From an uncultured Acetobacter sp. (GTDB lineage Bacteria > Pseudomonadota > Alphaproteobacteria > RF32 > CAG-239): a stretch of 64,000 nucleotides of DNA. Each line of letters begins with the position of its first letter. Positions within the stretch are counted from its first letter, which is position 1. Positions 1 through 64,000 of the stretch are shown one piece after another. The stretch lies in the NCBI GenBank assembly GCA_964599945.1, contig CAZRHI010000001.1, forward strand, positions 2,565 through 66,564, in the 5' to 3' direction. A program made the position numbers and the translations under genes. The notes beneath the pieces were generated by a model. The model searched no databases and was not told the origin of the DNA. It saw only the letters and a list, made by a program, of their open reading frames with translations.

Positions 1-669
1 TAATTCTTCTTTTGTGAGGGTATTCATCAAAACTTCGGCTTCATTTCTTAGCTCGGATAATTCGTTCATGTCTATATTTTTACCGCCTAACTCTGGAATA
101 CGCTGAAGCATAATTCCACCTGCTTTCCACGTTCCCTCTTCGTTTTCAGGAATTTCGATGAATAATTTTAACATTGTTTCTATTTGTTCGGACTGTTTGA
201 AATAACGCAGAGCGCATTCTTCTAAGGTTTTCCCTTGCAAATCTACAACGCCTTGGTGATAGTTGTTTTTTCCGTCATCTATTGTGAAAGCTAAAGTGCC
301 ATTTCCTAATAAGTGAGGGGTAGCTTCAATTTCCCCTTCGTTTTTGCGCAAAGCAAAAGCTTTTTCAAGGCGTTCTTTATCATAATTTGCACAGGCGCGC
401 AGCTTGCCTTCGGTTGTTACATCAACCACAATCGTTGAAACAGGTCCATTTCCTTGGAGTTGGAGTGTAAACAGCCCCTCAAACTTTAGAGCATTTGCCA
501 ACATCACTCCCAAGGCGGTTGTTTCCGCTAATGCGGAAGAAACGTTCTTAACATAGCCATGTTTGTTAATAATTGTTTTTAAAACATTTTCCAGACGGCA
601 AATCCGCCCAACAAAAACACCATTATCAATTAAAAAAGATGTACACTCATCAAAATTTTTATTAGCCAA
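1..669 (-). CDS. hslO: Hsp33 redox-regulated chaperone (HslO), N-terminal ~220 aa; the C-terminus lies beyond the window start
   Basis: Manual minus-strand translation gives ...ALKFEGLFTLQLQGNGP...GTWKAGGIMLQRIPE..., which aligns to the Hsp33 N-domain (E. coli TLKFDGDITVQLQGDGP). The reading frame runs off position 1. TTG at 667-669 is the first start codon after an in-frame stop. Confidence 0.6.
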   Translation of the reverse strand, partial: MANKNFDECTSFLIDNGVFVGRICRLENVLKTIINKHGYVKNVSSALAETTALGVMLANALKFEGLFTLQLQGNGPVSTIVVDVTTEGKLRACANYDKERLEKAFALRKNEGEIEATPHLLGNGTLAFTIDDGKNNYHQGVVDLQGKTLEECALRYFKQSEQIETMLKLFIEIPENEEGTWKAGGIMLQRIPELGGKNIDMNELSELRNEAEVLMNTLTKEEL

Positions 670-738
670 TTTTTTTATCCTTTATATAATTAAAGCTCAG
701 TTTGATGAGAAGTTAATGTATAAAAAGGTAATTTTCAA

Positions 739-1272
739 GTGTTTAACGCAAAAACAACAAAATCTCTTCCTAAAAAGCCTTCTAAAGTTCGTTTGCGCAA
801 TATCGCGTTATATTATTTGGAGCGTTTTGAAAGCTCGGAAGAGAATTTGCGTGCGGTTTTACGAAGGCGAATCGACAAATACGCTTTTTTTGATAAAGAA
901 TATAACCCTACGGAGGCATATGGTTGGGCTGATGAGGTTGTTGCGGAGTGTTTGGCGCAAAACTTTGTAAATGATGAGCGATTTGCAGGGTTTAAGATTA
1001 ACAGTTATTTGAATGCGGGTAAGCCCAGACGTTATATTGAACAAAAATTAAAGCTTAAAGGAATCGATGAAAAGACGATTGCGGAGTTATTTGAAAATGT
1101 CGAATATTCGGAGCTAGAAACTGCTCTTAACTTTGCACGAAAAAAGAAGATTGGGCGATTTAGAGCTGATGAAGAAGCTCGCATAGCGAATCGGCAAAAA
1201 GATTTAGGCACACTTGTACGCGCAGGGTTTGATTTTGACGTTGCAAAAGAGGTTTTAGATGGGAATGAATAG
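739..1272 (+). CDS. recX: recombination regulator RecX
   Basis: 177-aa ORF with the size and repeated three-helix character of RecX (LRNIALYYLERFESSEENLRAVLRRR...YIEQKLKLKGIDEKTIAELFEN). Confidence 0.6.
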   Translation: MFNAKTTKSLPKKPSKVRLRNIALYYLERFESSEENLRAVLRRRIDKYAFFDKEYNPTEAYGWADEVVAECLAQNFVNDERFAGFKINSYLNAGKPRRYIEQKLKLKGIDEKTIAELFENVEYSELETALNFARKKKIGRFRADEEARIANRQKDLGTLVRAGFDFDVAKEVLDGNE

Positions 1273-1289
1273 CCTTGCGCTACTTTTTT

Positions 1290-2327
1290 TTACATCAACC
1301 ACTTCAAAATTTTAATCACTCCCATTTTGGCAACGCTGTTGTGTGCGGAAACATCTTTGCGGTTTAGGATTTCCTGTTTATTTTTATGATAAAATTCATA
1401 AGCACGGAGCAACATTTCTTCGTTTGTTAGTGTTGGAGTAAAGCCCAATTTTTGCTTAATTTTATCAGTATTAAAAATAAAGTTTGAGGCTATCATTTTA
1501 TATTGATATGGTCCAAGAGGGGAAATGCCTAACCAAAAACATATTTTCATTGCCCAAATCATTGGGAGCTTCGGAAAATGAAACAGGCGTGTTCTTGAGC
1601 CAGATTTTTGAATAACATATTCATAAACCTCGTTAAAGCTTTTAACATTATCTGAGCCGATGTTAAAGATGTCGGAATAATTAGCTGAAAGGGCTAATTC
1701 GCAAGCTTTGGCAAGGTCTTTGGCATAGATGAATTGATAACGATTTGTGCCGTCGCCCACCATTGGGAGCTTGCGGTTTTCGTCGATAAACTCAAAGAGG
1801 ATTCCTAACAACCCTAAACGCCCCTCGTCCATAATGGTTGGAGAGCGAAAAACAATGCTATTAACCTTATCTGGCTTAGAAAAGAGAATCTTTTCACCTT
1901 CTAATTTGGATTTGCCATAAATTTCTATGGGGTTCGGGATTTCGGTTTCATCGACTGGTGTGTCAAAATTTTTTGCCCAAAGGCAATTACTAGAGATGAA
2001 CACAATTTTGTTTATACCATATTTCAAGGCGAAGCCATACACATTTTTTGTGCCGTCAACGTTTGCGTGCCAGAGGCGTTTTAAGTCTTTTTTGACATGA
2101 GCCAAAAGGGCCGCACAATGAAAAATCGCATCAAATTTATATTGAGAAAAGATTTGCTCCATTAAGAGCGAATCGTTAATATCACCTTGAAATGATGTAA
2201 AATTCTGGTGTTTAAAATTATCTGGTTCTAGGTCTATACTGACACATTTCGCACCAGTGTTGAGCAGGTGTTGTTTTAATATCGTTCCGAAAAAACCTGC
2301 GCCACCAGTGATGAGATAACAAGGCAT
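1290..2327 (-). CDS. NAD-dependent epimerase/dehydratase (SDR family)
   Basis: N-terminal Rossmann motif ITGGAGFFG and catalytic YGKSK (YxxxK) motif. Confidence 0.75.
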   Translation of the reverse strand: MPCYLITGGAGFFGTILKQHLLNTGAKCVSIDLEPDNFKHQNFTSFQGDINDSLLMEQIFSQYKFDAIFHCAALLAHVKKDLKRLWHANVDGTKNVYGFALKYGINKIVFISSNCLWAKNFDTPVDETEIPNPIEIYGKSKLEGEKILFSKPDKVNSIVFRSPTIMDEGRLGLLGILFEFIDENRKLPMVGDGTNRYQFIYAKDLAKACELALSANYSDIFNIGSDNVKSFNEVYEYVIQKSGSRTRLFHFPKLPMIWAMKICFWLGISPLGPYQYKMIASNFIFNTDKIKQKLGFTPTLTNEEMLLRAYEFYHKNKQEILNRKDVSAHNSVAKMGVIKILKWLM

Positions 2328-2635
2328 ATTTCCCTCCTATGATTTTTTTTTATGATAGAGAGAAATGTATTAAAGATTATTTAAGAGATTTGGCTTGGGG
2401 AGATGTTGCGAAAAATGTGTGAGATTGCGAGGAAAATGGGGAGCTTTATATAAAAGCTCTATTAAACAAGATTGTTGAACTATAGTCGTCGCGGGGAACG
2501 TTAAGCGACGTGGCGATCTAAATTTAGTGGATTGCCACGCTTCGCTCGCAATGACGTATCGTATATAAATTTGCTTGTAATGACTTGTGTTGAGTTGCCT
2601 CTAATGACATATAGAGCCTAGATAAAAATAAAGAA

Positions 2636-2667
2636 GCCCTCCTACTGGGGGGCTTCTGATCTTGTAG
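2636..2667 (-). terminator. rho-independent terminator downstream of the lipoprotein gene
   Basis: The GC hairpin gaagcccc/ggggcttc is followed by a T-run on the minus strand, immediately 3' of the ORF ending at 2679. Confidence 0.5.
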
Positions 2668-2678
2668 CAATGGTTTTT

Positions 2679-3776
2679 TTAGCGATCTGTTACCACATTT
2701 CCTTCCTTGTACAGGTCGATAGAAAGGGTGAGGGTGTCAACCTCACTTCCATCGATGTAATTGTGGAAGGTGGTTACATAAGTTCCTGTGTAAGGATGAG
2801 TAGCGGTGTAGTTTACACCGAATTCATCACTGTACTGGTCAACAAATGCGTTGAGGTTGCGATTTTCAACCTTGATGTCTGGCTGATCGCTATAAGAGAA
2901 CTCCACCATGGGGTAGCTGAAGCTCAGCTCCTTGCCGTCAACGACGATTGAATATGTAAAATCACTGAACTCCACATTATAGTTGAGGAGATCGATAAAT
3001 ACATATTCAGATGTCAATCCCATCATGTTGTAATGAAGGGTATACATCTTTGTGTTTACGGTTACGCCCTCTGCAGGAGAGTTCACTTCTGTGTAGTCGC
3101 CATCGCGAGTTACACTATTGAAGAGATAAGCCTTCGAGAGGTCGTCTGTGCTAGAGATAAATCTGTGATCATCCCATACACCGCCAGCGATGCGGTACAT
3201 GGTATAGATCACGTTATCTAGCACTTTCTCTCTTTCTTCGTGGCCGTCATTGTAGATTGAAACCAGCCAAGTATTAACAACACCTGAGCATGTGTTGTTT
3301 TTCTCACCTGGATCTGTTGCATATACGTCTCTGGTGTAGTCGAGACGATAATCTACAATTTCAGGATTGGTGGGCTCGATGGGAGTCGGGTCATCAGGAA
3401 CAACAACAGGCGCGATACGCTTCTGAACGTACTTTGTTTCAGATGTCCGAGTGTCGCCTTGTTCGTTCTTTGCAGTATATACGACTTTCACCTCGCGGTT
3501 ATTGTCGTCGATAGAGCTATAAGAGAACGACGTTTTGATGATGTCCATGTTCCCTTCGCGTTTGATCTTATTTCCGTCGGAAAGAAGATCATAGTCTCCT
3601 TGGGAGAGGAGGATTTCAACATTGCTGTCAAAATCATCCACTGTCACTAGATCCTTGACGGCGGAGATTTTTACGAAGAATGTTGCGAGATCTTCGTAAG
3701 AGCAGCTAGTGAGGACAACTGACACGATGCTGAGAGCAACCATTGCGAGGGTTGCTAAGAGATTGTTTTTTTTCAT
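2679..3776 (-). CDS. hypothetical lipoprotein (D/Y/T-rich)
   Basis: Signal peptide with a lipobox (VVLTSC) and 365 aa. I recognise no domain. Confidence 0.5.
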   Translation of the reverse strand: MKKNNLLATLAMVALSIVSVVLTSCSYEDLATFFVKISAVKDLVTVDDFDSNVEILLSQGDYDLLSDGNKIKREGNMDIIKTSFSYSSIDDNNREVKVVYTAKNEQGDTRTSETKYVQKRIAPVVVPDDPTPIEPTNPEIVDYRLDYTRDVYATDPGEKNNTCSGVVNTWLVSIYNDGHEEREKVLDNVIYTMYRIAGGVWDDHRFISSTDDLSKAYLFNSVTRDGDYTEVNSPAEGVTVNTKMYTLHYNMMGLTSEYVFIDLLNYNVEFSDFTYSIVVDGKELSFSYPMVEFSYSDQPDIKVENRNLNAFVDQYSDEFGVNYTATHPYTGTYVTTFHNYIDGSEVDTLTLSIDLYKEGNVVTDR

Positions 3777-4027
3777 TTTATTTAGAATTTTAGTTAATAC
3801 TCAAAAAAATACAAAAATATCTCTGCAACCAAGATTCCTAATAATAAAAATAAGGTCTTATAGCAAAATAATATTTTTGTATTTTCAATGTAGCATAATT
3901 TTAACAGAAAATCAAGACTTTTTTGTTTAAGAATCGAGATTTTTGCCAAAAATGTGATTTTTTTGGCTTTAAATTAAGTTTTTTGGGGAAAATGCGCGGA
4001 AATCTGTAAAAAAAGCGTCGTTTATTT

Positions 4028-6109
4028 TTAGCCCGCAAGGTAGGTTTTCACCGCTTCGTTTTGCTCAAAGAGATATAGTAGGATTTTTAAGGCTTTACCA
4101 CGCTCGGTTTCAAGCTTAGGGTCTGATTTTAATATCTGCCCGACATCATCTCGGGCTTTGATTAGCAAATCTTGATGATTCGGCATTTCAGCAAGCTTAA
4201 ACTGTGCAAAGCCTGATTGACGCGTGCCTAAGATTTCGCCACCGCCTCGCAATTCCAAATCCTTTTCTGCTAGATAAAAACCATCTTCGGTTTGCTTCAT
4301 GATATTCAACCGCTCTTTGCCGACCGCACTAATGGGATATGAATATAGCAACACACAAGAGCCTGCCTCAAACCCACGCTTAACCCTTCCGCGGAGTTGG
4401 TGTAGCTGGGCTAAGCCAAATCGCTCAGCGTGTTCGATTATCATAATTGTCGCGGACGGTACATTGACACCAACCTCGATAACCGTTGTCGCAACAAGAA
4501 GCTTTTTGTTTCCAGCTTTAAACTCGGTCATTATTGCGTCTTTTTCGGCTTCTTTCATTTTGCCATGCACAAGCCCAACAGTATTGCCAAAATATTTTTG
4601 CAACATTTCAAACCGTTCCTCGGCGGCGGCTAAATCTGACTTTTCGGATTCTTCAACCAAAGGGCAAACCCAATAGGCTTGTGTTCCCTCTTTAAGCTTG
4701 TTGGCAAGGGCTGAGATGACCTCTGGCATTTTGTTGACATTCATCACAACCGTTTTGCAGGGTTTGCGCCCTTTGGGAAGTTCGCTAATTTTGGAATAAT
4801 CCATATCACCATACGCTGTTAGCAATAAGCTACGCGGAATCGGGGTCGCGGTCATCACCAACACATCACATAAATTTCCTTTAACAGAGAGCGATAAGCG
4901 TTGGTTTACTCCGAAGCGGTGTTGTTCATCAATCACCACATAGCCGAGGTCTTTGAAAGCGACTTGCTCGGTAAACAGAGCGTGCGTGCCGATGAGGATA
5001 TTTATTTCGCCTGATTGTAGTTTTTCGTAGATTTCACGTTTTTCTTTGGCTTTGAGTTTGCCTGTGAGTAGACCGACATTTATATTAACATCTTTACAGA
5101 GGTCTTTTATGGTTTCAAAATGTTGCTTAGCTAAGATTTCGGTTGGAACCATTAGCGCGGTTTGCGCCCCCTCTTCTATTACCCTTAGCATACTTAAAAA
5201 AGCAACAATCGTTTTGCCTGAACCAACATCCCCTTGTAATAAGCGTAACATTTTATATGGCGACTGTTGGTCGGTGGCGATTTCACTTAATGCGTTTTCT
5301 TGTGCGGCGGTCAGGGAAAAAGGGAGGGTTTTTATCACTTTTTTATATAACTCGCCAGACCCCATAAATTTGCGCCCGTTTTGTTGTTTGACCTTTTGGC
5401 GGATAAAAGCAAGGGCTAGTTGATTTGATAAGATTTCATCATACGCCAAACGGCGACGTATGCTGGAGGAAGGGAGCAAATCAGCCTGATTTTTTGGATT
5501 ATGCAAACGTTCGAGAGCTTGTTTAAAACTGATGTAGTCCAAGCTTTGTAGCGACTCTGGTGCTAACCACTCGGGCAATGGAGGGAGGTTTTTCAACCCC
5601 TCAGAGGCGAGCCTACAAACCATTTTGTTGGTTACACCTGCGGTTAGTGGATAGACTGGCTCTAAACGGCTGATAAGCGGTAAATATTGCTCTGCCACAC
5701 AATATTCTGGGTGGCTCATTTGCCATAAACCATTAAAATATTCTATTTTGCCAGAGATGGCTCGCTTTTCCCCTACTGGATAATTTTTGGTGAGTGTGTC
5801 TTTGTAGACCTTAAAAAAGACCAAAACCAAAGTTGCGGTGCCGTCAGTGCAATATATGCGATATGGGTGTTTGCGACTTTGTGGAGGCTGATGTTCGGTG
5901 ATCGTTACGATGCCAGTCCAGATTTTGTTATTTTGCGCCTCTCTTAAAGCTGGGGTGTATGTTCGGTCTATTATATTTATGGGTAGATGAAACAACAAAT
6001 CCAATATCTTTTCGCCACAGAGTTTTTTTATCAACTTGCCATATTTATCTCCGACGCCTTTTATGGTGTCTATGGAGGTGAAAAGTGGAAATAAAATATT
6101 TGGACGCAT
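4028..6109 (-). CDS. recG: ATP-dependent DNA helicase RecG
   Basis: 693 aa with Walker A GDVGSGKT, a DEQHRFG (DEAH) box and an N-terminal wedge domain typical of RecG. Confidence 0.9.
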   Translation of the reverse strand: MRPNILFPLFTSIDTIKGVGDKYGKLIKKLCGEKILDLLFHLPINIIDRTYTPALREAQNNKIWTGIVTITEHQPPQSRKHPYRIYCTDGTATLVLVFFKVYKDTLTKNYPVGEKRAISGKIEYFNGLWQMSHPEYCVAEQYLPLISRLEPVYPLTAGVTNKMVCRLASEGLKNLPPLPEWLAPESLQSLDYISFKQALERLHNPKNQADLLPSSSIRRRLAYDEILSNQLALAFIRQKVKQQNGRKFMGSGELYKKVIKTLPFSLTAAQENALSEIATDQQSPYKMLRLLQGDVGSGKTIVAFLSMLRVIEEGAQTALMVPTEILAKQHFETIKDLCKDVNINVGLLTGKLKAKEKREIYEKLQSGEINILIGTHALFTEQVAFKDLGYVVIDEQHRFGVNQRLSLSVKGNLCDVLVMTATPIPRSLLLTAYGDMDYSKISELPKGRKPCKTVVMNVNKMPEVISALANKLKEGTQAYWVCPLVEESEKSDLAAAEERFEMLQKYFGNTVGLVHGKMKEAEKDAIMTEFKAGNKKLLVATTVIEVGVNVPSATIMIIEHAERFGLAQLHQLRGRVKRGFEAGSCVLLYSYPISAVGKERLNIMKQTEDGFYLAEKDLELRGGGEILGTRQSGFAQFKLAEMPNHQDLLIKARDDVGQILKSDPKLETERGKALKILLYLFEQNEAVKTYLAG

Positions 6110-6176
6110 TTAAAAATCTTTACAAATTTGTGGTTTGGGTTATTTATTTAGTATGAGTTTAACAGAAAGTGTACAA

Positions 6177-9100
6177 ATGTCTAATGATTTTGAGAAATAC
6201 AACAAAAAAACATTAAGTGGTGTTGCAAAAGATGCGGAGGCTTTTGCGATTAAGGAAATGTTTTGCAAAACAAATAATGATGTTTTGTGCATTTTAAGCG
6301 ACGGCATTAGTTTAAGGCAAGTTTGCGATACGTTAGCGTTTATTGCACCAGAAATTGAGGTTTTGGAATTTCCTGCGTGGGATACCGTTCCTTATGATAG
6401 AGTTTCACCAAACCCGACGATTTTATCTAAGCGAATCGACACACTTGCCAAGCTTGTTCTTGAAAACGAGCGCAAACGGCGCAGACTCGTTTTAACAAGC
6501 GTTGGGGCAGTTCTTCAGAAATTACCACCTAAAAAGATTTTCCTTAATACACGCAAAGCGATTACTGTTGGTGGTAAACTCAAATTTGATGACTTTTTGC
6601 ACTATGTTGCCATTAACGGCTATACGCGTGTGGAACAAGTTATGGAATCGGGAGAATATGCCGTTCGCGGTGATATTATAGATATTTTTCCGAGTGGGTC
6701 TGAACAACCGCTCAGAATCGATTTATTTGATGACGAAGTGGAGAGATTACGCCTTTTTGAGGTGGAGACGCAACGCAGCACGGAAGATATTAAATTTTAT
6801 AGTTTTGACAGTGCCAATGAGGTTGTTTTAGATAAAAATACGATTAAGACTTTTCGCTCTAAATATCGTGAGGAATTTGGCGCGGCTGGCTTGAAAGACG
6901 AACTTTATGAAAGTATCTCAGAGGGAAAAAAATATCTTGGAATGGAACATTGGCTCCCATTTTTCTATGAAGATGCGTTGCCTGATTTGTTTGATTATCT
7001 TCCCGCTTCTGATGTTATTTTGGGGATTGATGCGAATAATGCTTTAAGAGCTAAGGAAGATACAATTACTGACCATTATGAAGCACGTTTGGAAACGCTT
7101 AAAATTAAAGATATGTCTGAAGTTGATAAATATCGTCCGATTGCGCCAGAATTGATGTTTCTTTCAGAGAAAGAGTTTATTAAACGAATCCACCAACACC
7201 AGTATATTACATTTTCTAGCCTTATTATGCCTGAAAATGAAGATATTATTAACTTTAACGCTGTTCCGCAGAAGATATTTTCCTCTCTTAAAAACATTAA
7301 CAATTTGACCGTTTATGAGGATTTAGCTAACGAATTTAAGATAAATAACACGAAAAAGAAGGTTGTTTGTTGCTATACGGAGGGTTCGCTTGACCGTATG
7401 GTTCATATTTTAGAGGAAAATGGTTTTAAAAAATTGGTTACCCCGACCACTTGGGCTGAAACAGAAAAAGAAACCGCTAAGGGAAAAACAGCTTTAGTGA
7501 TTTTAGACCTGCAACACGGGTTTAACTCTGATGACTATTTTATTGTTACCGAGCAGGATATTTGGGGAGAGCGCAAAAACCTGCGCTCAAAGAAAAAAGT
7601 TTCGGCAGAAAACTTAATTGCAGATATTTCTTCCCTTAATATTGGCGAATATGTGGTGCATATTGAGCATGGAATCGGGCGGTTTGAGGGATTAGAAAAT
7701 ATTATTACCGATGGGGTTTCGCACGACTGCTTAAAACTTATCTATGCGAACAATGACAAACTTTATGTTCCTGTTGAAAATATTGATGTCATCAGCAGAT
7801 ACGGCGCAGAAGATAGTGTTGTTGCGCTTGATACACTTGGTGGCTCTGCTTGGGAAGCTAAAAAAGCTCGCGTTAAAGAAAAGATTAAAGACATTGCTGA
7901 AAAGCTGATAAAGATTGCAGCACAACGACGCATGAAACAAGCGGAGATTTTTGTTCCTGAAAGAGGTATATATGAAGAGTTTTGCAGCCGCTTTATTTAT
8001 ACGGAAACTGATGACCAGCTGAACGCAGTTAAAGACGTGATTAAAGATTTGTCTTTGGGAATGCCAATGGATAGGCTCGTTTGCGGAGATGTTGGTTTTG
8101 GGAAAACAGAAGTTGCCATTAGGGCGGCGTTTACAGTTGCAACAGGTGGCGCGCAAGTGGCGGTGATTGTGCCGACAACATTGTTAGCGCGCCAACATTA
8201 TCTTAACTTCAAAGAACGCTTAAAAGGTTTCCCTGTTAAGGTTAAGATGTTATCACGCTTAGTAACACCTAAAGAAACAAAAGAAATCAAACAAGAACTT
8301 AAAGACGGAAGCTTGGAAATTGTTATTGGAACTCACGCCCTTTTGGCTAAAGATATTGAATTTTGCAATCTTGGACTCTTAATTATTGACGAGGAACAAC
8401 ATTTTGGCGTGGCTCATAAAGAAAGATTAAAGCACCTAAAATCTGACGTACATATTTTAACCCTAAGTGCAACCCCTATTCCGCGGACATTACAACTTTC
8501 GCTAACGGGAGTTAAACAACTGAGCATTATTGCGACTCCTCCTGTTGATAGACTGGCTGCTAGAACTTTTGTTATGCCATTTGACAGTGTGATGATTAAA
8601 GAAGCGATTTATCGAGAAAAATATAGAGGGGGACAAATCTTTTTTGTTTGTCCTAGAATCTCTGATATTTTGCAGATTGAACCTAAACTTCGGGAACTTG
8701 CACCAGATGTGAAAATTGCTGTGGCGCATGGACAAATGTCTCCTTCTCATCTGGAAGATGTTATGTGTGATTTTGCTGAAGGGAAAGCTGACATTTTGCT
8801 CTCTACAACCATAATCGAATCTGGGATTGATATGCCCAATGTTAACACGATGATTATTTATCGGGCGGATATGTTTGGCTTGGCTCAGCTTTATCAGCTA
8901 CGTGGGAGAATTGGACGTTCAAAACTTCGGGGATATTGCTATTTTACTGTTCCAAATAAAAAAGTCTTAACCCTGATTGCAGAGAAAAGACTTAACATTT
9001 TACAAGCTCTCAATCAACTTGGCGCAGGGTTTTCTTTGGCAAATCATGATTTAGACATCAGAGGAGCTGGAAATATTTTAGGCGTTGAACAGTCTGGACA

Positions 9101-9662
9101 CATTAAAGATGTCGGGATTGCCCTTTATCATCATTTGCTAGAAGAAGAAATTAACCGCTTGAAAGCAGGAGAAGCAGGACAAAAAGACGACGAACGTCTA
9201 ACTAAAACAAGTGATTGGAGCGTACAGGTTACAACAGGGGTTCCAATTATTATTCCAGAAAAATATGTTGCAGATTTGGGGGTTAGATTAGGTTTATACA
9301 AACGAATCGGTAACTTAAAAAGCATTGAAGATATTAACGATATGCGTGAGGAACTTATTGATCGCTTTGGGGCTATTCCTGATGAAGTAGAGAATCTACT
9401 TAAAACGGTTGAGATTAAACAAATTTGCGCAATGTGTAATATTGAGCGCATTGATGCTGGAGCAAAAGGTATTCTCTTATCGTTCCATAACAATACGTTT
9501 AAGAATGTTAGCAAGCTTATGGACTTTATTAGCAGACAACTAGGCGCAATCAAGGTTCGTCCTGACCAAAAATTATTTATTGAACGGGATTTGACTAATT
9601 ATAAGACTCGTCTGACTACAATCAAAAATTATGTTCAAAAACTCTACGAACTTTCCCTTTAG
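6177..9662 (+). CDS. mfd: transcription-repair coupling factor Mfd
   Basis: About 1160 aa with UvrB-homology N-terminus, GDVGFGKTEVA Walker A, a DEEQHFG box and a TRCF C-terminus. Start is ambiguous: TTG 6135, ATG 6153 and ATG 6177 are all possible; I chose ATG 6177. Confidence 0.85.
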   Translation: MSNDFEKYNKKTLSGVAKDAEAFAIKEMFCKTNNDVLCILSDGISLRQVCDTLAFIAPEIEVLEFPAWDTVPYDRVSPNPTILSKRIDTLAKLVLENERKRRRLVLTSVGAVLQKLPPKKIFLNTRKAITVGGKLKFDDFLHYVAINGYTRVEQVMESGEYAVRGDIIDIFPSGSEQPLRIDLFDDEVERLRLFEVETQRSTEDIKFYSFDSANEVVLDKNTIKTFRSKYREEFGAAGLKDELYESISEGKKYLGMEHWLPFFYEDALPDLFDYLPASDVILGIDANNALRAKEDTITDHYEARLETLKIKDMSEVDKYRPIAPELMFLSEKEFIKRIHQHQYITFSSLIMPENEDIINFNAVPQKIFSSLKNINNLTVYEDLANEFKINNTKKKVVCCYTEGSLDRMVHILEENGFKKLVTPTTWAETEKETAKGKTALVILDLQHGFNSDDYFIVTEQDIWGERKNLRSKKKVSAENLIADISSLNIGEYVVHIEHGIGRFEGLENIITDGVSHDCLKLIYANNDKLYVPVENIDVISRYGAEDSVVALDTLGGSAWEAKKARVKEKIKDIAEKLIKIAAQRRMKQAEIFVPERGIYEEFCSRFIYTETDDQLNAVKDVIKDLSLGMPMDRLVCGDVGFGKTEVAIRAAFTVATGGAQVAVIVPTTLLARQHYLNFKERLKGFPVKVKMLSRLVTPKETKEIKQELKDGSLEIVIGTHALLAKDIEFCNLGLLIIDEEQHFGVAHKERLKHLKSDVHILTLSATPIPRTLQLSLTGVKQLSIIATPPVDRLAARTFVMPFDSVMIKEAIYREKYRGGQIFFVCPRISDILQIEPKLRELAPDVKIAVAHGQMSPSHLEDVMCDFAEGKADILLSTTIIESGIDMPNVNTMIIYRADMFGLAQLYQLRGRIGRSKLRGYCYFTVPNKKVLTLIAEKRLNILQALNQLGAGFSLANHDLDIRGAGNILGVEQSGHIKDVGIALYHHLLEEEINRLKAGEAGQKDDERLTKTSDWSVQVTTGVPIIIPEKYVADLGVRLGLYKRIGNLKSIEDINDMREELIDRFGAIPDEVENLLKTVEIKQICAMCNIERIDAGAKGILLSFHNNTFKNVSKLMDFISRQLGAIKVRPDQKLFIERDLTNYKTRLTTIKNYVQKLYELSL

Positions 9663-10210
9663 GATAATTTCTCTAATAGCTTTTTGTATGCGACGGTTAA
9701 GCGTTTGAACTTTTCTTCAGCTTCTTTGTCTTCTGGGTGTAAATCTGGATGACAAGTTTTGGCTAATTTTTTATATTGTTTTTTTAGATTTTCTAAGCAA
9801 AACTCCTCTGTTTTAAGATTTAACTTTTCCATTTCTATTTTATCTTCTTTAGAAAAGTATATGCTATCGCTTACTTTATCGTAGCCAGCGAATCCGTGTA
9901 AAAATTCCAACTCTTCATTTAAATCACAGCCGAATTTATATTTGATTTTTGAATGAAAACCACTAAAGCGTGTTTTCTTATGGAAAGCCTCTTGCTCTGA
10001 GGTGTCATTATCATCTGTATAATAATTCCACTTTGCATTATATTCTTGCACATGTTCCAAACAAAACCAGTAATATGTTTTAAGCGTTCTATCTTTTGGG
10101 GCTTTAAACTCCCCTTCCTTATTACACCCAGGGTGATCGCACTTACGCTTTACTCCCTCATTTTGAGGGGCAAAATATTTACGCGTACGTTTTTTGTTAG
10201 TTTTAATCAC
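9659..10210 (-). CDS. J-domain (DnaJ-like) protein with an N-terminal Cys/His zinc-finger-like region
   Basis: C-terminal J domain with an HPD motif (YKKLAKTCHPDLHPEDKEAEEKFKRLTVAYKKL). N-terminal region has CDHPGC...WFCLEH. Its 3' end overlaps the mfd stop by 4 nt, convergently. Confidence 0.6.
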   Translation of the reverse strand: MIKTNKKRTRKYFAPQNEGVKRKCDHPGCNKEGEFKAPKDRTLKTYYWFCLEHVQEYNAKWNYYTDDNDTSEQEAFHKKTRFSGFHSKIKYKFGCDLNEELEFLHGFAGYDKVSDSIYFSKEDKIEMEKLNLKTEEFCLENLKKQYKKLAKTCHPDLHPEDKEAEEKFKRLTVAYKKLLEKLS

Positions 10211-10374
10211 TGGCTATAATCCACTTTAGTTACGATCTTTGATAGTTTAATCTAAACTTTAGAGGTAGTCAAACACTAATCGTTAAAAATGTTAGTGTAT
10301 AAACAAAAGTTTGTCATCGCCCCTTTATTTTTTTTATGTTTAGCTTAAACATAATTGATAAAAAGGATTTTACA

Positions 10375-11214
10375 ATGCCAGAATTACCAGAGGTCGAAAC
10401 AATTAAAGAAGCACTCAAAAAAGCTGTTGAAGGTGCCATTATTCAGTCTGTTGTTGTTCGGAATCGACGTTTCAGAAAAGATATTCCTGAAGATTTTGAA
10501 AAGAGACTCGCCTCATCGCGCATTTGTAAGATATATCGTATAGCTAAATATATTATTTTTGACATTGATACGGGAATTAGCATTATTTGGCATTTAGGCA
10601 TGAGCGGAAAGGTTAAAATCTGCTCACAGATTCCTGAAAATCTTGATAAACATGATCATGTTATATTTAGCACAACTCTTGGCGGAATTATCTATAATGA
10701 TGTTCGAAGGTTTGGCCTTCTTACCTATGTAAAAACAGAGAATCTACATACACACCAGTTATTTGAACATCTAGGAAAAGAGCCTTTTGATGAAACGTTG
10801 ACAGTTCAATATCTAAAGCAACGTTTCAAAAACAAAGCTATTCCTATCAAAGTCGCCCTGTTAGACCAGAGTATTATTAACGGCATCGGCAACATTTATG
10901 CTTCCGAATCCTTATTTGAGGCAAGCATCTCCCCGCTCCGACAATGCTCAGATATTAGCGATGATGAATTAGATCATCTTATTGAAGCTATAAAAAAAAC
11001 ATTAAACAAAGCCATTATTGCTGGCGGTTCGACTCTGCGGGATTATCGTAAGCCTGACGGCAGTATAGGATATTTTCAAAACCAGCATTGCGTTTATAAC
11101 AAAACAGGAAAAAGGTGTCCAAATTGTGTTTGTAACACTCAGAAAACTGGCGGAATTAAAAGAATCGTTCAAGCAGGACGCTCAACCTTCTATTGTGAAC
11201 GATTACAAAAATAA
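10375..11214 (+). CDS. mutM: formamidopyrimidine-DNA glycosylase (Fpg/MutM)
   Basis: MPELPEVE N-terminus with the catalytic Pro2, and a C-terminal zinc finger CPNC...CERC. AAGGA ribosome-binding site 6 nt upstream of ATG 10375. The tracked ORF start at 10336 would bury the catalytic proline. Confidence 0.85.
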   Translation: MPELPEVETIKEALKKAVEGAIIQSVVVRNRRFRKDIPEDFEKRLASSRICKIYRIAKYIIFDIDTGISIIWHLGMSGKVKICSQIPENLDKHDHVIFSTTLGGIIYNDVRRFGLLTYVKTENLHTHQLFEHLGKEPFDETLTVQYLKQRFKNKAIPIKVALLDQSIINGIGNIYASESLFEASISPLRQCSDISDDELDHLIEAIKKTLNKAIIAGGSTLRDYRKPDGSIGYFQNQHCVYNKTGKRCPNCVCNTQKTGGIKRIVQAGRSTFYCERLQK

Positions 11215-11225
11215 GGAGACTTATT

Positions 11226-11597
11226 ATGAGATTTATTTATCGAATCACTTTATTGATATTACTAGTTTCCTGTTCTACAAATAGCAACGCAGATAATTTT
11301 GTGGGTGGGTTTGAAGATATACCTTTGATAGACGGGTTTCAGCAAATCACCAATGATAATTTTGCATTTGGCAATGAAGAAGCTCGATATATTGAAACTC
11401 AACTTAGTGCCGTTCAACAAAAAAATTTTAATGATGTAAGAAATTTTTACACCGAATCTTTAGAACAACTTGGCTGGATTATCCTAAAAGATGCTCCTGA
11501 TTTATTAAGCTTTTATCGAGAAAATGACATATTAGAGATAAATCAAATTTCCAAATCTCCTTTAAAAATTAGCATCATTTTGAAAAATAGAACTTAA
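11226..11597 (+). CDS. hypothetical small lipoprotein
   Basis: Signal peptide plus lipobox LLVSC, 123 aa. Confidence 0.4.
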   Translation: MRFIYRITLLILLVSCSTNSNADNFVGGFEDIPLIDGFQQITNDNFAFGNEEARYIETQLSAVQQKNFNDVRNFYTESLEQLGWIILKDAPDLLSFYRENDILEINQISKSPLKISIILKNRT

Positions 11598-11704
11598 TTT
11601 TAATTATTTTTTAAAAAACTTGTTGACTATCACAGATTTTAGAGTATAAGTGTTTCAGAATTTTATTTGTGTTTAACTTAAACTTTAAGACAGGATAATG
11701 AATT

Positions 11705-11965
11705 ATGGCCAATCATAAGTCGGCAAAAACAAGAATAAACAGAAACAACAAAAGAAGTGTTATCAATGGCGCTCGTAGAAGCAGAGTAAGAACTTTTGTA
11801 AAGAAAGTTATTGCTGCTGTTTTAGCTGGTGATAAAGAAAACGCAACATCAGCTTTGAAAGTTGCTGAGAGCGAGATGATGAGAGCTGCTCAGAAAGGTG
11901 TTTTCCATAAAAATAAAGCATCTCGCACAATCTCTCGTTTGAGCCAAAAAGTAAAAGCTTTATAG
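11705..11965 (+). CDS. rpsT: 30S ribosomal protein S20
   Basis: MANHKSAKTRINRNNKRSV..., 86 aa and basic, typical of S20. Confidence 0.85.
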   Translation: MANHKSAKTRINRNNKRSVINGARRSRVRTFVKKVIAAVLAGDKENATSALKVAESEMMRAAQKGVFHKNKASRTISRLSQKVKAL

Positions 11966-11984
11966 TTTTTTGTTTATTAAAAAA

Positions 11985-12030
11985 ATTGCAACGCAGACAC
12001 TATTGCTGAAAAGCAGTGTTTGCGTTTTTT
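11985..12030 (+). terminator. rho-independent terminator of rpsT
   Basis: Imperfect hairpin aacgcagacact...agtgtttgcgtt followed by TTTTTTT. Confidence 0.5.
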
Positions 12031-12516
12031 TGTTTATTTTTCAAGACGTTAACTCGAATCGCTTCATAAAAGCTTGTCAAGCTGTTTTATTTAAAAATAG
12101 TAAAAAAAAATGTTTGTAACTTTATTTTTCATCAACTAGAGTTCTTTTATGTTATGAGATGAGATTAGTTAGAATTTTCTATGACATATCAGAACAGATA
12201 CAATGGAAAGTGTTTTTAGGTGTAAAAATGCTTATAGGTTTTATTTTATCAAATTAAGCCCCAAAAACATTGTTTTGTTTTTGATTATTTGACTTAAAAA
12301 TTTTAACTTTCGCCTATGGTTTGGATTAATTTTTACGAAATGAATTAGTTTTTCCTTGGCTTAAAAATTAACTTCATCTCTAAGCGGAGAATTATTATAG
12401 ATTATCAGTTATGCTTGTAGCTAAATAAATTTATGTATGAATCAAATAACTTTTATATTTATTTAGCAGAAGCAGAAATTATAAATTTATGTAAATATCT
12501 AAAGTGGGAGACAGAT

Positions 12517-13968
12517 ATGGCAGAAGAAGCATTTGCAAACGAGGCGCGCTCTATTGATATTCAATGGGATCAAATTTGCAGTCAATTAAAGATGGAATTT
12601 GGCGAAACTGCGTTTGATAGTTGGCTTAAACCGCTTACAGTTGGGGATTTTAACAATGGAATGATGAATCTTTACGCCCCAACAGTTTTTATAAAGAACT
12701 GGGTTGTTGCACAATATGCAGAGAGAATTAATAAAATTTGGGAACAACAGAATCCTAGTGTTAAAAAAGTCAATTTCGTAGTTCAGACAGGATTGAGCTC
12801 TCGTAAAAGTATTGATACTTCTTTATTGAAAAAAATTTCATCAACACCAACACCACAGAATATTTATGGTTGCAACATTAACAGTAGTTCTTTTGGATTA
12901 GTTGCAGGTGCCAGTCTTGCTAATGATACAGCAAAGAACAATAATTTAGCAACACCTCTTAACCCAAATTATACTTTTGAGAATTTTGTTGTTGGTAAAA
13001 CCAATGAATTTGCTTGTGCAGCTGCACGCAAAGTTGCGGAAACAAAAAATGTTTCTTTTAATCCTTTGTTCTTATATTCTAGTGTTGGATTAGGCAAAAC
13101 ACACTTAATGCACTCGATTATTTGGCACATAAAGAAGAACGACCCTACTCGCAATGTGATTTATTTAACAGCAGAACAATTTGTTTATAAATTTGTTAAA
13201 GCATTACGTTACAAAGATACCGCCGCATTCAAAGAGCAGTTCCGTTCTGTAGATGTTTTAATGGTTGATGACTTTCAATTTATGGGCAACAAAGGTGCCA
13301 CTCAGGAAGAATTTTTCCATACATTTAACTCATTAGTTGAAGAAGGAAAACAAGTCATTATTTCCGCAGACAAATCTCCAACAGACTTAGATGGTATTGA
13401 GGAGAGATTAAAATCTCGTCTTGTTGGTGGCTTGGTTGTTGATATTATGCCTACTGATTTCGATTTGAGAATGGGCATTTTACAGAAAAAAGCAGAATTG
13501 ATGGGGATTGAACTCCCTCAGAAAGTAGCTGAATTCTTGGCTCAAAAAATCACATCAAATGTGAGAGAACTTGAAGGTTCTTTAAGAAGAGTTGCAACTC
13601 ACTCACAGTTACTTTCAGGCAAAGAGATTACTCTTGATATGACACAAGATGTTTTGAAAGATATGTTACGTTCTATTGATCGCAAAACAACAATAGATGA
13701 AATCCAGAAGAAGGTAGCCGAACACTTCAATATCTCTGTTAAAGAGCTTCAATCTTCTCGTCGCGCAAGAACCGTTGCAAGACCCCGCCAAGTTGCGATG
13801 TACCTTGCTAAACAACTTACATCTCGATCTTTGCCTGAGATAGGACGCAAATTTGATCGCGATCACACAACTGTTATGCACGCTGTTCGTAAAGTTGAGG
13901 AGCTTATTCTTGAAGATCAAAACCTTGCAGAAGATATTGAGATTTTGAGAAGGACTCTTGAAAATTAA
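12517..13968 (+). CDS. dnaA: chromosomal replication initiator DnaA
   Basis: AAA+ motifs GLGKTHL and DDFQF, and a C-terminal DNA-binding helix-turn-helix. GGGAG ribosome-binding site ahead of ATG 12517 (MAEEAF...). The ORF track begins at 12433, which is probably too early. Confidence 0.9.
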   Translation: MAEEAFANEARSIDIQWDQICSQLKMEFGETAFDSWLKPLTVGDFNNGMMNLYAPTVFIKNWVVAQYAERINKIWEQQNPSVKKVNFVVQTGLSSRKSIDTSLLKKISSTPTPQNIYGCNINSSSFGLVAGASLANDTAKNNNLATPLNPNYTFENFVVGKTNEFACAAARKVAETKNVSFNPLFLYSSVGLGKTHLMHSIIWHIKKNDPTRNVIYLTAEQFVYKFVKALRYKDTAAFKEQFRSVDVLMVDDFQFMGNKGATQEEFFHTFNSLVEEGKQVIISADKSPTDLDGIEERLKSRLVGGLVVDIMPTDFDLRMGILQKKAELMGIELPQKVAEFLAQKITSNVRELEGSLRRVATHSQLLSGKEITLDMTQDVLKDMLRSIDRKTTIDEIQKKVAEHFNISVKELQSSRRARTVARPRQVAMYLAKQLTSRSLPEIGRKFDRDHTTVMHAVRKVEELILEDQNLAEDIEILRRTLEN

Positions 13969-14078
13969 CTAAATAAAAAAAATTGTTGAAGACTTGTTTT
14001 TTGACTTCTGATTTTATTGATTTGTGATAAGATACAGGAAAATAGAAACAAGTCTTTTTTTATATGGGATAGAAAACA

Positions 14079-15197
14079 ATGAAATTTACCATTGAACGTG
14101 TACATTTTTTAAAAACCCTCAGCCATATTCAAAGTATTGTTGAGAAAAGAAATACCATTCCTGTTTTATCTAATGTTCGCATTGAGGCCAAAGGTTCTAC
14201 AATCAACTTCAAAGCGACCGATATGGATATAGAAATTACAGAAATTGTTGAAGCAAATGTTTCTGCAGAAGGTGCAACGACTGCCCCTGCTCATATGCTT
14301 TATGATATTGTTAGAAAGCTTTCTGACGGCTCTGATATTGAAATCACATATCCAGATGAAAAAGGTTCATTGAGTATTGCTTCTGGACGTTCTAAGTTTT
14401 CCCTCTCGACGATTGACGTTGGGGACTTCCCAATTATCTCTGGAGATGATTTACCTATCAATTTTGAAATCAGTAAAGACGAATTAAAAACATTGATTGA
14501 TCGCACACAATTTTCTGCCTCTGTTGAAGAAGCACGTTACTACTTAAATGGTTTATATGTTCATGCAAAAAATGAAGGTGAAACAAAAGTTTTACGCGTT
14601 GTAGCAACAGACGGACATCGCTTGGCTTGTGCCGAATCACCTTTACCTGAGGGAGCAGAAAAATTAGAAGGTGTGATTATTCCAAGAAAGTCTGTTTTGG
14701 AAATTAGAAAACTTTTAGATGATGCATCTATTGATAACGTTAAAATGGCTTTATCTGAAAACAAAGTTCGTTTATCTTTTGAGGATATTACACTAACATC
14801 CAAATTGATTGACGGCACATTCCCAGACTATGAAAGAGTTATTCCAACAGATAATGATAAAGTTTTGGAAGTGAACGTTAAGGAGCTGGCTGCTGCTGTT
14901 GACCGTGTTTCTGTTGTTACCGAAAGAAGTCGTGGTATTCGTTTAATTACGGATACAAACCATGTAACGATTGCAGCTTCAAATGCAGAATTGGGTAATG
15001 CGACAGAAGAACTAGAAGCACGTTACGACAAAGAACCGATTGATACGGGATATAATTTCCGCTATTTACTGGATATTTTAGCCCAGATTAAAGGAGAAGA
15101 TGTCAGATTTGGTTTATCTAGCAATGCTGCTGCAACTGTGATAAATGACACATCAGATAATAGTGCCATTTATGTTTTGATGCCAATGAGAATCTAG
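14079..15197 (+). CDS. dnaN: DNA polymerase III beta sliding clamp
   Basis: 372 aa starting MKFTIER, with sliding-clamp domain organisation, directly downstream of dnaA. Confidence 0.9.
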   Translation: MKFTIERVHFLKTLSHIQSIVEKRNTIPVLSNVRIEAKGSTINFKATDMDIEITEIVEANVSAEGATTAPAHMLYDIVRKLSDGSDIEITYPDEKGSLSIASGRSKFSLSTIDVGDFPIISGDDLPINFEISKDELKTLIDRTQFSASVEEARYYLNGLYVHAKNEGETKVLRVVATDGHRLACAESPLPEGAEKLEGVIIPRKSVLEIRKLLDDASIDNVKMALSENKVRLSFEDITLTSKLIDGTFPDYERVIPTDNDKVLEVNVKELAAAVDRVSVVTERSRGIRLITDTNHVTIAASNAELGNATEELEARYDKEPIDTGYNFRYLLDILAQIKGEDVRFGLSSNAAATVINDTSDNSAIYVLMPMRI

Positions 15198-16429
15198 TGA
15201 ATCCTGCTGTTTGTTGTCATTTCAATACGAATATTTCTGAGGTTGGGTCAGCCATTAGGCACCTGACCTTAGTTAATTTTCGGAATTATCGTTATTTAAG
15301 ACTAAATACTGATAGACCATTTATTGCGTTAAGCGGTGAAAATGGTTGCGGCAAAACAAATGTATTAGAAGCCATTTCATTTCTTTCACAAGGACGAGGA
15401 TTGCGTGGAGCAAAATTATCTGAAGTGAAGACATTTGACTTTTTAACACAGAGCCAACAGACTCCTGTTTTTATCAACAATAATGGTTGGGCTGTATCCG
15501 CACAGCTTCAAAATGATACCGAAGACTTGACAATAGGCACTGCTGTTGAAAGCTCTCTTAAAGAAATCGGCTTTAACGAAACCAAAGAAGTTGAGCGACG
15601 AATCGTCCATATTAACAATCAAAAACTCTCTTCTCAAAATGATTTAGGCAATTTTATCTCGGTTATTTGGGTTACCCCACAAATGGATAGAATTTTTCAA
15701 GGCGGCTCTCAAAATAGACGCACTTTTCTTGATAGAATCGTCTATTCTTTTGATGTCGATCATGCAAAGCGTTTATCTACTTTTGACAATTTATATCGTC
15801 AATGGATTCAAGTTTTAAAAAGTGGCTCAGTAAACACTGTTTGGCTTGATGCGTTAGAAGAAAAAATAGCGGGAGTGGGCGTTGCTATTGCTGCGGCACG
15901 ATGTGAGCAGGTAGCAAAGCTAAATACATTTATTGAAACGAATCCTGATGACACCTTTCCTGATGCTGTTTTAGAGCTTGATGGAACTATTGAAAAAATG
16001 CTTTCTGAAAAACCTGCAATTTATGTTGAAGATTTTTATCGCGAATCCCTTTTTAACCAAAGACGTAGCATTTTATATAACGATACGTCTTCAGGGATTA
16101 ACAAAACAGATTTGAAAGCAGTTTACAAAAAGAAAAATGTTCCAGCTAATTTGTGTTCAACAGGTGAACAGAAATCTCTTTTATTAAATATTATTCTAGC
16201 TCAAACAAAAAGCTTAATTGCTTTTAGAAATATTTATCCAATTCTTTTACTTGATGAGATTTCAGCGCATTTAGACGAAATAAAACGGGATACACTTTTT
16301 GAAAAAATAAAAGACATTCATGTTCAAAGCTGGCTAACTTCGACAACTTTGTTTGATTTTATGCATATTAAAAATTCTACTCAATTTTTTGAAGTTAAAG
16401 AAAACAATGTTGTTCCTATTTCTTTTTAA
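15197..16429 (+). CDS. recF: DNA replication/repair protein RecF
   Basis: Walker A GENGCGKTN, the LVNFRNY N-terminus and an ABC signature. The GTG start overlaps the dnaN stop. The true start may be about 20 codons downstream. Confidence 0.8.
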   Translation: MNPAVCCHFNTNISEVGSAIRHLTLVNFRNYRYLRLNTDRPFIALSGENGCGKTNVLEAISFLSQGRGLRGAKLSEVKTFDFLTQSQQTPVFINNNGWAVSAQLQNDTEDLTIGTAVESSLKEIGFNETKEVERRIVHINNQKLSSQNDLGNFISVIWVTPQMDRIFQGGSQNRRTFLDRIVYSFDVDHAKRLSTFDNLYRQWIQVLKSGSVNTVWLDALEEKIAGVGVAIAAARCEQVAKLNTFIETNPDDTFPDAVLELDGTIEKMLSEKPAIYVEDFYRESLFNQRRSILYNDTSSGINKTDLKAVYKKKNVPANLCSTGEQKSLLLNIILAQTKSLIAFRNIYPILLLDEISAHLDEIKRDTLFEKIKDIHVQSWLTSTTLFDFMHIKNSTQFFEVKENNVVPISF

Positions 16430-16462
16430 TTTTTAGTGTTGCATATTTATAGAAAAGCCCCA

Positions 16463-16492
16463 CATCTAATGTGGGGTTTTTAGATAAATACC
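16463..16492. terminator. bidirectional rho-independent terminator between recF and gpsA
   Basis: ccccacat-ctaa-atgtgggg hairpin flanked by T-runs on both strands. Confidence 0.6.
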
Positions 16493-16511
16493 TCATAGAA
16501 ACGGCAGTTTT

Positions 16512-17486
16512 TTAGAATTGTTCAAACTCGTGTTTTAAATCTCTATCAAACATTGCTCGAATCGTTTGTTTTACATCAACGCCTTCGTAAACAGCTTTAT
16601 ATAATGCCTGACAAATCGGCATATTTATATTTTCTCTATCCGCAATATTTTTAACAGCTTTTAGTGTATAATAGCCTTCTGCAAGTTTTCCAAAATCTTG
16701 TCCTTTAGCAAACAGCTCGCCAAACATACGGTTATGACTATGTTTTGAGAACAATGTTGCCTCATAATCTCCTAAATGAGATAGACCGTACGCTGTCATT
16801 GGATTACCCCCAAAATGCTTGATAAATCGTCCAACTTCTATGGGGGCTCTTGCCATTAACGCACCTTTTAACCCATACCACTCTAAACCATCCAAAATTC
16901 CTGCAGCAATACCTATAACATTTTTCAAAGCTGCGCCCACTTGATTACCAACAAAATCTGCTCCATAGTAGAATCGGATTAAATCACTTTGTAAAGCATG
17001 GACAACTTTCTCCTTAACATCTTCCTCATCACTATCAATAACGGCACAAGACGGCACACCTTTCATATAATCTTGCACATGCCCTGGGCCACCCAAGGTT
17101 GCGATATGGATAGGTTGATGTATTTCCTCACGCATTACATCACTTAAAATTGTTGCATTAGGCTCTTCCAAACCTTTCATTGCCAACAAAAATGTTTTAC
17201 CTGATACATCGTAACCATTTAGTTCTTTCGCAAGTGAACGTAAGTGCTGACAGCCAATGGATATAATAATTAAATCATTATCCAAAACATCTGCAATTTT
17301 TTCATATAAAAACATATTATCACTAAGCGTTAAATATGGATTTTTGCGTGTTTCTTTTAATTCAATAAAATCTGGTGAATCTGGACGACTGTAAATTTTA
17401 ACTTTATCCATTTTACAGTGATTTGCGGCATACCATGCCAAAAAAGTTCCCCAACGTCCGCTACCTATAACAGAAATTTCAGCCAT
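16512..17486 (-). CDS. gpsA: NAD(P)H-dependent glycerol-3-phosphate dehydrogenase
   Basis: VIGSGRWGT Rossmann motif at the N-terminus, 324 aa, GpsA family. Confidence 0.85.
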   Translation of the reverse strand: MAEISVIGSGRWGTFLAWYAANHCKMDKVKIYSRPDSPDFIELKETRKNPYLTLSDNMFLYEKIADVLDNDLIIISIGCQHLRSLAKELNGYDVSGKTFLLAMKGLEEPNATILSDVMREEIHQPIHIATLGGPGHVQDYMKGVPSCAVIDSDEEDVKEKVVHALQSDLIRFYYGADFVGNQVGAALKNVIGIAAGILDGLEWYGLKGALMARAPIEVGRFIKHFGGNPMTAYGLSHLGDYEATLFSKHSHNRMFGELFAKGQDFGKLAEGYYTLKAVKNIADRENINMPICQALYKAVYEGVDVKQTIRAMFDRDLKHEFEQF

Positions 17487-17602
17487 AACTACGTTCCTTT
17501 ACAAATAAATATTTTATAAAGTGTAATTTATGATGCATTTGCCCACTTGGCAAACCAAGTTTATAAGAAATTAACAGGGAAACAACTTTTCTAGAAATAT
17601 AT

Positions 17603-18022
17603 TTAGGATTTTTTCTTAACTCTTTGACGACCAATTATCGCGTTAATATAATCGAATTTCACAAAGGACTTATACGCATAATCCAAACTTTGCTTTTCAT
17701 ACCCATAAAAGACCTTATTAGCTAGTCCTTTTATAGCATCATCAATCTTTTTGAATGCTTCATTATAGTCTTTGCTGAAATTATTTTTAACTTTCTTTTG
17801 TACGAGTTCATGATATGCAGCGATAACTTTTGCTGTTTCATCTGCAGAATTGGCGTACCCTTTCCGTTCAAACTCATGCATAATCTGCGCAGTAGTCTGG
17901 TAGAAGCACTTGTTTGTCAGAATACTTTTTTGTGTTTCATTTTTGCTATCTATTATCATTGCAAGAACGTAACCCTCCAAAAAAACATAGTTTATGTATA
18001 GCACAAAAAAAATATTTTTCAA
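17603..18022 (-). CDS. hypothetical protein
   Basis: 139-aa ORF with one N-terminal hydrophobic segment and no recognisable motif. Confidence 0.35.
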   Translation of the reverse strand: MKNIFFVLYINYVFLEGYVLAMIIDSKNETQKSILTNKCFYQTTAQIMHEFERKGYANSADETAKVIAAYHELVQKKVKNNFSKDYNEAFKKIDDAIKGLANKVFYGYEKQSLDYAYKSFVKFDYINAIIGRQRVKKKS

Positions 18023-18028
18023 GTGGTT

Positions 18029-19354
18029 TTATTGTGTACACCTGCTAATATTTTCGATAAAGCTTAGATTGTGCGTCTTTCCATATTCAATTCTTCCGTC
18101 TACTGGTATCGGATAACTCATCGTACACTTCCAATCTGTTATTGTTTTCAAATTATAATAGTGATTTAGACAAACACACCCATTTTTGTACAGCAATTCA
18201 CCGAAGAACTGAAATTTTCGAGATCTAATGTCTTGTATAACCCCCACCAACATATAGGCCAATAAAACAATTCCATAAAAACGTATAAATTTGTATTTTG
18301 AGAGAGCTAGAACCATCAGTGTTGTAGGTACTAATATAAAAAATGTTTCATTATGCCGTATATAACTAAATGCATAGGAATATACTTCCCCGCCCCGAAA
18401 CGCTACAACACCACATACACAAAACAATATTCCAAAGATTATGCCCCATAACGATTGTTCTTTCTTTATTTTATATCGTTCAAAAAAGACTATACCCAAG
18501 ATTGAAAAGTGAACTACCATTAAAAACAGACAGATTCTTGCATTTAATACAGATGCTAGCCAGAAAGCCCCCATACCATTTATTATGTAAAATGATAAAT
18601 TATGCAGATACACCATTGTAAATGTCGAATGGACAAGCTTTACCGTTATAAATCGTCTTATATTTGTTACTTGCATTAAAAATGCCACCAATATCAACAT
18701 TGTACATAAAGCTATTAAGCATTTAAAGATTGCCTCTAGTTTACCATTTTCTTTGGCATTTACTATCTCTTTAATTATGTATGCAAGCATTCCACCGATG
18801 GCCAATGGTATATTCATGGAAATTACACTCAAGAACAAGCAAACACTCATGATATATGGGCTATATTTTGTATCATCTTTAGTAAACCCCACATATATTG
18901 CCAACAAGAAAAACAATATAAAAGTATGTGTTTGAACCAAAACCGCCCACAACCAATTATATCCCAACATAGGAGTTAATAATATACATAAAAACAGAGG
19001 ATAATATGGAACAGGCTTGCTTTGTGCTTTTTTCAATATCTCATTATAAATACATATCAACACCAGATATACACCAAAATTTGTAAAAATAAAATCGCGC
19101 AAATTCCAATCGCTCAGTTTATACATAGTTTCAGATATAACAAAATAAAAGAACTGCATATTTTCATTGTAAAAATTAAACACGTGCGCAACGTTTCCGC
19201 GCGGAAGCGAATCCCAAGTATCCCAGAAAGGAATGTCAAAGGCATATTCATACAATACAAAAATATCATATATTGCTAACAAAACAAAGATTAAACAAGA
19301 AAACAGAAACATTTTATTTTTTAACATATATACCTCTTTTATATATTTTCTCAA
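18029..19354 (-). CDS. polytopic integral membrane protein (possibly Wzy/O-antigen-polymerase-like or glycosyltransferase-like)
   Basis: 441 aa with at least 10 aromatic-rich hydrophobic helices. Function is not assignable from sequence. Confidence 0.4.
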   Translation of the reverse strand: MRKYIKEVYMLKNKMFLFSCLIFVLLAIYDIFVLYEYAFDIPFWDTWDSLPRGNVAHVFNFYNENMQFFYFVISETMYKLSDWNLRDFIFTNFGVYLVLICIYNEILKKAQSKPVPYYPLFLCILLTPMLGYNWLWAVLVQTHTFILFFLLAIYVGFTKDDTKYSPYIMSVCLFLSVISMNIPLAIGGMLAYIIKEIVNAKENGKLEAIFKCLIALCTMLILVAFLMQVTNIRRFITVKLVHSTFTMVYLHNLSFYIINGMGAFWLASVLNARICLFLMVVHFSILGIVFFERYKIKKEQSLWGIIFGILFCVCGVVAFRGGEVYSYAFSYIRHNETFFILVPTTLMVLALSKYKFIRFYGIVLLAYMLVGVIQDIRSRKFQFFGELLYKNGCVCLNHYYNLKTITDWKCTMSYPIPVDGRIEYGKTHNLSFIENISRCTQ

Positions 19355-19412
19355 ATTTTATCCAAGCTAACACTATTTTCAACTTTATTGCTTTTCTTAT
19401 ACAAAAAAAATG

Positions 19413-19441
19413 TTGACTTCGTAAAATATTGATTTTATAAA
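19413..19441 (+). promoter_or_regulatory. sigma70-type promoter of rpmH
   Basis: TTGACT (19413-19418), a 17-nt spacer, then TATAAA (19436-19441), about 70 nt upstream of rpmH. Confidence 0.55.
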
Positions 19442-19511
19442 GATGAAACAAACCGAGAGGTCCCCGTGTGGTGTGCCTTTAAATAAATAACTAATTAACC
19501 GGAGATTCATT

Positions 19512-19646
19512 ATGAAACGTACATATCAACCAAGTAAACTCGTTAGAGCTCGTCGCCACGGTTTTCGTACTCGTATGGCTACAGCTGGTGGTCGTAAAGT
19601 TTTAGCTGCTCGTCGTGCAAGAGGACGTAAAAGACTTTCTGCATAA
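19512..19646 (+). CDS. rpmH: 50S ribosomal protein L34
   Basis: Manual translation gives [44 protein letters not shown] (44 aa). This ORF is absent from the track because it is under 60 aa. GGAG ribosome-binding site upstream. Confidence 0.9.
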
Positions 19647-19649
19647 GCT

Positions 19650-20051
19650 TTGATTCATATGACAAAAATACTTACTTTTAAAAAAAGAAAAGATTTTTTA
19701 AGAGTCGCCCAAGGTTCTTATATTGCTACACACAATATGGTCCTTCAGGCGACTCCTAGTTTATCTGAAACAAGTGATATTTTTGTTGGCTATACTGCTA
19801 CAAAAAAGATTGGTAATGCCGTTATTCGAAATAAAAGCAAACGGCGATTACGTTCTATTGTTACTGAAGTTTTGAGAAACTACGCTTTGCCGAATATTGA
19901 TTATGTTTTTATTGCGCGTAAATCTACTGCTGAATGTAATTTTCAAGAGTTAAAAAAAGACACAATTTATGCCTTAAAGAAGATTAACAAAAATTTCATC
20001 CCCTTACCAAACGCAGGAGCGATTTCCACTGATGAAAAAGGCATATCGTGA
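19650..20051 (+). CDS. rnpA: RNase P protein component
   Basis: Small basic protein immediately after rpmH with a conserved RNR-like KRRLR motif. Confidence 0.8.
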
Positions 20052-20304
20052 ATTGGTAAAAATCTTAGGATCTTTAGCCATTTTTTTTATTAAAATCTAT
20101 AAAAGAGCAATATCTCCCCTTTTACCATGCGCTTGTCGTTATACCCCTACTTGCTCGGAATATATGATTCAAGCTATTCGCATTCATGGAATCTGGAAAG
20201 GTGGTTATTTGGGAATTAAACGGATTTTTAGATGCCATCCATGGGGTGGTTGCGGAAACGACCCTGTCCCTCCCCCTTCTAATACTGATAAAAACACGGA
20301 TTAA
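20032..20304 (+). CDS. yidD: membrane protein insertion efficiency factor YidD
   Basis: Conserved [10 protein letters not shown]...CHPWGG motifs. Confidence 0.85.
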
Positions 20305-20393
20305 ATTCTTATAAAGCTTTACAATAAGCCTTTTTTATATTAGAAAATGATAGATATTTTGATTACTTATTTTATTTAGGAGAAATTTTAGGA

Positions 20394-22061
20394 ATGAAAG
20401 ACGATTTAAAATCATTATCTCTTGCGATAATACTGTCTTTTATGGCAATCTATTCGGTAAATTATTTCTTTGGGATTAACAAAAAAAGCACTGTTCAACA
20501 ACAACTTATTGAAATAAAAAACAGTATAGAAGAAAATCATAATTTATCTAGCGAACCTATTTTAAAAAACACAGATGAAGCATTAAGCGAAGATGACAGA
20601 CTTTCTTTCCAAAATAACTCTATTCAAGGCTCTATTCGTTTGAAAGGTGCAAGATTTGACAATCTTTCTCTTTCAAAATATAATGAAACCCTTGATAAAG
20701 ATAGTCCTAAAGTTGAGTTATTGAAGCCTAAAGATACTAAAAATCAGTATTTTGCCGAATTTGGCTGGCTATCTCTTGATAAAGAAATTTCTCTTCCTTC
20801 TGCAAACTCTGCATGGGACAATGTTAATGGAAATAGTCTTTCTCCCTCGACACCTATTACTCTTGTGTGGAAAAATCAAGAAGGGCTGACTATTTTGCGT
20901 AAAATTTCCATGGATAATGATTATCTTTTTACTATTGAAGATACTATCGAAAACAAAACGGGACAAGATATTGATCTTTTCCCATATGCACTTATCAGCC
21001 GAAACATCAAAGATTTATTACAATCTCGCTCAGTTGTTCATGAAGGAATAAGTGGTATTATTGACGATACACTTAAAGAATTTAAATACAATTCATTGAA
21101 AAAGAATGCTAACAAAACATTTGGAACCAAAGGTGGTTGGCTTGGGTTTTCTGATCGTTATTGGTTTTCTGCTTTAGTGTTAGGAAACAATGACAAAGCC
21201 ACTGCAACGGTTAAAAACAAAGATGATGAGAATTATCAAATTGATTATTTAGGTTCTAGAGTTATTGTAGAGAACAATCAATCTTCTAGTTATCAGTATA
21301 GATTTTTCTCTGGTGCTAAGGAAATTAAACTTTTGGATAGATATAAAAAAGAAAACAGCATTCCAAAGTTTGATTTGGCTGTTGATTTTGGTTGGTATTA
21401 TTTCTTGACGAAACCATTTTTCTATATCTTAGATATTTTATACGGCTTTTTAGGAAATATGGGGTGGGCTATTTTGCTTTTTGCCGCACTTTTAAGACTT
21501 TGTATGTTTCCAGTTGCGAACAAATCTTATACTAGCATGGCCAAAATGCGCGCTTTACAGCCTAAACTTAATGATATAAAGGCAAAATATGGGGATAATC
21601 AACTCCTTATCCAACAGGCAACAATGGAACTTTATAAACGTGAGAAAATTAACCCCGCTTCAGGATGTTTGCCATTGTTTATACAAATACCTATATTTTT
21701 CTCCTTGTACAAAGTGCTTAACTTCTCTTTAGAGATTCGTCATGCTTCATTTATCGGGTGGATTAAAGACTTGTCTGCCCCTGATCCATTGACAATTTCT
21801 ACACTTACACATCTTCCTTTGCCTGCATTTATTGATATTGGTCTTTGGCCTATCTTTATGGGATTTACAATGTGGATTCAGCAAAAACTTAACCCCGCTC
21901 CTGCAAATAAAGAACAGGCTCGTATGTTTGCTTTACTTCCTGTATTTTTTACCTTTATGTTAGGACATTTTGCTGCGGGTTTGGTTATTTATTGGACACT
22001 AAGTAATATTCTTTCTATCATTCAACAAAAGGCTATTATGCGCAAAAATGGAGTTAAATGA
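20394..22061 (+). CDS. yidC: membrane protein insertase YidC
   Basis: 555 aa with an N-terminal transmembrane segment, a large periplasmic domain and a C-terminal five-TM insertase core. Confidence 0.9.
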   Translation: MKDDLKSLSLAIILSFMAIYSVNYFFGINKKSTVQQQLIEIKNSIEENHNLSSEPILKNTDEALSEDDRLSFQNNSIQGSIRLKGARFDNLSLSKYNETLDKDSPKVELLKPKDTKNQYFAEFGWLSLDKEISLPSANSAWDNVNGNSLSPSTPITLVWKNQEGLTILRKISMDNDYLFTIEDTIENKTGQDIDLFPYALISRNIKDLLQSRSVVHEGISGIIDDTLKEFKYNSLKKNANKTFGTKGGWLGFSDRYWFSALVLGNNDKATATVKNKDDENYQIDYLGSRVIVENNQSSSYQYRFFSGAKEIKLLDRYKKENSIPKFDLAVDFGWYYFLTKPFFYILDILYGFLGNMGWAILLFAALLRLCMFPVANKSYTSMAKMRALQPKLNDIKAKYGDNQLLIQQATMELYKREKINPASGCLPLFIQIPIFFSLYKVLNFSLEIRHASFIGWIKDLSAPDPLTISTLTHLPLPAFIDIGLWPIFMGFTMWIQQKLNPAPANKEQARMFALLPVFFTFMLGHFAAGLVIYWTLSNILSIIQQKAIMRKNGVK

Positions 22062-22696
22062 TGACTGACGAGCAAATTCAACAAGAACGTTTTAAAAAGG
22101 GAATTGCGTTATTTAATAAAAAATGTGATTTTGTCTTGAGTGTCGCAAACCTTAAACAACTTCCTGCTGATAATCTTCAAGAAATTGCCTTTGCAGGACG
22201 TTCTAACGTTGGCAAATCCAGCTTGATTAACGCTCTTTTTGGGCAGAGAAAACTTGCTAAAACTTCTTCAACCCCTGGGCGTACACAACAACTTAATTAT
22301 TTCAACCTTGATAATCAGATTTATGTGGTCGATTTGCCCGGGTATGGATTTGCTAAAGCACCTAAAGAAATCGTCAAAAATTGGCAAAATTTAATTAACA
22401 CTTACTTGGTGGGAAGAGCAAATTTGCGACGTGTTTTTCTCTTAATCGACTCTCGCCATGGCATTAAAAAAATTGATGAAGAGATTATGGATATGCTTGA
22501 TAAGGCTGCTGTTACCTATCAGGTTGTGCTAACAAAAATTGATAAAATTAGCAATATTGAGCTTGAGAAAACATTGATAGCGACACAAAGCATTCTAGCA
22601 AAGCATACGGCTGCGCATATAACTATTTTAAAAACAAGTTCTGAAAAGAATCTCTTTCTAGATGATTTGAAAGCCGAAGTTGCTGAATTACTTTAG
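22058..22696 (+). CDS. engB: ribosome biogenesis GTPase EngB/YsxC
   Basis: G1 motif GRSNVGKSSLINAL and a DLPGYG switch motif. Confidence 0.85.
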   Translation: MMTDEQIQQERFKKGIALFNKKCDFVLSVANLKQLPADNLQEIAFAGRSNVGKSSLINALFGQRKLAKTSSTPGRTQQLNYFNLDNQIYVVDLPGYGFAKAPKEIVKNWQNLINTYLVGRANLRRVFLLIDSRHGIKKIDEEIMDMLDKAAVTYQVVLTKIDKISNIELEKTLIATQSILAKHTAAHITILKTSSEKNLFLDDLKAEVAELL

Positions 22697-23673
22697 GTAA
22701 TTTCTGTGATTCCACGGATATTTCCGTCTCGAACTATTTGAACAACGTGTAGTCTGCGACGCATTTCTTGTATGGTTTTTTCTACATCAATATTCGGTTG
22801 TGTTCTCATGATACGCTTAACAAATGCTTCATACGCTGCAGTTGAATTTTCTGCGTGAATTGTGGCCAAGCAGTTATCATGACCTGACCCCATTAGCTCC
22901 CAGATTGCACCAGCATTACTTGTTGAGATTTCCCCTCCGATAATTGCATCTGGTGTAAAACGCACAATAAGGTCAATTACTTTAGAATAGTCCATGGTAT
23001 TGGTTTGCTCTGTACGCGATAAAACGATATGAACATGATTTGGCTGAGGAACATTAAGTTCTCGAGTATCTTCAACTGTAATTACTCGTTTATGTATATC
23101 TAGTAACTTTAAAAGATTATTTAATAATGTTGTTTTACCAGTTCCTGTACCACCGCTCACTAGAATATGATCGCCTCGACGTAGTGCCAATAGCAAACGT
23201 TCATACGCATCTTTAGGATCTTTGATATTTTTTAATGGATTTATTTCCTTTAATTCTTGCCCTTGAGCCAAGCCATAATCACCAAACCCAAAAGCAACAT
23301 CATCTGTATGCAAACGGATCGTTATAGCTATTCCTCCTGCCGCCGCATCATCTAAATCGTATTCAATATTTTTCCCTGCAACACCTGTAAAACGGTGTCC
23401 TCCTGGAATACGTGCATATACAACAGGCGAACCATTTATGGGGTCAAATTCCTGATCGTTTAAATTTGCAATAATATGCAATAAATTAGTTAGATATTCT
23501 CGACTTAGTTTAGGATCTTTGTAATTTACCCACGGAAAAGCTCGTTTGCCACGCAAGCGCAACCAAATATCCCCTGGATGGTTAATTGCCACCTCTTCAA
23601 TATTTTCTTGTTCATACCAATAGGCTAGCGGTCTAAGTACAGAACATAAAACTTGATCTTCCAGCTTTCCCAT
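22693..23673 (-). CDS. virB11: T4SS ATPase VirB11
   Basis: Walker A GGTGTGKTT, the RVITVEDTREL Asp box and a His box, 326 aa. Its 3' end overlaps engB convergently by 4 nt. Confidence 0.9.
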   Translation of the reverse strand: MGKLEDQVLCSVLRPLAYWYEQENIEEVAINHPGDIWLRLRGKRAFPWVNYKDPKLSREYLTNLLHIIANLNDQEFDPINGSPVVYARIPGGHRFTGVAGKNIEYDLDDAAAGGIAITIRLHTDDVAFGFGDYGLAQGQELKEINPLKNIKDPKDAYERLLLALRRGDHILVSGGTGTGKTTLLNNLLKLLDIHKRVITVEDTRELNVPQPNHVHIVLSRTEQTNTMDYSKVIDLIVRFTPDAIIGGEISTSNAGAIWELMGSGHDNCLATIHAENSTAAYEAFVKRIMRTQPNIDVEKTIQEMRRRLHVVQIVRDGNIRGITEIT

Positions 23674-23750
23674 CAGTATCTCCCATTTAATATCTTGCTT
23701 TGTTTTAGTTTAACATACTTATTTTTCATAGTCAACGTGTCCATTCTTAC

Positions 23751-26700
23751 TTAAAATAACTCAATATCTCCAGACATTTCATCATCATCTTTTGGATAAT
23801 CGGCTACTGTTCCATCTGCTGCTGGTGGTGGAATCGCTCCTGGAGCTGTGTTCTTTTGTTGTTTTTGTTGCCCATTGCCATTATTGCTAACTAGTGTAGC
23901 TCCTTGCTGTCCTTGTTTATTCTGAGCATTATTTGTATTTGAATTGTTATTTGTTTCTACCTTAGTTTCATTTCCGCTTCTATTAATCAAAATATTTTCT
24001 GCTTTTGTATTATTTAAGGTATCTTCCCCTTTTTCGATTTCTTTTGTACTTTTTAGCCACAAATCTGTCATTGGATAAATAATAATGCGTGTTCCTGCTG
24101 GTACATAAGTAACAGCTTCTATGTTTGATTTACTTTCGATAATTTCATCTAAGATGCTATTCATTTTATCTATAAACTGTTGACGCGCATCTGATGCTGC
24201 TTGTTGTTTTGATGTTTCAACCTCGCCTGTTGCATCTTCGTTTGCAGCCATTAAATATGCCATAGCTGATGTTGCTACTGTTCCAACTAATGGCATTGTA
24301 TACTTCTTCAACATCTGTTCATCAACATAACCGAGCGCACCACCACCTCGACCTTGAGCATCACCTGTTTGACTACTACTATCCAATATAAAAGCAATAC
24401 CATCTGGACGAATTATTCTATCCCACGTAATGTCTAACTTTACACCACCGCTTGTTCCATCAAAACGACTACCATTTGAGATATTACTTAGCCCACCGAT
24501 AATTCGGCTTCCTGCTGGAATAATTACATTGCGTCCCATATCTCCATAAATATTTCTTTCTACGATTGCTGTAATCGGCGCACTTCCTAATGATATTAAA
24601 GAGCGCGCAAGAACTGCTGGTATTGGCTTATCGGCTGTTATCATATTGCTCATATCAACTCGAAGACTAGATATTGAGCGTTCTACACCTGGCCAATTAT
24701 CTTGCCAACCAGTATAGGAAGTAGCATCAAATTGACTAGAAATAGATTTCCCTGACATGGACTGACGGCGATTATTCTGAAGTTGAGCAATAATAGCTGC
24801 ACGACGCGGATTATATCTTCCCCCTGGGCCAATCCCTCCCCCCGGGCCAACATTCACAGCTTCATTGTTTGTATTATATGGTGAGGCTGTTACCCCATTC
24901 ATAATACTTCTCCACCAATCTTTATCGACTGATTTATTTTTTTCTGTATCTTTTTCTTGGTAATTGCCAATAACATTGCCGTTTGCATCAACAATCTCTC
25001 CATTTTTTCCGCGGCTTCCGATGATGTTACCATGGCTATCTATAACATCGTTATTGCTATAGACATCACCGATATATTTTCCCCCTGGGGTTACTGCAAT
25101 TCCAACAATTTTATGTTTCGCCATCGTATTATTAACACGTTCTCTATCTATATTATACTCAGGCTCTTCTGTTTGGGAACTAATAATAGGTTCTTCAATC
25201 TGGTTATTGATATTTGTTTCTATTATTGTATTGTCTTTAATGTTTTCTTTTTCAGAAGGACTTGTTGGAGTAAGAACAGTTTGTTGCTCTGATACTATAT
25301 TATTTTTCTCTGGAAGTGTTTCTTGTTTGGTTTCTCTATGGTAATATTGCAGCGTATAAGCATTGGCAATAATTTCCCCAGAAGTGTCAACCACTTCACC
25401 TTTATCATTCAATTCTCCCACTTTGATATTTTTATGGTTAACTACACTTCCATCAAGATTTAAGTATCCAATTATCTTATTTTCTTTGTTTCGAATAATA
25501 TAATCCCTTTTGCCCCGAGCAATTAAATTTTGTTTTTTATCTAATACAAATCCTTTATAAATACTCCCTTTGACATCCCCCATAACGCTATATACTGTTC
25601 CATTTTTTGCAATATAGCCAACTGTTTTGCTGTTATTATCATATACATACAAATCATATAAAGCGAATCCACTATTACCGTTTTCTAAGGTTACAGAACC
25701 ATCAAAGTTAACCTTTCCTAAAACTTCTCCTACATCAGATAATACTGTTCCTGATGCATCCACTCGTCCTAGATATGTGTTGTTATCATCAAATGCCACA
25801 TTATATTTGAATATGCTCCCTATGTTTGCTCCATTGTTAGAATACACACCTTCATCTGCCCTAATATAGCCTGCTTGATTACCAATGCCGTCTATTACTT
25901 TTCCTGAAAAATCTACTTCTCCGATTATTGTATTATCATACCCCATAACTGATGCTGAGGGAATTATCTGACCAACAATTTCATTTTGAGAATTTCTTAT
26001 ATAGCCATTTATATCTTGGCAACCTAAATTGCGATTATCATAATTTAAAACTGTTCCCAATGGGGTTTCAACCCCTAAAATTTCCCCATTATCGCCTATA
26101 ACTGCTTGCGGATGAATTATATAACCAATAACTTCCTCTGTTTCGTTTACAACTTGATTATTGGCAAGGACTGTTCCAATATATTTCCCGTTAAAGTTTT
26201 TCACATCTCCATTATCTGATACAACACCTAAAAATTTGCAGTCTGGCTTTACCGCTACGCCAAATTCTAATGTTTTACCATATAAAGCACCTGCATTATC
26301 AAGAACATATTTATCTGAGCTTATTTTTCCGACAATTTCTCCCGCTGTTTTAATTTGTCCATCGGGATAATTCGCCCCCAAATAATCACCGTTAATACTT
26401 ATACTTAATGCTGAATTTCCAGCATATCCTCTCATTTGGTTTGATAAGATGATTTGATTATCTGGTAAAATTTTTGCAATAGTTTGATTTTGATTGTTTA
26501 TAATTAAATTAGACGGATTTGTATATCCTAACAAATTTCCATAAAAATCTGTCGCATAGTCTGCTATTAAAGCATTTCCTAGTAGTTTGTTATTTTTATC
26601 TAGAAGTAGCCCTGCTGAAGTTAGTTTGGCGATTTCATTCAAAGAAGCACTTTCTGTTTTTCCTAAGCCTGATGTATATGCCAAAATCTTTCCTTTATCT

Positions 26701-28028
26701 GCAATAATATTTGCAAAAGCATAATTTCTTCCTACAACTGCCCCTTTTTCATCAAATACATATCCGTATGGCGAAATTGTATATTCATTTCCATCTGCAT
26801 TTAAGCTTGTGGAGATACCATTAACACCAATAAACGTATTAAATGATGTGTAATTTAAAAGATTATTTAGAACGCGTCCAAATTCTTTACCTTTACGATC
26901 TATTGCTTTATTTTTTTGCGTGTATCCAAGTTCTGCGCCATCTAACGATATTATTTTTCCATCAACCGCAGCATTCGCACGTAGATTTCCTAAATAATCA
27001 AATATTGGCCCCACAGAGTTTATTGTTCCAATGACAACACCATTATTATTTACAACATTACCTGACGCACCAATTTTCCCTATAATTTGCTGAGATTTTA
27101 TGACATTTCCATTTGATACTAAACGTCCCAAATATTTCCCGTCTAGGGTATTGGCTGTGGCATTAGAACTAACTGCAAACCCCTGTAATTCTCCGTCTTT
27201 GCTGATGATACGATTGCCGACCACAGCAGAGCCAACAACTCTTCCTTTATCAACCACTTCACCATTATAACTTATGCTTCCAAGATAACTGCCATCCAGA
27301 TTAAACGCATATCCACTTTCAACAATATGCCCAATAACATTATTATCCGCATTATACACAAAGCCGTTTGCATGGATATTACCAATGACGGTCTTTTTCA
27401 AATCAACTACTTTTCCGTCTGGCGCAATACTTCCTAAAAAATTCCCCAAATTATCTATTACCATTTTAGAAGATATAAGTTTTCCAACAAGGGTCGTTTT
27501 TTGATCTGTTCCTTGAGGCGCAAAAACATATCCTGTTGCGGTTACATAACCTTTTTTTTCACCAGATAAACTATAGAAATTTCCATCGCCAGACACACGT
27601 CCCACAATTTTCCCTTTATCATCGTAGACAACTCCTGGGGCTATTACTGCACCTAAAACATCATCATTATCATTAACAACAAGTCCGTTTGGTAACACTC
27701 GTCCAACTAAAACATCGTTTAGAGAGGTTACTGTACCGTCATTATTTACCTTTCCTAGCACACTGTTTGTTATTGAAATGGCAACACCTTGTGGAACAAT
27801 TCCGCCAATTAAGATATTATCTTCATTTACAGCAAAACCGTCAGCCGTAATATGTCCAATCAACTCATTATCAAAATCGATAACAGAACCGTCTGGAATT
27901 ACTTTTCCTATTAAATTTCCATCAAAATCTAATGCACTAATATCTGCAGCTTTCAGCTCAGTCGAAACACTTACGAGCAAAAGCACACTCAGTATAATGC
28001 GTTTTAATTTTGATATTTTAATCTGCAA
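23751..28028 (-). CDS. virB10: VirB10/TrbI homolog with a ~1000-aa repeat-rich N-terminal extension
   Basis: The C-terminal ~350 aa carry the VirB10 barrel-domain signature (IPAGSRIIGG...ITWDRIIRPDGIAF...GALGYVDEQ). N-terminus has a signal/TM segment followed by DGxxIGxV repeats and Q/N/T-rich linkers. Confidence 0.8.
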   Translation of the reverse strand: MQIKISKLKRIILSVLLLVSVSTELKAADISALDFDGNLIGKVIPDGSVIDFDNELIGHITADGFAVNEDNILIGGIVPQGVAISITNSVLGKVNNDGTVTSLNDVLVGRVLPNGLVVNDNDDVLGAVIAPGVVYDDKGKIVGRVSGDGNFYSLSGEKKGYVTATGYVFAPQGTDQKTTLVGKLISSKMVIDNLGNFLGSIAPDGKVVDLKKTVIGNIHANGFVYNADNNVIGHIVESGYAFNLDGSYLGSISYNGEVVDKGRVVGSAVVGNRIISKDGELQGFAVSSNATANTLDGKYLGRLVSNGNVIKSQQIIGKIGASGNVVNNNGVVIGTINSVGPIFDYLGNLRANAAVDGKIISLDGAELGYTQKNKAIDRKGKEFGRVLNNLLNYTSFNTFIGVNGISTSLNADGNEYTISPYGYVFDEKGAVVGRNYAFANIIADKGKILAYTSGLGKTESASLNEIAKLTSAGLLLDKNNKLLGNALIADYATDFYGNLLGYTNPSNLIINNQNQTIAKILPDNQIILSNQMRGYAGNSALSISINGDYLGANYPDGQIKTAGEIVGKISSDKYVLDNAGALYGKTLEFGVAVKPDCKFLGVVSDNGDVKNFNGKYIGTVLANNQVVNETEEVIGYIIHPQAVIGDNGEILGVETPLGTVLNYDNRNLGCQDINGYIRNSQNEIVGQIIPSASVMGYDNTIIGEVDFSGKVIDGIGNQAGYIRADEGVYSNNGANIGSIFKYNVAFDDNNTYLGRVDASGTVLSDVGEVLGKVNFDGSVTLENGNSGFALYDLYVYDNNSKTVGYIAKNGTVYSVMGDVKGSIYKGFVLDKKQNLIARGKRDYIIRNKENKIIGYLNLDGSVVNHKNIKVGELNDKGEVVDTSGEIIANAYTLQYYHRETKQETLPEKNNIVSEQQTVLTPTSPSEKENIKDNTIIETNINNQIEEPIISSQTEEPEYNIDRERVNNTMAKHKIVGIAVTPGGKYIGDVYSNNDVIDSHGNIIGSRGKNGEIVDANGNVIGNYQEKDTEKNKSVDKDWWRSIMNGVTASPYNTNNEAVNVGPGGGIGPGGRYNPRRAAIIAQLQNNRRQSMSGKSISSQFDATSYTGWQDNWPGVERSISSLRVDMSNMITADKPIPAVLARSLISLGSAPITAIVERNIYGDMGRNVIIPAGSRIIGGLSNISNGSRFDGTSGGVKLDITWDRIIRPDGIAFILDSSSQTGDAQGRGGGALGYVDEQMLKKYTMPLVGTVATSAMAYLMAANEDATGEVETSKQQAASDARQQFIDKMNSILDEIIESKSNIEAVTYVPAGTRIIIYPMTDLWLKSTKEIEKGEDTLNNTKAENILINRSGNETKVETNNNSNTNNAQNKQGQQGATLVSNNGNGQQKQQKNTAPGAIPPPAADGTVADYPKDDDEMSGDIELF

Positions 28029-28029
28029 A

Positions 28030-31000
28030 TCAGTTCCTCCGATTTTGAGCGACTTCTTCTAACACATAGCCGGAAACTTTGTTTTTTGTATTTACATATG
28101 AGCCATTGCTCTTTAAATATCCTATTTTTCCATTTGTAATACTTAACACACTACCATCTGGCGACAATCGTCCGAGGTATTTTCCGTCATTGCTTAATAT
28201 ATTAGCACCTATTTTATAGGTATGTCCTATAATTTTTCCATTGTTATCTACAACTAAATTTGATGAAATAACTTTTCCTATGACTGAACGTTCTTGATTA
28301 AGAACTTTTCCTTCCATATTTACAAAACCTATCACCTTGTCTTGTTCGTTGATGACAATATCGCCGTCAACAATTTCACCAATTAATTGACCTTTATCGT
28401 TTATAGCTTTCCCTGAATTTAATATCTTGCCTATTCTTACATTATTTTCACCCATAACCGAACCGTCTGCCACAACTTGTCCAATAACACGGCCAGAATA
28501 ATCAAGCACGACTCCTTGTCTCATGATACTATAATTTTTATTGGAATTCCCCCCTGGTAGGGCTGTGGTTAACACACTATCGTTTATATCAATAATATCT
28601 CCTAGAGCATTTAGATAGCCTTTTATATTCCCAAAGACATCAATAACCAAATTTTCTTTTATTACTTCGCCCACGATAACTTTATTAACATCTAGAATAT
28701 GCCCATCTGCGCTGATGAAACCACTTATACTACCGTCAACATCAATGACTTTACCACTTTTGCTAACATATCCTAGGTATGTGCCGTCATATCCTATACC
28801 TACACCTGTTTTGACAACACCACCTTTATATTCACCTTTATCATCAAACATTCTACCTTTGGCATCTACCCAGCCTAATTTTTTACCATACAGATTTATT
28901 ACATCTGCATTATCATTTACAAAACCTATATAATTACCATAAAAATCAATAACATTTCCTTTAGGTAATACTTTTAATGGCTTTCCAGAATTAAACGCAT
29001 AGCCGTCAAAAGTAATTTTATCAACCGCAACTCCTTTAGTATTATAAACATATCCGTCTGCAAAAATTCTACCAACAATCCGTCCATTTGCATCTACTAT
29101 AACATTTTTCTCAGGGAAAATTACCCCTTTTGCTATTTTTTTATTATTAACTAATAGATGATTTAATAAAATTTTTGTTTCAGGAATAACCTCTTGGCTA
29201 TTGTAATTGTATTGAGATAGATTATTGATAAATTCTCCAGATAAGTTATACGCCTGTGTCTTATCCATTATCTGACCAACAATAAAGCCATCTCTGTTTA
29301 GTATTTCTCCTTCCAAATTTGCACAACCAATAATATTTTTCCCAGAACTAACTGTTCCATTAGGACTGATTATGCCCATCATTTCGCCATTATAATATGT
29401 CGCATAACTGGCTTCGTAGACTTTACCAATTAGCTTTCCATCTGGATTTAAAACACCGCCATCTGGATTAACACACCCGATATACTCACCCTCTTCATTA
29501 CGAGCATAGCCGTCCGCACCTACTTTTCCTATAATATTACATTTGTTATCTCGTATCCAGCCAATTTTTATGACATCGCCAACGTATTTTCCGTCTTTAT
29601 CAACGATGCTTCTATCAAATAGCATTCTATAACCAGTTTCCTTATTATCTTTTTTAACATATCCGTCTTTATCAACGTATCCGTAATAAGTACAGCCCCA
29701 ACCAACAGCCATACCGCCAATGACAGCTTTTCCTATAATTTTTTTACCGTCTTTACTACGAATTAAATAATTTGGTAAAACTTTTCCGACTATTTCTTCT
29801 TTATTGTTAATAACATCACCATTATTGCCGATACGCCCAAGGCTATATCCATTAGGGGACATTGCTATCATATCCTTTTTAATGACCGCTCCAATTTTTA
29901 TACCTCTAGATGTTATAACATTTCCGTCTTCATCAACGAATCCAATAACAATATTGTTTAAATCGCGTACTTTTCCGTCGCTTCCCACATACCCGATAAT
30001 GTTACCCTCATCATCTACAACAAGATTTGAATAATTACCAACGACGCCTATAATATCTCCGTTTGCATCTATCGTAAATTCCATATCTTTTCCAGTTCGA
30101 CCAATGATGTTTCCGTCTTTATCTTTAATTGAACCGTCAGATTGTACTGTACCTAAAATATTCCCTTCAAAATCTCGTGCTATTCCGTTTTCATCAATGT
30201 AACCTATTACGGTGCCATTTTCATCTAAGACAGCTTTGCGTTTTATAATATTTAATTCACTATTTCCTTGTGATGATAAACGACCAATAATTTCTCCATT
30301 GCTACCATATACTGTACCGTCTTCAGATACAATGCCTACAATCTTTCCGTCATTACCAATTACTAGCCCATTTTCATCTATATAACCAATAATATTACCA
30401 TTTTCATCAACAGCCACTTTGGCATATTCACCCTCATAACCTATCAAATTACCATTCATATCATGTATTGTGCCATTTTCACCTAAATAGCCAATTAAAT
30501 TACCTTCAAAATCATGAACACTTCCTGTTTCATCAATGTATCCAATAACATTGCCGTTTTCATCATATGCCAAACGTTTGCTTATTCCTGCCGTACCTAA
30601 TATTTCATCTGTGATACAATATACATTTCCAAAATCATCAATAAAACCTAATAACTCATCATTTTCTTGATGTATTTTTTCATCTGTTCCTAAATAACCA
30701 ATGACATTTCCACTTTCATCTTGAGCAAACTCTACTAGTCTACCAACCTTACCAATATTGCGATCATATTCATCAACAATAATGCCTGTGGGGCGAGCTT
30801 TACCTATGTTTCGACCAGAGAAGTTAAATACTGTATTGTTCTCGCCAATATAGCCTATTGTTTTACCACTAGGACTTTGCGCAAGTAAGCCTCTTCTCCC
30901 GACTGTTGCAATTACTTCGTTAGTGTTTTTATAGATTTTGCCATTATCATCAAGAAATCCAACAAGTTTGTTTTTAAAATCTTTAATATTGCCATTATCC

Positions 31001-34000
31001 TCTACAAAACCAATAATTTTCCCGTCAATATCATACGCCAAATTGCTTAAAAGCTTGGTTGTTCCTATATTCTTTCCTGATGAAGATATAACATTTCCAG
31101 ATTCATCTAATTTTCCGATAATACTATTATTACCATTTACTATTTCATTGTTTTCATTAGAATATCCTAAAACCTCTCCATTTAGTCCATATGCAATATT
31201 AGAACTCTTACATGCCGTACATAGTGGTTCACCAACAGCTATTACTTCATTATTTTCATTAACATAGCCAATAACTTTTCCATTGTCATTTCTGGCAATT
31301 TTATTAGTATCCATTACACCAATTTTCTTATTATCATGACTAAGCAATGTTTTGGAAGCAATATCTAATCTACCGATAACATTTCGCTTCAAGGATAAAA
31401 CTGTTCCTGTGTTTTCTACAATACCTATGGGCAACTCTTCCTCACCGCGTAAATACCCTGCATTATCAATATACCCAATAATCGTATTCTTTTGTTGTGC
31501 CATATTGACAACTACACCAACTTTTCCAACGAGTTCGCCTCTGGTGTTTATTATATTATTATTTTCTTTTTTGCCGATAATCTTATTCTTAAAATTCTTA
31601 ACAGTACCGTCTTGTTCTATATATCCAATAGTTTCTCCACTCTTATTATATGCAATATTTCGTTTAACACAACTTTGCCCAATAATGGTGTTACTGGCTT
31701 TGATTACTTTTCCATACTCATCTACAAATCCTATTTTATCGTTATTTTCATTTGCCACATTACCATTTTTATTGATATAACCAAGAATTGTGCCGTCTTT
31801 ATTTATCGCCATTTTTACCTGAGTTTCATCAACTCTACCAATAGCTCTTCCATTTTTGTCTGTAATACTGTTATCAGGCATAACCTTACCAACTAGATTA
31901 TCTTTGAAACCTTTAACTGTTTTTTCAGTTGTAACATAGCCTAGTACTTTCCCACTTCTATCATACGCTAGGTATCTGTATGCTCCTATTTGACCGATAA
32001 TTCTGCCACATGATGCTTTTATATTTCCGTCTTTATCTACAACGCCAAGAATATTTCCCTTCTCATCAATTACGCGTCCTTTTTCATCAATATAGCCGAT
32101 AATTTCACCTTTATCATTTAAGGCGAGTTCGCGTACTTCTCCTGTTTTTCCAATAATATTACCTTTTGCATCAACAATATTACCGTCTTTATCCATTTTG
32201 CCAATAACATTGCCCTTAAAGTCTTTTACTGTGCCATCGGAATCTACATATCCAATTACGTTGCCGTCTCTATCATATGCTAAACGGCGAGATGTTCCTG
32301 CTTTACCTATTACTTTGCCGTCTGAACCTATGATATTGCCATTGCTATCAACAGAACCTAATAGTTTACCATCTTTTCCAATAACACGATTTTTCTCATC
32401 TACAAAACCAATTACTTTTCCATTGGAATCATATGCTAATGTTTTATAATCGCCAGCTTTGCCAATGACCTGACCATTTTTATCAACAATTTCACCTGAA
32501 GCATTCACTTTTCCTATAATGTTGCCCTCAAAATCTACAACATTGCCATTATCATCAATGTATCCGAGTACTTTTCCATCTTTTCCATATGCTAAGCGTT
32601 TTTTAGTAATTGCATTTTTTCCAGTTTGAGAACTTACAATGTTACCATTTTCATCAACAGTTCCTATTTGATTTCCTTTATCATCTAAAACGCGTCCAGC
32701 CTTATCAACATAGCCGATAACATTACCGTCTTTATCTAATGCTAGTCTTGCTGGCGAACCTGCTTTACCGATGACGTTTCCATTTTTATCAACAATATTA
32801 CCGTCTTTATTCATTTTCCCGATAACATTACCTTTAAAGTCTTTTACTGTGCCGTCTTTATCCACATAGCCAATGACGTTACCGTCAGCATCATAGGCTA
32901 ACCGACGAGATGTTCCAACCTTTCCGATTATTTCGCCTTTATTGTTTTTTGTATTTTTTAGGATATTGCCATTTCCGTCTACACGTCCGATAACATTGCC
33001 TTGCTTATCAAGAACCCGTCCATTTCTATCAACAAAGCCGATAACATTGCCATTTTTATCTAGAGCTAACCGCGCTGGCACACCTGCTTTTCCGATAACA
33101 TTGCCATTTTTATCTATAATGTTACCCTTTTTATCCATTTTACCAATGGTATTACCATTGAAATCTTTAACTGTGCCGTCTTTTTCAATATACCCTATCA
33201 CGTTACCGTCTTTGTCATAGGCTAAACGACGCGCTTCTCCAACTTTTCCGATAACCTCATCCTTATCTTTTAATTCTTTTACGACATTTCCATTCTCATC
33301 AGCATAACCAACGAGATTTCCTTGACTATCAAACACTCTCCCTTTTTCATCAACATAGCCAATAACTTTACCATCTTTATCTATAGCTAATTTAGAAAGA
33401 GTGCCTGCTTTGCCAATCACATCCCCATTTTCATCAATAATATTACCGTCTTTATCCATTTTGCCAATGACTTTACCATTGAAGTCTTTAACGGTGCCGT
33501 CGGAATCAACATAACCTATCACGTTGCCGTCTTTGTCATGGGCTAAACGACGGGCTTCCCCGACTTTACCAATAACATTATCATCTTCATTTAGCTCTTT
33601 AACAATATTACCATTTTCGTCAACATAGCCAATAAGATTCCCTTTTTTATCAAGTGCACGTCCTTTTTCATCAACATAACCTACGACTTTACCATTTTTA
33701 TCCAATGCTAATTTGGCAGATGCGCCAGCTTTGCCAACAATATTCCCTTTTTCGTCAATAATATTGCCGTCTTTATCCATTTTTCCGATGACTTTACCAT
33801 TGAAATCTTTAACCGTGCCGTCGGAATCAACATACCCTATCACGTTGCCGTCTTTGTCATAAGCTAAACGATGTTCTTCCCCGATTTTACCAACAATACC
33901 GTCATCTTCTTCGGCAAATTTGACAACTTTACCGTCGGAATCAACATATCCTATAACGCTTCCTAGCTCATCTATAACACGCCCTTTCTCATCAATATAG

Positions 34001-37000
34001 CCGATAACATTACCGTCTTCATCAAGTGCTAATCGACGCTCTTCACCTGCTTTGCCGATGATATTCCCATTTTTATCTACGATATTGCCATTTTCATCGA
34101 TTTTTCCAATTACATTACCGCTAAAATCTTTAACAGTACCATCTTCATCTACATAACCAATGACCTTACCGTCGGAATCATATGCCAAGCGACGAGCTTC
34201 GCCAGCTTTGCCGATAACTGTTCCTTTGGCTTCAATGATATTCCCATTTTTGTCTGTATATCCTATTTGGTTGCCCTTTTCATCAAATACATGACCTTTT
34301 TCATCAATATAACCAATAACATTTCCTGCTTTATCTTTTGCCAATTTGGCTAGTTCGCCAGCTTTACCGATGACGTTTCCATTTTTATCCACAATATTAC
34401 CATTTTCATCAACTTTTCCGATAACATTACCTTTAAAGTCTTTAACTGTACCGTCGGAATCAACATAACCAATTACATTCCCGTCAGAATCATAAGCCAA
34501 ACGGCGACTTTCTCCTGCAAAACCTAAAATTTCACCTTTTATTGGCTCTTCGGCATATTTGACGATATTACCTTCTTTATCTGCATAGCCGATTTCTTTG
34601 CTATTTTCATCAAATACACGCCCTTTTTCATCAACATAGCCAACAACTTTACCATTTTTATCTAAAGCTAATTTAGCATTCTTTCCAGCTTTACCGATAA
34701 CGTTACCATTTTTATCTACAATATTGCCATTTTCATCTACTTTACCAATAACATTGCCTTTGAAATCTTTAACTGTGCCGTCAGCATCAATATACCCTAT
34801 CACATTACCGTCGGAATCATAAGCTAAGCGACGCTCTTCACCAACTTTCCCGACAACTGTGCCTTTGGCCGCAATAATATTTCCATTTTTACCAGTATAA
34901 CCTATTTGGTTACCATTCTTATCAAATACTCGCCCTTTCTCATCAACATAACCTATAACTTTACCCGCTTTGTCTAGAGCTAACTTGGCATTACTTCCTG
35001 CTTTGCCGATGATGTTACCATTTTTATCTATAATATTACCATTTTTATCTACTTTACCAATAACCTTACCATTAAAATCTTTTACTGTGCCGTCTTTTTC
35101 AACATAACCAATTACATTACCGTCTTTATCTAGGGCTAAACGACGTGTTTCTCCCACTTTTCCAATAACAGGAGCTTTGGTGGCAACGATATTTCCGTTT
35201 TTATCCATATGTCCGATTTGATTTCCTTTTTCATCAAACACACGACCTTTTTCATCTACATAGCCAATAACTTTGCCATTTTTATCAAGAGCTAACTTAG
35301 CTGTTTTCCCTGCTTTGCCAATAATATTACCTTTTTTATCTACGATATTGCCGTCTTTATCCATTTTACCAACAACGTTGCCTTTGAAGTCTTTAACCGT
35401 GCCGTCGGAATCAACATAACCTATCACATTACCATTTTTATCATACGCTAAACGGCGATTTTCTCCTACTTTGCCGATAATTGGAGCTTTAGGTGCATAG
35501 ATATTACCATTTTTATCAGTCTGTCCGATGAGATTTCCTTTTTCATCAAACACACGACCTGTTTCGTCTACATAGCCAATGACATTACCATTTTTATCCA
35601 ATGCTAATTTAGCATTACTTCCTGCTTTACCGATGATGTTACCATTTTTATCTACGATATTTCCATTTTTATCCACTTTACCAATAGCGTTACCTTTGAA
35701 ATCTTTAACTGTGCCGTCTTTTTCAACATAACCTATCACATTACCATTTTTATCATATGCTAAGCGACGGCTTTCTCCTACTTTGCCGATACGTGGATCT
35801 TTAGTTGCTATTATATTACCATTTTTATCAGTCTGCCCAATTTGATTTCCTTTTTCATCAAACACACGCCCTGTTTCGTCTACATAGCCAATCACTTTTC
35901 CATTTTTATCTAATGCTAATTTAGCATTACTTCCTGCTTTACCGATGATGTTACCATTTTTATCAATAATATTACCGTCTTTATCCGTTTTACCGATAAT
36001 ATTACCATTGAAGTCTTTAACGGTTCCGTCTGTATCAATATACCCTATCACATTACCATTTTCATCTAAAGCTAAACGACGCGTTTCCCCGATTTTTCCA
36101 ATAATTTCGCCATTCTTTTCTATATCGGCAAATTTAACAACATTACCGTTATCATCAATATACCCTATTGCTTTTCCCTCTTTGTCATAAACTAATTTAT
36201 GACTATCACCATTAGTACCAATTTTACTTTCTGATAATCTGTAAACATTGCCATTTTCATCTACATATCCAACAATATTACCGTCTTTATCAACCACGCT
36301 ATTGTCTGGCATAACGATACCTATAACATTGCCATTTTCATCTAGTGCTACACGTCCTGCTGAGGTTACTCTCCCGATAACATTACCGTCTTTATCTATA
36401 ACCTCGCCATTTGCATTAAGTCGTCCAATAATTTTTTTAGGATTATTTATGTCTACAACTGTTCCGTCTGGCAATACCCTACCAATAATTTTACCTTCAT
36501 CATCATAAACATATCCTGCTTCTACAGCTTTTCCGATAACCTCACCAGCTTCATTAACAATCGTCCCGTCGGATAAAACTTTCCCTATTATTTCTCCTTG
36601 CGCATCAACAACTGTCCCGTCTGTTCTTACATAACCAATCAAATTACCGTCTTTATCAAACGCTAAACGCATATTTTGCGCCACACCTATTATATTCCCC
36701 TCTGCGTCAATAATTAACCCGTCTTCATTAACTTTTCCGATAATCCGACCATCTTTATCATGCACATTTCCAGCTTCATCAATATAACCAATAACTTCTC
36801 CATTTGGACCTATAGCTAATCTATGTGCGCTTATGGAACTTCCGTCAAACGAGCAACTCCCGGTGGTACTATTACATATTTGGCGGTTATCTTCTGGGTA
36901 TACAGCACTCCCTCGGATACTGACTTCTTCAGATTTTGCATTATCTCTACTTAATCTTGTTTCATACCAGATTACTTTGAAATTATTTTGAACATTACCT

Positions 37001-37485
37001 GCCAGATGTGGAGACCATGAGATTAAAACATTACATGTTTCATCGCCACTTAAATCTCTGTTTTTGCATTTATCACGAAACTCAAAACCGTCTTCTGTTT
37101 CTTCTACTAATTCTACTCGTTCAATATGGATACTTTCTGTTCCGTCTGTTCCTATCGTTAAAATGCTCTGATTTTGTTCGTCAATTCCTAGAACAAATTT
37201 GTGCATATTAATTTGTTCAGGAGTAATTCTTATTGGCTTCTTATTTTCTGATGTGTTTTCATCTTCTACACCAATAAATAAATTTTCTTCTTCCTTATCC
37301 AGATTAGGCACAATATCTTGATTTTCTGTAAAAACAGGTGCTTCTTCCTCTGGATTATATGTATCATCATCGGAGCCTAACATGAGCAACCCAAACAGAA
37401 ACAAAACACCTGCAATAATTCCTATTATAAGAATTATTCTTCGGGTTTTTTGTTCGTATTCTTCAAAACGGGTATTATTGCTCAT
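28030..37485 (-). CDS. giant (3151 aa) single-pass membrane protein composed of DxxGxx(I/V)G repeats; T4SS-associated and function unknown
   Basis: Uninterrupted ORF. N-terminal transmembrane anchor (IILIIGIIAGVLFLFGLLML), then about 3000 aa of beta-type repeats with no identifiable enzymatic domain. Its start codon overlaps the virB9 stop (ATGA) and its stop abuts the virB10 start. Confidence 0.75.
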   Translation of the reverse strand: MSNNTRFEEYEQKTRRIILIIGIIAGVLFLFGLLMLGSDDDTYNPEEEAPVFTENQDIVPNLDKEEENLFIGVEDENTSENKKPIRITPEQINMHKFVLGIDEQNQSILTIGTDGTESIHIERVELVEETEDGFEFRDKCKNRDLSGDETCNVLISWSPHLAGNVQNNFKVIWYETRLSRDNAKSEEVSIRGSAVYPEDNRQICNSTTGSCSFDGSSISAHRLAIGPNGEVIGYIDEAGNVHDKDGRIIGKVNEDGLIIDAEGNIIGVAQNMRLAFDKDGNLIGYVRTDGTVVDAQGEIIGKVLSDGTIVNEAGEVIGKAVEAGYVYDDEGKIIGRVLPDGTVVDINNPKKIIGRLNANGEVIDKDGNVIGRVTSAGRVALDENGNVIGIVMPDNSVVDKDGNIVGYVDENGNVYRLSESKIGTNGDSHKLVYDKEGKAIGYIDDNGNVVKFADIEKNGEIIGKIGETRRLALDENGNVIGYIDTDGTVKDFNGNIIGKTDKDGNIIDKNGNIIGKAGSNAKLALDKNGKVIGYVDETGRVFDEKGNQIGQTDKNGNIIATKDPRIGKVGESRRLAYDKNGNVIGYVEKDGTVKDFKGNAIGKVDKNGNIVDKNGNIIGKAGSNAKLALDKNGNVIGYVDETGRVFDEKGNLIGQTDKNGNIYAPKAPIIGKVGENRRLAYDKNGNVIGYVDSDGTVKDFKGNVVGKMDKDGNIVDKKGNIIGKAGKTAKLALDKNGKVIGYVDEKGRVFDEKGNQIGHMDKNGNIVATKAPVIGKVGETRRLALDKDGNVIGYVEKDGTVKDFNGKVIGKVDKNGNIIDKNGNIIGKAGSNAKLALDKAGKVIGYVDEKGRVFDKNGNQIGYTGKNGNIIAAKGTVVGKVGEERRLAYDSDGNVIGYIDADGTVKDFKGNVIGKVDENGNIVDKNGNVIGKAGKNAKLALDKNGKVVGYVDEKGRVFDENSKEIGYADKEGNIVKYAEEPIKGEILGFAGESRRLAYDSDGNVIGYVDSDGTVKDFKGNVIGKVDENGNIVDKNGNVIGKAGELAKLAKDKAGNVIGYIDEKGHVFDEKGNQIGYTDKNGNIIEAKGTVIGKAGEARRLAYDSDGKVIGYVDEDGTVKDFSGNVIGKIDENGNIVDKNGNIIGKAGEERRLALDEDGNVIGYIDEKGRVIDELGSVIGYVDSDGKVVKFAEEDDGIVGKIGEEHRLAYDKDGNVIGYVDSDGTVKDFNGKVIGKMDKDGNIIDEKGNIVGKAGASAKLALDKNGKVVGYVDEKGRALDKKGNLIGYVDENGNIVKELNEDDNVIGKVGEARRLAHDKDGNVIGYVDSDGTVKDFNGKVIGKMDKDGNIIDENGDVIGKAGTLSKLAIDKDGKVIGYVDEKGRVFDSQGNLVGYADENGNVVKELKDKDEVIGKVGEARRLAYDKDGNVIGYIEKDGTVKDFNGNTIGKMDKKGNIIDKNGNVIGKAGVPARLALDKNGNVIGFVDRNGRVLDKQGNVIGRVDGNGNILKNTKNNKGEIIGKVGTSRRLAYDADGNVIGYVDKDGTVKDFKGNVIGKMNKDGNIVDKNGNVIGKAGSPARLALDKDGNVIGYVDKAGRVLDDKGNQIGTVDENGNIVSSQTGKNAITKKRLAYGKDGKVLGYIDDNGNVVDFEGNIIGKVNASGEIVDKNGQVIGKAGDYKTLAYDSNGKVIGFVDEKNRVIGKDGKLLGSVDSNGNIIGSDGKVIGKAGTSRRLAYDRDGNVIGYVDSDGTVKDFKGNVIGKMDKDGNIVDAKGNIIGKTGEVRELALNDKGEIIGYIDEKGRVIDEKGNILGVVDKDGNIKASCGRIIGQIGAYRYLAYDRSGKVLGYVTTEKTVKGFKDNLVGKVMPDNSITDKNGRAIGRVDETQVKMAINKDGTILGYINKNGNVANENNDKIGFVDEYGKVIKASNTIIGQSCVKRNIAYNKSGETIGYIEQDGTVKNFKNKIIGKKENNNIINTRGELVGKVGVVVNMAQQKNTIIGYIDNAGYLRGEEELPIGIVENTGTVLSLKRNVIGRLDIASKTLLSHDNKKIGVMDTNKIARNDNGKVIGYVNENNEVIAVGEPLCTACKSSNIAYGLNGEVLGYSNENNEIVNGNNSIIGKLDESGNVISSSGKNIGTTKLLSNLAYDIDGKIIGFVEDNGNIKDFKNKLVGFLDDNGKIYKNTNEVIATVGRRGLLAQSPSGKTIGYIGENNTVFNFSGRNIGKARPTGIIVDEYDRNIGKVGRLVEFAQDESGNVIGYLGTDEKIHQENDELLGFIDDFGNVYCITDEILGTAGISKRLAYDENGNVIGYIDETGSVHDFEGNLIGYLGENGTIHDMNGNLIGYEGEYAKVAVDENGNIIGYIDENGLVIGNDGKIVGIVSEDGTVYGSNGEIIGRLSSQGNSELNIIKRKAVLDENGTVIGYIDENGIARDFEGNILGTVQSDGSIKDKDGNIIGRTGKDMEFTIDANGDIIGVVGNYSNLVVDDEGNIIGYVGSDGKVRDLNNIVIGFVDEDGNVITSRGIKIGAVIKKDMIAMSPNGYSLGRIGNNGDVINNKEEIVGKVLPNYLIRSKDGKKIIGKAVIGGMAVGWGCTYYGYVDKDGYVKKDNKETGYRMLFDRSIVDKDGKYVGDVIKIGWIRDNKCNIIGKVGADGYARNEEGEYIGCVNPDGGVLNPDGKLIGKVYEASYATYYNGEMMGIISPNGTVSSGKNIIGCANLEGEILNRDGFIVGQIMDKTQAYNLSGEFINNLSQYNYNSQEVIPETKILLNHLLVNNKKIAKGVIFPEKNVIVDANGRIVGRIFADGYVYNTKGVAVDKITFDGYAFNSGKPLKVLPKGNVIDFYGNYIGFVNDNADVINLYGKKLGWVDAKGRMFDDKGEYKGGVVKTGVGIGYDGTYLGYVSKSGKVIDVDGSISGFISADGHILDVNKVIVGEVIKENLVIDVFGNIKGYLNALGDIIDINDSVLTTALPGGNSNKNYSIMRQGVVLDYSGRVIGQVVADGSVMGENNVRIGKILNSGKAINDKGQLIGEIVDGDIVINEQDKVIGFVNMEGKVLNQERSVIGKVISSNLVVDNNGKIIGHTYKIGANILSNDGKYLGRLSPDGSVLSITNGKIGYLKSNGSYVNTKNKVSGYVLEEVAQNRRN
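32700..36100 (-). repeat. about 11 tandem near-identical copies of a ~315-bp (105-aa) coding repeat inside the giant gene
   Basis: A recurring protein unit ...RRLAYDKDGNVIGYVDSDGTVKDFKGNVIGKVDENGNIVDKNGNIIGKAG-AKLALDKNGKVIGYVDEKGRVFDEKGNQIG... Identical nucleotide strings (e.g. ccgtcggaatcaacataacctatcac) recur at about 315-bp spacing. Antisense ORFs in the track show a repeated PITLPSLS pattern from the same repeats. Confidence 0.8.
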
Positions 37486-39767
37486 TGTATCCTAACCACA
37501 CTACAAAAGATTCCGTTACGACCTAATTGACTACAGATATTATCCCCGTCTTCAAGTGATTTGATTGGACCAACGCGTAAATGGAAAAGCTCTTTTCCTT
37601 GTCCATCTGCCGCAGTATCTACGGAATAGAAAGGTTGATACGACCCAATAGCTGCTGAATTATGCTTGGAAATATCATTCCATAATTTTTCCAAATTATT
37701 TACATTTTCATCTGTTCCTAATTCTATAGAAATATTACTTTCATTTGTTCCATTAAACGATTTTCCTGAGCGAAATTCTTTTAATAGAGCTTCCGTTTCT
37801 GCAGAAATCATACTTTTTTCTTGATCTTCAATTCTTGGCGCAATCAAGACTGGACTCGAATTATTTTGAGATGCCCCTATTTGCGCTATATTTGCATTAT
37901 TGGTTTGCCCCGCTTGAGGGGATATTGCAGAAGCTGATTGCTTATCTGCTTGATAGGTAACTCCAACATTTACACCTTGATTATTATAATCTGGAGTTAT
38001 TAGCTCTGCTTGTCCTGCTCTTATATCATATTGACCTGTTAAGACCTCTTTTGATTGCTGTGGTGTTCCGCTAATCGGCATTACCTTTGGTAACGAATCG
38101 ATTTGCGCCATATTATTTTGCCCTAATGTTGTCGATGTGTTTCCAGCATTTTGAGGTAATGTATTAAAAAAACTACTATTATCAAAAAATGACTGCAAAC
38201 CACCGCTATTAGCAGATGCGCCTTGAGTACCATTTGCTGTGTTGGCTTTGCCATCTCCACTCATCACATTATTACTGGTATTGCCTGAAAGGCCTGCTGG
38301 AAACATACCACCTGATGCACCTTGTCCACCATTTGCACCGTTGGTGTTGTAGCCATTTCCACCTACGGCATTATTACTGGTATTTCCTGAAAAACCTGCT
38401 GGAAGCATTCCACCTGATGCACCTTGTCCACTATTTACGCCATTGGGATTGTAGCTATTTCCACCTACGGCATTATTACTGGTATTTCCGAAAAAACCTG
38501 CTGGGAACATACCACCTGATGTTCCTTGTCCGCTATTTATGACGTTAGTATTGTAGCCATTTCCACCAACCGCTCCATTCGCACTTCCTTGGAAATTTGT
38601 AGACGACGGCATATTAGATGTTGCTCCTTCATAAACATTTTCTACTCGCCCTGTTTCATTATTTACAGAGTTCTCACCACCTTGGGTTGGATTGGAAGCA
38701 TAACTCGATTGTAAATCCCATTCATTTGTTTTGGCATATATTGTATTTTCTAACCCATCGGAATCTGCGCGACGCAACTTTAAGCACACAAGCCTTTTAC
38801 CGCTACGCATAACCATATCCCCCATTCCTTCAACAATAATCAAACGATTATTTGGACCAGCCGCACGGAAACCTACTGGCGTTTCTGAACGTTCCACAAT
38901 TAACGTAACAATCGGACGTTGTACTGCTGTTAAAGCTTTTTCACCTAAATCTATATATGTAAAGATGTTATCTCGCCACACACGTTCTGGCGCAATAACA
39001 ATATCATCAGGATTAGGAACATAAACCTCTATATCAAAACGAAATTTTGTTGGGTCAACAGGGATTTTTTCTATCCAATCTTCTTTTTGCAAATCCCGCG
39101 TATATGTTGAGGCAGCACTAGTTCCGTCTTGCGAATAATTACTTCCACCACTAGCATATCCTCCGCCACATCCACCAGCGGAGCCATTAGCCGCACTTTG
39201 CTTCTTTTTTACAACTTCAATATCAATAATCGCGTTTGTAATTCTATCTGTATTTATAGTTTCACTTTGTACATAAAAAACATATTTATTTCCTGAGCGT
39301 CCAAACACAATCATATTTGTATCAACACCAACAAACTGAGAGGCTTCAGGATATACCATTAAACTTGAAGGACCTTGAATTTCAGCGGTAAAAGATTGTC
39401 CATCTCCTAAATAGACATTTTCCACCACTTCCCAACTTGGAAAGTTAACCAACGTATACATACCCTCACGAACACGAATTGGCAACACCATTTCTGGTGT
39501 CCAGTAATATTTAGTATACCCTGGTCGGCTTTGTCCTTCTCCCATATGTTGCATAGGGTCTTTCCACGCGCTTTGCATCATTCCTAAAGACCCACTTCCG
39601 AGATAATTCAAATTAGTCGCAGCATAATTGCCTTGAGCTTGGTCTGCATTCTGATCTAATACACTTTTAGTAACCTGCGCATAAGCAAGACTCCCTGTTA
39701 ACTGTAACAGAAAAATTGCAGATAATAAATAACTATTTTTTCTCATAACACAAACCTTAAATTTCAA
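37482..39767 (-). CDS. virB9: VirB9/CagX/TrbG homolog (761 aa) with G/N/S-rich tandem repeats and a SPOR-like C-terminal domain
   Basis: Signal peptide. VirB9 N-domain (YTLVNFPSWEVVENVYLGDG...MIVFGRSGNKYVFYVQ) and VirB9 C-domain (...IVIAPERVWRDNIFTYIDLGEK...). Three ~37-aa Gly/Asn repeats. C-terminus ...LFHLRVGPIKSLEDGDNICSQLGRNGIFCSVV resembles a SPOR peptidoglycan-binding fold. Confidence 0.7.
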   Translation of the reverse strand: MKFKVCVMRKNSYLLSAIFLLQLTGSLAYAQVTKSVLDQNADQAQGNYAATNLNYLGSGSLGMMQSAWKDPMQHMGEGQSRPGYTKYYWTPEMVLPIRVREGMYTLVNFPSWEVVENVYLGDGQSFTAEIQGPSSLMVYPEASQFVGVDTNMIVFGRSGNKYVFYVQSETINTDRITNAIIDIEVVKKKQSAANGSAGGCGGGYASGGSNYSQDGTSAASTYTRDLQKEDWIEKIPVDPTKFRFDIEVYVPNPDDIVIAPERVWRDNIFTYIDLGEKALTAVQRPIVTLIVERSETPVGFRAAGPNNRLIIVEGMGDMVMRSGKRLVCLKLRRADSDGLENTIYAKTNEWDLQSSYASNPTQGGENSVNNETGRVENVYEGATSNMPSSTNFQGSANGAVGGNGYNTNVINSGQGTSGGMFPAGFFGNTSNNAVGGNSYNPNGVNSGQGASGGMLPAGFSGNTSNNAVGGNGYNTNGANGGQGASGGMFPAGLSGNTSNNVMSGDGKANTANGTQGASANSGGLQSFFDNSSFFNTLPQNAGNTSTTLGQNNMAQIDSLPKVMPISGTPQQSKEVLTGQYDIRAGQAELITPDYNNQGVNVGVTYQADKQSASAISPQAGQTNNANIAQIGASQNNSSPVLIAPRIEDQEKSMISAETEALLKEFRSGKSFNGTNESNISIELGTDENVNNLEKLWNDISKHNSAAIGSYQPFYSVDTAADGQGKELFHLRVGPIKSLEDGDNICSQLGRNGIFCSVVRIQ
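38240..38615 (-). repeat. three tandem ~111-bp repeats encoding (GNTSNNAVGGNGYNTNGVNSGQGASGGMFPAGFS) within virB9
   Basis: Protein-level repeat seen in the translation. An antisense ORF at 38216-38542 shows a repeated HLMHLVHYLRHW pattern from the same DNA repeats. Confidence 0.7.
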
Positions 39768-40523
39768 TTACTTTCGTTCTCTTTGTTTATATTCAACAAC
39801 AGTAAACCCTAGCGGATTTTTCAACCTTTCACCAAACCTCACCTTTTTGCTTCGATATCTTATGGTCATATTTACAACCCAAACACTTATTTGAGGCGTT
39901 TCCCTTTCAGGTGTCATATCTTCTACTTGAAATTCGACTTCCCACCCCATACCATTTTTTTGTACACCAACTTCTTTGGCTGATTTAATCTTTATGTTAC
40001 GGGTTAAATTATACTGACGAATCTGCTCCATAGCTCTTTTAGCAACATTTTCTCGGAAATCACTATAAACCTTCGTGCTTGACATCTCTTGAAGATTGCT
40101 ACCTGGATCCCAACGCTCTTTCATCTCCGCCTCATCATTAACAAAGGTATTGCGAAGAAGAATATACTCTCTTACAAACATTTCTGTTAAATATTTATAA
40201 TCATAAATCTTTTTGACTTCTTCAATATGGTAAATTTGCTCTTTCTTATCAGCAAAACTAAACAAATATGGTTCAACTCGATACAATGGAATCGTCGTCA
40301 TAATCACATATGTTAGGATAAAATTGCAACACAAACTTACAGCAAAAACTATTGCAAACGCACGAGCCGTCCACAAATAACGTTTTTCTGTTGCATTTTC
40401 AACAATCGTATCCGCAGATGCTTTTCGCCGTTGACGAATCGGCTGAGGTGTTGGTGCCGCTTTTGCACCATTCCCCTCTAACAGTACTCGTTTCGTATTT
40501 TCTGAAGAAATTTGTTCTACCAT
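39768..40523 (-). CDS. virB8: VirB8
   Basis: 251 aa, bitopic with an N-terminal cytoplasmic tail and one TM. NTF2-like C-domain with the conserved NPLGF motif. Confidence 0.8.
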   Translation of the reverse strand: MVEQISSENTKRVLLEGNGAKAAPTPQPIRQRRKASADTIVENATEKRYLWTARAFAIVFAVSLCCNFILTYVIMTTIPLYRVEPYLFSFADKKEQIYHIEEVKKIYDYKYLTEMFVREYILLRNTFVNDEAEMKERWDPGSNLQEMSSTKVYSDFRENVAKRAMEQIRQYNLTRNIKIKSAKEVGVQKNGMGWEVEFQVEDMTPERETPQISVWVVNMTIRYRSKKVRFGERLKNPLGFTVVEYKQRERK

Positions 40524-40545
40524 TCCCTATTTCCTATAGTAGCTA

Positions 40546-40734
40546 TTAGCTCATAGCTTTAAACCAATCTGGCAGTGTTTTAGGTAGTTCAACTTCTATA
40601 CACGCACAAGGAGAAAGCTTTAATTCGTATATATCTTTACCAATTCCTACTGGTTCTGGTTCATAATATGTCCCTAAAACATTGCACGCAGCCAAAATTA
40701 AAATTGCAAAAACTAAAATCAACGCTTTATACAT
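40546..40734 (-). CDS. virB7: VirB7-like small outer-membrane lipoprotein
   Basis: 62 aa with a lipobox ILAAC, at the canonical VirB7 position between the virB8 paralogs and virB9. Confidence 0.5.
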   Translation of the reverse strand: MYKALILVFAILILAACNVLGTYYEPEPVGIGKDIYELKLSPCACIEVELPKTLPDWFKAMS

Positions 40735-40878
40735 AATTCTCCCTCTTTTTTAAAATAATCCTTTCTTATAATTAGAACTTTTATTTTTAAAAGTCTAACG
40801 AGAAAATGAAATGCGTTGACTTATCAACAGGCTAATTTTCTCCTCTGATATTATAATACTCAAATATTTAAGATTATT

Positions 40879-41679
40879 TTAATTTTCAATTTCACTCTGA
40901 GAGTAATGAATAACTGCAAAACCCAGAGGATTTAACAACCGACGATATGCTGTTCTTCGGTTAGGATATGTACGACAACGTATTGTTACTGTCCAATATC
41001 TTTCTTCAATTTTTGGCTCAATTTTTTGTTGTCCTACTGAGTCTTTTGGAAATGAGTAGTCGTATGTTTTAAACTCAACATTCCACGCATAACTATTGTT
41101 TCCACCAGAGCGTTCAACTGACAATATCTCAACAGAGCGACTTGCCTTGCTTTCATTTAGTTCCTTGGTAACTTTTGGATATTCTTTTTCAAACGCTTTG
41201 TAGACCTTATATGTAGATAAATAGGATACTAAACCACCCCATAACCAACGTTTTTTCATCTCCGCTTCATCTTTAATAAAGGTATTTCTTAGCTCAACAT
41301 ATTGCTTTATAAAGTTTACCATTATTCGTTCTCGTGAAATCATTTCATATTTTACATTTTCACAGTCTGTTGTTTCACACTTTGGCATAACGGCGGTGAT
41401 ATATTTGCGTTTTACAAGTGATTGCGAATCTGATAATTCCACAAAAATTTGAGGATCTATCATAATGTTTGGTACTAATTTTAATATTACCAACGTTGCG
41501 GAAATGGTGTATAATATAGCTATGCTTGCTAGCAACACCATCAAATGACTTATCCATTTGTAGTAAATAAGCTTTGCACGACGTACTTCTATTACATCTT
41601 CTGTAATAAATTCAGGCGCATTTCTTGTTTTAGTCTTGTCAGTTATTTGATGTATTTTTTGGTTTGCCAGCTCTGCCAT
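40879..41679 (-). CDS. second VirB8-family paralog
   Basis: 266 aa, bitopic, C-terminal ...YRRLLNPLGFAVIHY with the same NPLGF motif as the 251-aa VirB8. Confidence 0.65.
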   Translation of the reverse strand: MAELANQKIHQITDKTKTRNAPEFITEDVIEVRRAKLIYYKWISHLMVLLASIAILYTISATLVILKLVPNIMIDPQIFVELSDSQSLVKRKYITAVMPKCETTDCENVKYEMISRERIMVNFIKQYVELRNTFIKDEAEMKKRWLWGGLVSYLSTYKVYKAFEKEYPKVTKELNESKASRSVEILSVERSGGNNSYAWNVEFKTYDYSFPKDSVGQQKIEPKIEERYWTVTIRCRTYPNRRTAYRRLLNPLGFAVIHYSQSEIEN

Positions 41680-41698
41680 TTTGATTTATTTTCCTCTT

Positions 41699-44600
41699 TT
41701 AGTACGTTGGACAATATGCTACGGCTTGGTTTTGATTTTCCATTCCTTGCAATCCATCTTCTACTGATTGAATAGTAACATCTCGGTTAGCTTCTGCTGT
41801 TTTAACGGTTTCTGCAATCTTATCTCGACCAATATCTGGCTGGATTGTTGAAATTTCGTCCTTATCATAAACCAAAACACCATTCTTGCCTTTCTCTGTG
41901 CTTATGTAGTTGTTTATTTTTTCTAATCGTTCCTCTACATATTCTTTCGCTTCTTTAGGCAGATCATCTAATTTTATGTTCTTTAGTTGCTTCTGCGCAT
42001 TCATTAGATAACTATCTTTTGCGGAATCTAACTTACAGAATATTTGATTATATACAGATGCACTTCTATTGACATCTTTACACACAATTCCTGCTTTCTT
42101 TTTTTGCGGTTCAAAATAAATGTTATCTTTGTAACTTGTTGCCAATGCTTGTTTTTCACAATTTTCAATGACTATACCATTTTCTTTGAGTTGTGCGCAA
42201 AGACTTTCCATGGTTTTCTTTATTGTTTCTTCGCTAGATTTCAAGTTCTTCCGAGCATTATATTCTGTTGTTATCGCCTCAAGGAACGACCCCAATGTAT
42301 TACGTTTAAATGAAGCTATTTCTACCTTTTGGCGCGTAATATCGTTGTCTGTGTTCTTTGTGTCTAATAGATATTCGTGCAGGCTTTGATGTATGGTACG
42401 ATATGCCATATCTTGCATTAGAAATTGTCCTAATTCGCTATATTTCTCATATAGATCCTCGCCATCTATGTCTGCTGGAGTTTCCGTATCTTTTACATCT
42501 TTTAAGCCATGGTCTGCTAAGAGATGATATATAGACTTCCCTTCAAATTTGACTTCTTGGCAAGTTGGTAAACTTTGTAGCGTTTTCCCCAAAGGAAGTT
42601 TCTTCCTCGTTTTAAATTGTAGATATTTTGCCTCGTCCTTATCTTTACTGTACCCCATATCTACAACTTTACTTCCAATTCTGCAAGGATATACCCCACC
42701 TCTTCCAATTATAGTACGATAATTTTTATCGTTTGGATTAGTTACGCCACTACTTGCAAGTAAGTTTCTTACTAAATTATTCAACTGATTTTTACCAAAA
42801 GATTTTTCAATAAATGTCTGTTGATATTTACCGTCATTACGCAAGTTTGGACGAGCAAGCAAATGTCTCCATATTTCAGGTAAATATTCTACTTCACAAG
42901 TTTTTTTATCTATTGAGAAATATTTACAATTTAAAAGTTCTGAAATAACGGGGGAAGTTGTCTTCTTTTTCTTATTTTTAAACTTTGCAACATCATCAAA
43001 ATCTGTTGCGTTAAAGTAAAAGATTTCGCGTACAGGCGGTTCGCTAGCCAACATATCTTTCGGGGCGATGAAATCTCTACCTGCATTTGTATCAGACGTG
43101 GCTTTTTCACGATAGTTAATTCCTCGTGCAGGTAGCCCTACAAAATATGCTGTATCTATTATGTTTTCGTCTTCTTGATCTTCTTTGATATTAAGCATTT
43201 TCATAAACTGCTCTTCGTCTGGAATACCAAATAGATTTTCACCTTCTACAACACTTTGAGAAATCTCTCTTAATGTTGTTAGTAGTTCCTCATGATCTAT
43301 CGATGGTTTTTCCAAATATGCTGTGTCAGGTGCTAACGTTCCTTCGCCATTTACCCGATGTTTTTTGGTAAAATCTTCGATTGTTTTCACGGCATCGTTA
43401 ATTGCACTTTCAACTTTTTCATCCGCTTTTTTCACATTATTGCCAAGCTCTATAACGGCTGTTTCAATAACCGCATTTTTTACCGCTTTAGCCAGATTTT
43501 CCGCACTGAGGCTACCTGCGGCAATATTTATAGCTGAAAATGTGCTATCTACATAGAAGTTATTTGGAATGCCCGCACTAATAAGCACATTTTTAATTTT
43601 AGAACTTGGAGAGAAAAATACACGATCCAACTCAGATTTTAGGGCATCTTCTAAATTTCCTTTTTTTGCAACAATATAAGTTAGTGTTGCTTCTAGGTTA
43701 TCTTCATCTCTGCGCTTTGGCTTTTTCTTATTTACGCATATACCCAAAACTTTTTTATAGCAATCTTTCTCATTCCAATCCAGCATACGATATGCCTGAT
43801 CTTCTCCTGTTGCTTTTTCCAGAAAGCCTTCAAATTCGCTGTTTTTGCTTTCTATCGCGCTTTGAGCTTCTTCTTCCAAATCTAGATATTTTTCAGCAAA
43901 ATCTTCCGTTAGTTTGGTTGAGTCTTCTTTCAACTTATCTATTCTTGCTTTTAACTCATCTAGCTTTGATTTTTCGCTTTTTACAACTTTTTCATATTTT
44001 GCTTTTTCTACCTCTGCTGTTGGCATGAAGATATAACGCCCCTCTCGAGAAGTCGGTGTGATATTTAGCAAACCTGTTCTATAGTCTTCACGGAGCTGTA
44101 CGCCATATTTCCCGCAGTCTAATTTAATTGTTTTACAATTAATTCGCTTACTTTTGGGTAGTTTTTGACACGAATTGCAACTATATGGCTTACTCATTGT
44201 CCCTGTTGTTAGGCAACTTTTTTCATTTTTTAGCTCACCGATTTGGCGTTCTATCAAGCATTTATCATCAACATACTTCGTGCCTTTATTTCGACTATCA
44301 AGGATAGCTAGTTCACTCTCAATACTTTTAATTCTTTGTTCGGTTTTGCGAATTTCCTCCGCAACAGTATTTTTATTTTTTTGAGCTTTATCTAGCTTTG
44401 TATTTGTCGTATTTAAATTGGTAATTGCCCTTGCAATATCGTTCTCATATTTTTCTTTTTTAGTTTGATATTCTCTAATACTTTTTTTGATTTTTTCATC
44501 TTGGCTGGCACGTTCATTTATAACATTGCGCAATTTATCTATGGCAACTTCACGACCATTATTTTTACCATAAGTATAAAATTCATCTGCATCTTTCCAT

Positions 44601-46750
44601 GCTGTTTGGAAGTACTTGTTTACCAAGCAAGCTGGTGTTAAACATATACTTGATGTATCAACATGACCTGCTTCTTTTTTATATGTGCAAGTATTGTTTA
44701 ATGATACTCTTTGGTCTTCTGTTACATCTGAAACAGAATATACTTTTAGATTCCCCTCATCATCATAATAGCTTTTTTTCCGCTTGATTATGATATATCC
44801 GTTACTATTCTTCACATCGCATGAATAATATTCTGCTGTGCAATATTTAGTTTTTGCATTAGCAATGGCTTCATCAATACTTTTACAACGAAGAGCTGCC
44901 TCTATGTATGGCTTTACTGGGTCTGTTTCATTGCTTGAAGTATAAGTTTTCGCCACTTCATAAGCCGTAGAACCTTTGTCTGTTGACTTTATTATCAATC
45001 TTATATTACGATATTTATTACGCAGATATTCTGTTTGCAATAATTTTTGGTCATTCCAAGGTTTGAAGTTTAGGTTATATTTTCTCATCATCTCTGATAT
45101 CATATCTCGCCCTAAGCCCCATGTCAGTTCTGCTGTTTTTCGTCCTTCGGTTTGCACTTCTGCCGCATTATCACTATTCAAAAAGCCATCTGTCTCAGAA
45201 GCATTTTCATATCGTTTACTAAATTCTGAACTGTTTACGTTTGTTATATTGGTTACTTCCTGTCCCTCTGTTTGATCTTCTGTGATTAACTCAATAGAAC
45301 ACGCGCATTTGTGCGAATCACTTTCACAGCAATCTGTTGTTTTTGTATATCCTGCAGGACAAGTTTCATAATAGTCTTCACAACCATCACTTGTTCCTAG
45401 AACAATATTTGTAGAAACTCTATCATATTTATTTAACAGCTTACTTGCTTGCCCTATACGGTTAGCATAATCAAATCGTTCTTCATCAGAAATCCAACTT
45501 TTTCCATACCATATTTCTTCTGCCGTAATATCCTTATTTTCATTATGACGCTTCAACAAGTCTATCACACAGTTATCGCTAGCTTTTACTAGTTTTTTTG
45601 CGTTTTCGTGTATTTCTTTTTGCAATAAATATTGACGGTATTGGCTTTTATATTCTGGTAATGAACTTTTTAAATTATGAACAGCTACGGCTTTATCTAT
45701 ATAGTCTTCAATAGGTTTGAATAAAGCCAATATTTCTGTTTCATTAACACTTTTCATTTTTACTTTGTCTTTATTTATTTTGGCACAATTTTTTCCTGTG
45801 CCATTACTACAATTTTCAGCTCTCTTCTTAAATTTTAATATACTCTTGGCTGATGTATATGTATGAGAATCGCTATATGCAAACTGATATGAACGATTGA
45901 TATAGCGTTCTGCATTGCTTTCTTTTACTGGCTCTGCAAGATCTATTTGTTTTGAAGATTGGAAAAGAGCCTCTGTGGCTGTTAAATCTTCAATAATACG
46001 CAATAGTCTGTCATATACCATTGTAACAATGTATGCATTTCTAGCTGCCCCAATTTGCGCAGTGTTATCTTCTTCACCTTCTTCGGTTGTCTGGGCTTGT
46101 TGTTCTTCTGCGCTTACTTCTGCCATTTTCATTCCAAAAAACACACATTCTTTTTCAGAATAATTACCATTTTGACATTCCTCTAGGCGGTTAAGTGTTT
46201 CTTCTACCGTTGATAAGTAATCTTCCATTGCTCTTGCGGCAATATATGTGTTTATCGCAATATCTTGTTTATATTCCACCGCTTTATTTCGGTATGCTTC
46301 ATGTATGATTTGTTCTTTAACATCACTTTCAAAGCTATGGTTAAAAAACAATGTAAAGAAAGCATTAAAAAATGCTTTTTCATCCACGGTATTTGAATCA
46401 ATATCCAGCGTTGTACTTGTTGAAACTTTATTCTGCCCTGGAGTTTTGGCTTCTCCTTTTTTATCTGATCCTAAAGGAGAAACTTCTTTTATTTGATCCC
46501 AAACGCCACCAAGCATACCTCCTTTTGCTCCGAGTAACCCCATAGCACCATCTAATGTTAGCCCAGATTGTATCTGATGATAAAATTCTTGCCCTTGACT
46601 AAGTAACTTTAAAACATTGGTTGCTGGACCAATCACTGGACTTAATGGTGTTGGAGGAATCGGTAAAAAAGCCTCTGCGTTTTGACAACTTACGCCGAGT
46701 AAGAAGCCTCCCATCATCAAACATCTTATGTATTTTGAAATCTTAATCAT
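41699..46750 (-). CDS. 1683-aa secreted Cys-rich coiled-coil protein (T4SS-associated, unknown function)
   Basis: N-terminal signal peptide and no further TM segments. Many Cys clusters (CPAGYTKTTDCCESDSHKCAC...), long coiled-coil stretches and no catalytic motifs recognised. Confidence 0.6.
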   Translation of the reverse strand: MIKISKYIRCLMMGGFLLGVSCQNAEAFLPIPPTPLSPVIGPATNVLKLLSQGQEFYHQIQSGLTLDGAMGLLGAKGGMLGGVWDQIKEVSPLGSDKKGEAKTPGQNKVSTSTTLDIDSNTVDEKAFFNAFFTLFFNHSFESDVKEQIIHEAYRNKAVEYKQDIAINTYIAARAMEDYLSTVEETLNRLEECQNGNYSEKECVFFGMKMAEVSAEEQQAQTTEEGEEDNTAQIGAARNAYIVTMVYDRLLRIIEDLTATEALFQSSKQIDLAEPVKESNAERYINRSYQFAYSDSHTYTSAKSILKFKKRAENCSNGTGKNCAKINKDKVKMKSVNETEILALFKPIEDYIDKAVAVHNLKSSLPEYKSQYRQYLLQKEIHENAKKLVKASDNCVIDLLKRHNENKDITAEEIWYGKSWISDEERFDYANRIGQASKLLNKYDRVSTNIVLGTSDGCEDYYETCPAGYTKTTDCCESDSHKCACSIELITEDQTEGQEVTNITNVNSSEFSKRYENASETDGFLNSDNAAEVQTEGRKTAELTWGLGRDMISEMMRKYNLNFKPWNDQKLLQTEYLRNKYRNIRLIIKSTDKGSTAYEVAKTYTSSNETDPVKPYIEAALRCKSIDEAIANAKTKYCTAEYYSCDVKNSNGYIIIKRKKSYYDDEGNLKVYSVSDVTEDQRVSLNNTCTYKKEAGHVDTSSICLTPACLVNKYFQTAWKDADEFYTYGKNNGREVAIDKLRNVINERASQDEKIKKSIREYQTKKEKYENDIARAITNLNTTNTKLDKAQKNKNTVAEEIRKTEQRIKSIESELAILDSRNKGTKYVDDKCLIERQIGELKNEKSCLTTGTMSKPYSCNSCQKLPKSKRINCKTIKLDCGKYGVQLREDYRTGLLNITPTSREGRYIFMPTAEVEKAKYEKVVKSEKSKLDELKARIDKLKEDSTKLTEDFAEKYLDLEEEAQSAIESKNSEFEGFLEKATGEDQAYRMLDWNEKDCYKKVLGICVNKKKPKRRDEDNLEATLTYIVAKKGNLEDALKSELDRVFFSPSSKIKNVLISAGIPNNFYVDSTFSAINIAAGSLSAENLAKAVKNAVIETAVIELGNNVKKADEKVESAINDAVKTIEDFTKKHRVNGEGTLAPDTAYLEKPSIDHEELLTTLREISQSVVEGENLFGIPDEEQFMKMLNIKEDQEDENIIDTAYFVGLPARGINYREKATSDTNAGRDFIAPKDMLASEPPVREIFYFNATDFDDVAKFKNKKKKTTSPVISELLNCKYFSIDKKTCEVEYLPEIWRHLLARPNLRNDGKYQQTFIEKSFGKNQLNNLVRNLLASSGVTNPNDKNYRTIIGRGGVYPCRIGSKVVDMGYSKDKDEAKYLQFKTRKKLPLGKTLQSLPTCQEVKFEGKSIYHLLADHGLKDVKDTETPADIDGEDLYEKYSELGQFLMQDMAYRTIHQSLHEYLLDTKNTDNDITRQKVEIASFKRNTLGSFLEAITTEYNARKNLKSSEETIKKTMESLCAQLKENGIVIENCEKQALATSYKDNIYFEPQKKKAGIVCKDVNRSASVYNQIFCKLDSAKDSYLMNAQKQLKNIKLDDLPKEAKEYVEERLEKINNYISTEKGKNGVLVYDKDEISTIQPDIGRDKIAETVKTAEANRDVTIQSVEDGLQGMENQNQAVAYCPTY

Positions 46751-46767
46751 GGTTTTCTCCTTTACTT

Positions 46768-48126
46768 TTAATCCACCAATGGAGCATTGACTCTCTTGAT
46801 AACGTCTTTCTTTTCTCCCTTTTGTTGCACCTTCTTTAAGGTTGCTTCATCTAGGATATATTTACTCAAATCGAAATTATAAAAATCAGCTATCGCCCCT
46901 TGTTTTTCTATATCTAATTCTTTTATTTCTAGTGCTGCTTGATATTGTAGTTTGGCTGCTAATAATCTGGCATATAGTGCTAGCGCGCGAGTAACCTCTA
47001 TGCGTGTATTAGAATATGAAACGATTGCTTCTAATTCTGGCAATTCTTTGGTTGCATCAAATATTTCTTTTATTTTATTCTCCCGCTCGGGCAATTCTCG
47101 ACGAACTGTAGCTGTTACCTGCAAAAGATGTCCTATGGTAATAATTATTAGATGTTTGCGATCACGTTCTTTTTGATCTCCTGTTGAAGCATTTTTTTGG
47201 TAAGCTTGTCGCAACTTATCATCCGCTAGAAGCTTATATTCCTTTTCTTCTGTATCAAAATATGCTCGAACAAATCTTTTATAATCTTCATCACTAATAA
47301 TGAAACCACTTAAATCTTTTATATTTCCCCAATCTTTTTGGTCTTTCATATCTGCTTGAAGTACTATGTTTGCATCTTCTGCTTGCTGTTCTATTTCGTC
47401 ATATCTGTTTTTAACATCTTCCCATTTTGCATCATCTGATGTACCTACTTTTTTACGTTTTTCACGCAATAATTTTAACGCATCCTCTTGTGCTTTTCTT
47501 AACTCTGCAAGAGATGCTTCTTCTTGAGCTAATCTATCAGCTTCTTGGGAGACGTTCATATAGTCAACCCACGCTTTTCTTATTTCTTCATCAGAGGCTG
47601 TTCCATTTTCCACAAGTTGGTCATATTTACGTTGGGCGTTCTGAGCCTTTATACTGGCTTCAGATGATTGTCTGTGCTTTTCATTCTCCGATTTTTTATA
47701 TTCAGATATATTTTTCTCTGTAATTCCTATCTTTGTATCATATTCCTTTTTAGAGGCTTCCAAATATAAATCTCTCTCTAGTTTTATCAACTCTTGGTTC
47801 TTTCCTTTTGTAGAACCAACTTGAGGGGATAATAATCCCTTGCCATTATCTCCTTGACCACCCATAAGCATACTACCAAGCCCTTTACTAAGCTCTGATA
47901 ACAACATATTTTTCAACGATGCTATGTTTAGACCTTGGGTTGCCATTTGTTTAATCATGTTTACTTTTTCTATGCCCTGAACCGCCGTATCATAAATAGT
48001 TTGAACATTTCCTGTAATTGTTTGTGCCATTTCTGCACCATCAATTATAATATTTGAATATGCTGGTTTGTTGATACCAACATTTAACATTGTCGCTAGT
48101 GTTATTGTTAATATTGTTTTTCTCAT
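46768..48126 (-). CDS. VirB5/TrbJ-like secreted coiled-coil protein, paralog 4 (452 aa)
   Basis: Signal peptide, N-terminal helix resembling VirB5, extended E/K-rich coiled coil. Confidence 0.45.
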   Translation of the reverse strand: MRKTILTITLATMLNVGINKPAYSNIIIDGAEMAQTITGNVQTIYDTAVQGIEKVNMIKQMATQGLNIASLKNMLLSELSKGLGSMLMGGQGDNGKGLLSPQVGSTKGKNQELIKLERDLYLEASKKEYDTKIGITEKNISEYKKSENEKHRQSSEASIKAQNAQRKYDQLVENGTASDEEIRKAWVDYMNVSQEADRLAQEEASLAELRKAQEDALKLLREKRKKVGTSDDAKWEDVKNRYDEIEQQAEDANIVLQADMKDQKDWGNIKDLSGFIISDEDYKRFVRAYFDTEEKEYKLLADDKLRQAYQKNASTGDQKERDRKHLIIITIGHLLQVTATVRRELPERENKIKEIFDATKELPELEAIVSYSNTRIEVTRALALYARLLAAKLQYQAALEIKELDIEKQGAIADFYNFDLSKYILDEATLKKVQQKGEKKDVIKRVNAPLVD

Positions 48127-48139
48127 TTTCGCTAGCTCC

Positions 48140-48826
48140 CTATTCCTCTTCTTCGTTTTCTCTATTATATTGCATTAGCTCTTTTACTGCTTGAGCTTGG
48201 AACATATAACTTCTTAATTCAAGAATTCTGGCTATGCGCGCATCACTATTTCGAAGCAAAGTTCCTTGAGCAAATATAAGTTCGTCCATATTGTCGTTCT
48301 CAAAATCTCTATTGTATAATTCTGTATCCTCTTGCATAAGATTTTGTTTGGTAACCATTCCTTTTGCAAACAATATGGCAATATTATCTATTACTATCGC
48401 ATTATTTTCTTGTTTTAACTGATCGCGACGTGAAATATCATCTCCTGTTCCTTTTTTGTATGTTCCATCTTCTTTAATACTCTCCGCTAATTTTTCAGCA
48501 TCTTTTTTCATTAAATCCCCACTTTGGAGTTCTCCACCTACTGTGCGGATACCATCTATCTTTGTTTTTGTATCTTTTGCAAAATTACTTACCTCATCAT
48601 AACATTTTAGAGGATTTGCAAAACAGTTTGTTGCCATGGCAAACCCTTGACGAACTGTTTTTTCTGCATCTTGTATTATTTTAACGGCTTCTTGAATTTG
48701 GTTTTCAATAGTTTGCTTTAACTTTAACCCTGATTGCAATGTGGCCATAGGGTCAAGAATTGCATACACATTTTTGGAGTATACAAGCAATGAAAATATC
48801 AATAGTAGAAATACTCTTTTTTTCAT
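48140..48826 (-). CDS. virB5: VirB5/TrbJ-like minor pilin, paralog 3 (228 aa)
   Basis: Signal peptide, about 220 aa helical protein of VirB5/TrbJ size and composition. Confidence 0.5.
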   Translation of the reverse strand: MKKRVFLLLIFSLLVYSKNVYAILDPMATLQSGLKLKQTIENQIQEAVKIIQDAEKTVRQGFAMATNCFANPLKCYDEVSNFAKDTKTKIDGIRTVGGELQSGDLMKKDAEKLAESIKEDGTYKKGTGDDISRRDQLKQENNAIVIDNIAILFAKGMVTKQNLMQEDTELYNRDFENDNMDELIFAQGTLLRNSDARIARILELRSYMFQAQAVKELMQYNRENEEEE

Positions 48827-48831
48827 TTCTA

Positions 48832-51075
48832 TTACTCCTCGTCGTAACGTTGATCAAAATAATTGTAACCAATTTTTGGCAGATATTTTAAAATATCCGT
48901 TTGCAAATTTTGCGCGTCCGCCTCTACTATGCTTAATATCTGCATGGTTGTATAATAGTTAATTTGCGCACCAGAAGCATAATCATTTACAGCAACAGTG
49001 TTTTGTTTCATATCCTCTTGTAGGCTGGCAATATTTGTTTCATTATCCTCTACTTTTGCATAATCTTTGCTTGATTTATAATTATTTATTGTGGCGAGTG
49101 TTAAAGTTTGGAATGATGTATCATTTATTGCTTTTATTGCTTTTTCTTTCCATGTTTTAGAACACTGCTCTAGTGTTTGGTTCTCTGCCGAGCAATAGTT
49201 TTCTTTATCTTTTTTATATCTACCATTTGCGGCAGCGGCATATTGGAACAAGCACTTTGAAATATTTCTCTCTGCAGCTCCTGTTTGTGTTTTATCAAAT
49301 TTACTCTCTGGTGCAACGGATATATCCTCTGCATCTTGGCCACAATTATATAAAAAAAGATTGGAAAATATTTGACGCTCCTCTGTTCCATTTTTTGTTT
49401 GGATATTTTTCATTAACCCTGGTTTACTACTGTTTGCATTGCTAAAATCTTTATCTCGACCATCTAAATATAATGTTTTTCCAGTTTTAAATTGTTGCGT
49501 AGCTTCTTTAGAACGTTGCAACGCATCTACTGTTCGGAGCATACTCCACAATCTGGGAGCTTCAATTTCTATCATTCCTAAATTCACATTGGCATTTCGA
49601 GTATTATCCACACTTTTTTCCAATTTACTTAACTGTGCTAATGTCCCATTTTCATCATACAACCACGAAAAAATATATTGTTGGATACGACTATTATTTT
49701 GAATATTTGCGATTGAATAATCTTCTACGATATGCGCATACACTCCATTTTTTCGGTGTGCTTTATATAACTCTTTGGCATTTGCATCCATTGTGTATGG
49801 ATCAAGATTACATTTATCACTAGATATTCCTTTTTTTACACAGACGTAGTCCTTTTCTGCTTTTGCCAATGTAACACATTCTCTGAATTTATCTGCCTTT
49901 TCTCCTAATTTTTTTAAATCATTTTCGTTTCCAAAATCTTTGCATAAAAGTTCTTTGGGAAGAATATATGTTTTGTACTCTTTGTTATTTTTATTTACAT
50001 ATATTCCTTTCGCATTGGATAGTTGATGATTTGAACTGTACTGAAAAAAATATTGTTGGTTATTTTTCATTAAAAAACTTAATTTTTCAGGTTCTTCATC
50101 TTCTTCCGAATATTCCCTACTATTACTTTGGCTATTTAGTATTTCCTCTTGTAATTTTTGCGCACCACTAATGAGTTCTTCGGCAATTTGTAATAAATTA
50201 TCGACAACATTTTCATCCCATGGCAGTGGATTTGAGGCGATGTCCTGTTGTAGTTTCTCCCCTGCTTGGTCTAATTCTTCTCTACTGATTTCACCTGCAT
50301 AATATGCTGCAATTTTTTGGCTATACTCATCAAAGCTATTTTGAATATTTTGAGCATATTCTGTGTCTAATTGCGTTTGTGCTGAATTTATAATATTTTC
50401 TGCCATTGTTTTGAGAAGTTCTGCCTTTTGCAATAACTCTTCTGCCTGACTTTTATATTCTTCGCGCTCTTCTTCTGTTAACTCATCACTCTGTTCTATT
50501 ACTGGAATTATTGTTTTTATGGTTTCAACAACTTCGGTGGTCATATCTTCTATTTGCACACCTGTTTCTTTCATTTTATCCTCTAGTTCTTGTTTTTGTT
50601 CTTCTATTTCCTCTTGAGAATCTTTAAGGGTACTTTGCACTTCCTCTTCTGTTGCCCCATTATCTATTTGAGAACCAACATTCTGCACGGTTTCTGTTAC
50701 CGTGTTGTTGACTGTTTGTACTGTTGATGTTACTGTATCCTTTATATTAGAAAATGCGTCTTTTAAACTTTTATCTATCTGAATACTTGATAAATCAAAT
50801 TCTCCTATTTTAGCGACTACATTTTTCAAATCAGCCATATATTTTGTAACGTTTGTAACTTGGTCGCCCACAGAATTTATGGTTTGTATTGTATTTTCTA
50901 TTTGGCTTTTAGTATTTGCAACTTGCGAAACGCCATTACTTATTCCAGAGATAAACGCCCCAACCTGAGCAAAGTCAAATGTTGGCCAAATAAATGCAAC
51001 AGCAGGACGTACAGCCATTATGCTACATATCGCTATGACGATTATACTTCTTTTAGCTTTTGTCCTTATACTCAT
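48832..51075 (-). CDS. VirB5-like N-domain fused to a long coiled coil and a Cys-containing C-terminal globular domain (747 aa)
   Basis: N-terminus AFIWPTFDFAQVGAF...QIENTIQTINSVGDQ parallels the 356-aa paralog (GIPTFDII...). C-terminal third has 10 Cys residues. Confidence 0.45.
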   Translation of the reverse strand: MSIRTKAKRSIIVIAICSIMAVRPAVAFIWPTFDFAQVGAFISGISNGVSQVANTKSQIENTIQTINSVGDQVTNVTKYMADLKNVVAKIGEFDLSSIQIDKSLKDAFSNIKDTVTSTVQTVNNTVTETVQNVGSQIDNGATEEEVQSTLKDSQEEIEEQKQELEDKMKETGVQIEDMTTEVVETIKTIIPVIEQSDELTEEEREEYKSQAEELLQKAELLKTMAENIINSAQTQLDTEYAQNIQNSFDEYSQKIAAYYAGEISREELDQAGEKLQQDIASNPLPWDENVVDNLLQIAEELISGAQKLQEEILNSQSNSREYSEEDEEPEKLSFLMKNNQQYFFQYSSNHQLSNAKGIYVNKNNKEYKTYILPKELLCKDFGNENDLKKLGEKADKFRECVTLAKAEKDYVCVKKGISSDKCNLDPYTMDANAKELYKAHRKNGVYAHIVEDYSIANIQNNSRIQQYIFSWLYDENGTLAQLSKLEKSVDNTRNANVNLGMIEIEAPRLWSMLRTVDALQRSKEATQQFKTGKTLYLDGRDKDFSNANSSKPGLMKNIQTKNGTEERQIFSNLFLYNCGQDAEDISVAPESKFDKTQTGAAERNISKCLFQYAAAANGRYKKDKENYCSAENQTLEQCSKTWKEKAIKAINDTSFQTLTLATINNYKSSKDYAKVEDNETNIASLQEDMKQNTVAVNDYASGAQINYYTTMQILSIVEADAQNLQTDILKYLPKIGYNYFDQRYDEE

Positions 51076-51119
51076 ATCAGTTCTCCCAATAATTTCTTTT
51101 TATATATACACTAAATAGT

Positions 51120-52190
51120 TTAACTTTTTGTTTCTTTTTGTATAGCATCTACTATTTCGGTAATTTTCTTTATTAAATTTTCAGTATCCTTTTGCAAACT
51201 TGCCACTGTTGCGTTCACCTCTTTTAAAACAGAAGAATCTGGTGTTACATTTATTGCATTCACATCATTTTTTAATTTTTCTCCTGCAATAATTACAGCA
51301 TCTTGGCTCGAATCTCCTTTAATATATTCGATTACGATTTTTGTATAATTATTGATACCATCTTTAATTTTGGCATTATACTCTTTGTTATAATTTTCTT
51401 TGGCTTGTTCTATAATATTTGCAGCCCAATTACCAACATCTTTGTATTTCTCTAATATTTCGCTGATTTCTTCTTTGATTTTTTCTTTATCTTGTTTAGT
51501 GATTTCCTCTGCCGTTTCTATTGATGTCTGAAGCTTAAGCAATGAAGCTGTATTTTTTGCCACCGCTTCATTTAACATGGTTAATTGGTTGTCTAGTATG
51601 TCATTTAATTCTATGGCTAGTTGCTTTTGTTCATCCGCTGTTTCTTTTTGCAACAAGAAAATTTCTTTTTCTTGCTCACTTATATCAATTTCCTCTTCCT
51701 CTTCTTCTTCGATAAGCACACTTCTGCTCCCTGGTCTATCTTTTGAGTTACCAGAGGGGTGGTTGCCAATACCTATTGTTTGCTGGGTTTGATTTACATA
51801 ATCACCTGTAATACCTTGCTGATTATTTACCGTATTTTGTATCGCATTTGAGACACTACTTGTGGCTTGTCCTATTGTATTGGTTAAATTTTCACCTACC
51901 GAGATTACATTATTAAATGTATCAACCATATCATTTAGATCTTGAACAAACCCTTGTAGAAAACCCGCAATACTGCCAATCTCAGAACCGATGGCATTTA
52001 GAGTTTTCTTCATCTCGTCAATTTGTTTTTTTAAATCTTTTAATGTGTCTATATCTGTCTTAAGATCTTTAAACACCATTGGAACATCTTCTATAATGTC
52101 AAAAGTAGGGATACCTAGCGCAACTGCATCAAATGCAAATAAGTATGCACATAAACTGAGAATAGCTCTGTATTGCTTACTCTTTCTCAT
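51120..52190 (-). CDS. VirB5/TrbJ-like secreted protein, paralog 1 (356 aa)
   Basis: Signal peptide, GIPTFDIIEDVP N-motif, helical with an acidic EEEEEE tract. First gene after virB4, as in trw/virB operons. Confidence 0.45.
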   Translation of the reverse strand: MRKSKQYRAILSLCAYLFAFDAVALGIPTFDIIEDVPMVFKDLKTDIDTLKDLKKQIDEMKKTLNAIGSEIGSIAGFLQGFVQDLNDMVDTFNNVISVGENLTNTIGQATSSVSNAIQNTVNNQQGITGDYVNQTQQTIGIGNHPSGNSKDRPGSRSVLIEEEEEEEIDISEQEKEIFLLQKETADEQKQLAIELNDILDNQLTMLNEAVAKNTASLLKLQTSIETAEEITKQDKEKIKEEISEILEKYKDVGNWAANIIEQAKENYNKEYNAKIKDGINNYTKIVIEYIKGDSSQDAVIIAGEKLKNDVNAINVTPDSSVLKEVNATVASLQKDTENLIKKITEIVDAIQKETKS

Positions 52191-52256
52191 AATGTTCCTC
52201 CTAAAATAATATTTTATGGTTTATGATAGCATATTTTTCATATTTTGTCAATATTT

Positions 52257-54710
52257 TTATCCTCCTAAACCATCTAAGTACTTCGTTACGAAACCATCTT
52301 CTCCATATTCTTTTACCAATTCATCAACCAATAAAACGTTTTTAATACCCGAATTATAAAGTTTAAGATATGGTCCTATTCCACCCAAATTAACATCTAG
52401 TACGACAGACTCACCCTCACCATTTTCCCCTGCGTCAGGACGCTTTATCAAAATCGCATAAGGGCAATCTCTATACGAGCGACCACATATAAAATTGTAC
52501 TCACTATCTGTTAAATTCCATTTTGCATAAGACTCTGGAGTTGCTTGTGTATTGCGGAAAAATATCATAGTTTTACATTGCCCACGTACGGCATCTCCAA
52601 CGCCTAAATCATCTACAATATTTGGTTGTTGGAAAGCACATAAATAGGCCTGACGTTTTTTACGCCCTTCTTGCAAACCCTTAATAAACGCATCTCTAAA
52701 CATTTCATGCTTTAACATTGGGGCGGTTTCATCTATCATAACCAATGCTGGCGTACCTGTTTCAGTACTTTCTGATTGGATACGATGCATAATATAGCTA
52801 ATAGATGCCGCTGCTAATGTTTCATCATCAAATATTTCTGTAAAATCAAACGCCACAAAACGATTTGTGCTTAAATCCAAACTATCATGTTCTGCATTAA
52901 AAATGTTACCATATTGATCTGGATTTACCCAGCGGAATAATTCTCTACGCATATTTCCTGTTGGAGAAAAGCAACTTTTATATAAATTGCTTAATACTCG
53001 CTCTTCTGGCTTGAGATAATCAAATGCTGTTGTTACTGCTCGGGCAGACTCTCGTTCGGAAAGAGCATCTGAAGACATTGTAATCGCTTTTAACCAATTT
53101 CGCAAGAAAGCTCGGTTACTTAATGTATCTCGCGTATCAAATGGATTTAATGAAACATTTTTTCGTTCTCCACTAAAACCCACATATGCTCCTTTAACGG
53201 TATGGGTAAAGATTTCTGCACCACGGTGGCGGTCAAAGAAGTAAACTTTCAAATCTCCATGGCGCATAGCTTGTCCTGCTAAAAATGTCAGCAATGTTGT
53301 TTTACCTTGTCCTGTTGGTCCAACAATACAACAGTGTGCCACCGCTGACTCGGCTGCGGAAATATGGAATTGGAAACGATATGGCGAACCGCTCATGGTT
53401 CTGAATACACTAATTGCACCTTCACCCCAGTCGCTCCGTGGCAAACCTGTTGATAGTTGTTCAAAAGATACAGCCAGCGATACTATACGGGATAGGTAGA
53501 AATATGTTCTACCGCACATATCATACCCAGGGAATTGGTTGAAAAATGTCGCCTGAGCTATCCAGTTTTCACGAACAGGAGTAACACTAAACAAACGACA
53601 AATACGTTGAATCTCACTTTCTCCAAACAGCACTTCTTCCAAGGTGTTCCCTTTTAATATGAAGCTCATAGAATATTCGATAAGTGATTGGTGATCTGCA
53701 TCGCTATCTTCGATTGCTGACAATGCTTCACTATATTGCGCAACTACATCACCTGAAAAACTTGTTACTTCTGCCATTTTTTGTTGTTGAACAAGTATAG
53801 CTCTTGCTTTGGGCTTAAACAATGGGTGGATATGATGCAATAATGTTAACTCACAATCTATTGACAACAACGCGGAAACCATATTCTCGTCCATATAATC
53901 ACCAGAAGTTCTGATGCCCATTGTTAAAGCGTATTTTTCCTTTTCGCCAGAAAAAAACTTTATTATTCCCTCTTCTCCTGTAAAGTGAATACCATCTGCG
54001 GTTAACATCTCTTTGAGTTGGAAACCTTGCGCTCCTCGTATTTTGGGTTTAGGATTACTTATTGGATTTAAGATGCGTACAAAAGGATATATCGGACTTA
54101 GTTCTGCAGGAGTTTCATCATCTTCAAACAGAACTTTAACCCCATAATCATTTAAGTTTGCAATAACTGACTGCGAGGCAAAATTCAAATCTTTGACAGC
54201 CTCTTTTCTATCTTCTATTGAAATTACGATGTAATGGTCATTTTTATATACACGACTCAGATTTTCACGCCAGACATCATCGACAATTTTTAACCATTTG
54301 TTCCCAAAATCATCTTTATTTTTTTCCATTGGAACACGTTCTCTTATGGTTATGACACGACAAGTTATCTGCAAATCCGCCATATTGTCTAACCATGCTT
54401 TACGGGCCTCAAACATAGATAAAATAGTTTCTTCTCTCGCGGACGTTAAATCCACACCTTGGACTTTAAAAACACGTACATATGAACCATTACTACAACG
54501 TAATGTTGACCCATCTGACAACAAACAATCAAACGGCAAAAAATCCGCAACACGAGACTCTCTTGGTTGAGGAAGAATCCATGTTCCCACTTTGGAAACT
54601 AGCGTAACAATTATTGCTGTCGCCATTATGATTCCCAAAACTGCAACAAGAGCTTCAGAGCTTTGCAAGCCCTCTCTAAAGAGTGTATAAAAATCAAAAT
54701 TAAGGTTCAA
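52257..54710 (-). CDS. virB4: T4SS ATPase VirB4/TrbE/CagE
   Basis: 817 aa, Walker A GPTGQGKTT and a Walker B region. Overlaps virB3 by 11 nt. Confidence 0.9.
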   Translation of the reverse strand: MNLNFDFYTLFREGLQSSEALVAVLGIIMATAIIVTLVSKVGTWILPQPRESRVADFLPFDCLLSDGSTLRCSNGSYVRVFKVQGVDLTSAREETILSMFEARKAWLDNMADLQITCRVITIRERVPMEKNKDDFGNKWLKIVDDVWRENLSRVYKNDHYIVISIEDRKEAVKDLNFASQSVIANLNDYGVKVLFEDDETPAELSPIYPFVRILNPISNPKPKIRGAQGFQLKEMLTADGIHFTGEEGIIKFFSGEKEKYALTMGIRTSGDYMDENMVSALLSIDCELTLLHHIHPLFKPKARAILVQQQKMAEVTSFSGDVVAQYSEALSAIEDSDADHQSLIEYSMSFILKGNTLEEVLFGESEIQRICRLFSVTPVRENWIAQATFFNQFPGYDMCGRTYFYLSRIVSLAVSFEQLSTGLPRSDWGEGAISVFRTMSGSPYRFQFHISAAESAVAHCCIVGPTGQGKTTLLTFLAGQAMRHGDLKVYFFDRHRGAEIFTHTVKGAYVGFSGERKNVSLNPFDTRDTLSNRAFLRNWLKAITMSSDALSERESARAVTTAFDYLKPEERVLSNLYKSCFSPTGNMRRELFRWVNPDQYGNIFNAEHDSLDLSTNRFVAFDFTEIFDDETLAAASISYIMHRIQSESTETGTPALVMIDETAPMLKHEMFRDAFIKGLQEGRKKRQAYLCAFQQPNIVDDLGVGDAVRGQCKTMIFFRNTQATPESYAKWNLTDSEYNFICGRSYRDCPYAILIKRPDAGENGEGESVVLDVNLGGIGPYLKLYNSGIKNVLLVDELVKEYGEDGFVTKYLDGLGG

Positions 54711-54990
54711 ATTTGTGTCCTTTCACCTTGTATAAATTTGTTGTTACAACATTTGTATTACCAAAAGCCTGCAACATTCCTGATAAATGCGGATCTTTTG
54801 TACCTAAAGCAACAACAACAAGGTGTCCTAACACGATTGTCATAATAAAAATTAAGGGGTTTGTTTGCCAGATACCAACACTCATAAACATAAATGGAAT
54901 CTGTAATCCTGCGTTTAGGGCTGTTGGCAAAACTGGTCCCCAAAACAGTTTTGGTGGATTAGCTACCGCTTTTAGAATTATATCTCTCAT
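54700..54990 (-). CDS. virB3: VirB3
   Basis: 96-aa membrane protein with the conserved PPKLFWGPV region, directly upstream of and overlapping virB4. Confidence 0.75.
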   Translation of the reverse strand: MRDIILKAVANPPKLFWGPVLPTALNAGLQIPFMFMSVGIWQTNPLIFIMTIVLGHLVVVALGTKDPHLSGMLQAFGNTNVVTTNLYKVKGHKFEP

Positions 54991-55074
54991 CGCGTTTATC
55001 CTTTTGCTGATTTGCCTTTCTTTAAGTATACGGCAAAAATTCTTTCAAAACTGTTAATTTCAAAATTAAAAAAA

Positions 55075-55482
55075 CTATCGACCGAAACTACTATTGCCTT
55101 TTGATGACTTCGGTACTTTCATATCTCCTGCTTTAGGTTTTATTGTTTCTTGGTATGTATCTTTAAAATTGTATACAAGTTCTTGGTTTCCGCCTTTAGC
55201 ATAAGTTATGAGCGCGCCCATACCTGAAAGAAAGAATAAACTGATGGTGATGTATCCCAAATGTTTGAAGTTGATTTTGCCACAGATAGCTAAAAATGTG
55301 AACATCACCATACCAAAACCAGAAATAACATATGCTAGTTTACGAAGGCCTTCTGCAAACCCGCCAGTTCTTTGAGCTATATCATGGAAAACACCTGCTT
55401 TAGCGGCATATGCATCATTGCACAATAAAATAACAACTAAAGCACAACATAGACTTAAAATATATTTACATCTTATTGACAT
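55075..55482 (-). CDS. virB2: VirB2/TrbC pilin paralog 1
   Basis: Signal peptide plus two hydrophobic helices, about 135 aa. Likely start MSIRCK...; the upstream extension in the tracked ORF overlaps the neighbouring gene and is not credible. Confidence 0.65.
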   Translation of the reverse strand: MSIRCKYILSLCCALVVILLCNDAYAAKAGVFHDIAQRTGGFAEGLRKLAYVISGFGMVMFTFLAICGKINFKHLGYITISLFFLSGMGALITYAKGGNQELVYNFKDTYQETIKPKAGDMKVPKSSKGNSSFGR

Positions 55483-55492
55483 GACAATTCTC

Positions 55493-55831
55493 CTAGTTTC
55501 CACCCATAATATCAGCTGGAATTGAATCAACAGCATCTGGAGCAAACATTTCAACAAACATTACACAAGAACTAATTACAACTAATCCAACAACAATAGC
55601 TGTTAACCATTTCCAGTTAATATTACCAAAAAAGCCACCTATACACACTGCAATAATTCCCACTGCAGAAGCTGGATATATAATTTCTCGTAAACCTGTA
55701 AAAATATCCTTTCCTGCATCTGTTAAGGCTGTAAAATGTTCTCCGCCAGCCCAAGCCAAAGTAGAATAGCACATAACAAAAGCTACAGTTAAGCTGATAA
55801 TGATACTTTTTTTATTATTAAACTTGCACAT
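55493..55831 (-). CDS. virB2: VirB2/TrbC pilin paralog 2
   Basis: Likely start MCKFNNKK..., signal peptide plus two hydrophobic helices, about 112 aa. Confidence 0.65.
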   Translation of the reverse strand: MCKFNNKKSIIISLTVAFVMCYSTLAWAGGEHFTALTDAGKDIFTGLREIIYPASAVGIIAVCIGGFFGNINWKWLTAIVVGLVVISSCVMFVEMFAPDAVDSIPADIMGGN

Positions 55832-55927
55832 AATACCTATTCCTCCCAAGTTATTGTAATTATTATAGCACAAATATTAAAAATATTCCAGTAAAAAGAC
55901 CTTTTCCGTACTTTAAATAACCATATG

Positions 55928-55956
55928 ATTTAATTATTTTTTTATCTTTGTAACAA
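55928..55956 (-). promoter_or_regulatory. sigma70-like promoter of virB2 paralog 2/1 (and possibly the downstream operon)
   Basis: On the minus strand: TTGTTA (55956-55951), 17-nt spacer, TTAAAT (55933-55928). Preceded by the conserved motif GTGAAATTTTTGTTACA, which is shared with the promoter at 56512-56540. Confidence 0.5.
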
Positions 55957-55985
55957 AAATTTCACACTTATTTTTTATACAAAAA

Positions 55986-56013
55986 CACCCTCTGTGATTT
56001 AACACAGAGGGTG
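55986..56013. terminator. hairpin terminator after virB2 paralog 3
   Basis: caccctctgtg-atttaa-cacagagggtg perfect 11-bp stem with T-runs on both strands, 20 bp downstream of the stop at 56035. Confidence 0.6.
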
Positions 56014-56034
56014 CTTTTGCGTTTTATCAGGTTA

Positions 56035-56412
56035 TTAGCTACCGCTGCTAGCTACATCACCCTCACCACTGTTAACAAAGGTATCAACAATGTCGTTAGA
56101 GTGTTGATCACCACCCATTTGAGCACCAGTTGCGTAGTTAACGATTGTACCAGCTGCAGCCAAGATAGCAAGACCTACTGCAAGACCTGCAAACCATGTC
56201 CATTTAACTTTTCCGAAGATTGCTTGGAAGGCAATACCCACTAAACCAAAACCACCTACAACGAAAATAATCATTTTTACATGGTTGAAAATTCTTACTG
56301 CTTTACCAGCAGCAACATCCATTACGCTTTCAGCATGAGATGCATCTGCGAACAATACTGTAAATACTAATGCCAATGAGCAGAGTATAAACATTTTCTT
56401 TAAGTTTCTCAT
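56035..56412 (-). CDS. virB2: VirB2/TrbC pilin paralog 3 (likely the major pilin, own transcription unit)
   Basis: 125 aa, signal peptide and two hydrophobic helices with a Gly-rich C-terminus. Flanked by its own promoter and terminator. Confidence 0.7.
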   Translation of the reverse strand: MRNLKKMFILCSLALVFTVLFADASHAESVMDVAAGKAVRIFNHVKMIIFVVGGFGLVGIAFQAIFGKVKWTWFAGLAVGLAILAAAGTIVNYATGAQMGGDQHSNDIVDTFVNSGEGDVASSGS

Positions 56413-56511
56413 TTTAGTTCTCCTAAAAATTCATTACACATTATTACTATACAATAAATAGCAAAAAAAATCAAGCTTTTCGGCTCACCCAGAACACAAG
56501 ACAAGACATTG

Positions 56512-56540
56512 TTTATAAACAAAATTATTTCCTGTAACAA
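56512..56540 (-). promoter_or_regulatory. sigma70-like promoter of virB2 paralog 3
   Basis: On the minus strand: TTGTTA (56540-56535), 17-nt spacer, TATAAA (56517-56512). The GTGAAGTTTTTGTTACA motif is conserved with the 55928-55956 promoter. Confidence 0.55.
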
Positions 56541-56684
56541 AAACTTCACATTCAAAAACACCCCATTTTGCCCTATTATAACCATTTTATTGATAGGAGT
56601 TATACTATTTTGTTGTTATTAGTTTGTAAATCTGCTTGCCAAAGATTCTATAATGTTTAAAATAAGGTTAATATTTAATTATGT

Positions 56685-58025
56685 TTGAGGATTTTATTAC
56701 CTATGAAAGGTATGCAGGGGTTTGTTATAGGGTTTAGCCTTTCTCTGATTGGCGTGTCTTTGACTGGACAGCTACTATTTTCGACGACTATCAGTCGGTA
56801 CACTCCCGTAGCTCAGCGCAACACTCAGATTGAATTATTTAAAAAAAGGTCAACCCCTCAACTAATTCCGCATAATGCACAAATTTTTGCAAGCATACAT
56901 CGCGTCGCACAACCTATCACATCCTCTTCTTCAAATACCTCTTCCACAGCCAACAACATAGACGCCCCAGAAGATGATGAAATTTTAAACATCAATATTG
57001 ACGGACTTATTCCCGTGGAATACAATAACACTTCCCCAGCGCAACACGCTGAGATAACAAGCAGCGAAGACAATGATTTATCCGCAATGTTACCTTCAAA
57101 CCTTGACGATAACGATGTTTTTTACAGTAACGAATCCCCTTGGGAGGCTGTAGAAGCCAATAACAAATATGTTAAAAACAAAAACCTAATCCAAGAACTA
57201 AACACCCAGCGTATCGCAGACACAATAGAAGATGGTTTCACCATAACCCTTGAAGACAATAGCGATATATCATATAAAGTAGCAGAAAAAATTAAATCTA
57301 GTTTACTTTTCCCTATTCCTAGCGAGATTTTGAATGACGAGAATCTTGTCCCCACATTCATAAAGAAACCCACCACCACTAAAAAGGAAGAAAAAAAAGT
57401 TGTCCCTATAAAAAATATTCCCACTAAACTCTCCACTCCTCAAGAAATGGATAATTTAACAATTTTACCCAAATCGCCAGTTGTCCAAAAAGACGACGAA
57501 TCTACATCTAAAAATTTGTTAAACAGTATAACCTCATGGTTTTCCTCTCCTGACAGCAAGTCAGAAGAAAAGGCCATAAAATCCACAGAGAACGTAGAAC
57601 CTAGAACTAAAGTTACTCCCTCATATAGCAGTCAAGGAACAAATTTTCAAAGACCCGAACAAAATAATAACAATAACAACAATGAGTTCGTGAACTTCTA
57701 TAAAACATTACAAGAAACCAATGACGCTCACAGAAATAACACAATAATCCCCTCCGAGCTAAAGCTTTCTTTTCAACCAAACAGAGCAGAGATTTCTGGT
57801 CAAACACTACGTTGGCTAAAAGCCTTTTCTGAAGCCACGCAAGATGACAACACATATTTACAGATTAGGTTAGATGTTTCAGCATCAACAGAGCTACAGA
57901 GAAAGCGTCTTAACCTACTGTATACTATTTTTATGAACAACGGTGTTGATTTCAAAAAAATTGACACAGTCTTTTCTTTAACCGAGCCAAACGCTTTCAT
58001 TATAAGGACTTTAGAAACGCGATGA
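56685..58025 (+). CDS. membrane-anchored protein with a S/T/N-rich low-complexity region (unknown; first gene of the plus-strand pilus module)
   Basis: N-terminal TM (FVIGFSLSLIGVSLTG), a poly-Asn run (NNNNNNN) and a C-terminal ~80-aa domain of unknown type. Confidence 0.4.
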   Translation: MRILLPMKGMQGFVIGFSLSLIGVSLTGQLLFSTTISRYTPVAQRNTQIELFKKRSTPQLIPHNAQIFASIHRVAQPITSSSSNTSSTANNIDAPEDDEILNINIDGLIPVEYNNTSPAQHAEITSSEDNDLSAMLPSNLDDNDVFYSNESPWEAVEANNKYVKNKNLIQELNTQRIADTIEDGFTITLEDNSDISYKVAEKIKSSLLFPIPSEILNDENLVPTFIKKPTTTKKEEKKVVPIKNIPTKLSTPQEMDNLTILPKSPVVQKDDESTSKNLLNSITSWFSSPDSKSEEKAIKSTENVEPRTKVTPSYSSQGTNFQRPEQNNNNNNNEFVNFYKTLQETNDAHRNNTIIPSELKLSFQPNRAEISGQTLRWLKAFSEATQDDNTYLQIRLDVSASTELQRKRLNLLYTIFMNNGVDFKKIDTVFSLTEPNAFIIRTLETR

Positions 58026-58150
58026 TTACTATTTTTATAACTTTTATAAAAAAAATTCACAAAACGTTTTATAAATGAGGTGTTGTGCTTGAATAATTAA
58101 ATTTTAACATTTATTGTGAAACGAGATTAGATTTAAAGATAGGTCAAATT

Positions 58151-59965
58151 ATGAAAAAGATTTTTTTATTACCATTTTGTATCTCTTATGTTTGCAGTAT
58201 TTCTGCATGCGGTAGTAATTCGTATGACACTAAAGATGATGTCTTCATTTTTGACGACGAGCCTTCAGTGACTGATGCAGCAACAGATTCAGCTTCAAAA
58301 TGCGGTGTTAACGGGGTTAGCTGCAATGATAGTGCTTTGATTGATTACACACAAACCGAGGCAGATTATAGAGAATATGGAGAAAGAACTCCAAGAGACC
58401 ATCTCTACACAAAAGATGGAGCTGGCAATAATTTAGTTGCGACTATTACCCCTTCTTTAGAAGATGATATTGTTACACAATCTGGTAATCCTACTGACCT
58501 AGTAGCGAAGAAACATTTGCAAAGCGATATAATGGAAGATGTTTTGCTTGCAGAAGATGGGGATTTCTCCAACACAGACATAGACTCTTTTAAGGTGCAA
58601 CCTTTAGAGTATCGTCCTAACGTAAAAGAATCGTCTAATGTTAAAACGTCTGGACAAAAGAAGCGGTCTACAGCTTCTTATCCTGATTTGGAAGATGCAC
58701 CATATATGGGGATAGCAGGAAAAGACGACAAAAATAGTAATACTTATTCGCCAACAAAGGAAACATCATATGTTTCTGAAGTTGTGTGCGAAGGTGGAAG
58801 ATGCGAACGTATTGAGCGTAAAGTTGTTGAGACAGAAACAACCACGACAACTACTTGCCGTGGTAAAGAATGCGAATCTCGCGTTGTTTGCAAAGGTGGA
58901 AATTGCCACAATTCTTCCACATATACTGAACGTGTAGAAATTTGTGATAATGGTGATTGCCGTAAAGATTTTCGATATGAACCACTTATTACTAGTAGTA
59001 AAGAAAAAACTCGCACCGAGTACAAAGTTTCATGTAAAGGTAGTGAATGCAAAACTGCACCATTAAATTCAGAGGCAAAAGCTAAGACAAAGAACAAGGT
59101 GGTAACCACAAAAACAATAATAACGACGACAACTGAAGAAGATTCATGCCAAAGTGGTAATTGTGAATATAAGATTGTGTGTGAGAATCATCATTGCGTT
59201 AAAGAAAAAATTATCGACAAAGTAGAATACACTTCAAACGATTCAACGTTAGAGGCTAAAGTGTCTGACAAAAAGAGCAATGATTCTGTTAGATATGAAA
59301 CAATGAGTATATCTACAAAAACGAATCGTGGCGACGGTGTTGTTGAAGATAATTTTGAAAATAATAACGAGACAACTAACAAAGCTAGATCTGCTGATGA
59401 GAGAATAACTAAATATCAAACTTTTGGTAATCCGAGTACCAAAAAACGGACTGTACATAAGATAATACAAGAAAACAAGGCAAATGCACAAAATGCAGAA
59501 TACAAAGTTATCTGTGAAGGTGATTGCGATGATTTTGACAATAACAGACGTGTCGTTACTCCAGAATTCACCGAAGAATCTTTTGATATTGCAGATTATG
59601 TTGAGCCAGATAATGATGAAGTTATCTTTACGAATGTAGGGAATGAAGAAACAGTTATTAACGACGTTGATATTCGTGAAATAAAAATTAGTGATAATAC
59701 TGTTTTGACATGGGAAGCTGAAGAAGGAGAAAATTTGCGTGAATTACTCACAAAGTGGAGTGCGATGGCAGGTTGGAAACTACTTTGGCAAACAAATCGC
59801 AACTATGTGTTAAGTGCTGGTGTGATGTTTAAAGGAAAATTTGCTGATGTTAGTTCGGCTTTGGTGCGTGCTTTTGCAAGAGCGCGTCCTGCCCCAATAG
59901 CAACATATTATAAGGGTAATCGAGTTATTGTTGTTGAAACGATGGAGAATGAGAATGCGTACTAA
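58151..59965 (+). CDS. PilL-like lipoprotein with a C-terminal TcpQ-type domain and eight CxGxxC repeats
   Basis: Lipobox SISAC. C-terminal ...TWEAEEGENLRELLTKWSAMAGWKLLWQTNRNYVLSAGVMFKGKFADVSSALVRAF... matches the TcpQ/PilL domain partnered with T4b-pilus secretins. Central CEGGRCE/CRGKECE/CKGGNCH/CDNGDCR/CKGSECK/CQSGNCE/CENHHCV/CEGDCDD repeats. Confidence 0.6.
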   Translation: MKKIFLLPFCISYVCSISACGSNSYDTKDDVFIFDDEPSVTDAATDSASKCGVNGVSCNDSALIDYTQTEADYREYGERTPRDHLYTKDGAGNNLVATITPSLEDDIVTQSGNPTDLVAKKHLQSDIMEDVLLAEDGDFSNTDIDSFKVQPLEYRPNVKESSNVKTSGQKKRSTASYPDLEDAPYMGIAGKDDKNSNTYSPTKETSYVSEVVCEGGRCERIERKVVETETTTTTTCRGKECESRVVCKGGNCHNSSTYTERVEICDNGDCRKDFRYEPLITSSKEKTRTEYKVSCKGSECKTAPLNSEAKAKTKNKVVTTKTIITTTTEEDSCQSGNCEYKIVCENHHCVKEKIIDKVEYTSNDSTLEAKVSDKKSNDSVRYETMSISTKTNRGDGVVEDNFENNNETTNKARSADERITKYQTFGNPSTKKRTVHKIIQENKANAQNAEYKVICEGDCDDFDNNRRVVTPEFTEESFDIADYVEPDNDEVIFTNVGNEETVINDVDIREIKISDNTVLTWEAEEGENLRELLTKWSAMAGWKLLWQTNRNYVLSAGVMFKGKFADVSSALVRAFARARPAPIATYYKGNRVIVVETMENENAY

Positions 59966-61556
59966 AAGAAAGTGTTTGATTGGATTTGCTGGATTATTAC
60001 TGTTAGGAGTTGCGTCATGCTCTCTTCAGACAGATTTTGATGCAGCAGTAGAACGCGATGTTGATGCGACAATTAAATATAAGGAAGATGCGAAAGCTCC
60101 ACAAACTCAGGCTGATACAGATGTTATCAGAATCAAAGATGATATTTGGCTTGGCGACACAAGTGAGATTGAATATGAAGGAGATAAGCCTCTTCCGAGT
60201 TATTTGGAAACTGCAAATGGCGTAACACTTATTAGCAATCGCCCAATCACTTTGTATGAAATTGGAAATAAAATCAGCCAGATTACATCTATCAAGATGC
60301 GTTTTGCACCTCAATTAGAAGGAGCTGCTAAGGCGGCGGCTGACAAAAATATTCCAACTGTTAACAAAGTAGGAACTAGATGGGCGGATACTTCTCGTAT
60401 GCTTGTTTCATACAAAGGTTCGCTTAGTGGATTGTTAGATGAAGTTTGTTCGTATTTTGGTGTTTGGTGGAAATATGAACATGGTGAGATTTATATTTAC
60501 AAATATACCACTAAAACGTTTACATTATATACATTGCCAACTTCTCCTTCGATGACAGCTAGTGTTAGTAGCTCTTCAGGTGGTGGAAGTATAACTAGTG
60601 GTGTTTCTAGTATCGACTTATGGGGAAATATTGTAACAGCAGTTCGTTCTATGTTAGGTACAGGTTCTAGCTTAATTACAGACCCGATGAATGGTACTTT
60701 GACGATTACAGCAACACCTACAGAAATAAAGAAGGTAGCAAAGTTTGTTCATGAACAGAACATACGACTTTCTCGTCAAGTTGCTATTAGCGTTAAAGTA
60801 TTACAAGTTGAAGTTGATGAACAGCATGGTTATGGATTTGATTTAAATGCTGCATTTAAGGATCGTACTGAAAGAGGTGGCAATATTTCACTTACAGGAG
60901 TTACTGGTCCCCAAGGCTTGGTTGATGGCAACAGCAGTATTTCAATGAAAATTTTAAGTGGTGATGTTACAATCAATGCCGCGATGCAGGCTTTAGCTAC
61001 TCAAGGAACAACCACTTTAGTTACTAGTGGTACTGTTACAACAATGAATAACAAGCCAGCACCAATTCAAGTTGTAAAAAAGCAAAACTATATTTCGGAA
61101 TACACAAAGACTAACAATGGCACTATTGGTTCAGAAAGTAGCTATGACGTTACAGTTAGCACAGAGGAAATTGAAACTGGCTTTACATTAGATGTTTTAC
61201 CAAGAATTATGGACCATGGTAGATTGATGATGTTGTTTAGTTTGAATTTGTCTGACTTATTAGCTCTTGAAAATGTTAACTTAGATAGTTCAGACGAATC
61301 TGGTTATATTCAAAACCCAATTACAGAAGAAAGAGGTTTCTCTCAAGAGGTTGCATTAAAATCTGGTGAGACATTAGTTCTTTCTGGTTATGAGCGTGTA
61401 GAAACTAAGAGCAACAAGGAAGGTTTGGGTGCTGTTAACAATAATTTCTTTGGTGGAAAACAAAAACATGAAAAGAGCAGAAGCATTGTTGTTATTTTGT
61501 TAACCCCTGTTGTGTTAGAATCTCCATTATTACCTGAGTCTCGTATGAAATTTTAA
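59946..61556 (+). CDS. lipoprotein secretin of the type IVb pilus family (R64 PilN / TcpC / BfpB-like)
   Basis: Lipobox LLLGVASC. Secretin N-domain (TLTITATPTEIKKVAKFVHEQNIRLSRQVAISVKVLQVEVDE) and a C-terminal secretin domain (...VLSGYERVETKSNKEGLG...). Start is probably MRMRTKRK at 59946 rather than the tracked 59928. Confidence 0.75.
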   Translation, partial: RMRMRTKRKCLIGFAGLLLLGVASCSLQTDFDAAVERDVDATIKYKEDAKAPQTQADTDVIRIKDDIWLGDTSEIEYEGDKPLPSYLETANGVTLISNRPITLYEIGNKISQITSIKMRFAPQLEGAAKAAADKNIPTVNKVGTRWADTSRMLVSYKGSLSGLLDEVCSYFGVWWKYEHGEIYIYKYTTKTFTLYTLPTSPSMTASVSSSSGGGSITSGVSSIDLWGNIVTAVRSMLGTGSSLITDPMNGTLTITATPTEIKKVAKFVHEQNIRLSRQVAISVKVLQVEVDEQHGYGFDLNAAFKDRTERGGNISLTGVTGPQGLVDGNSSISMKILSGDVTINAAMQALATQGTTTLVTSGTVTTMNNKPAPIQVVKKQNYISEYTKTNNGTIGSESSYDVTVSTEEIETGFTLDVLPRIMDHGRLMMLFSLNLSDLLALENVNLDSSDESGYIQNPITEERGFSQEVALKSGETLVLSGYERVETKSNKEGLGAVNNNFFGGKQKHEKSRSIVVILLTPVVLESPLLPESRMKF

Positions 61557-61566
61557 GGAGTAGACC

Positions 61567-62835
61567 GTGGTTGAAGAAAACGACAATACATCATTAGATG
61601 TCTCAAAAGATGACAGCAAAGAATGGGCCGCAAGTTTTACGGTTGATGGTGTATCTTATGCCGCAAGTCTTTTTTGGGAAAGTTTGCAAAATATTGATGC
61701 CCCTTACTTAGATGCTAAGGAAGCTGCAGAAAATGTTTTAGTTGGTGCAGATTTGTTTTGCGTCAAGCACGGTAAATCTCCACAATTAGGTTTGGCTATT
61801 TCTTCTCAGGGCTTTAAAAAAGGAATGAATGTAGCCGCTTTTACAGCCGTTACAGCGATGAGTGATGCGTCTTCGCTTTTAGCAGTGTTTAAGGTTGATG
61901 CTGGTTATTGGTATTTATGCGTCAGAAACGATGTTATCCTTTCAGATGGTGATGTACTTTTTGTTAAGGAAGAAGATGCTAAAGAGCAGTTTATGTCGAT
62001 GTTATCTGTTCCTGACTGGAATAAGAAGATTGCACCAGAAGAATGGGGAATCGATGAAACCGAAATAAAAGACATCAAAGAGGTTTTGGCTAGTGGTCTT
62101 GATACAAAGTTAGAAAAAATTAACGCACTTAGAGGGTTTGAGTTAGTTATCGCTATTGTCTTACCCTTAATCGCAGCAGTATTCCTTATTAAATTTATTT
62201 CTCAAACATTTTTTACTACTCGAGTAAATGAAAATAAGGTTGTTACGCGTCGAGCGCAGAAAAAAGTTATTAAAGAAGTAGAAGAAGTTATTCCTGCACC
62301 ATGGGAATCGATGATTGACCCTGTATGGATGTTGGATAATTGCAGACAATCTATTTTATCTTTAGTAAATATTTCGACTCCTGGTTGGGTAAACACTGGT
62401 GTTACATGTTCTCAATCATCAGCAATTACATCTTGGAGGCGAGATTTTGGTCGTCTTTCGTGGATAGAAATGTCCTTGGCTTATTCTGGATTAACATTTG
62501 CTAGTAAATCTATTAGTGAACGTGGTGATGTTGTAACTGTATCTATACCATTTCAGACAGTAGAAAACATCAACTCCGCGCCAAAGAAATCTGCGGGAGA
62601 GCTACGAAATATGATAAATGACTTATTCCAAACCTTGAACTTATCTATCAGCATTGCTGATGGGCAGGTAAAAGTTGGCAATAAAATTTATGATTATCTA
62701 GACTTTGGTATAAATTCTATGTATGATCCAGAGGTTTGGAAAGAATTGTTAACAAAATTTTCAGGACTTAAGGTTAATAATATACGTTATAATCGTGGCG
62801 TATGGAATTATGAGGGGACAATTTATGTTCAATAG
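61567..62835 (+). CDS. PilO-like bitopic type IVb pilus biogenesis protein
   Basis: GTG start with an AAGGAG ribosome-binding site. 422 aa with one central TM (LVIAIVLPLIAAVFLI). Position and topology match R64/ICE PilO, which follows the PilN secretin. Confidence 0.5.
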   Translation: MVEENDNTSLDVSKDDSKEWAASFTVDGVSYAASLFWESLQNIDAPYLDAKEAAENVLVGADLFCVKHGKSPQLGLAISSQGFKKGMNVAAFTAVTAMSDASSLLAVFKVDAGYWYLCVRNDVILSDGDVLFVKEEDAKEQFMSMLSVPDWNKKIAPEEWGIDETEIKDIKEVLASGLDTKLEKINALRGFELVIAIVLPLIAAVFLIKFISQTFFTTRVNENKVVTRRAQKKVIKEVEEVIPAPWESMIDPVWMLDNCRQSILSLVNISTPGWVNTGVTCSQSSAITSWRRDFGRLSWIEMSLAYSGLTFASKSISERGDVVTVSIPFQTVENINSAPKKSAGELRNMINDLFQTLNLSISIADGQVKVGNKIYDYLDFGINSMYDPEVWKELLTKFSGLKVNNIRYNRGVWNYEGTIYVQ

Positions 62836-64000
62836 AGAGAAAAAGACACTTTTGGCTTTAGCTGTTTTAGTATTATTGCTTAGCCCAAATATCTTATATG
62901 CAGAGGAAGCACCTGCTCTATCTGTTAATAGCGAGGTTTTGCCTATTAGTGTAACAGAAGCTGGGCAACAAGCAGTTTCTGCTGATGAGGATAAATCGTC
63001 CAATACGCTTGTTTCTCCGTCTAAACCAAGCACAACAGAAGATATTGCTTCAGGTGAAAAAGACTTAGCAAAAGAAGAGGTTGCTATGTCTGCAAATAAT
63101 GAAGCGTCTACGTCCTCTGAAGCTTCCAATGCAGTTGCAGAGCCTGCACCTGTTAATGATAATTTTGATTTTGATTTAAAGCTTGAAACTGTTTCTATAC
63201 CAGTTGCACCGATAGCTCCTGAGGCAAATGGCTCTGTAGCAGATAACAATCAAGTTTTAACCGATGCAGATTTGCCTAAAACTGTACAATATAAGACGAA
63301 TCCGATTGATAATTTAAGTAATAGTGTGTTATCTCAAATGGATGATGATTTATTCTCACAGATGTCTGAGATTGAAAAAAGTACAACATTGCTCACTCTT
63401 GAACTGCGTAGAGAAAAGATTCGTAATGAAATTGAAGCTCAAAAGGCAATTAGACAAAAGGCTTTTGATGATTTAGAACGTCAAAAAGAGGAAGCTAAAT
63501 TAAAAGATTTAGAAAGAAAGAAACAAATTGAGGCAAAAGTTTTAAAAGAAAAGCAAGAGCTTTTGAGTCGGCAGCAGATTTTAGAAGTATTAAAACAACG
63601 TAAATTGTTGAATGCGTATATGAACCATATGTTAGTTACTCAACAGGCGTGGCTAAGAGAAAAAGAGAGTTTGTATGGTCGTATTTCTGCGATGGAACAA
63701 GAAAAGAAAGACCTTACAGATTTGTTTAAGCAAAAAGTTGAGAAACTATTAGAAGCTTCCGCACAGAATATTCAAGCAGCAGAGGCCGCAAGAGTTAATT
63801 TTGATCGTGTAGTAAAAAGCTTGAAAGCTCGTAATGAGCAATTACGTAAGCGTATTGAAGCTGATGCAAAAATCATTAAAAACGCACAGAGTAGTTTGCA
63901 TTTGAAATCTCAATCATTGGAAGAATTACAATCTAGAAATTCCTCATTAGAAAGTGATGCAGTTCAAGCCACTGGTTCTCTCCCAAAAGATGGAAAAGAA
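62825..64000 (+). CDS. secreted coiled-coil protein (PilP-like position), 3' end beyond the window
   Basis: ATG at 62825 overlaps the previous gene by 11 nt. Signal peptide LLALAVLVLLLSPNILYA followed by a long K/E/Q-rich coiled coil. The frame stays open to the window end. Confidence 0.5.
   Translation, partial: MFNREKKTLLALAVLVLLLSPNILYAEEAPALSVNSEVLPISVTEAGQQAVSADEDKSSNTLVSPSKPSTTEDIASGEKDLAKEEVAMSANNEASTSSEASNAVAEPAPVNDNFDFDLKLETVSIPVAPIAPEANGSVADNNQVLTDADLPKTVQYKTNPIDNLSNSVLSQMDDDLFSQMSEIEKSTTLLTLELRREKIRNEIEAQKAIRQKAFDDLERQKEEAKLKDLERKKQIEAKVLKEKQELLSRQQILEVLKQRKLLNAYMNHMLVTQQAWLREKESLYGRISAMEQEKKDLTDLFKQKVEKLLEASAQNIQAAEAARVNFDRVVKSLKARNEQLRKRIEADAKIIKNAQSSLHLKSQSLEELQSRNSSLESDAVQATGSLPKDGKE

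What the first reader, a model, noticed from the sequence alone, without database searches (positions are those of the whole stretch)
22693..56412. A ~33.7-kb R388/Trw-ordered VirB T4SS with grossly expanded components
The gene order virB2x3-virB3-virB4-(four VirB5-like)-X-virB8'-virB7-virB8-virB9-Y-virB10-virB11 follows the canonical IncW/Trw backbone. The locus is about three times the usual size because it carries a 3151-aa and a 1683-aa extra protein plus enlarged VirB9 (761 aa) and VirB10 (1425 aa). All genes share one strand and adjacent ones overlap or sit within 20 nt, consistent with one long operon. This architecture is closest in spirit to Helicobacter Cag (giant CagY) and Bartonella Trw (multi-copy pilus subunits), but does not match either.
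Basis: partly seen in the sequence, partly recalled or inferred. Interest (0 to 1): 0.85.

Follow-up and report, generated by a model that had tools for sequence, protein, structure and literature searches.

The report
Expanded chromosomal type IV secretion system
A 34-kb block of 17 same-strand genes encodes a real but heavily remodelled type IV secretion machine, carrying two giant beta-hairpin-repeat proteins and a giant helical protein seen in no described system, and it is a fixed chromosomal feature of a whole clade of uncultured, low-GC gut Alphaproteobacteria rather than a mobile element.

Summary
Window 22693-56412 (minus strand) encodes 3 VirB2 pilins, a VirB3-like protein, VirB4, four secreted helical proteins, a 1683-aa secreted helical protein (X), two VirB8 paralogues, a 62-aa lipoprotein, a 761-aa VirB9 ending in a SPOR domain, a 3151-aa inner-membrane-anchored beta-hairpin-repeat protein (Y), a 1425-aa VirB10 and VirB11.

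It is not an assembly artefact. The order X-B8'-lipoprotein-B8-B9-Y-B10-B11 recurs in about 80 independent gut MAGs, from a scan that found 127 species genomes. The block sits at one chromosomal site, between engB/yidC near dnaA and a conserved type IVb pilus cluster that is followed by housekeeping genes in the two relatives read that far.

No VirB6, coupling protein, relaxase or integrase was found in the window or in 166 related loci.

The closest sequence relative is a compact 11.9-kb conjugative system on alphaproteobacterial plasmids (VirB4 37% identical).

VirB10 here starts with a cleavable-type signal peptide followed by about 1000 aa of hairpin repeats, with no membrane anchor. Y carries the anchor and paralogous repeats.

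My best reading is a vertically inherited, non-conjugative "expanded" T4SS used as a surface contact, pilus and secretion organelle. It is a new variant of a known kind. The function is inferred, not shown.

The parts
56533..56549 (-). Conserved 17-nt element GTGAAGTTTTTGTTACA, 121-137 nt upstream of the virB2a start. Candidate regulator or promoter element.
   Evidence: There are exactly two perfect copies in the window against 0.16 expected. The same element lies upstream of virB2 genes in relatives L082, L083 and L088 and in none of the 80 VirB9-centred loci. It is invariant in the intergenic alignment A8.
56035..56412 (-). virB2a, pilin (125 aa)
   Evidence: Pfam TrbC/VirB2, 35.8 bits against a cut-off of 27.9. 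Signal peptide plus two hydrophobic helices. 36% identical to the Microvirga plasmid VirB2.
55986..56013 (-). Intrinsic terminator directly after the virB2a stop codon: an 11-bp GC-rich stem followed by TTTTTGT.
55949..55965 (-). Second copy of the 17-nt element (GTGAAATTTTTGTTACA), upstream of virB2b. An extended -10 (TGCTATAAT) follows at about 55866-55874.
55493..55873 (-). virB2b, pilin paralogue (126-aa ORF; the real start is probably the internal Met at about 55831).
   Evidence: Pfam TrbC, 36.0 bits. 27% identical to virB2a.
55075..55557 (-). virB2c, third and more divergent pilin paralogue (the real start is probably at about 55482).
   Evidence: Pfam TrbC, 20 bits, below the cut-off. 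BLASTP against virB2a gives 1e-8. Three VirB2 genes are also present in close relatives L087 and L088.
54700..54990 (-). VirB3-like protein (96 aa). Overlaps the virB4 start by 11 nt.
   Evidence: No Pfam, NCBIfam or PDB hit. BLASTP gives 7e-7 to the PGAP-annotated VirB3 of Microvirga pMVF16-3 and 2e-6 to the Paracaedimonas equivalent. A 96-aa gene sits at this position in all relatives examined.
52257..54710 (-). virB4 ATPase (817 aa, with an N-terminal hydrophobic helix).
   Evidence: Pfam PF03135; TIGR00929 E 6e-111. PDB TrwK 1.4e-44. Walker A GPTGQGKT at residue 464.
51120..52190 (-). Secreted helical protein (356 aa), a VirB5-position paralogue present only in the close sub-clade.
   Evidence: Signal peptide followed by the GIPTFD motif. 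Only coiled-coil-type weak hits.
48832..51075 (-). Secreted helical protein (747 aa), first VirB5-position gene in the whole clade, with a Cys-containing C-terminal half.
   Evidence: Signal peptide followed by the WPTFD motif. In the AF2 model only residues 95-318 are confident, forming a long helical bundle. Foldseek gave no VirB5 match.
48140..48826 (-). Secreted helical protein (228 aa).
   Evidence: Signal peptide. A profile of 25 family members finds only coiled-coil noise in the PDB.
46768..48126 (-). Secreted helical protein (452 aa).
   Evidence: Signal peptide. Its N-terminal ~70 aa align with the 228-aa and 747-aa families (hhalign probability 94-96%).
41699..46750 (-). X: 1683-aa secreted, Cys-rich (36 Cys), elongated helical protein restricted to this clade. 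It occupies the position where VirB6 normally lies.
40879..41679 (-). virB8', second VirB8 paralogue (266 aa, bitopic).
   Evidence: Pfam VirB8, 35.2 bits. 26% identical to VirB8. Conserved in all loci.
40546..40734 (-). 62-aa lipoprotein at the VirB7 position (lipobox LAAC; conserved PCAC motif).
   Evidence: BLASTP 1e-10 to the 58-aa protein at the same position in the Microvirga plasmid. 55-92% identical across loci.
39768..40523 (-). virB8 (251 aa).
   Evidence: Pfam VirB8, 63.1 bits.
37482..39767 (-). virB9 (761 aa): CagX/VirB9 domains, then a ~330-aa Gly/Asn/Ser-rich linker with 3 x 34-aa repeats (DNA 38267-38567), then a C-terminal SPOR domain.
   Evidence: Pfam CagX, 50.6 bits, and SPOR, 21.4 bits. 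SPOR is found in 16 of 16 homologues. Tandem repeat.
28030..37485 (-). Y (3151 aa): a short cytoplasmic N-terminus, one transmembrane anchor (residues 17-35), a ~190-aa non-repeat domain, then an estimated ~170 beta-hairpin units of 17-18 aa (107 strict motif matches) organised in 104-aa super-repeats (DNA tandem array 32634-36104).
   Evidence: Pfam Bflower_2, 766 bits in 36 stretches. Transmembrane scan. Repeat analysis. Conserved as a separate ORF of 1144-2516 aa in 66 loci. The window copy equals the core (residues 1-225 plus 2202-3151) with a ~1980-aa internal expansion.
23751..28028 (-). virB10 (1425 aa): signal peptide, ~1000 aa of hairpin repeats paralogous to those of Y, a linker, a TrbI/VirB10 barrel with antenna helices (residues 1125-1330), and an acidic low-complexity tail.
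   Evidence: Pfam TrbI, 94.9 bits, and Bflower_2, 155 bits. PDB ComB10 2.7e-20. Signal peptide ending AxA|QEITA in relatives. 25-27% identical to Y over about 1000 aa, E 1e-103.
22693..23673 (-). virB11 ATPase (326 aa). Its 3' end overlaps the convergent engB by 4 nt.
   Evidence: TIGR02788 E 8e-47. PDB Brucella VirB11 2e-23. Walker A GGTGTGKT.

Best explanation
This is a genuine VirB-type (type IVA) secretion system that has become a vertically inherited core organelle of a clade of uncultured, low-GC gut Alphaproteobacteria. The clade is probably GTDB order RF32; that assignment is from my memory, not a tool result.

Shown:
- It derives from the same stock as compact conjugative systems of alphaproteobacterial plasmids.
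- It has no relaxase, coupling protein or VirB6 in or around the locus.
- It gained a second VirB8, extra pilins, four to five secreted helical proteins including the 1683-aa X, a SPOR peptidoglycan-binding domain on VirB9, and two paralogous beta-hairpin-repeat modules of about 1000 aa or more. One module replaces the N-terminal membrane anchor of VirB10. The other forms Y, which carries the inner-membrane anchor.

Inferred mechanism:
- VirB4, VirB11, VirB3 and the two VirB8 proteins form the inner-membrane motor.
- The lipoprotein, VirB9 and the VirB10 C-terminus form the outer-membrane pore, which the SPOR domain pins to the cell wall.
- Y and the VirB10 repeat module together take over the envelope-spanning role of a normal VirB10 (a 'split VirB10') and enlarge the core complex, or extend from it, as in other 'expanded' T4SSs.
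- The machine assembles a pilus from three pilins. virB2a is probably the major one, because it has its own terminator.
- The Sec-exported helical proteins and X would serve as stalk, tip or adhesin parts, or as cargo.
- It works without a coupling protein, as Bartonella Trw and Bordetella Ptl do. Its role would be contact or adhesion to another cell or surface, possibly with export of periplasmic proteins, and not conjugation.
For: Identity of the core parts.

Spread across a lineage and synteny:
- VirB4 relatives at 67-89% identity fill the 120 listed clusters.
- The VirB9 pattern scan found 127 species genomes, all but one titled as gut/animal alphaproteobacterial (or proteobacterial) MAGs.
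- Gene order X-B8'-lipoprotein-B8-B9-Y-B10-B11 is conserved in every locus that is long enough.
- The convergent virB11/engB-yidC junction is conserved in at least 10 distant relatives.
- On the other side, the type IVb pilus cluster is conserved in four relatives and is followed by F0 ATP synthase and other housekeeping genes in the two relatives read that far.
- GC content is the same as in the flanks.

Absence of mobility and coupling genes: tblastn with the Microvirga VirD4 and relaxase and the Paracaedimonas VirB6 and putative T4CP found nothing in the window or in 166 loci totalling 2.76 Mb. There is no tRNA gene in the window.

Origin: the closest system is Microvirga pMVF16-3, with relaxase, B2, B3, B4, three small genes, a 58-aa lipoprotein, B8, B9, B10, B11 and VirD4 in about 12 kb.

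Split-VirB10 idea:
- VirB10 has a cleavable-type signal peptide in all relatives, and the mature protein begins directly with repeats.
- Y has a conserved cytoplasmic stub and a transmembrane anchor.
- The two repeat modules are homologous, and the two genes are always adjacent.
- Canonical VirB10 is expected to span from the inner to the outer membrane (PMC9371333).

Pilin stoichiometry: terminator and repeated upstream element.
Against: - Function is entirely inferred. No expression, localisation or phenotype data exist.
- A coupling protein, VirB6 or VirB1 could be encoded elsewhere in these genomes. I could only examine the window and +-10 kb loci.
- The VirB5 identity of the helical proteins is unproven.
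- The beta-flower fold of the repeats rests on Pfam profiles only and was not modelled here.
- A 3100-aa periplasmic domain is too long for the periplasm if extended, so the location of Y is unknown.
- Y length is stable among closely related species (about 2090-2100 aa in several). This argues against rapid CagY-like phase variation.
Confidence: 0.5

Rival explanations
1. An effector-translocating T4SS of the Cag / Rickettsiales-rvh kind. A coupling protein and effectors encoded elsewhere in the genome would feed cytoplasmic substrates through this machine into a eukaryotic or bacterial target cell. The giant proteins would enlarge the core complex and mediate target recognition.
For: - The system is chromosomal, core to its lineage and has duplicated parts (VirB2 three times, VirB8 twice), as in Rickettsiales rvh (my knowledge).
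- The VirB9 and VirB10 are enlarged and there are lineage-specific extra components, as in Cag and Dot/Icm (PMC9371333).
- Both ATPases are intact.
- If the clade is RF32, the hosts are genome-reduced specialists likely to depend on other cells (PMC13155120).
Against: - No T4CP-like gene lies in the 64-kb window, in the +-10 kb flanks of about 80 VirB9-centred loci, or in 80 pilus-centred loci.
- In most type IVA systems the coupling protein gene lies in or next to the cluster (my knowledge).
- No VirB6 is present.
Confidence: 0.3
2. A DNA-uptake or DNA-release system of the ComB kind. The T4SS, perhaps together with the adjacent type IVb pilus, would import environmental DNA into the periplasm.
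For: - The VirB10 C-terminal domain is most similar to H. pylori ComB10 (PDB 2bhv 2.7e-20 against TrwE 1.4e-3; NCBIfam ComB10 120 bits against VirB10 82 bits).
- No coupling protein or relaxase is present.
- The location is chromosomal.
Against: - ComB systems lack VirB11 and VirB5-like genes (my knowledge), whereas this locus has VirB11 and several secreted helical proteins.
- Giant repeat proteins and three pilins are not explained by DNA uptake.
- The ComB10 similarity may reflect a shared AT-rich composition.
- The overall closest relatives are conjugative plasmid systems of Alphaproteobacteria.
Confidence: 0.1
3. The transfer apparatus of an integrative conjugative element or of a decaying remnant of one. 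IncI plasmids and ICEs also pair a conjugative T4SS with an R64-like thin pilus.
For: - The closest sequence relatives are conjugative plasmid systems.
- An R64/ICE-type type IVb pilus cluster lies next to it.
Against: - There is no relaxase, T4CP, integrase or tRNA in or beside the block, and housekeeping genes bound both sides.
- The chromosomal site is the same in species whose VirB9 is only 50-60% identical.
- Composition does not differ from the flanks.
- All genes are intact and conserved in 127 species.
Confidence: 0.04
4. Artefact: a mis-assembly of repeats, or a frameshifted single giant VirB10 wrongly split into Y and VirB10.
For: - The Y stop codon and the VirB10 start are 1 nt apart and in different frames.
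- Both proteins carry the same kind of repeat.
- Repeat arrays are prone to assembly error.
Against: - Y and VirB10 are separate ORFs in all 66 loci with a complete Y, from many studies and assemblers.
- VirB10 has its own conserved signal peptide.
- The DNA repeats are only 74% matched and so can be assembled.
- Proteins identical to window products (VirB11 and the 747-aa protein) occur on contigs of a Logan assembly of run SRR9335148.
Confidence: 0.02

Closest known systems
Compact conjugative VirB-type T4SS of alphaproteobacterial plasmids (e.g. Microvirga sp. VF16 pMVF16-3; also Sphingosinicella, Erythrobacter and 'Ca. Paracaedimonas' plasmids)
   Same: - Closest by sequence: VirB4 37%, VirB11 41%, VirB9 35%, VirB10 C-terminus 34%, VirB2 36%.
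- The VirB3 and the small PCAC lipoprotein are recognisably homologous.
- Same gene order.
- The VirB5-position proteins share the N-terminal [PA]-[VT]-[LF]-D motif.
- The Microvirga system also lacks a typical VirB6.

   Different: - The plasmid system is 11.9 kb and has a relaxase and VirD4.
- It has one VirB2, one VirB8, a 590-aa VirB10 and a 550-aa VirB9.
- It has no Y, no X and no hairpin repeats.
- No VirB10 among 72,556 plasmids covers more than 20% of this one.
Helicobacter pylori Cag T4SS ('expanded' T4SS with the giant VirB10 homologue CagY)
   Same: - VirB9 and VirB10 homologues much larger than in minimal systems.
- A large repeat region in the VirB10 homologue.
- Lineage-specific extra components with no relatives elsewhere.
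- A locus of 35-40 kb.
(PMC9371333)
   Different: - The Cag repeats are unrelated to these beta-hairpin repeats.
- Cag has a coupling protein, a VirB6 homologue and a scrambled gene order, and it is a horizontally acquired island (my knowledge).
- No Cag-specific family was hit here.
- Here the repeat module is duplicated into a separate membrane-anchored protein.
Bartonella Trw T4SS
   Same: - VirB order collinear with R388.
- Several copies of the pilin and of pilus-associated genes.
- No coupling protein.
- Adhesion rather than transfer as the proposed role.
(my knowledge)
   Different: - Trw keeps and amplifies VirB6 (TrwI) and has normal-sized VirB9 and VirB10.
- It is closely related to IncW R388, whereas this system is only distantly related (TrwK 1e-44, TrwE 1e-3).
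Rickettsiales vir homologue (rvh) T4SS
   Same: Vertically inherited across a whole alphaproteobacterial order of reduced-genome organisms. It has duplicated VirB8 (and VirB2 in some families) and very large accessory proteins (my knowledge).
   Different: - rvh is scattered over several loci.
- It amplifies giant VirB6 paralogues, lacks VirB5 and has VirD4.
- Here the genes are contiguous, VirB6 is absent and the giant proteins are of other kinds.
Legionella Dot/Icm DotG (VirB10 homologue with a long internal repeat region)
   Same: A VirB10-type C-terminal domain preceded by a long tandem-repeat region in an expanded core complex (PMC9371333; the repeat detail is from my knowledge).
   Different: Dot/Icm is a type IVB system with different parts. 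DotG keeps its N-terminal membrane anchor, and its repeats are of a different type.
Beta-flower proteins (Pfam clan CL0395; Durairaj et al. 2023)
   Same: The repeats of Y and VirB10 match PF21785 and PF21784 strongly and share the [DNEQ]xxG hairpin-tip motif.
   Different: Described beta-flowers are small single domains of about 100 aa and unknown function. Here an estimated ~170 hairpins are chained in one protein and built into a secretion-system locus.

Membership tests
VirB-type (type IVA) secretion system | VirB4-family ATPase | tested here: met
   Pfam PF03135, 39.7 bits against a cut-off of 21. TIGR00929 E 6e-111, though its 372 bits are below that model's trusted cut-off of 643, so the protein is divergent. 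PDB TrwK 1.4e-44. Walker A present.
VirB-type (type IVA) secretion system | Outer-membrane core: VirB9 and VirB10 (TrbI) domains plus a small VirB7 lipoprotein | tested here: met
   CagX 50.6 bits against 34.2 and TrbI 94.9 bits against 35. A 62-aa lipoprotein lies at the VirB7 position and is homologous to the plasmid counterpart. Its equivalence to VirB7 is positional only.
VirB-type (type IVA) secretion system | VirB8, VirB2 pilin, VirB3 and VirB11 | tested here: met
   VirB8 twice and VirB2 twice above the cut-off, plus a third VirB2 below it. VirB11 TIGR02788 E 8e-47. VirB3 only by BLASTP to an annotated VirB3, 7e-7.
VirB-type (type IVA) secretion system | Polytopic inner-membrane VirB6/TrbL | tested here: not met
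   No protein of the locus has more than one hydrophobic segment apart from the pilins. There is no TrbL Pfam hit. tblastn with a Pfam-confirmed VirB6 of a 30%-VirB4 relative found nothing below E 1e-3 in the window or loci. The rest of the genome was not searched.
VirB-type (type IVA) secretion system | VirB5 pilus-tip protein | tested here: inconclusive
   Four to five secreted helical proteins lie at the right position with a VirB5-like N-terminal motif. There is no Pfam, NCBIfam or PDB-profile match. The AF2 model is poor and Foldseek finds only generic helical bundles.
VirB-type (type IVA) secretion system | Canonical VirB10 topology: cytoplasmic N-terminus, inner-membrane helix, proline-rich linker, C-terminal barrel | tested here: not met
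   The N-terminus is a cleavable-type signal peptide (AxA|QEITA) in the window and in relatives, followed directly by repeats. Only the C-terminal barrel is canonical.
Conjugative T4SS / integrative conjugative element | Relaxase, type IV coupling protein, and an integrase with attachment site | tested here: not met
   None in the window ORFs scanned. There is no tRNA. tblastn with the nearest relatives' relaxase and T4CP was negative in 166 loci. Housekeeping genes lie on both sides. Whole genomes could not be tested here.
Bartonella Trw-like adhesion T4SS | Close relationship to IncW R388 with amplified trwL and trwJ-I-H modules and no T4CP | tested here: not met
   Multi-copy pilins and absence of a T4CP in the locus match. 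Relatedness to R388 is distant, there is no VirB6 module, and the paralogues are not tandem J-I-H units.
Helicobacter Cag T4SS | Cag-specific components (CagA, Cag3, CagM, CagL and others) and CagY-type repeats | tested here: not met
   No Cag-specific Pfam or NCBIfam hit apart from the generic CagX and CagE domain names. The repeats are of beta-flower type, not CagY type.
ComB DNA-uptake T4SS | ComB2-4 and ComB6-10 set without VirB11 or VirB5 | tested here: not met
   The VirB10 barrel is nearest to ComB10. However, VirB11 is present, VirB6/ComB6 is absent, and the VirB4 and VirB11 nearest relatives are alphaproteobacterial plasmids and Brucella.
Beta-flower repeat proteins (Pfam CL0395) | Tandem beta-hairpins with a [DNEQ]xxG tip motif matching PF21784 or PF21785 | tested here: met
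   Y: PF21785, 766 bits in 36 stretches. VirB10: 155 bits. The cut-off is 38. There are 107 strict motif matches with a modal spacing of 17 aa. The three-dimensional fold was not modelled here.

The most novel reading that the evidence does not exclude
The T4SS, together with the adjoining type IVb pilus, is the contact and feeding organelle of an obligately cell-dependent lifestyle in these genome-reduced gut Alphaproteobacteria. It would work by an unprecedented architecture:
- VirB10 is split into a periplasmic/outer-membrane half and a separate inner-membrane-anchored fibre of chained beta-flower domains (Y). This fibre would be tens of nanometres long and its length would be tuned by repeat copy number.
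- There is no VirB6 and no coupling protein.
- Sec-exported helical proteins, including the 1683-aa X, are the exported stalk, tip or effector cargo.
Probability: 0.2. Interest if true: 0.85.

Novelty: new variant of a known kind. Interest (0 to 1): 0.72.

Why it matters
Only a few 'expanded' type IV secretion systems are known (Cag, Dot/Icm, F-type). Each has shown how the minimal VirB machine can be rebuilt. This one appears to be a further, independent expansion with parts not reported before:
- a VirB10 without its membrane anchor;
- a paralogous membrane-anchored giant repeat protein;
- a SPOR-tethered VirB9 (no paper in the searched library mentions VirB9 together with a SPOR domain);
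- a giant orphan helical protein in place of VirB6.

It also gives the recently named beta-flower fold, whose function is unknown, a concrete cellular context.

The system is conserved at one chromosomal site in more than 100 species of a widespread but uncultured gut lineage of humans, ruminants, poultry and rodents. It is therefore probably central to how these small-genome bacteria live, and it is a specific, testable lead for their cultivation and ecology.

Tried and rejected
1. Frameshift or fusion of Y and VirB10. Rejected: they are separate ORFs in all relatives, and VirB10 has its own signal peptide.
2. Assembly chimera. Rejected by conservation in about 80 loci.
3. VirB5 identity of the four helical proteins. 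I tried Pfam, NCBIfam, PDB profile searches of two family alignments, a member-by-member Pfam scan, hhalign between families (only the N-terminal 60-70 aa align), and AF2 with Foldseek (mean pLDDT 48.6; only designed helical bundles found). All were inconclusive.
5. VirB6, T4CP and relaxase by hydropathy and by tblastn with the nearest relatives' proteins. None found.
6. A PDB profile search with the VirB9 family found nothing. The VirB3-like protein had no PDB hit.
7. The sigma-70 promoter scan was uninformative, with no enrichment over shuffles.
8. Rfam and tRNA scans found nothing in the window.
9. Literature searches on RF32 with T4SS and on SPOR with VirB9 found no paper.
10. I could not confirm from a paper supplement that 'Ca. 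Scatocola' belongs to RF32. The RF32 label remains from memory.

Full report
**Observation**

Profile searches confirm the core:
- three TrbC/VirB2 pilins (two above Pfam's cut-off, one below);
- VirB4 (PF03135; TIGR00929 E 6e-111);
- two VirB8 paralogues;
- a CagX/VirB9 protein;
- a TrbI/VirB10 domain at residues 1130-1325 of the 1425-aa protein;
- VirB11 (TIGR02788 E 8e-47).

All scores against the curated NCBIfam equivalogs are far below their trusted cut-offs, so the system is divergent.

Solved relatives are R388 TrwK (1.4e-44), Brucella VirB11 (2e-23) and H. pylori ComB10 (2.7e-20, against 1.4e-3 for TrwE). Both ATPases keep Walker A motifs.

Two small proteins have no profile hit but match the proteins at the same positions in the nearest plasmid system. 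The 96-aa protein matches its annotated VirB3 (7e-7). The 62-aa lipoprotein (lipobox LAAC) matches its 58-aa counterpart (1e-10).

**Corrections to the observation**

- Seven of the 16 gene junctions are 22-161 nt long rather than 20 nt or less.
- virB2a is followed by a strong intrinsic terminator: an 11-bp stem at 55986-56013 and then TTTTTGT.
- A 17-nt element, GTGAANTTTTTGTTACA, occurs exactly twice in the window. Each copy lies about 120-135 nt upstream of a pilin gene start (virB2a and virB2b). The same element is found upstream of virB2 genes in relatives.
- There are therefore at least two pilin-led transcription units, and virB2a is probably the major pilin.
- No protein of the locus is polytopic, so VirB6 is missing. 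So is any lytic transglycosylase.

**Where it comes from**

VirB4 has relatives at 67-89% identity in the 120 best-scoring protein clusters listed. All come from metagenomes or MAGs, and the few that carry a name are called Alphaproteobacteria or Pseudomonadota.

A pattern scan with a VirB9 alignment found 127 species-representative genomes. All but one are titled as alphaproteobacterial or proteobacterial MAGs, and the named sources are animal guts: human, mouse, ruminants, chicken and rabbit. They carry names such as 'Alphaproteobacteria bacterium', 'Acetobacter sp. 46_36', 'uncultured Azospirillum sp.' and 'Ca. Scatocola faecigallinarum'. From memory this is GTDB order RF32. A recent paper describes RF32 as uncultured, genome-reduced gut specialists with fewer than 2000 genes (PMC13155120). 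I could not verify the RF32 label with the tools.

Proteins identical to those of the window occur in an NCBI record and in a Logan assembly of run SRR9335148.

**Conservation and context**

In every related locus long enough to show it, the order is X, VirB8', lipoprotein, VirB8, VirB9, Y, VirB10, VirB11. Sizes across loci:

| Protein | Range in relatives (aa) | Window (aa) |
|---|---|---|
| VirB10 | 1389-1569 | 1425 |
| VirB9 | 518-690 | 761 |
| X (complete copies) | about 1240-1990 | 1683 |
| Y | 1144-2516 | 3151 |

Y and VirB10 are always separate genes, and VirB10 always has its own signal peptide. This rules out a frameshift artefact.

On the virB4 side, relatives carry two or three pilins, the 96-aa gene, VirB4, three or four secreted helical proteins and X.

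The left boundary, virB11 convergent with engB and yidC a few kb from dnaA-dnaN-recF, is conserved in at least 10 distant relatives.

The right neighbour is a divergently transcribed R64-like type IVb pilus cluster. It contains an unknown gene, a TcpQ/PilL-like lipoprotein, a secretin, PilO, another unknown gene, an ATPase, a platform protein, a type IVb pilin and a small second ATPase. This adjacency is conserved in four relatives. The pilus cluster is followed by F0 ATP synthase genes and other housekeeping genes in the two relatives read that far.

No tRNA, integrase, relaxase or coupling protein was found in the window. tblastn with the nearest relatives' VirD4, relaxase and VirB6 found nothing in 166 related loci totalling 2.76 Mb. 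GC content matches the flanks.

This is a resident, vertically inherited organelle, not a mobile element.

**Nearest known system**

Among 72,556 plasmids the best VirB4 matches are the following:

| Plasmid host | VirB4 identity |
|---|---|
| Microvirga sp. VF16 pMVF16-3 | 37% |
| Sphingosinicella | 34% |
| Erythrobacter | 33% |
| 'Ca. Paracaedimonas' plasmids | 30% |

The Microvirga locus is a compact conjugative system. It carries a MobA/MobL relaxase, VirB2, VirB3, VirB4, three small genes, a 58-aa lipoprotein, VirB8, VirB9 (550 aa), VirB10 (590 aa), VirB11 and VirD4. VirB2 to VirB11 span 11.9 kb.

The extra ~22 kb in the window is made up of Y (9.5 kb), X (5.1 kb), the VirB10 and VirB9 extensions, additional and enlarged helical proteins, VirB8' and two extra pilins.

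No plasmid VirB10 covers more than 20% of this one.

**The giant parts: Y**

- It has a 16-residue cytoplasmic stub and a transmembrane anchor. The surrounding motif (THSxRYVRKTNRIILIVGI) is conserved in the more distant relatives, with a variant form in the window's own sub-clade.
- A ~190-aa non-repeat domain follows, and then beta-hairpin units of 17-18 aa with a [DN]xxGxxIG motif. There are 107 strict matches, and I estimate about 170 units in all.
- The units are organised in 104-aa super-repeats. At the DNA level these form a 312-nt tandem array of 10.9 copies at 74% match.
- Pfam assigns the repeats to the beta-flower clade (PF21785, 766 bits, 36 stretches). That fold was named only in 2023 and has no known function (PMC10584680).
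- The shortest Y proteins (1144 aa) correspond to window residues 1-225 plus 2202-3151. The window protein therefore carries a ~1980-aa internal amplification.
- Lengths in the close sub-clade differ by roughly multiples of 52 aa. They are stable among close species, so the variation is not obviously rapid.

**The giant parts: VirB10, VirB9 and X**

- VirB10 residues 30-1037 are homologous to the Y repeats (25-27% identical over about 1000 aa, E 1e-103). The two proteins therefore carry paralogous modules.
- Canonical VirB10 is anchored in the inner membrane and spans the envelope (PMC9371333). Here the anchor is on Y and the outer-membrane barrel is on VirB10.
- VirB9 carries a ~330-aa Gly/Asn/Ser-rich linker with three 34-aa repeats. 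It ends in a SPOR domain that is detected in 16 of 16 homologues.
- X has a signal peptide, 36 cysteines and no detectable family. Only 80 representatives exist among 1.84 billion proteins; apart from short entries that look like fragments they are 1053-2028 aa long.

**The 'VirB5-like' proteins**

The 356-, 747-, 228- and 452-aa proteins and X all have signal peptides and helical N-termini that align with each other over 60-70 residues. Two of them carry a P-T-F-D motif like that of the positional VirB5 proteins of the plasmid relatives.

No profile, PDB or fold search identifies them as VirB5. The AF2 model of the 747-aa protein is confident only for a helical bundle at residues 95-318. The label is plausible but unproven.

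**Mechanism (inferred)**

I read this as a fourth kind of 'expanded' T4SS.
- VirB4, VirB11, VirB3 and the two VirB8 proteins form the inner-membrane complex.
- The lipoprotein, VirB9 and the VirB10 barrel form the outer-membrane pore. The SPOR domain tethers it to peptidoglycan.
- Y and the VirB10 repeat module jointly replace the envelope-spanning part of VirB10, and they enlarge the core complex or project from it.
- Three pilins and the secreted helical proteins build a pilus with stalk and tip parts.

With no coupling protein, relaxase or VirB6 in a block of about 45 kb bounded by housekeeping genes, the most likely mode is T4CP-independent. That means adhesion or contact (as for Bartonella Trw), possibly with export of Sec-delivered periplasmic proteins (as for Bordetella Ptl). 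It may work together with the neighbouring type IVb pilus.

The main rival is Cag/rvh-like effector translocation with a coupling protein encoded elsewhere. ComB-like DNA uptake, a conjugative element and an artefact are less likely, for the reasons given under the rival explanations.

**Novelty**

I found no paper on a T4SS in this lineage, and none that mentions VirB9 together with a SPOR domain. The machine is clearly a T4SS. The unusual features are:
- the split, signal-peptide VirB10;
- the giant beta-flower partner;
- the SPOR-VirB9;
- the orphan giant X at the VirB6 position;
- fixation as a core chromosomal locus in more than 100 gut species.

Together these make it a new variant of a known kind, with a fair chance of holding a new architectural solution.

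Noticed in passing
window 56685-64000 (+); relatives L082, L083, L087, L088, L096, L156: A type IVb (R64 thin-pilus / ICE-like) pilus cluster is transcribed divergently from virB2a. It contains an unknown 446-aa membrane protein, a TcpQ/PilL-like lipoprotein (604 aa), a secretin (542 aa), PilO (422 aa) and a coiled-coil ORF that runs off the window. In relatives an ATPase, a platform protein, a Bundlin/PilS pilin and a small second T2SSE ATPase follow, and then F0 ATP synthase and other housekeeping genes. Its adjacency to the T4SS is conserved across the clade, which suggests the two machines work together.
   Followed up: partly
window 56533-56549 and 55949-55965 (-): The 17-nt element GTGAANTTTTTGTTACA occurs exactly twice, each copy about 120-135 nt upstream of a pilin gene. 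It is conserved upstream of virB2 genes in relatives and absent from the 80 VirB9-centred loci. It is a candidate regulator-binding site shared by the pilin-led transcription units and possibly by the divergent pilus operon.
   Followed up: partly
window 12433-22696: The T4SS lies within about 10 kb of dnaA-dnaN-recF and directly beside rnpA-yidD-yidC-engB, so it is close to the probable replication origin. If the origin is next to dnaA, the 34-kb block is transcribed towards it, head-on with replication. GC skew is dominated by coding strand and does not settle the point.
   Followed up: no
window 18029-19354 (-): A 441-aa protein with about 10 predicted transmembrane segments and no Pfam or NCBIfam hit lies between gpsA and rnpA, about 3 kb from virB11. 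tblastn with a bona fide VirB6 did not hit it, so I do not count it as the missing VirB6. It remains unexplained.
   Followed up: partly
window 38267-38567 (-), inside virB9: Three tandem 102-nt (34-aa) Gly/Asn/Ser-rich repeats at 86% identity lie in the linker between the VirB9 domains and the SPOR domain. They account for much of the window protein's extra length (761 aa against about 520-690 aa in relatives).
   Followed up: partly
locus L044 (CAVBCV010000002.1): A 125-kb contig carrying this alphaproteobacterial T4SS locus is deposited in a bin named 'Lachnospiraceae bacterium'. It is probably a mis-binned contig or a mislabelled bin.
   Followed up: no
window 23751-24800 (-), VirB10 C-terminal domain: The VirB10 barrel scores much better against H. 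pylori ComB10 (PDB 2bhv 2.7e-20; NCBIfam ComB10 120 bits) than against R388 TrwE or the generic VirB10 model. In contrast, VirB4, VirB9 and VirB11 point to alphaproteobacterial plasmids. This may be a composition effect or a real affinity.
   Followed up: no
loci L096 16469-17419 (-) and L156 17163-18125 (+): A small (316-320 aa) second T2SSE-family ATPase lies at the far end of the pilus cluster in relatives. It could be a PilT-like retraction ATPase. The window ends before this point.
   Followed up: no

What the first reader, a model, noticed from the sequence alone, without database searches (positions are those of the whole stretch)
28030..37485. 3151-aa DxxGxx(I/V)G repeat protein translationally coupled between virB9 and virB10
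A single uninterrupted 9.4-kb ORF with an N-terminal TM anchor and about 3000 aa of short beta-hairpin-like repeats (e.g. DKNGNVIGYVDEKGRVFDEKGNQIG). Its ATG overlaps the virB9 stop (ATGA) and its stop lies 1 nt from the virB10 start, placing it stoichiometrically with the core-complex genes. I know no canonical T4SS with a component at this position. The repeat loosely recalls YD/RHS or Ca-binding DxDG loops but fits neither consensus, so I treat it as an unassigned repeat family. Plausible roles are a periplasm-spanning or surface fibre, sheath or adhesin attached to the core complex.
Basis: partly seen in the sequence, partly recalled or inferred. Interest (0 to 1): 0.9.

Follow-up and report, generated by a model that had tools for sequence, protein, structure and literature searches.

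The report
Split giant VirB10: inner-membrane half
The 3151-residue repeat protein is a real, conserved gene, but it is not a new secretion-system part: it is the inner-membrane-anchored front half of an enormously lengthened VirB10 that a clade of uncultured gut Alphaproteobacteria has split into two coupled genes, which is unusual because VirB10 is normally one chain bridging both membranes.

Summary

- **The ORF.** 28030-37485 (minus strand) is an intact 3151-codon ORF. It has one N-terminal membrane helix and about 160 hairpin units of 17-18 residues. Its ATG overlaps the virB9 stop, and its stop lies 1 nt before the next start.
- **The repeat.** It is not an unassigned family. It is the Pfam beta-flower/DUF3659 repeat (PF21785, 766 bits).
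- **Homology.** The N-terminus (tail, membrane helix, ASH/PapD-like beta-sandwich) matches the N-terminus of single-chain 2200-2400-residue VirB10 proteins of related gut MAGs. There virB9 is followed directly by that VirB10.
- **The split.** In 67 species genomes closer to the window, VirB10 is split as it is here. The upstream ORF ends ...EVA(Q/K)NRRN*, and its last codons carry the GGAGG for the next gene. The downstream ORF starts 1-3 nt later in 57 of the 67 loci and opens with a signal-peptide-like sequence. It carries the TrbI domain.
- **Artefacts excluded.** Pseudogene, sequencing frameshift and programmed recoding are all ruled out.
- **Length.** The window's copy is the longest seen (1092-2255 residues elsewhere). 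The excess is a diverged 312-bp tandem array.

The function of the arrays is unknown. I infer a two-chain VirB10 that re-associates in the periplasm. This is a new variant of a known kind.

The parts
28030..37485 (-). G = 'VirB10-N'. A 3151-aa (338 kDa) inner-membrane-anchored beta-flower repeat protein, homologous to the N-terminal part of single-chain giant VirB10.
37375..37437 (-). Single transmembrane helix (aa 17-37), preceded by a basic cytoplasmic tail (KTRR) that carries the conserved E-[QE]-Y motif.
36901..37233 (-). ASH/PapD-like (MSP-type) beta-sandwich domain, aa 85-195, with invariant cysteines C140 and C151. This fits a periplasmic location.
   Evidence: AF2 pLDDT >90; Foldseek hits to CEP192 ASH (6fvi, E 3.6e-7) and HYDIN PapD-like domains; invariant columns
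28066..36822 (-). Beta-flower/DUF3659 hairpin array (aa ~222-3140), about 160 units of 17-18 aa.
32634..36104 (-). Tandem array inside G: 312-bp (104-aa, six-hairpin) unit, 10.9 copies, 67-86% DNA identity between units. It accounts for the ~1090 aa that G has in excess of its closest orthologue.
28033..28107 (-). Conserved C-terminal motif of G (...NGSYVNTKNKVSGYVLEEVAQNRRN). This is the most conserved stretch of the protein across species.
28035..28040 (-). GGAGGA Shine-Dalgarno for the downstream gene, embedded in the last codons (R-R-N) of G, 6 nt upstream of the TTG start at 28028.
23751..28028 (-). 'VirB10-C': 1425 aa, made of a signal-peptide-like N-terminus, about 50 beta-flower hairpins, a low-complexity linker and the TrbI/VirB10 domain.
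27948..28028 (-). Predicted Sec signal peptide of VirB10-C (aa 1-27, ...STELKA|ADISALDFDG).
   Evidence: sequence features only; no signal-peptide predictor was available
24054..24641 (-). TrbI (VirB10 C-terminal, outer-membrane core) domain, aa 1130-1325.
   Evidence: PF03743, E 7e-27
37482..39767 (-). VirB9/CagX homologue (761 aa) with a borderline C-terminal SPOR (peptidoglycan-binding) domain. Its stop overlaps the ATG of G.
22693..23673 (-). VirB11 ATPase.
39768..41679 (-). Two VirB8 paralogues (39768-40523 and 40879-41679).
52257..54710 (-). VirB4 ATPase, near the start of the same minus-strand gene block.

Best explanation
The ORF encodes the inner-membrane half of a two-chain VirB10. 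In an ancestor of these gut Alphaproteobacteria, the periplasmic linker of VirB10 was replaced by a long array of beta-flower hairpin repeats. Single-chain forms of 2200-2400 aa still exist. In the sub-clade that holds the window, the gene was cut inside the array.

The upstream product (G) keeps the cytoplasmic tail, the membrane helix, an ASH/PapD-like domain and most of the array. The downstream product gained a Sec signal peptide and keeps the rest of the array plus the TrbI domain, which builds the outer-membrane core with VirB9. The two genes are translated as a coupled pair, because the ribosome-binding site lies in the last codons of G.

Inferred, not shown: both arrays lie in the periplasm; the conserved C-terminus of G and the conserved mature N-terminus of VirB10-C re-associate non-covalently, so the pair still links the inner-membrane ATPase complex to the outer-membrane channel; the arrays form a large periplasmic, possibly peptidoglycan-associated, collar around the machine.
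For: Shown:
- The repeat is beta-flower. The AF2 model of aa 573-780 is all beta-hairpin with pLDDT 94.
- G aa 8-199 is colinear with the N-terminus of 102 of 111 TrbI-bearing 2200-2400-aa proteins.
- P0001 216-2228 aligns across the junction of G+VirB10-C.
- In L001, virB9 is followed directly by a 2331-aa VirB10 and then virB11.
- Among 80 species genomes (TrbI 52-83% identical), the order VirB8-VirB9-G-VirB10C-VirB11 holds wherever the contig allows. The G C-terminus abuts the VirB10-C N-terminus in 77 of 81 loci. Public gene calls show the same order.
- At the junction in 67 loci...EVA[QK]NRRN*, GGAG in 56, a gap of 1-3 nt in 57, and all 67 downstream N-termini are signal-peptide-like.
- G has one membrane helix with basic residues before it and invariant cysteines after it.
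- The last 30 aa of G (0.88) and the first ~150 aa of mature VirB10-C (0.76-0.80) are conservation peaks, against 0.45-0.70 for the arrays.
Against: - There is no direct evidence of expression, topology, signal-peptide cleavage or interaction.
- G ranges from 1092 to 3151 aa between species. That fits poorly with a fixed-length periplasmic spacer.
- About 160 hairpins would be far longer than the periplasm if extended, so the array must be compacted or leave the cell.
- The polarity of the event (fission rather than fusion) rests on parsimony, not on a rooted tree.
- I could not inspect the model coordinates, so whether the units close into discrete flowers or form a rod is unknown.
- Part of the C-terminal conservation is explained by the embedded Shine-Dalgarno sequence.
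Confidence: 0.75

Rival explanations
1. One reading: an independent accessory component, with no VirB counterpart, that forms a surface fibre, sheath or adhesin attached to the core complex.
For: The length is very variable between species, 1092-3151 aa. [quoted passage not shown] There is a precedent: the CagY repeat region is detected on the H. pylori surface (PMC5954226). An ASH/PapD-like domain is a typical protein-protein module.
Against: Its N-terminus is homologous to that of single-chain VirB10, and the pair is colinear with it. It has an uncleaved N-terminal membrane anchor and no outer-membrane or export signal. Single-chain relatives have no extra gene at this position. 'No VirB counterpart' is therefore refuted. 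Surface exposure of part of the array is not excluded.
Confidence: 0.15
2. One gene broken by a frameshift: a pseudogene or a sequencing or assembly error. G and VirB10-C would really be one 4576-aa protein.
For: Single-chain relatives exist. The two ORFs are separated by only 1 nt and differ in frame. Repeats are error-prone to assemble, and many public contigs break inside these genes.
Against: The same junction, with the same C-terminal motif, Shine-Dalgarno sequence, start and signal peptide, occurs in 67 independently assembled species genomes. The segment after the junction is a hydrophobic signal sequence, not a hairpin. Single-chain forms lack both junction motifs. The DNA repeats are only 67-86% identical and the longest exact repeat is 50-59 nt, so collapse or expansion in assembly is unlikely.
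Confidence: 0.02
3. Programmed frameshift or stop read-through fuses the two ORFs into a single VirB10 in some fraction of translations.
For: The ORFs abut tightly, and G's last sense codon and stop (AAC TGA, or TAA/TAG) are well conserved.
Against: The gap between stop and start varies from -1 to 25 nt, with 32 loci at 1 nt, 12 at 2 nt and 13 at 3 nt. The frame relation is therefore not conserved, and all three stop codons are used. A fused product would carry a signal-peptide-like hydrophobic segment in mid-chain.
Confidence: 0.03
4. An RHS/YD-repeat polymorphic toxin or its shell, carried by the T4SS.
For: Pfam RHS_repeat E 3.5e-35. Weak matches to Rhs proteins by sequence (7q97, E 7.6e-4) and by Foldseek (7pq5, E 1e-7).
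Confidence: 0.02

Closest known systems
Single-chain giant beta-flower VirB10 of related uncultured gut Alphaproteobacteria (e.g. P0028 of GCA_017962565.1, 2331 aa, annotated only as hypothetical / DUF3659 / TrbI-VirB10 family)
   Same: Same N-terminal tail, membrane helix and ASH-like domain; same hairpin repeat; same TrbI end; same place between virB9 and virB11.
   Different: It is one polypeptide of 2200-2400 aa without the NRRN-stop/Shine-Dalgarno/signal-peptide junction. The window has two chains totalling 4576 aa.
CagY, the VirB10 orthologue of the Helicobacter pylori Cag T4SS
   Same: It is a VirB10 enlarged about 4-fold by an internal repeat region ahead of the conserved VirB10 domain. 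It has been described as unique among VirB10 orthologues in this respect (PMC5954226).
   Different: CagY repeats are alpha-helical modules (PMC2581425, title), not beta-hairpins, and there is no sequence relation. CagY is one chain. Its DNA repeats recombine frequently in-frame (PMC2194252, PMC5954226), whereas here the units are only 67-86% identical.
Canonical VirB10/TrbI (Agrobacterium VirB10, pKM101 TraF, R388 TrwE)
   Same: N-terminal inner-membrane anchor at one end and the TrbI domain at the other. Gene order is virB8-virB9-virB10-virB11.
   Different: From established knowledge, canonical VirB10 is one chain of roughly 380-450 aa with a proline-rich periplasmic linker. Here the linker is replaced by about 210 hairpins and the chain is cut in two.
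Beta-flower proteins (Pfam PF21784/PF21785/PF21786, clan CL0395; Durairaj et al. 2023, PMC10584680)
   Same: Same HMM families and the same [DNEQ]xxG hairpin-tip motif.
   Different: The described beta-flowers are small single domains (about 96 aa), some of them lipoproteins. No link to secretion systems and no arrays of thousands of residues were reported.
Rickettsiales vir homologue (rvh) T4SS
   Same: A chromosomal alphaproteobacterial P-type T4SS with duplicated VirB8 and oversized components (PMC2653234; window).
   Different: From my knowledge, the rvh duplications concern VirB4, VirB6, VirB8 and VirB9, and its VirB10 is of ordinary size and unsplit. This was not tested here.

Membership tests
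Beta-flower / DUF3659 repeat (Pfam PF21785, PF21784, PF12396) | Score above the Pfam gathering threshold. | tested here: met
   Bflower_2 766 bits (cut-off 38), Bflower 425 bits (cut-off 25), DUF3659 354 bits (cut-off 24.8).
Beta-flower / DUF3659 repeat | Semi-conserved [DNEQ]xxG motif at the tip of each beta-hairpin. | tested here: met
   105 strict DxxGxx[ILV]G matches and about 160 units spaced 17-18 aa apart. The motif is defined in PMC10584680.
Beta-flower / DUF3659 repeat | Shallow closed barrel of 8, 10 or 12 short antiparallel strands (4-, 5- or 6-fold). | tested here: inconclusive
   The AF2 model of aa 573-780 has pLDDT 94 and consists only of short hairpins with long connecting strands every 52 aa. 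Coordinates could not be inspected and the AFDB library was unavailable. There is no solved homologue.
VirB10 / TrbI family (PF03743) | C-terminal TrbI domain. | tested here: not met
   G has no PF03743 match. The domain is in the next ORF. G alone is therefore not a VirB10 by the Pfam definition.
VirB10 / TrbI family | N-terminal cytoplasmic tail plus a single inner-membrane helix. | tested here: met
   One hydrophobic segment, aa 17-37, preceded by KTRR.
VirB10 / TrbI family | Orthology of the region to full-length VirB10 proteins. | tested here: met
   The N-terminus is colinear with 102 of 111 TrbI-bearing proteins, E down to 4e-18. G+VirB10-C is colinear with P0001 across the junction.
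VirB10 / TrbI family | Gene position between virB9 and virB11. | tested here: met
   The G/VirB10-C pair occupies that position in the window and in relatives.
VirB10 / TrbI family | One polypeptide contacting both membranes. | tested here: not met
   The stop codon, separate start and signal peptide are conserved in 67 species.
RHS / YD-repeat proteins | Rhs core shell with a C-terminal cleavage motif and toxin domain. | tested here: not met
   Only a repeat-level Pfam match of 120 bits. TM 0.11-0.13 to Rhs shells. The C-terminus is conserved and is not a toxin.
CagY-type repeat VirB10 | Alpha-helical repeat modules encoded by near-identical DNA repeats that recombine in frame. | tested here: not met
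   The repeats are beta-hairpins and the DNA units are 67-86% identical.
ASH / PapD-like / MSP beta-sandwich (N-terminal domain only) | Fold similarity to solved ASH or PapD-like domains. | tested here: met
   Foldseek: 6fvi E 3.6e-7, 2e6j E 1.6e-6, TM(target) 0.59-0.71. The profile also hits thousands of proteins with tandem copies of this domain.

The most novel reading that the evidence does not exclude
A naturally two-chain VirB10. The inner-membrane half and the outer-membrane half are held together only by a non-covalent contact between the conserved C-terminus of G and the conserved mature N-terminus of VirB10-C, possibly by completing a shared beta-flower. Fourteen-fold copies of the arrays would build a multi-megadalton periplasmic or partly surface-exposed collar. 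This would show that covalent continuity of VirB10 across the envelope is not required for a working T4SS, and it would give the beta-flower fold its first cellular role.
Probability: 0.35. Interest if true: 0.8.

Novelty: new variant of a known kind. Interest (0 to 1): 0.62.

Why it matters
VirB10 is the textbook example of a protein that spans both membranes of a Gram-negative cell, and it is thought to pass ATP-driven conformational signals from the inner-membrane motor to the outer-membrane gate.

A large clade of gut bacteria does two unusual things to it. At least 67 species genomes, out of 364 that carry the TrbI relative, lengthen VirB10 5- to 10-fold with an uncharacterised repeat fold and then cut it into two coupled genes. 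This is a natural test of whether the covalent bridge matters.

It also places the recently named beta-flower fold in a defined machine. And it flags that automated annotation ('DUF3659 domain-containing protein', 'hypothetical') hides half of VirB10 in these genomes.

Tried and rejected
- **Whole-protein search.** It returned only TrbI-bearing proteins. True G orthologues were missing, and G's exact sequence is not in that collection although its neighbours are.
- **N-terminal profile search in the word-indexed database.** It gave only short fragments from contig ends.
- **Exhaustive profile search.** It was dominated by unrelated proteins with tandem ASH-like domains, so it could not be used to count split against fused forms. 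It did recover a 1102-aa G-type protein, P0275.
- **Contig look-up for the window's VirB11.** It found only a 4-kb contig, so the source organism could not be named beyond 'uncultured gut alphaproteobacterium'.
- **AFDB fold library.** Unavailable.
- **Literature searches.** VirB10+DUF3659, RF32 gut Alphaproteobacteria plus secretion systems, and split VirB10 found nothing on this architecture.
- **Explanations rejected.** RHS toxin, pseudogene/frameshift and programmed recoding; reasons are under the rival explanations.
- **A CagY-like recombination switch.** Judged unlikely because the DNA units are too diverged.

Full report
**1. Observation.** The minus strand carries an uninterrupted ORF at 28030-37485 encoding 3151 aa.
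- Its ATG (37485-37483) overlaps the TGA of the preceding 761-aa ORF in the sequence ATGA. That ORF matches Pfam CagX (VirB9) and, at the threshold, a C-terminal SPOR domain.
- Its TGA (28032-28030) is followed after one base by a TTG at 28028. This opens a 1425-aa ORF with a TrbI/VirB10 domain at aa 1130-1325.
- VirB11 follows. Two VirB8 paralogues and VirB4 precede.
- The protein has one hydrophobic helix (aa 17-37) and about 160 hairpin units spaced 17-18 residues apart.

**2. The repeat is a known family.** Pfam assigns the repeats to Bflower_2 (PF21785, 766 bits, 39 stretches), Bflower (PF21784) and DUF3659 (PF12396).
- These families were created in 2023 for the 'beta-flower' fold, which was found in AlphaFold models. 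It is a shallow barrel of short hairpins with a [DNEQ]xxG motif at the tips, no solved structure and no known function (PMC10584680).
- An AF2 model of two 104-aa units (aa 573-780) is all hairpins at pLDDT 94.

**3. It is the front half of VirB10.** The best homologues of the whole ORF are 111 proteins of about 1800-2600 aa, mostly 2200-2400 aa, from uncultured Alphaproteobacteria. Every one ends in a TrbI domain.
- In 102 of them the first ~200 residues align position for position with residues 8-199 of the window's protein, with E down to 4e-18.
- When the window's two ORFs are joined in silico, P0001 residues 216-2228 align colinearly with residues 2363-4507 of the join. That alignment runs straight across the junction at 3151/3152.
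- In the genome that encodes P0028 the order is VirB8, VirB9, one 2331-aa VirB10, VirB11. There is no extra gene.

**4. The split is real and conserved.** A scan of one genome per species with a TrbI alignment found 364 relatives. All 80 retrieved loci are gut metagenome-assembled genomes from mouse, ruminant, rabbit or human samples, and all but one are labelled Alphaproteobacteria or Proteobacteria; the closest are 82-83% identical.
- In nearly all 80 loci the TrbI ORF is only ~1400-1900 aa. It is immediately preceded by a same-strand beta-flower ORF.
- Mapping the window's proteins gives the order VirB8-VirB9-G-VirB10C-VirB11 wherever the contig allows.
- Public gene calls for GCA_045590955.1 show the same order: CagX 509 aa, then 1137 aa, then 1888 aa with TrbI, then VirB11.
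- At the junction in 67 loci the upstream protein ends ...GY[VA]L.EVA[QK]NRRN*. The codons CGG AGG supply GGAG in 56 loci.
- The next start (TTG 44, ATG 15, GTG 8) lies 1-3 nt after the stop in 57 loci.
- All 67 downstream proteins begin with a basic stretch, a hydrophobic run and an A-x-A-like site. Conserved mature starts follow: ADISALDFNG or QEITAINFNG.
- Single-chain proteins lack both junction motifs.

This excludes a pseudogene or a sequencing frameshift. Because the gap, and hence the frame relation, varies from -1 to 25 nt and all three stop codons occur, programmed recoding is also excluded.

**5. Anatomy of the protein.**
- *Tail, helix, linker and domain.* AF2 on the first 232 aa, using an alignment of 23 N-termini, gives a helix at 6-36, a disordered linker at 40-80, and a confident beta-sandwich at 85-195. 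That sandwich matches ASH/PapD-like/MSP domains: CEP192 6fvi at E 3.6e-7, and HYDIN 2e6j.
- *Topology.* Basic residues precede the helix. Invariant cysteines C140, C151 and C204 follow it. I infer that the N-terminus is cytoplasmic and the rest periplasmic.
- *The array.* It then runs to the conserved C-terminal motif.
- *The extra length.* Against the closest orthologue (L003, 2093 aa), residues 1313-3151 align at 66% identity with 221-2093. The extra ~1090 aa are tandem 104-aa units, seen at the DNA level as 10.9 copies of 312 bp at 32634-36104.
- *Assembly.* Units are 67-86% identical in DNA, and the longest exact repeat is 50-59 nt. The assembly is therefore credible, and the array is old rather than a CagY-like recombination hot spot.
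- *Length range.* Complete upstream ORFs in 54 other species span 1092-2255 aa. The window's copy is the longest.

**6. Mechanism.**
- *Shown.* Common descent with the N-terminal part of VirB10, a conserved two-gene arrangement, and sequence features of translational coupling and of Sec export for the second chain.
- *Inferred.* The two chains act together as VirB10. G contacts the inner-membrane complex through its tail and helix. VirB10-C builds the outer-membrane core with VirB9.
- *Possible docking site.* In 35 species the last 30 aa of G (majority frequency 0.88) and the first ~150 aa of mature VirB10-C (0.76-0.80) are as conserved as the TrbI domain (0.81-0.86). The arrays between them score 0.45-0.70. 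This is what a docking interface would look like, though part of it reflects the embedded ribosome-binding site.
- *What the arrays do.* This is unknown. Fully extended they would far exceed the periplasm, and their length varies three-fold between species. That argues against a simple ruler. It leaves open a compact collar, a peptidoglycan-associated mesh (VirB9 carries a borderline SPOR domain), or partial surface exposure as reported for the CagY repeat region (PMC5954226).

**7. Comparison and novelty.**
- The present case differs in repeat fold (beta-hairpin against alpha-helical, PMC2581425), in having no sequence relation, in slow repeat turnover, and above all in being split into two genes.
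- Full-text searches found no paper linking VirB10 with DUF3659 or describing a split VirB10.
- Public annotation calls these genes hypothetical, DUF3659 or TrbI/VirB10 family.
- I rate it a new variant of a known kind. It is not a categorically new component, but it would surprise T4SS specialists.

**8. Limits.**
- Everything rests on sequence and prediction.
- The organisms are uncultured.
- The direction of the event (fission) is a parsimony argument.
- No signal-peptide predictor, AFDB fold library or model coordinates were available.
- Of the 364 genomes only the 80 most similar were examined, so the ratio of split to single-chain forms across the whole clade is unknown.

Noticed in passing
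window 41699-52190 (-): Between virB4 and the first virB8 lie five ORFs of 356, 747, 228, 452 and 1683 aa. Each has a signal-peptide-like N-terminus, none has a significant Pfam match, and none has further membrane helices. No multi-pass VirB6/TrbL-like protein is in the block, although a relative (L083) has a TrbL-like gene nearby on the other strand.
   Followed up: partly
window ~54700-56420 (-): Upstream of virB4 there are three small ORFs (112-153 aa) with a signal peptide plus two hydrophobic segments, which look like VirB2 pilin paralogues. There is also a 96-aa VirB3-like ORF.
   Followed up: no
window 37482-39767 (-), aa 687-759: VirB9/CagX is unusually long at 761 aa, against 509-590 aa in more distant relatives. 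It ends in a SPOR-like peptidoglycan-binding domain that sits right at the Pfam threshold (21.4 bits against 21).
   Followed up: no
window 58151-61556 (+): A TcpQ-domain protein is followed by a secretin. This is part of a type IVb/Tad-like pilus or another secretin system, directly beside the T4SS block.
   Followed up: no
window 12433-16429 (+) and 20394-22696 (+): dnaA-dnaN-recF, and yidC-yihA, flank the T4SS block. The system is therefore chromosomal and lies next to the replication-origin region. GC skew changes sign near 16 kb and 58 kb, following gene orientation.
   Followed up: partly
L052 and L079 (related loci): In these two species the downstream TrbI chain is the expanded one (2325 and 2082-2113 aa) while the upstream chain is ~1320-1400 aa. 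Repeat expansion therefore occurs in either half.
   Followed up: no
protein collection: The exact G sequence is absent from the 15-billion-protein collection, although VirB11, DnaA and DnaN of the same 67,849-bp NCBI contig are present. Many G-type entries are short fragments from contig ends, which suggests that short-read assemblies often break inside these repeat genes.
   Followed up: partly
hits P0113-P0117: Distant DUF3659 repeat proteins of 1700-1900 aa occur in fungi (Parastagonospora, Clathrospora), combined with PF22485 (one is named a DUF6987 domain-containing protein by UniRef). The hairpin repeat is therefore not confined to bacteria.
   Followed up: no
window 28030-37485, N-terminal tail aa 7-16: The cytoplasmic tail carries a motif (F-E-E-Y-E-x-K-T-R, or S-S-S-E-Q-Y-x-K-K-S-N-R in single-chain forms) that is nearly invariant across the family. 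It is a candidate contact for the inner-membrane ATPases.
   Followed up: no

What the first reader, a model, noticed from the sequence alone, without database searches (positions are those of the whole stretch)
32700..36100. Near-identical 315-bp tandem DNA repeats inside the giant gene: substrate for length or antigenic variation
About 11 consecutive copies of a 105-aa unit are conserved at the nucleotide level (long identical strings recur with ~315-bp periodicity). In-frame recombination between copies would expand or contract the protein without disrupting it, the mechanism used by H. pylori cagY to tune T4SS function and evade immunity. Such arrays are also prone to short-read assembly collapse, so the true copy number may differ.
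Basis: seen in the sequence. Interest (0 to 1): 0.65.

Follow-up and report, generated by a model that had tools for sequence, protein, structure and literature searches.

The report
Old eleven-copy domain amplification in secretion-system giant
A real but old and well-diverged eleven-fold tandem duplication of a ~104-residue beta-flower module lengthens a giant membrane-anchored protein encoded inside a type IV secretion operon of an uncultured gut alphaproteobacterium; it records past in-frame expansion and shows no sign of being a fast-switching, cagY-like variation device.

Summary
The tandem array exists (TRF 32634-36104, period 312, 10.9 copies), but the copies are not near-identical. 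Pairwise nucleotide identity among the 11 units is 63-86% (mean 73%). Only 1 of 55 pairs reaches 85%, and the longest shared exact string is 53 nt. Synonymous sites are heavily diverged (median dS 1.2, youngest pair 0.41) and every unit is under purifying selection (omega ~0.15).

The array lies in a 3151-aa gene (28030-37485, minus strand) between virB9 and virB10 of a VirB-type T4SS operon. The protein has an N-terminal TM helix, a predicted PapD/ASH-like Ig domain, then ~28 beta-flower modules (Pfam PF21785, E 1e-235).

Orthologues in about 20 related gut Alphaproteobacteria MAGs are 2078-2518 aa. The window's 11 units all correspond to one unit in most of them, so this is a lineage-specific 1-to-11 amplification (+~1050 aa). 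The same site expanded independently in 7 other species.

Seven strains of a sister species all carry exactly the same gene length, although that species has a single unit at the site. No same-species comparison was available. The array is a weak recombination substrate (94 in-frame exact repeats of at least 16 nt). Assembly collapse is unlikely.

The parts
32602..36081 (-). Tandem array proper: 11 units (U1-U11, aa 469-1628) of 102-109 aa (modal 104 aa / 312 nt). All are co-orthologous to one single unit in most related species.
   Evidence: TRF. Unit table and identity matrix. Best-hit analysis and NJ tree. dN/dS. Exact-repeat census.
31978..32601 (-). Units U12 and U13 (aa 1629-1836). They have the same periodicity but are older, and are 1:1 orthologues of the second and third units of relatives (81% and 84% aa identity to L003). 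They are not part of the amplification.
28030..37485 (-). Giant gene, 3151 aa. About 28 beta-flower modules of ~104 aa (52-aa structural half-period) fill aa ~221-3144.
   Evidence: ORF list and translation. Pfam Bflower_2 E 1.4e-235 with 36 stretches, Bflower E 2.6e-129, DUF3659 E 4.5e-108. Unit HMM gives 31 matches along the protein. AF2 of aa 450-790: pLDDT 85.7, all-beta.
37375..37440 (-). N-terminal transmembrane helix (about aa 16-37, RRIILIIGIIAGVLFLFGLLMLG), preceded by a short K/R-rich stretch. The predicted topology is N-in, with the rest of the protein outside the cytoplasm.
   Evidence: Sequence. The AF2 model shows a helix at aa 5-37. The topology is inferred from the positive-inside rule.
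36901..37233 (-). Predicted Ig-like beta-sandwich (aa ~85-195) resembling PapD-like/ASH/MSP domains. It carries conserved Cys140, Cys151 and Cys204 and follows a disordered linker (aa 40-80).
   Evidence: AF2 model, pLDDT 72 overall and 80-92 in this segment. Foldseek PDB hits 2e6j (TM 0.71 on target) and 6fvi, prob 1.00. Invariant columns.
37482..39767 (-). virB9 homologue (CagX domain plus C-terminal SPOR domain). Its stop overlaps the giant gene's start by 4 nt. It contains its own 102-nt x3 tandem repeat at 38267-38567.
23751..28028 (-). virB10 homologue (TrbI domain at aa 1130-1325) with a signal-peptide-like N-terminus and ~1000 aa of diverged beta-flower repeats. It starts 2 nt after the giant gene's stop, with a GGAGG 8 nt upstream of its start codon.
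22693..56412 (-). The T4SS operon that carries the giant gene, all on the minus strand. In transcription order: three virB2-like genes (56035-56412, 55493-55873, 55075-55557), virB3 (54700-54990), virB4 (52257-54710), four unknown ORFs, a 1683-aa ORF (41699-46750), two virB8 genes (40879-41679, 39768-40523), virB9, the giant gene, virB10, virB11 (22693-23673).
   Evidence: Pfam scans. The virB2-like and virB3 assignments come from reading the small-ORF sequences and were not tested with a family model. No terminator-like sites in 27.5-38.5 kb.

Best explanation
The array is the relic of a lineage-specific, stepwise, in-frame tandem amplification. One ~104-residue beta-flower module went from one copy to eleven. 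The protein is a giant inner-membrane-anchored protein co-transcribed with virB9 and virB10 in a VirB-type T4SS of an uncultured gut alphaproteobacterium.

Shown:
- Relatives carry the same gene at the same place.
- Eleven window units map to one unit in 12 of 20 orthologues examined.
- The extra ~1050 aa account for the whole length difference.
- The units have since diverged (nucleotide identity 63-86%, dS 0.4 to above 1) under purifying selection.
- Variable residues concentrate in the DxxG turn positions and in the inter-unit linker.

Inferred:
- The duplications arose by unequal recombination or replication slippage between neighbouring units. A unit is a multiple of 3 nt and a self-contained fold, so every such event gives a readable, foldable protein.
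- The units nearest the N-terminus (U1-U3) are the youngest. U11 is closest to the ancestral copy.
- Functionally, the added modules lengthen, or add binding valency to, a periplasmic or surface-exposed beads-on-a-string stalk that works with the VirB9/VirB10 core.
- Length is adjusted at one hot spot on a between-species timescale. It is not switched within populations.
For: - Array and divergence.
- Orthologues lie between virB9 and virB10 in L001-L021 and are 2078-2518 aa against 3151 aa here.
- BLASTP places the surplus between aa ~220 and ~1306 relative to L003.
- Each of U1-U11 has its best match inside the window (0.70-0.84) rather than in any other genome (0.66-0.77). U12, U13 and the other flanking units have their best matches in orthologues (0.81-0.86).
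- In the NJ tree, U1-U6, U8 and U9 are monophyletic and U11 sits next to the single-copy clade. U7 and U10 are placed unstably near the base, outside both. L014's three units form their own clade.
- dN/dS: median pS 0.62, dS 1.23, omega 0.15; U1/U2 dS 0.41. Window versus L003 orthologous flanks are saturated at pS 0.75-0.77. The amplification therefore post-dates that split but is old.
- No significant gene-conversion tracts.
- Independent tandem expansions at the same site in L006, L008, L009, L011, L013, L014 and L019.
- Length change is seen only between species at ~83% protein identity, not at 90-96% and not among 7 strains of one species.
- Beta-flower identity.
- Beta-flower arrays are fused to VirB10/TrbI and to CpaB/RcpC domains in hundreds of other proteins. 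This fits a role as an envelope-spanning spacer.
Against: - No second genome of the window's species spans the array, so current copy-number stability in this species is untested.
- The sister species used for the strain comparison has only one unit at the hot spot, so it has little substrate for recombination.
- 94 in-frame exact repeats of at least 16 nt exist. In H. pylori a 33-bp identical repeat was enough for an in-vivo deletion (PMC2194252), so occasional events cannot be excluded.
- Three unit pairs show marginal excess concordance (uncorrected P 0.001-0.004).
- The functional reading (stalk, spacer or adhesive valency) is inferred from architecture and gene context only. No beta-flower protein has a tested function in the literature I could search.
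- All comparison sequences are short-read MAGs, which could under-report repeat numbers.
Confidence: 0.72

Rival explanations
1. This is the first reader's reading: an active contingency locus. Ongoing in-frame recombination between units expands and contracts the protein within populations. As with H. pylori cagY, this would tune T4SS function or evade host immunity.
For: - 94 exact in-frame direct repeats of at least 16 nt, against ~0.13 per control block.
- Recurrent independent expansions at the same site in 7 other species, including a 93%-matching 312-nt duplication in L013.
- The gene sits in a T4SS operon of a host-associated bacterium next to a repeat-bearing VirB10.
- cagY deletions have used identical repeats as short as 33 bp.
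- In the relative with the closest giant-protein N-terminus (76%, P0001), three independent short-read contigs end at or just inside the start of the array. This could reflect unresolved high-identity repeats there.
Against:
- dS is at least 0.41 for every pair, so no unit has been created or homogenised recently.
- No significant conversion tracts.
- Only three identical tracts of at least 30 nt.
- Purifying selection acts on every unit (omega ~0.15).
- Gene length is identical in 7 strains of a sister species and in species pairs at 90-96% identity.
- From general knowledge of homologous recombination, frequency falls steeply with sequence divergence and with shorter stretches of perfect identity.
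Confidence: 0.13
2. The array is an ancestral multi-copy array that most relatives lost. Its units look more like each other than like orthologues because of past concerted evolution, not because of lineage-specific amplification.
For: - Several lineages (L006, L008, L009, L011, L013, L014, L019) also have extra units or half-units at the same site.
- U7 and U10 are placed unstably in the tree.
- A distant clade has much shorter orthologues of 587-606 aa, so length has moved in both directions across the family.
Against: - Twelve of 20 orthologues examined have exactly one unit at the site, and their flanking units are in conserved 1:1 order.
- Expansions in other lineages differ in unit type (156-nt half-units versus 312- or 327-nt units) and cluster by species in the tree.
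- The loss scenario needs many independent precise losses.
- There is no conversion signal.
Confidence: 0.1
3. The copy number is an assembly artefact. The array would be collapsed or inflated by mis-assembly of repeats.
For: - Repeats are a classic cause of mis-assembly.
- A Logan short-read contig 100% identical to the window ends inside the neighbouring virB9 102-nt repeat.
- No independent assembly of the array was found.
Against: - Every unit is distinct. Units differ at 14-37% of positions and the longest shared string is 53 nt, so reads of 100 nt or more place uniquely.
- The reading frame is intact over 9.4 kb.
- Unit-to-unit divergence has the signature of real evolution: excess synonymous change and conserved structural residues.
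- Short-read MAGs of relatives assemble through comparable or more similar arrays.
- The sample that produced the broken contig is fragmentary everywhere.
Confidence: 0.04

Closest known systems
Helicobacter pylori CagY (Cag T4SS; repeat regions FRR and MRR)
   Same: Very large repeat-rich protein encoded next to the VirB9 homologue in a T4SS locus of a host-associated bacterium. It has many direct DNA repeats whose recombination always stays in frame, and protein length can change without loss of the reading frame (PMC2194252; window).
   Different: - CagY is itself the VirB10 homologue. Here the TrbI/VirB10 domain is in the next gene.
- The documented cagY events used identical tracts of 33 and 156 bp and a 393-bp tandem repeat, and the gene varies within hosts and between clonal isolates. 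Here the longest identical tract is 53 nt, dS is at least 0.41, and no within-species variation is seen in the one species that could be examined.
- The repeat fold here is all-beta beta-flower.
Beta-flower fold families PF21784/PF21785 with DUF3659 (Pfam clan CL0395; Durairaj et al. 2023, PMC10584680)
   Same: Strong HMM matches far above the gathering scores. The [DNEQ]xxG motif at hairpin tips is visible in every sub-repeat, and the model is all-beta.
   Different: The fold was described from small, mostly single-domain proteins of ~96 residues, some of them lipoproteins, with no function assigned. Here ~28 modules are strung in one 3151-aa membrane-anchored protein inside a T4SS operon. 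I found no paper linking the fold to T4SS.
VirB10/TrbI proteins with long N-terminal beta-flower arrays (uncharacterised, mostly Alphaproteobacteria MAGs)
   Same: Same repeat type, same secretion-system context and a similar size range. Hits of 1500-2290 aa carry PF21784/PF21785 plus PF03743, and the window's own VirB10 is one of them.
   Different: The giant protein has no TrbI domain. It has its own TM anchor and a PapD-like Ig domain at the N-terminus, so it is a separate component and not a VirB10.
Giant tandem-domain surface proteins with lineage-specific domain amplification (e.g. Ig-like-domain adhesins such as SiiE, LapA and Bap-type proteins; from general knowledge)
   Same: The unit is ~100 aa, an autonomous beta domain encoded by a repeat that is a multiple of 3 nt. 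Copy number differs among lineages, and the units form a beads-on-a-string extension.
   Different: Those are usually T1SS substrates or cell-wall-anchored proteins with Ig-like folds, and they often have near-identical repeats that vary between strains. This protein is inner-membrane-anchored, lies in a T4SS operon, has a beta-flower fold, and its copies are diverged.
Legionella DotG/IcmE (VirB10 homologue with a variable pentapeptide-repeat region; from general knowledge, not tested here)
   Same: A T4SS core component whose repeat region differs in length among species, consistent with a spacer or channel-length role.
   Different: Different repeat type and fold. The repeat is inside the VirB10 homologue itself.

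Membership tests
Tandem DNA repeat array (operational definition) | At least 2 head-to-tail copies with a consistent period, above chance | tested here: met
   TRF gives period 312, 10.9 copies, score 2227. There are 94 exact repeats of at least 16 nt against 0.13 per control block.
   Mean identity is 73%, range 63-86%. One of 55 pairs reaches 85%. TRF gives 74% matches.
Beta-flower (Pfam PF21785/PF21784, clan CL0395) | HMM score above the curated gathering threshold | tested here: met
   Bflower_2 scores 766 bits (cut-off 38) with 36 stretches. Bflower scores 424.8 bits (cut-off 25).
Beta-flower (Pfam PF21785/PF21784, clan CL0395) | Short antiparallel beta-hairpin 'petals' with a semiconserved [DNEQ]xxG turn motif | tested here: met
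   DxxG/NxxG recurs about every 10 residues in all units. The AF2 model is all-beta with short strands and pLDDT 85.7.
Beta-flower (Pfam PF21785/PF21784, clan CL0395) | Closed 4-, 5- or 6-fold symmetric shallow barrel | tested here: inconclusive
cagY-type recombination-driven T4SS variation | The repeat-bearing protein is the VirB10 homologue (C-terminal TrbI/VirB10 domain) | tested here: not met
   There is no TrbI match in the giant protein. TrbI is in the adjacent 1425-aa protein.
cagY-type recombination-driven T4SS variation | Extraordinary density of identical direct repeats of at least 16 bp, all giving in-frame products (Aras 2003) | tested here: met
   94 pairs of at least 16 nt, and all 94 spacings are multiples of 3. 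They are short, however: 3 pairs of at least 30 nt, maximum 53 nt.
cagY-type recombination-driven T4SS variation | Long identical repeat tracts (about 100 bp or more) of the kind seen in documented rearrangements | tested here: not met
   The longest identical tract is 53 nt. The cagY events cited used identical tracts of 33 and 156 bp and a 393-bp tandem repeat.
cagY-type recombination-driven T4SS variation | Size or sequence variation among clonal isolates or within hosts | not testable with these tools
   No second assembly of the window's species spans the array. In a sister species, 7 strains have identical length, but that species has only one unit at the site.
VirB/VirD4-type (P-type) T4SS locus | Core genes virB4, virB8, virB9, virB10 and virB11 co-oriented in one cluster | tested here: met
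   Pfam matches to CagE_TrbE_VirB, VirB8 (twice), CagX, TrbI and T2SSE. virB2-like (three copies) and virB3-like small ORFs were identified by sequence inspection only.
VirB/VirD4-type (P-type) T4SS locus | virB6 and the coupling protein virD4 | tested here: inconclusive
   The 1683-aa ORF in the virB6 position has no Pfam hit. No VirD4/TraG-type protein was found among the window ORFs scanned. It may lie outside the window.

The most novel reading that the evidence does not exclude
The giant TM-anchored, PapD-like-domain plus beta-flower-array protein encoded between virB9 and virB10 is a previously unrecognised structural component of a T4SS lineage that is widespread in uncultured gut Alphaproteobacteria. 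It could be a stalk, sheath or adhesive fibre. Its length would be set by module number at one hot spot, and in the window's species the 11-unit array would still vary between strains and change secretion or host contact. That would make it a functional analogue of CagY built from a fold with no known function.
Probability: 0.15. Interest if true: 0.7.

Novelty: new variant of a known kind. Interest (0 to 1): 0.36.

Why it matters
The array itself is an ordinary outcome of tandem domain duplication, and it is too diverged to be the hypervariable, collapse-prone locus that was proposed. That lowers its priority as a candidate for antigenic or phase variation.

The context is more interesting. 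The beta-flower fold was defined only from predicted structures in 2023 and has no assigned function. Here it forms ~28 tandem modules in a conserved T4SS-operon protein, and it is also fused to VirB10 and to CpaB/RcpC in many other bacteria. This gives the fold a testable functional setting as a periplasm- or envelope-spanning spacer of secretion and pilus machines.

Length differences of 587 to 3151 aa among lineages, concentrated at one hot spot, provide a natural series for testing whether module number matters. The organisms are uncultured commensals of the human, mouse and ruminant gut, whose T4SS biology is not covered in the literature I could search.

Tried and rejected
Searches for a second copy of the window's species across the array all failed:
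- The metagenome scan with the giant's N-terminus gave at best 77% identity.
- The exact giant protein is not on record.
- Exact VirB10, with either L or M as first residue, is not on record.
- Exact VirB8 and VirB11 found Logan contigs from SRR9335148 and SRR9130108 that are 100% identical to the window but stop before the giant gene.
- Two protein searches, with the N-terminus and with the array, found nothing above 76% and 50% identity.

Structure comparison:
- Foldseek of the three-unit model against PDB gave only local hairpin-repeat matches (Rhs, designed propellers) with TM at or below 0.14, so it was uninformative.
- A PDB sequence-profile search gave only weak WD40 and Rhs hits.

Other checks:
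- The gene-conversion permutation found nothing significant after correction.
- Other Pfam hits on the giant protein (RHS_repeat, POLO_box, HTH_16, Scramblase and others) have no stretch passing on its own. I treat them as repeat-composition cross-hits.
- On the opposite strand there are only two ORFs of 81-92 aa, promoter-like sites at chance level and no terminators, so I rejected any overlapping feature.
- I considered that the giant gene and virB10 might be one gene split by a stop. I rejected this because virB10 is in another frame, has its own GGAGG and start codon, and has a signal-peptide-like N-terminus.
- Literature searches for RF32/T4SS and for beta-flower/T4SS found nothing relevant.

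Full report
**1. Observation**

Tandem Repeats Finder reports one large array at 32634-36104: period 312 nt, 10.9 copies, 74% matches, 3% indels, score 2227. It lies wholly inside a 3151-codon ORF on the minus strand, 28030-37485.

Anchoring on the recurring RRLA[YL]D motif, I cut the protein into units. U1-U11 cover aa 469-1628, which is window 32602-36081. Seven units are 104 aa and the rest 102-109 aa. U12 and U13, with the same period, follow down to 31978.

The signal is not chance. The 3486-nt array holds 94 maximal exact direct-repeat pairs of at least 16 nt (35 of at least 20, 17 of at least 25, 3 of at least 30, maximum 53). Fifteen equal-sized control blocks of the window average 0.13. 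All 94 spacings are multiples of three.

'Near-identical' is not:
- Codon-aligned nucleotide identity among U1-U11 is 63-86%, mean 73%.
- The median longest shared string per unit pair is 17 nt.

**2. What the gene is**

Pfam assigns the protein overwhelmingly to the beta-flower families: Bflower_2 PF21785, E 1.4e-235, 36 stretches; Bflower PF21784, E 2.6e-129; DUF3659, E 4.5e-108. An HMM of the 13 units finds 31 matches from aa 221 to 3144, so the whole protein is periodic, not only the array.

AlphaFold2 on aa 450-790, with the shifted units as the alignment, gives pLDDT 85.7. The model is purely beta with a 52-residue structural period: one 13-residue strand followed by four short strands. 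No solved structure resembles it (TM at or below 0.14; sequence profile). This agrees with the original description of the fold as known from predictions only (PMC10584680).

The N-terminus has three parts:
- a TM helix (aa ~16-37; the model shows a helix at 5-37);
- a disordered linker (aa 40-80);
- a confidently modelled beta-sandwich (aa 85-195) whose best PDB matches are PapD-like/ASH/MSP Ig folds (2e6j, TM 0.71 on the target; 6fvi), with three conserved cysteines.

**3. Context**

The gene sits in a co-oriented T4SS operon. Its order is virB2-like x3, virB3, virB4, four ORFs without Pfam hits, a 1683-aa ORF, virB8 x2, virB9 (CagX plus SPOR), the giant gene, virB10, virB11.
- virB9's stop overlaps the giant gene's start by 4 nt.
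- virB10 starts 2 nt after the giant gene's stop, with a GGAGG 8 nt upstream of its start codon.
- No terminator-like site occurs in 27.5-38.5 kb, and nothing of note is on the opposite strand.
- The virB10 product itself carries ~1000 aa of diverged beta-flower repeats ahead of its TrbI domain.
- The locus is chromosomal: yidC and a ribosome-associated GTPase gene (possibly engB) lie beside it, and dnaA-dnaN-recF are at 12.4-16.4 kb.

**4. Relatives**

A scan of one genome per species with VirB9 returned 21 loci. All are uncultured gut Alphaproteobacteria MAGs from human, mouse, ruminant and other hosts, and some carry mislabelled names. VirB9 identity is 57-82%, and none is the window's species.

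Wherever the contig extends past virB9, a gene of the same kind follows it; in every contig that spans that gene, virB10 comes next. The 15 complete copies from that scan are 2094-2518 aa, and a 16th from the metagenome scan (L032) is 2078 aa. BLASTP shows the window protein is collinear with them at both ends. It carries ~1050 surplus residues between aa ~220 and ~1306.

A more distant clade has a complete 587-606-aa orthologue in the same position. Family length therefore ranges from about 590 to 3151 aa.

**5. Origin of the array**

- Each of U1-U11 has its best match in another window unit (0.70-0.84 aa identity) rather than in any unit of any other genome (0.66-0.77). For 10 of the 11, the best foreign hits are the single unit at aa ~474-575 of relatives; U7's are later units.
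- U12, U13 and the other flanking units are clear 1:1 orthologues of relatives' units (0.81-0.86).
- In an NJ tree, U1-U6, U8 and U9 form one clade and U11 sits beside the single-copy clade. U7 and U10 fall near the base, outside both. U12 and U13 fall in the position-2 and position-3 orthologue clades. L014's three units form their own clade.

The simplest reading is a lineage-specific amplification from one unit to eleven. U11 is nearest the original and the N-terminal-side units are the youngest.

TRF on the orthologues shows independent tandem expansions at the same site in seven other species:
- L006, L008, L009 and L019, built mainly from 156-nt half-units (L008 also scores at period 312);
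- L011, 156-nt half-units x6.5, 80% matches;
- L013, 312 nt x1.9, 93% matches;
- L014, 327 nt x3, 81% matches.

Twelve other orthologues show none. This position is an evolutionary hot spot for module gain.

**6. Age and dynamics**

Nei-Gojobori estimates among U1-U11 give median pS 0.62, dS 1.23, dN 0.21 and omega 0.15. The youngest pair, U1/U2, has dS 0.41. Orthologous flanks between the window and L003 or L021 are saturated at pS 0.75-0.77. The amplification is therefore younger than that split but old in absolute terms, and every copy has been kept under purifying selection.

A Sawyer-type permutation of variable sites finds no pair significant after correction. The best is U2/U8, P 0.001, which is 0.055 after multiplying by 55. 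Amino-acid variability concentrates in the x positions of the DxxG turns, one hairpin tip, and the inter-unit linker, which also varies in length.

Population evidence has limits. A sister species was recovered in eight independent human-gut assemblies representing seven distinct strains, which differ by 29-240 substitutions in the gene. All have exactly 6585 nt with no indel. That species has one unit at the hot spot, so the test is weak.

Among species pairs:
- 96% identity (L017/L018): no length change;
- 90% identity (L012/L015): a 1-aa difference;
- ~83% identity: L009/L007 differ by +163 aa and L014/L016 by +210 aa, both at the hot spot, while L003/L021 have the same length.

Module number therefore changes on a between-species timescale.

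**7. Comparison with cagY**

Aras et al. (PMC2194252) defined the cagY phenomenon by three features. It has an extraordinary density of identical direct repeats of at least 16 bp. Rearrangements invariably stay in frame. Size changes are documented in clonal isolates and infected animals, and they used identical tracts of 156 bp and 33 bp and a 393-bp tandem repeat.

The window array meets the first two criteria qualitatively. It lacks long identical tracts and shows no sign of recent events. The protein also lacks the VirB10 domain that makes CagY a core component. It works somewhat like cagY only in the sense that in-frame unit gain has happened. It is not a member of that class on present evidence.

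**8. Assembly**

All units are distinct and the frame is intact. The substitution pattern is biological, with excess synonymous change and conserved structural residues. Collapse or inflation is therefore unlikely.

Logan short-read contigs 100% identical to the window exist (SRR9335148, SRR9130108). They are short and end before the giant gene, one of them inside the virB9 102-nt repeat. They neither confirm nor contradict the array.

**9. Function (inferred)**

The protein appears to be N-in and membrane-anchored, with an Ig-like domain and a long string of small beta modules. It is translationally coupled to VirB9 and VirB10. Beta-flower arrays are recurrently fused to VirB10/TrbI and to CpaB/RcpC of Tad pili in other bacteria. 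This points to an envelope-spanning or surface-reaching spacer or scaffold associated with the T4SS outer complex.

Adding ten modules would lengthen it or add binding valency. No experiment or publication addresses this.

**10. Verdict**

The array is an old, diverged, selectively maintained domain amplification, which is ordinary as a repeat. It sits in an unusual and undescribed T4SS-associated beta-flower giant protein. Interest is modest for the array and higher for the protein family.

Noticed in passing
window 38267-38567 (minus strand, inside virB9): A second tandem repeat: 102 nt x3 with 86% matches, more similar than the giant-gene units. It encodes a Gly/Asn/Ser-rich 34-aa unit between the CagX and SPOR domains of VirB9. 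A Logan short-read contig (L035, SRR9335148) that is 100% identical to window 38460-50523 ends inside it.
   Followed up: partly
window 37482-39767 (minus strand): The VirB9 homologue carries a C-terminal SPOR (peptidoglycan-binding) domain (E 3e-4, at the gathering score). To my knowledge this is not a usual VirB9 feature.
   Followed up: no
window 23751-28028 (minus strand): The VirB10 homologue is 1425 aa, with a signal-peptide-like N-terminus and ~1000 aa of diverged beta-flower repeats before the TrbI domain. Database hits show hundreds of VirB10-domain proteins of 1500-2290 aa with the same repeat type.
   Followed up: partly
proteins P0060, P0063, P0065 and others: Beta-flower repeats are also fused to CpaB/RcpC (PF16976, SAF) of Flp/Tad pilus systems, for example in Gilvimarinus. 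The fold therefore recurs as a module of different envelope-spanning machines.
   Followed up: no
L037 5583-5585, L038 end, L039 end: In the relative with the closest giant-protein N-terminus (76%; cluster of 74 sequences), the orthologue has an in-frame TAA at codon 452. The same frame continues straight into an RRLAYD unit. Two other independent contigs end within 1-2 nt of that point. This could be a nonsense mutation or split gene, or an assembly-graph branch at the start of the array.
   Followed up: partly
L040-L042: A more distant clade (49% identity) has a complete 587-606-aa orthologue (TM, N-terminal domain, a few beta-flowers) directly after virB9. Family length therefore spans about 590-3151 aa.
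   Followed up: partly
window 36901-37233 (minus strand; giant protein aa ~85-195): Predicted PapD-like/ASH/MSP Ig-fold domain with three conserved cysteines between the TM anchor and the repeats. It is a possible docking domain.
   Followed up: partly
window 41699-52190 (minus strand): Five ORFs inside the T4SS operon (1683, 452, 228, 747 and 356 aa) have no Pfam match above the curated cut-off. The 1683-aa ORF sits where virB6 would be expected.
   Followed up: no
window 55075-56412 and 39768-41679 (minus strand): Gene multiplication within the T4SS: three virB2-like pilin paralogues and two virB8 paralogues. This recalls the duplicated components of Rickettsiales vir-homologue systems (general knowledge).
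   Followed up: no
window 58151-62835 (plus strand): A divergently oriented cluster with TcpQ-like, secretin and PilO (PAP_PilO) proteins. It looks like a type IVb or thin-pilus-like system next to the T4SS.
   Followed up: no
window 12433-16429 (plus strand): dnaA-dnaN-recF, with mfd and recG nearby. The window therefore includes the chromosomal dnaA region, and cumulative GC skew turns at about 16 kb and about 58 kb, following gene orientation.
   Followed up: no
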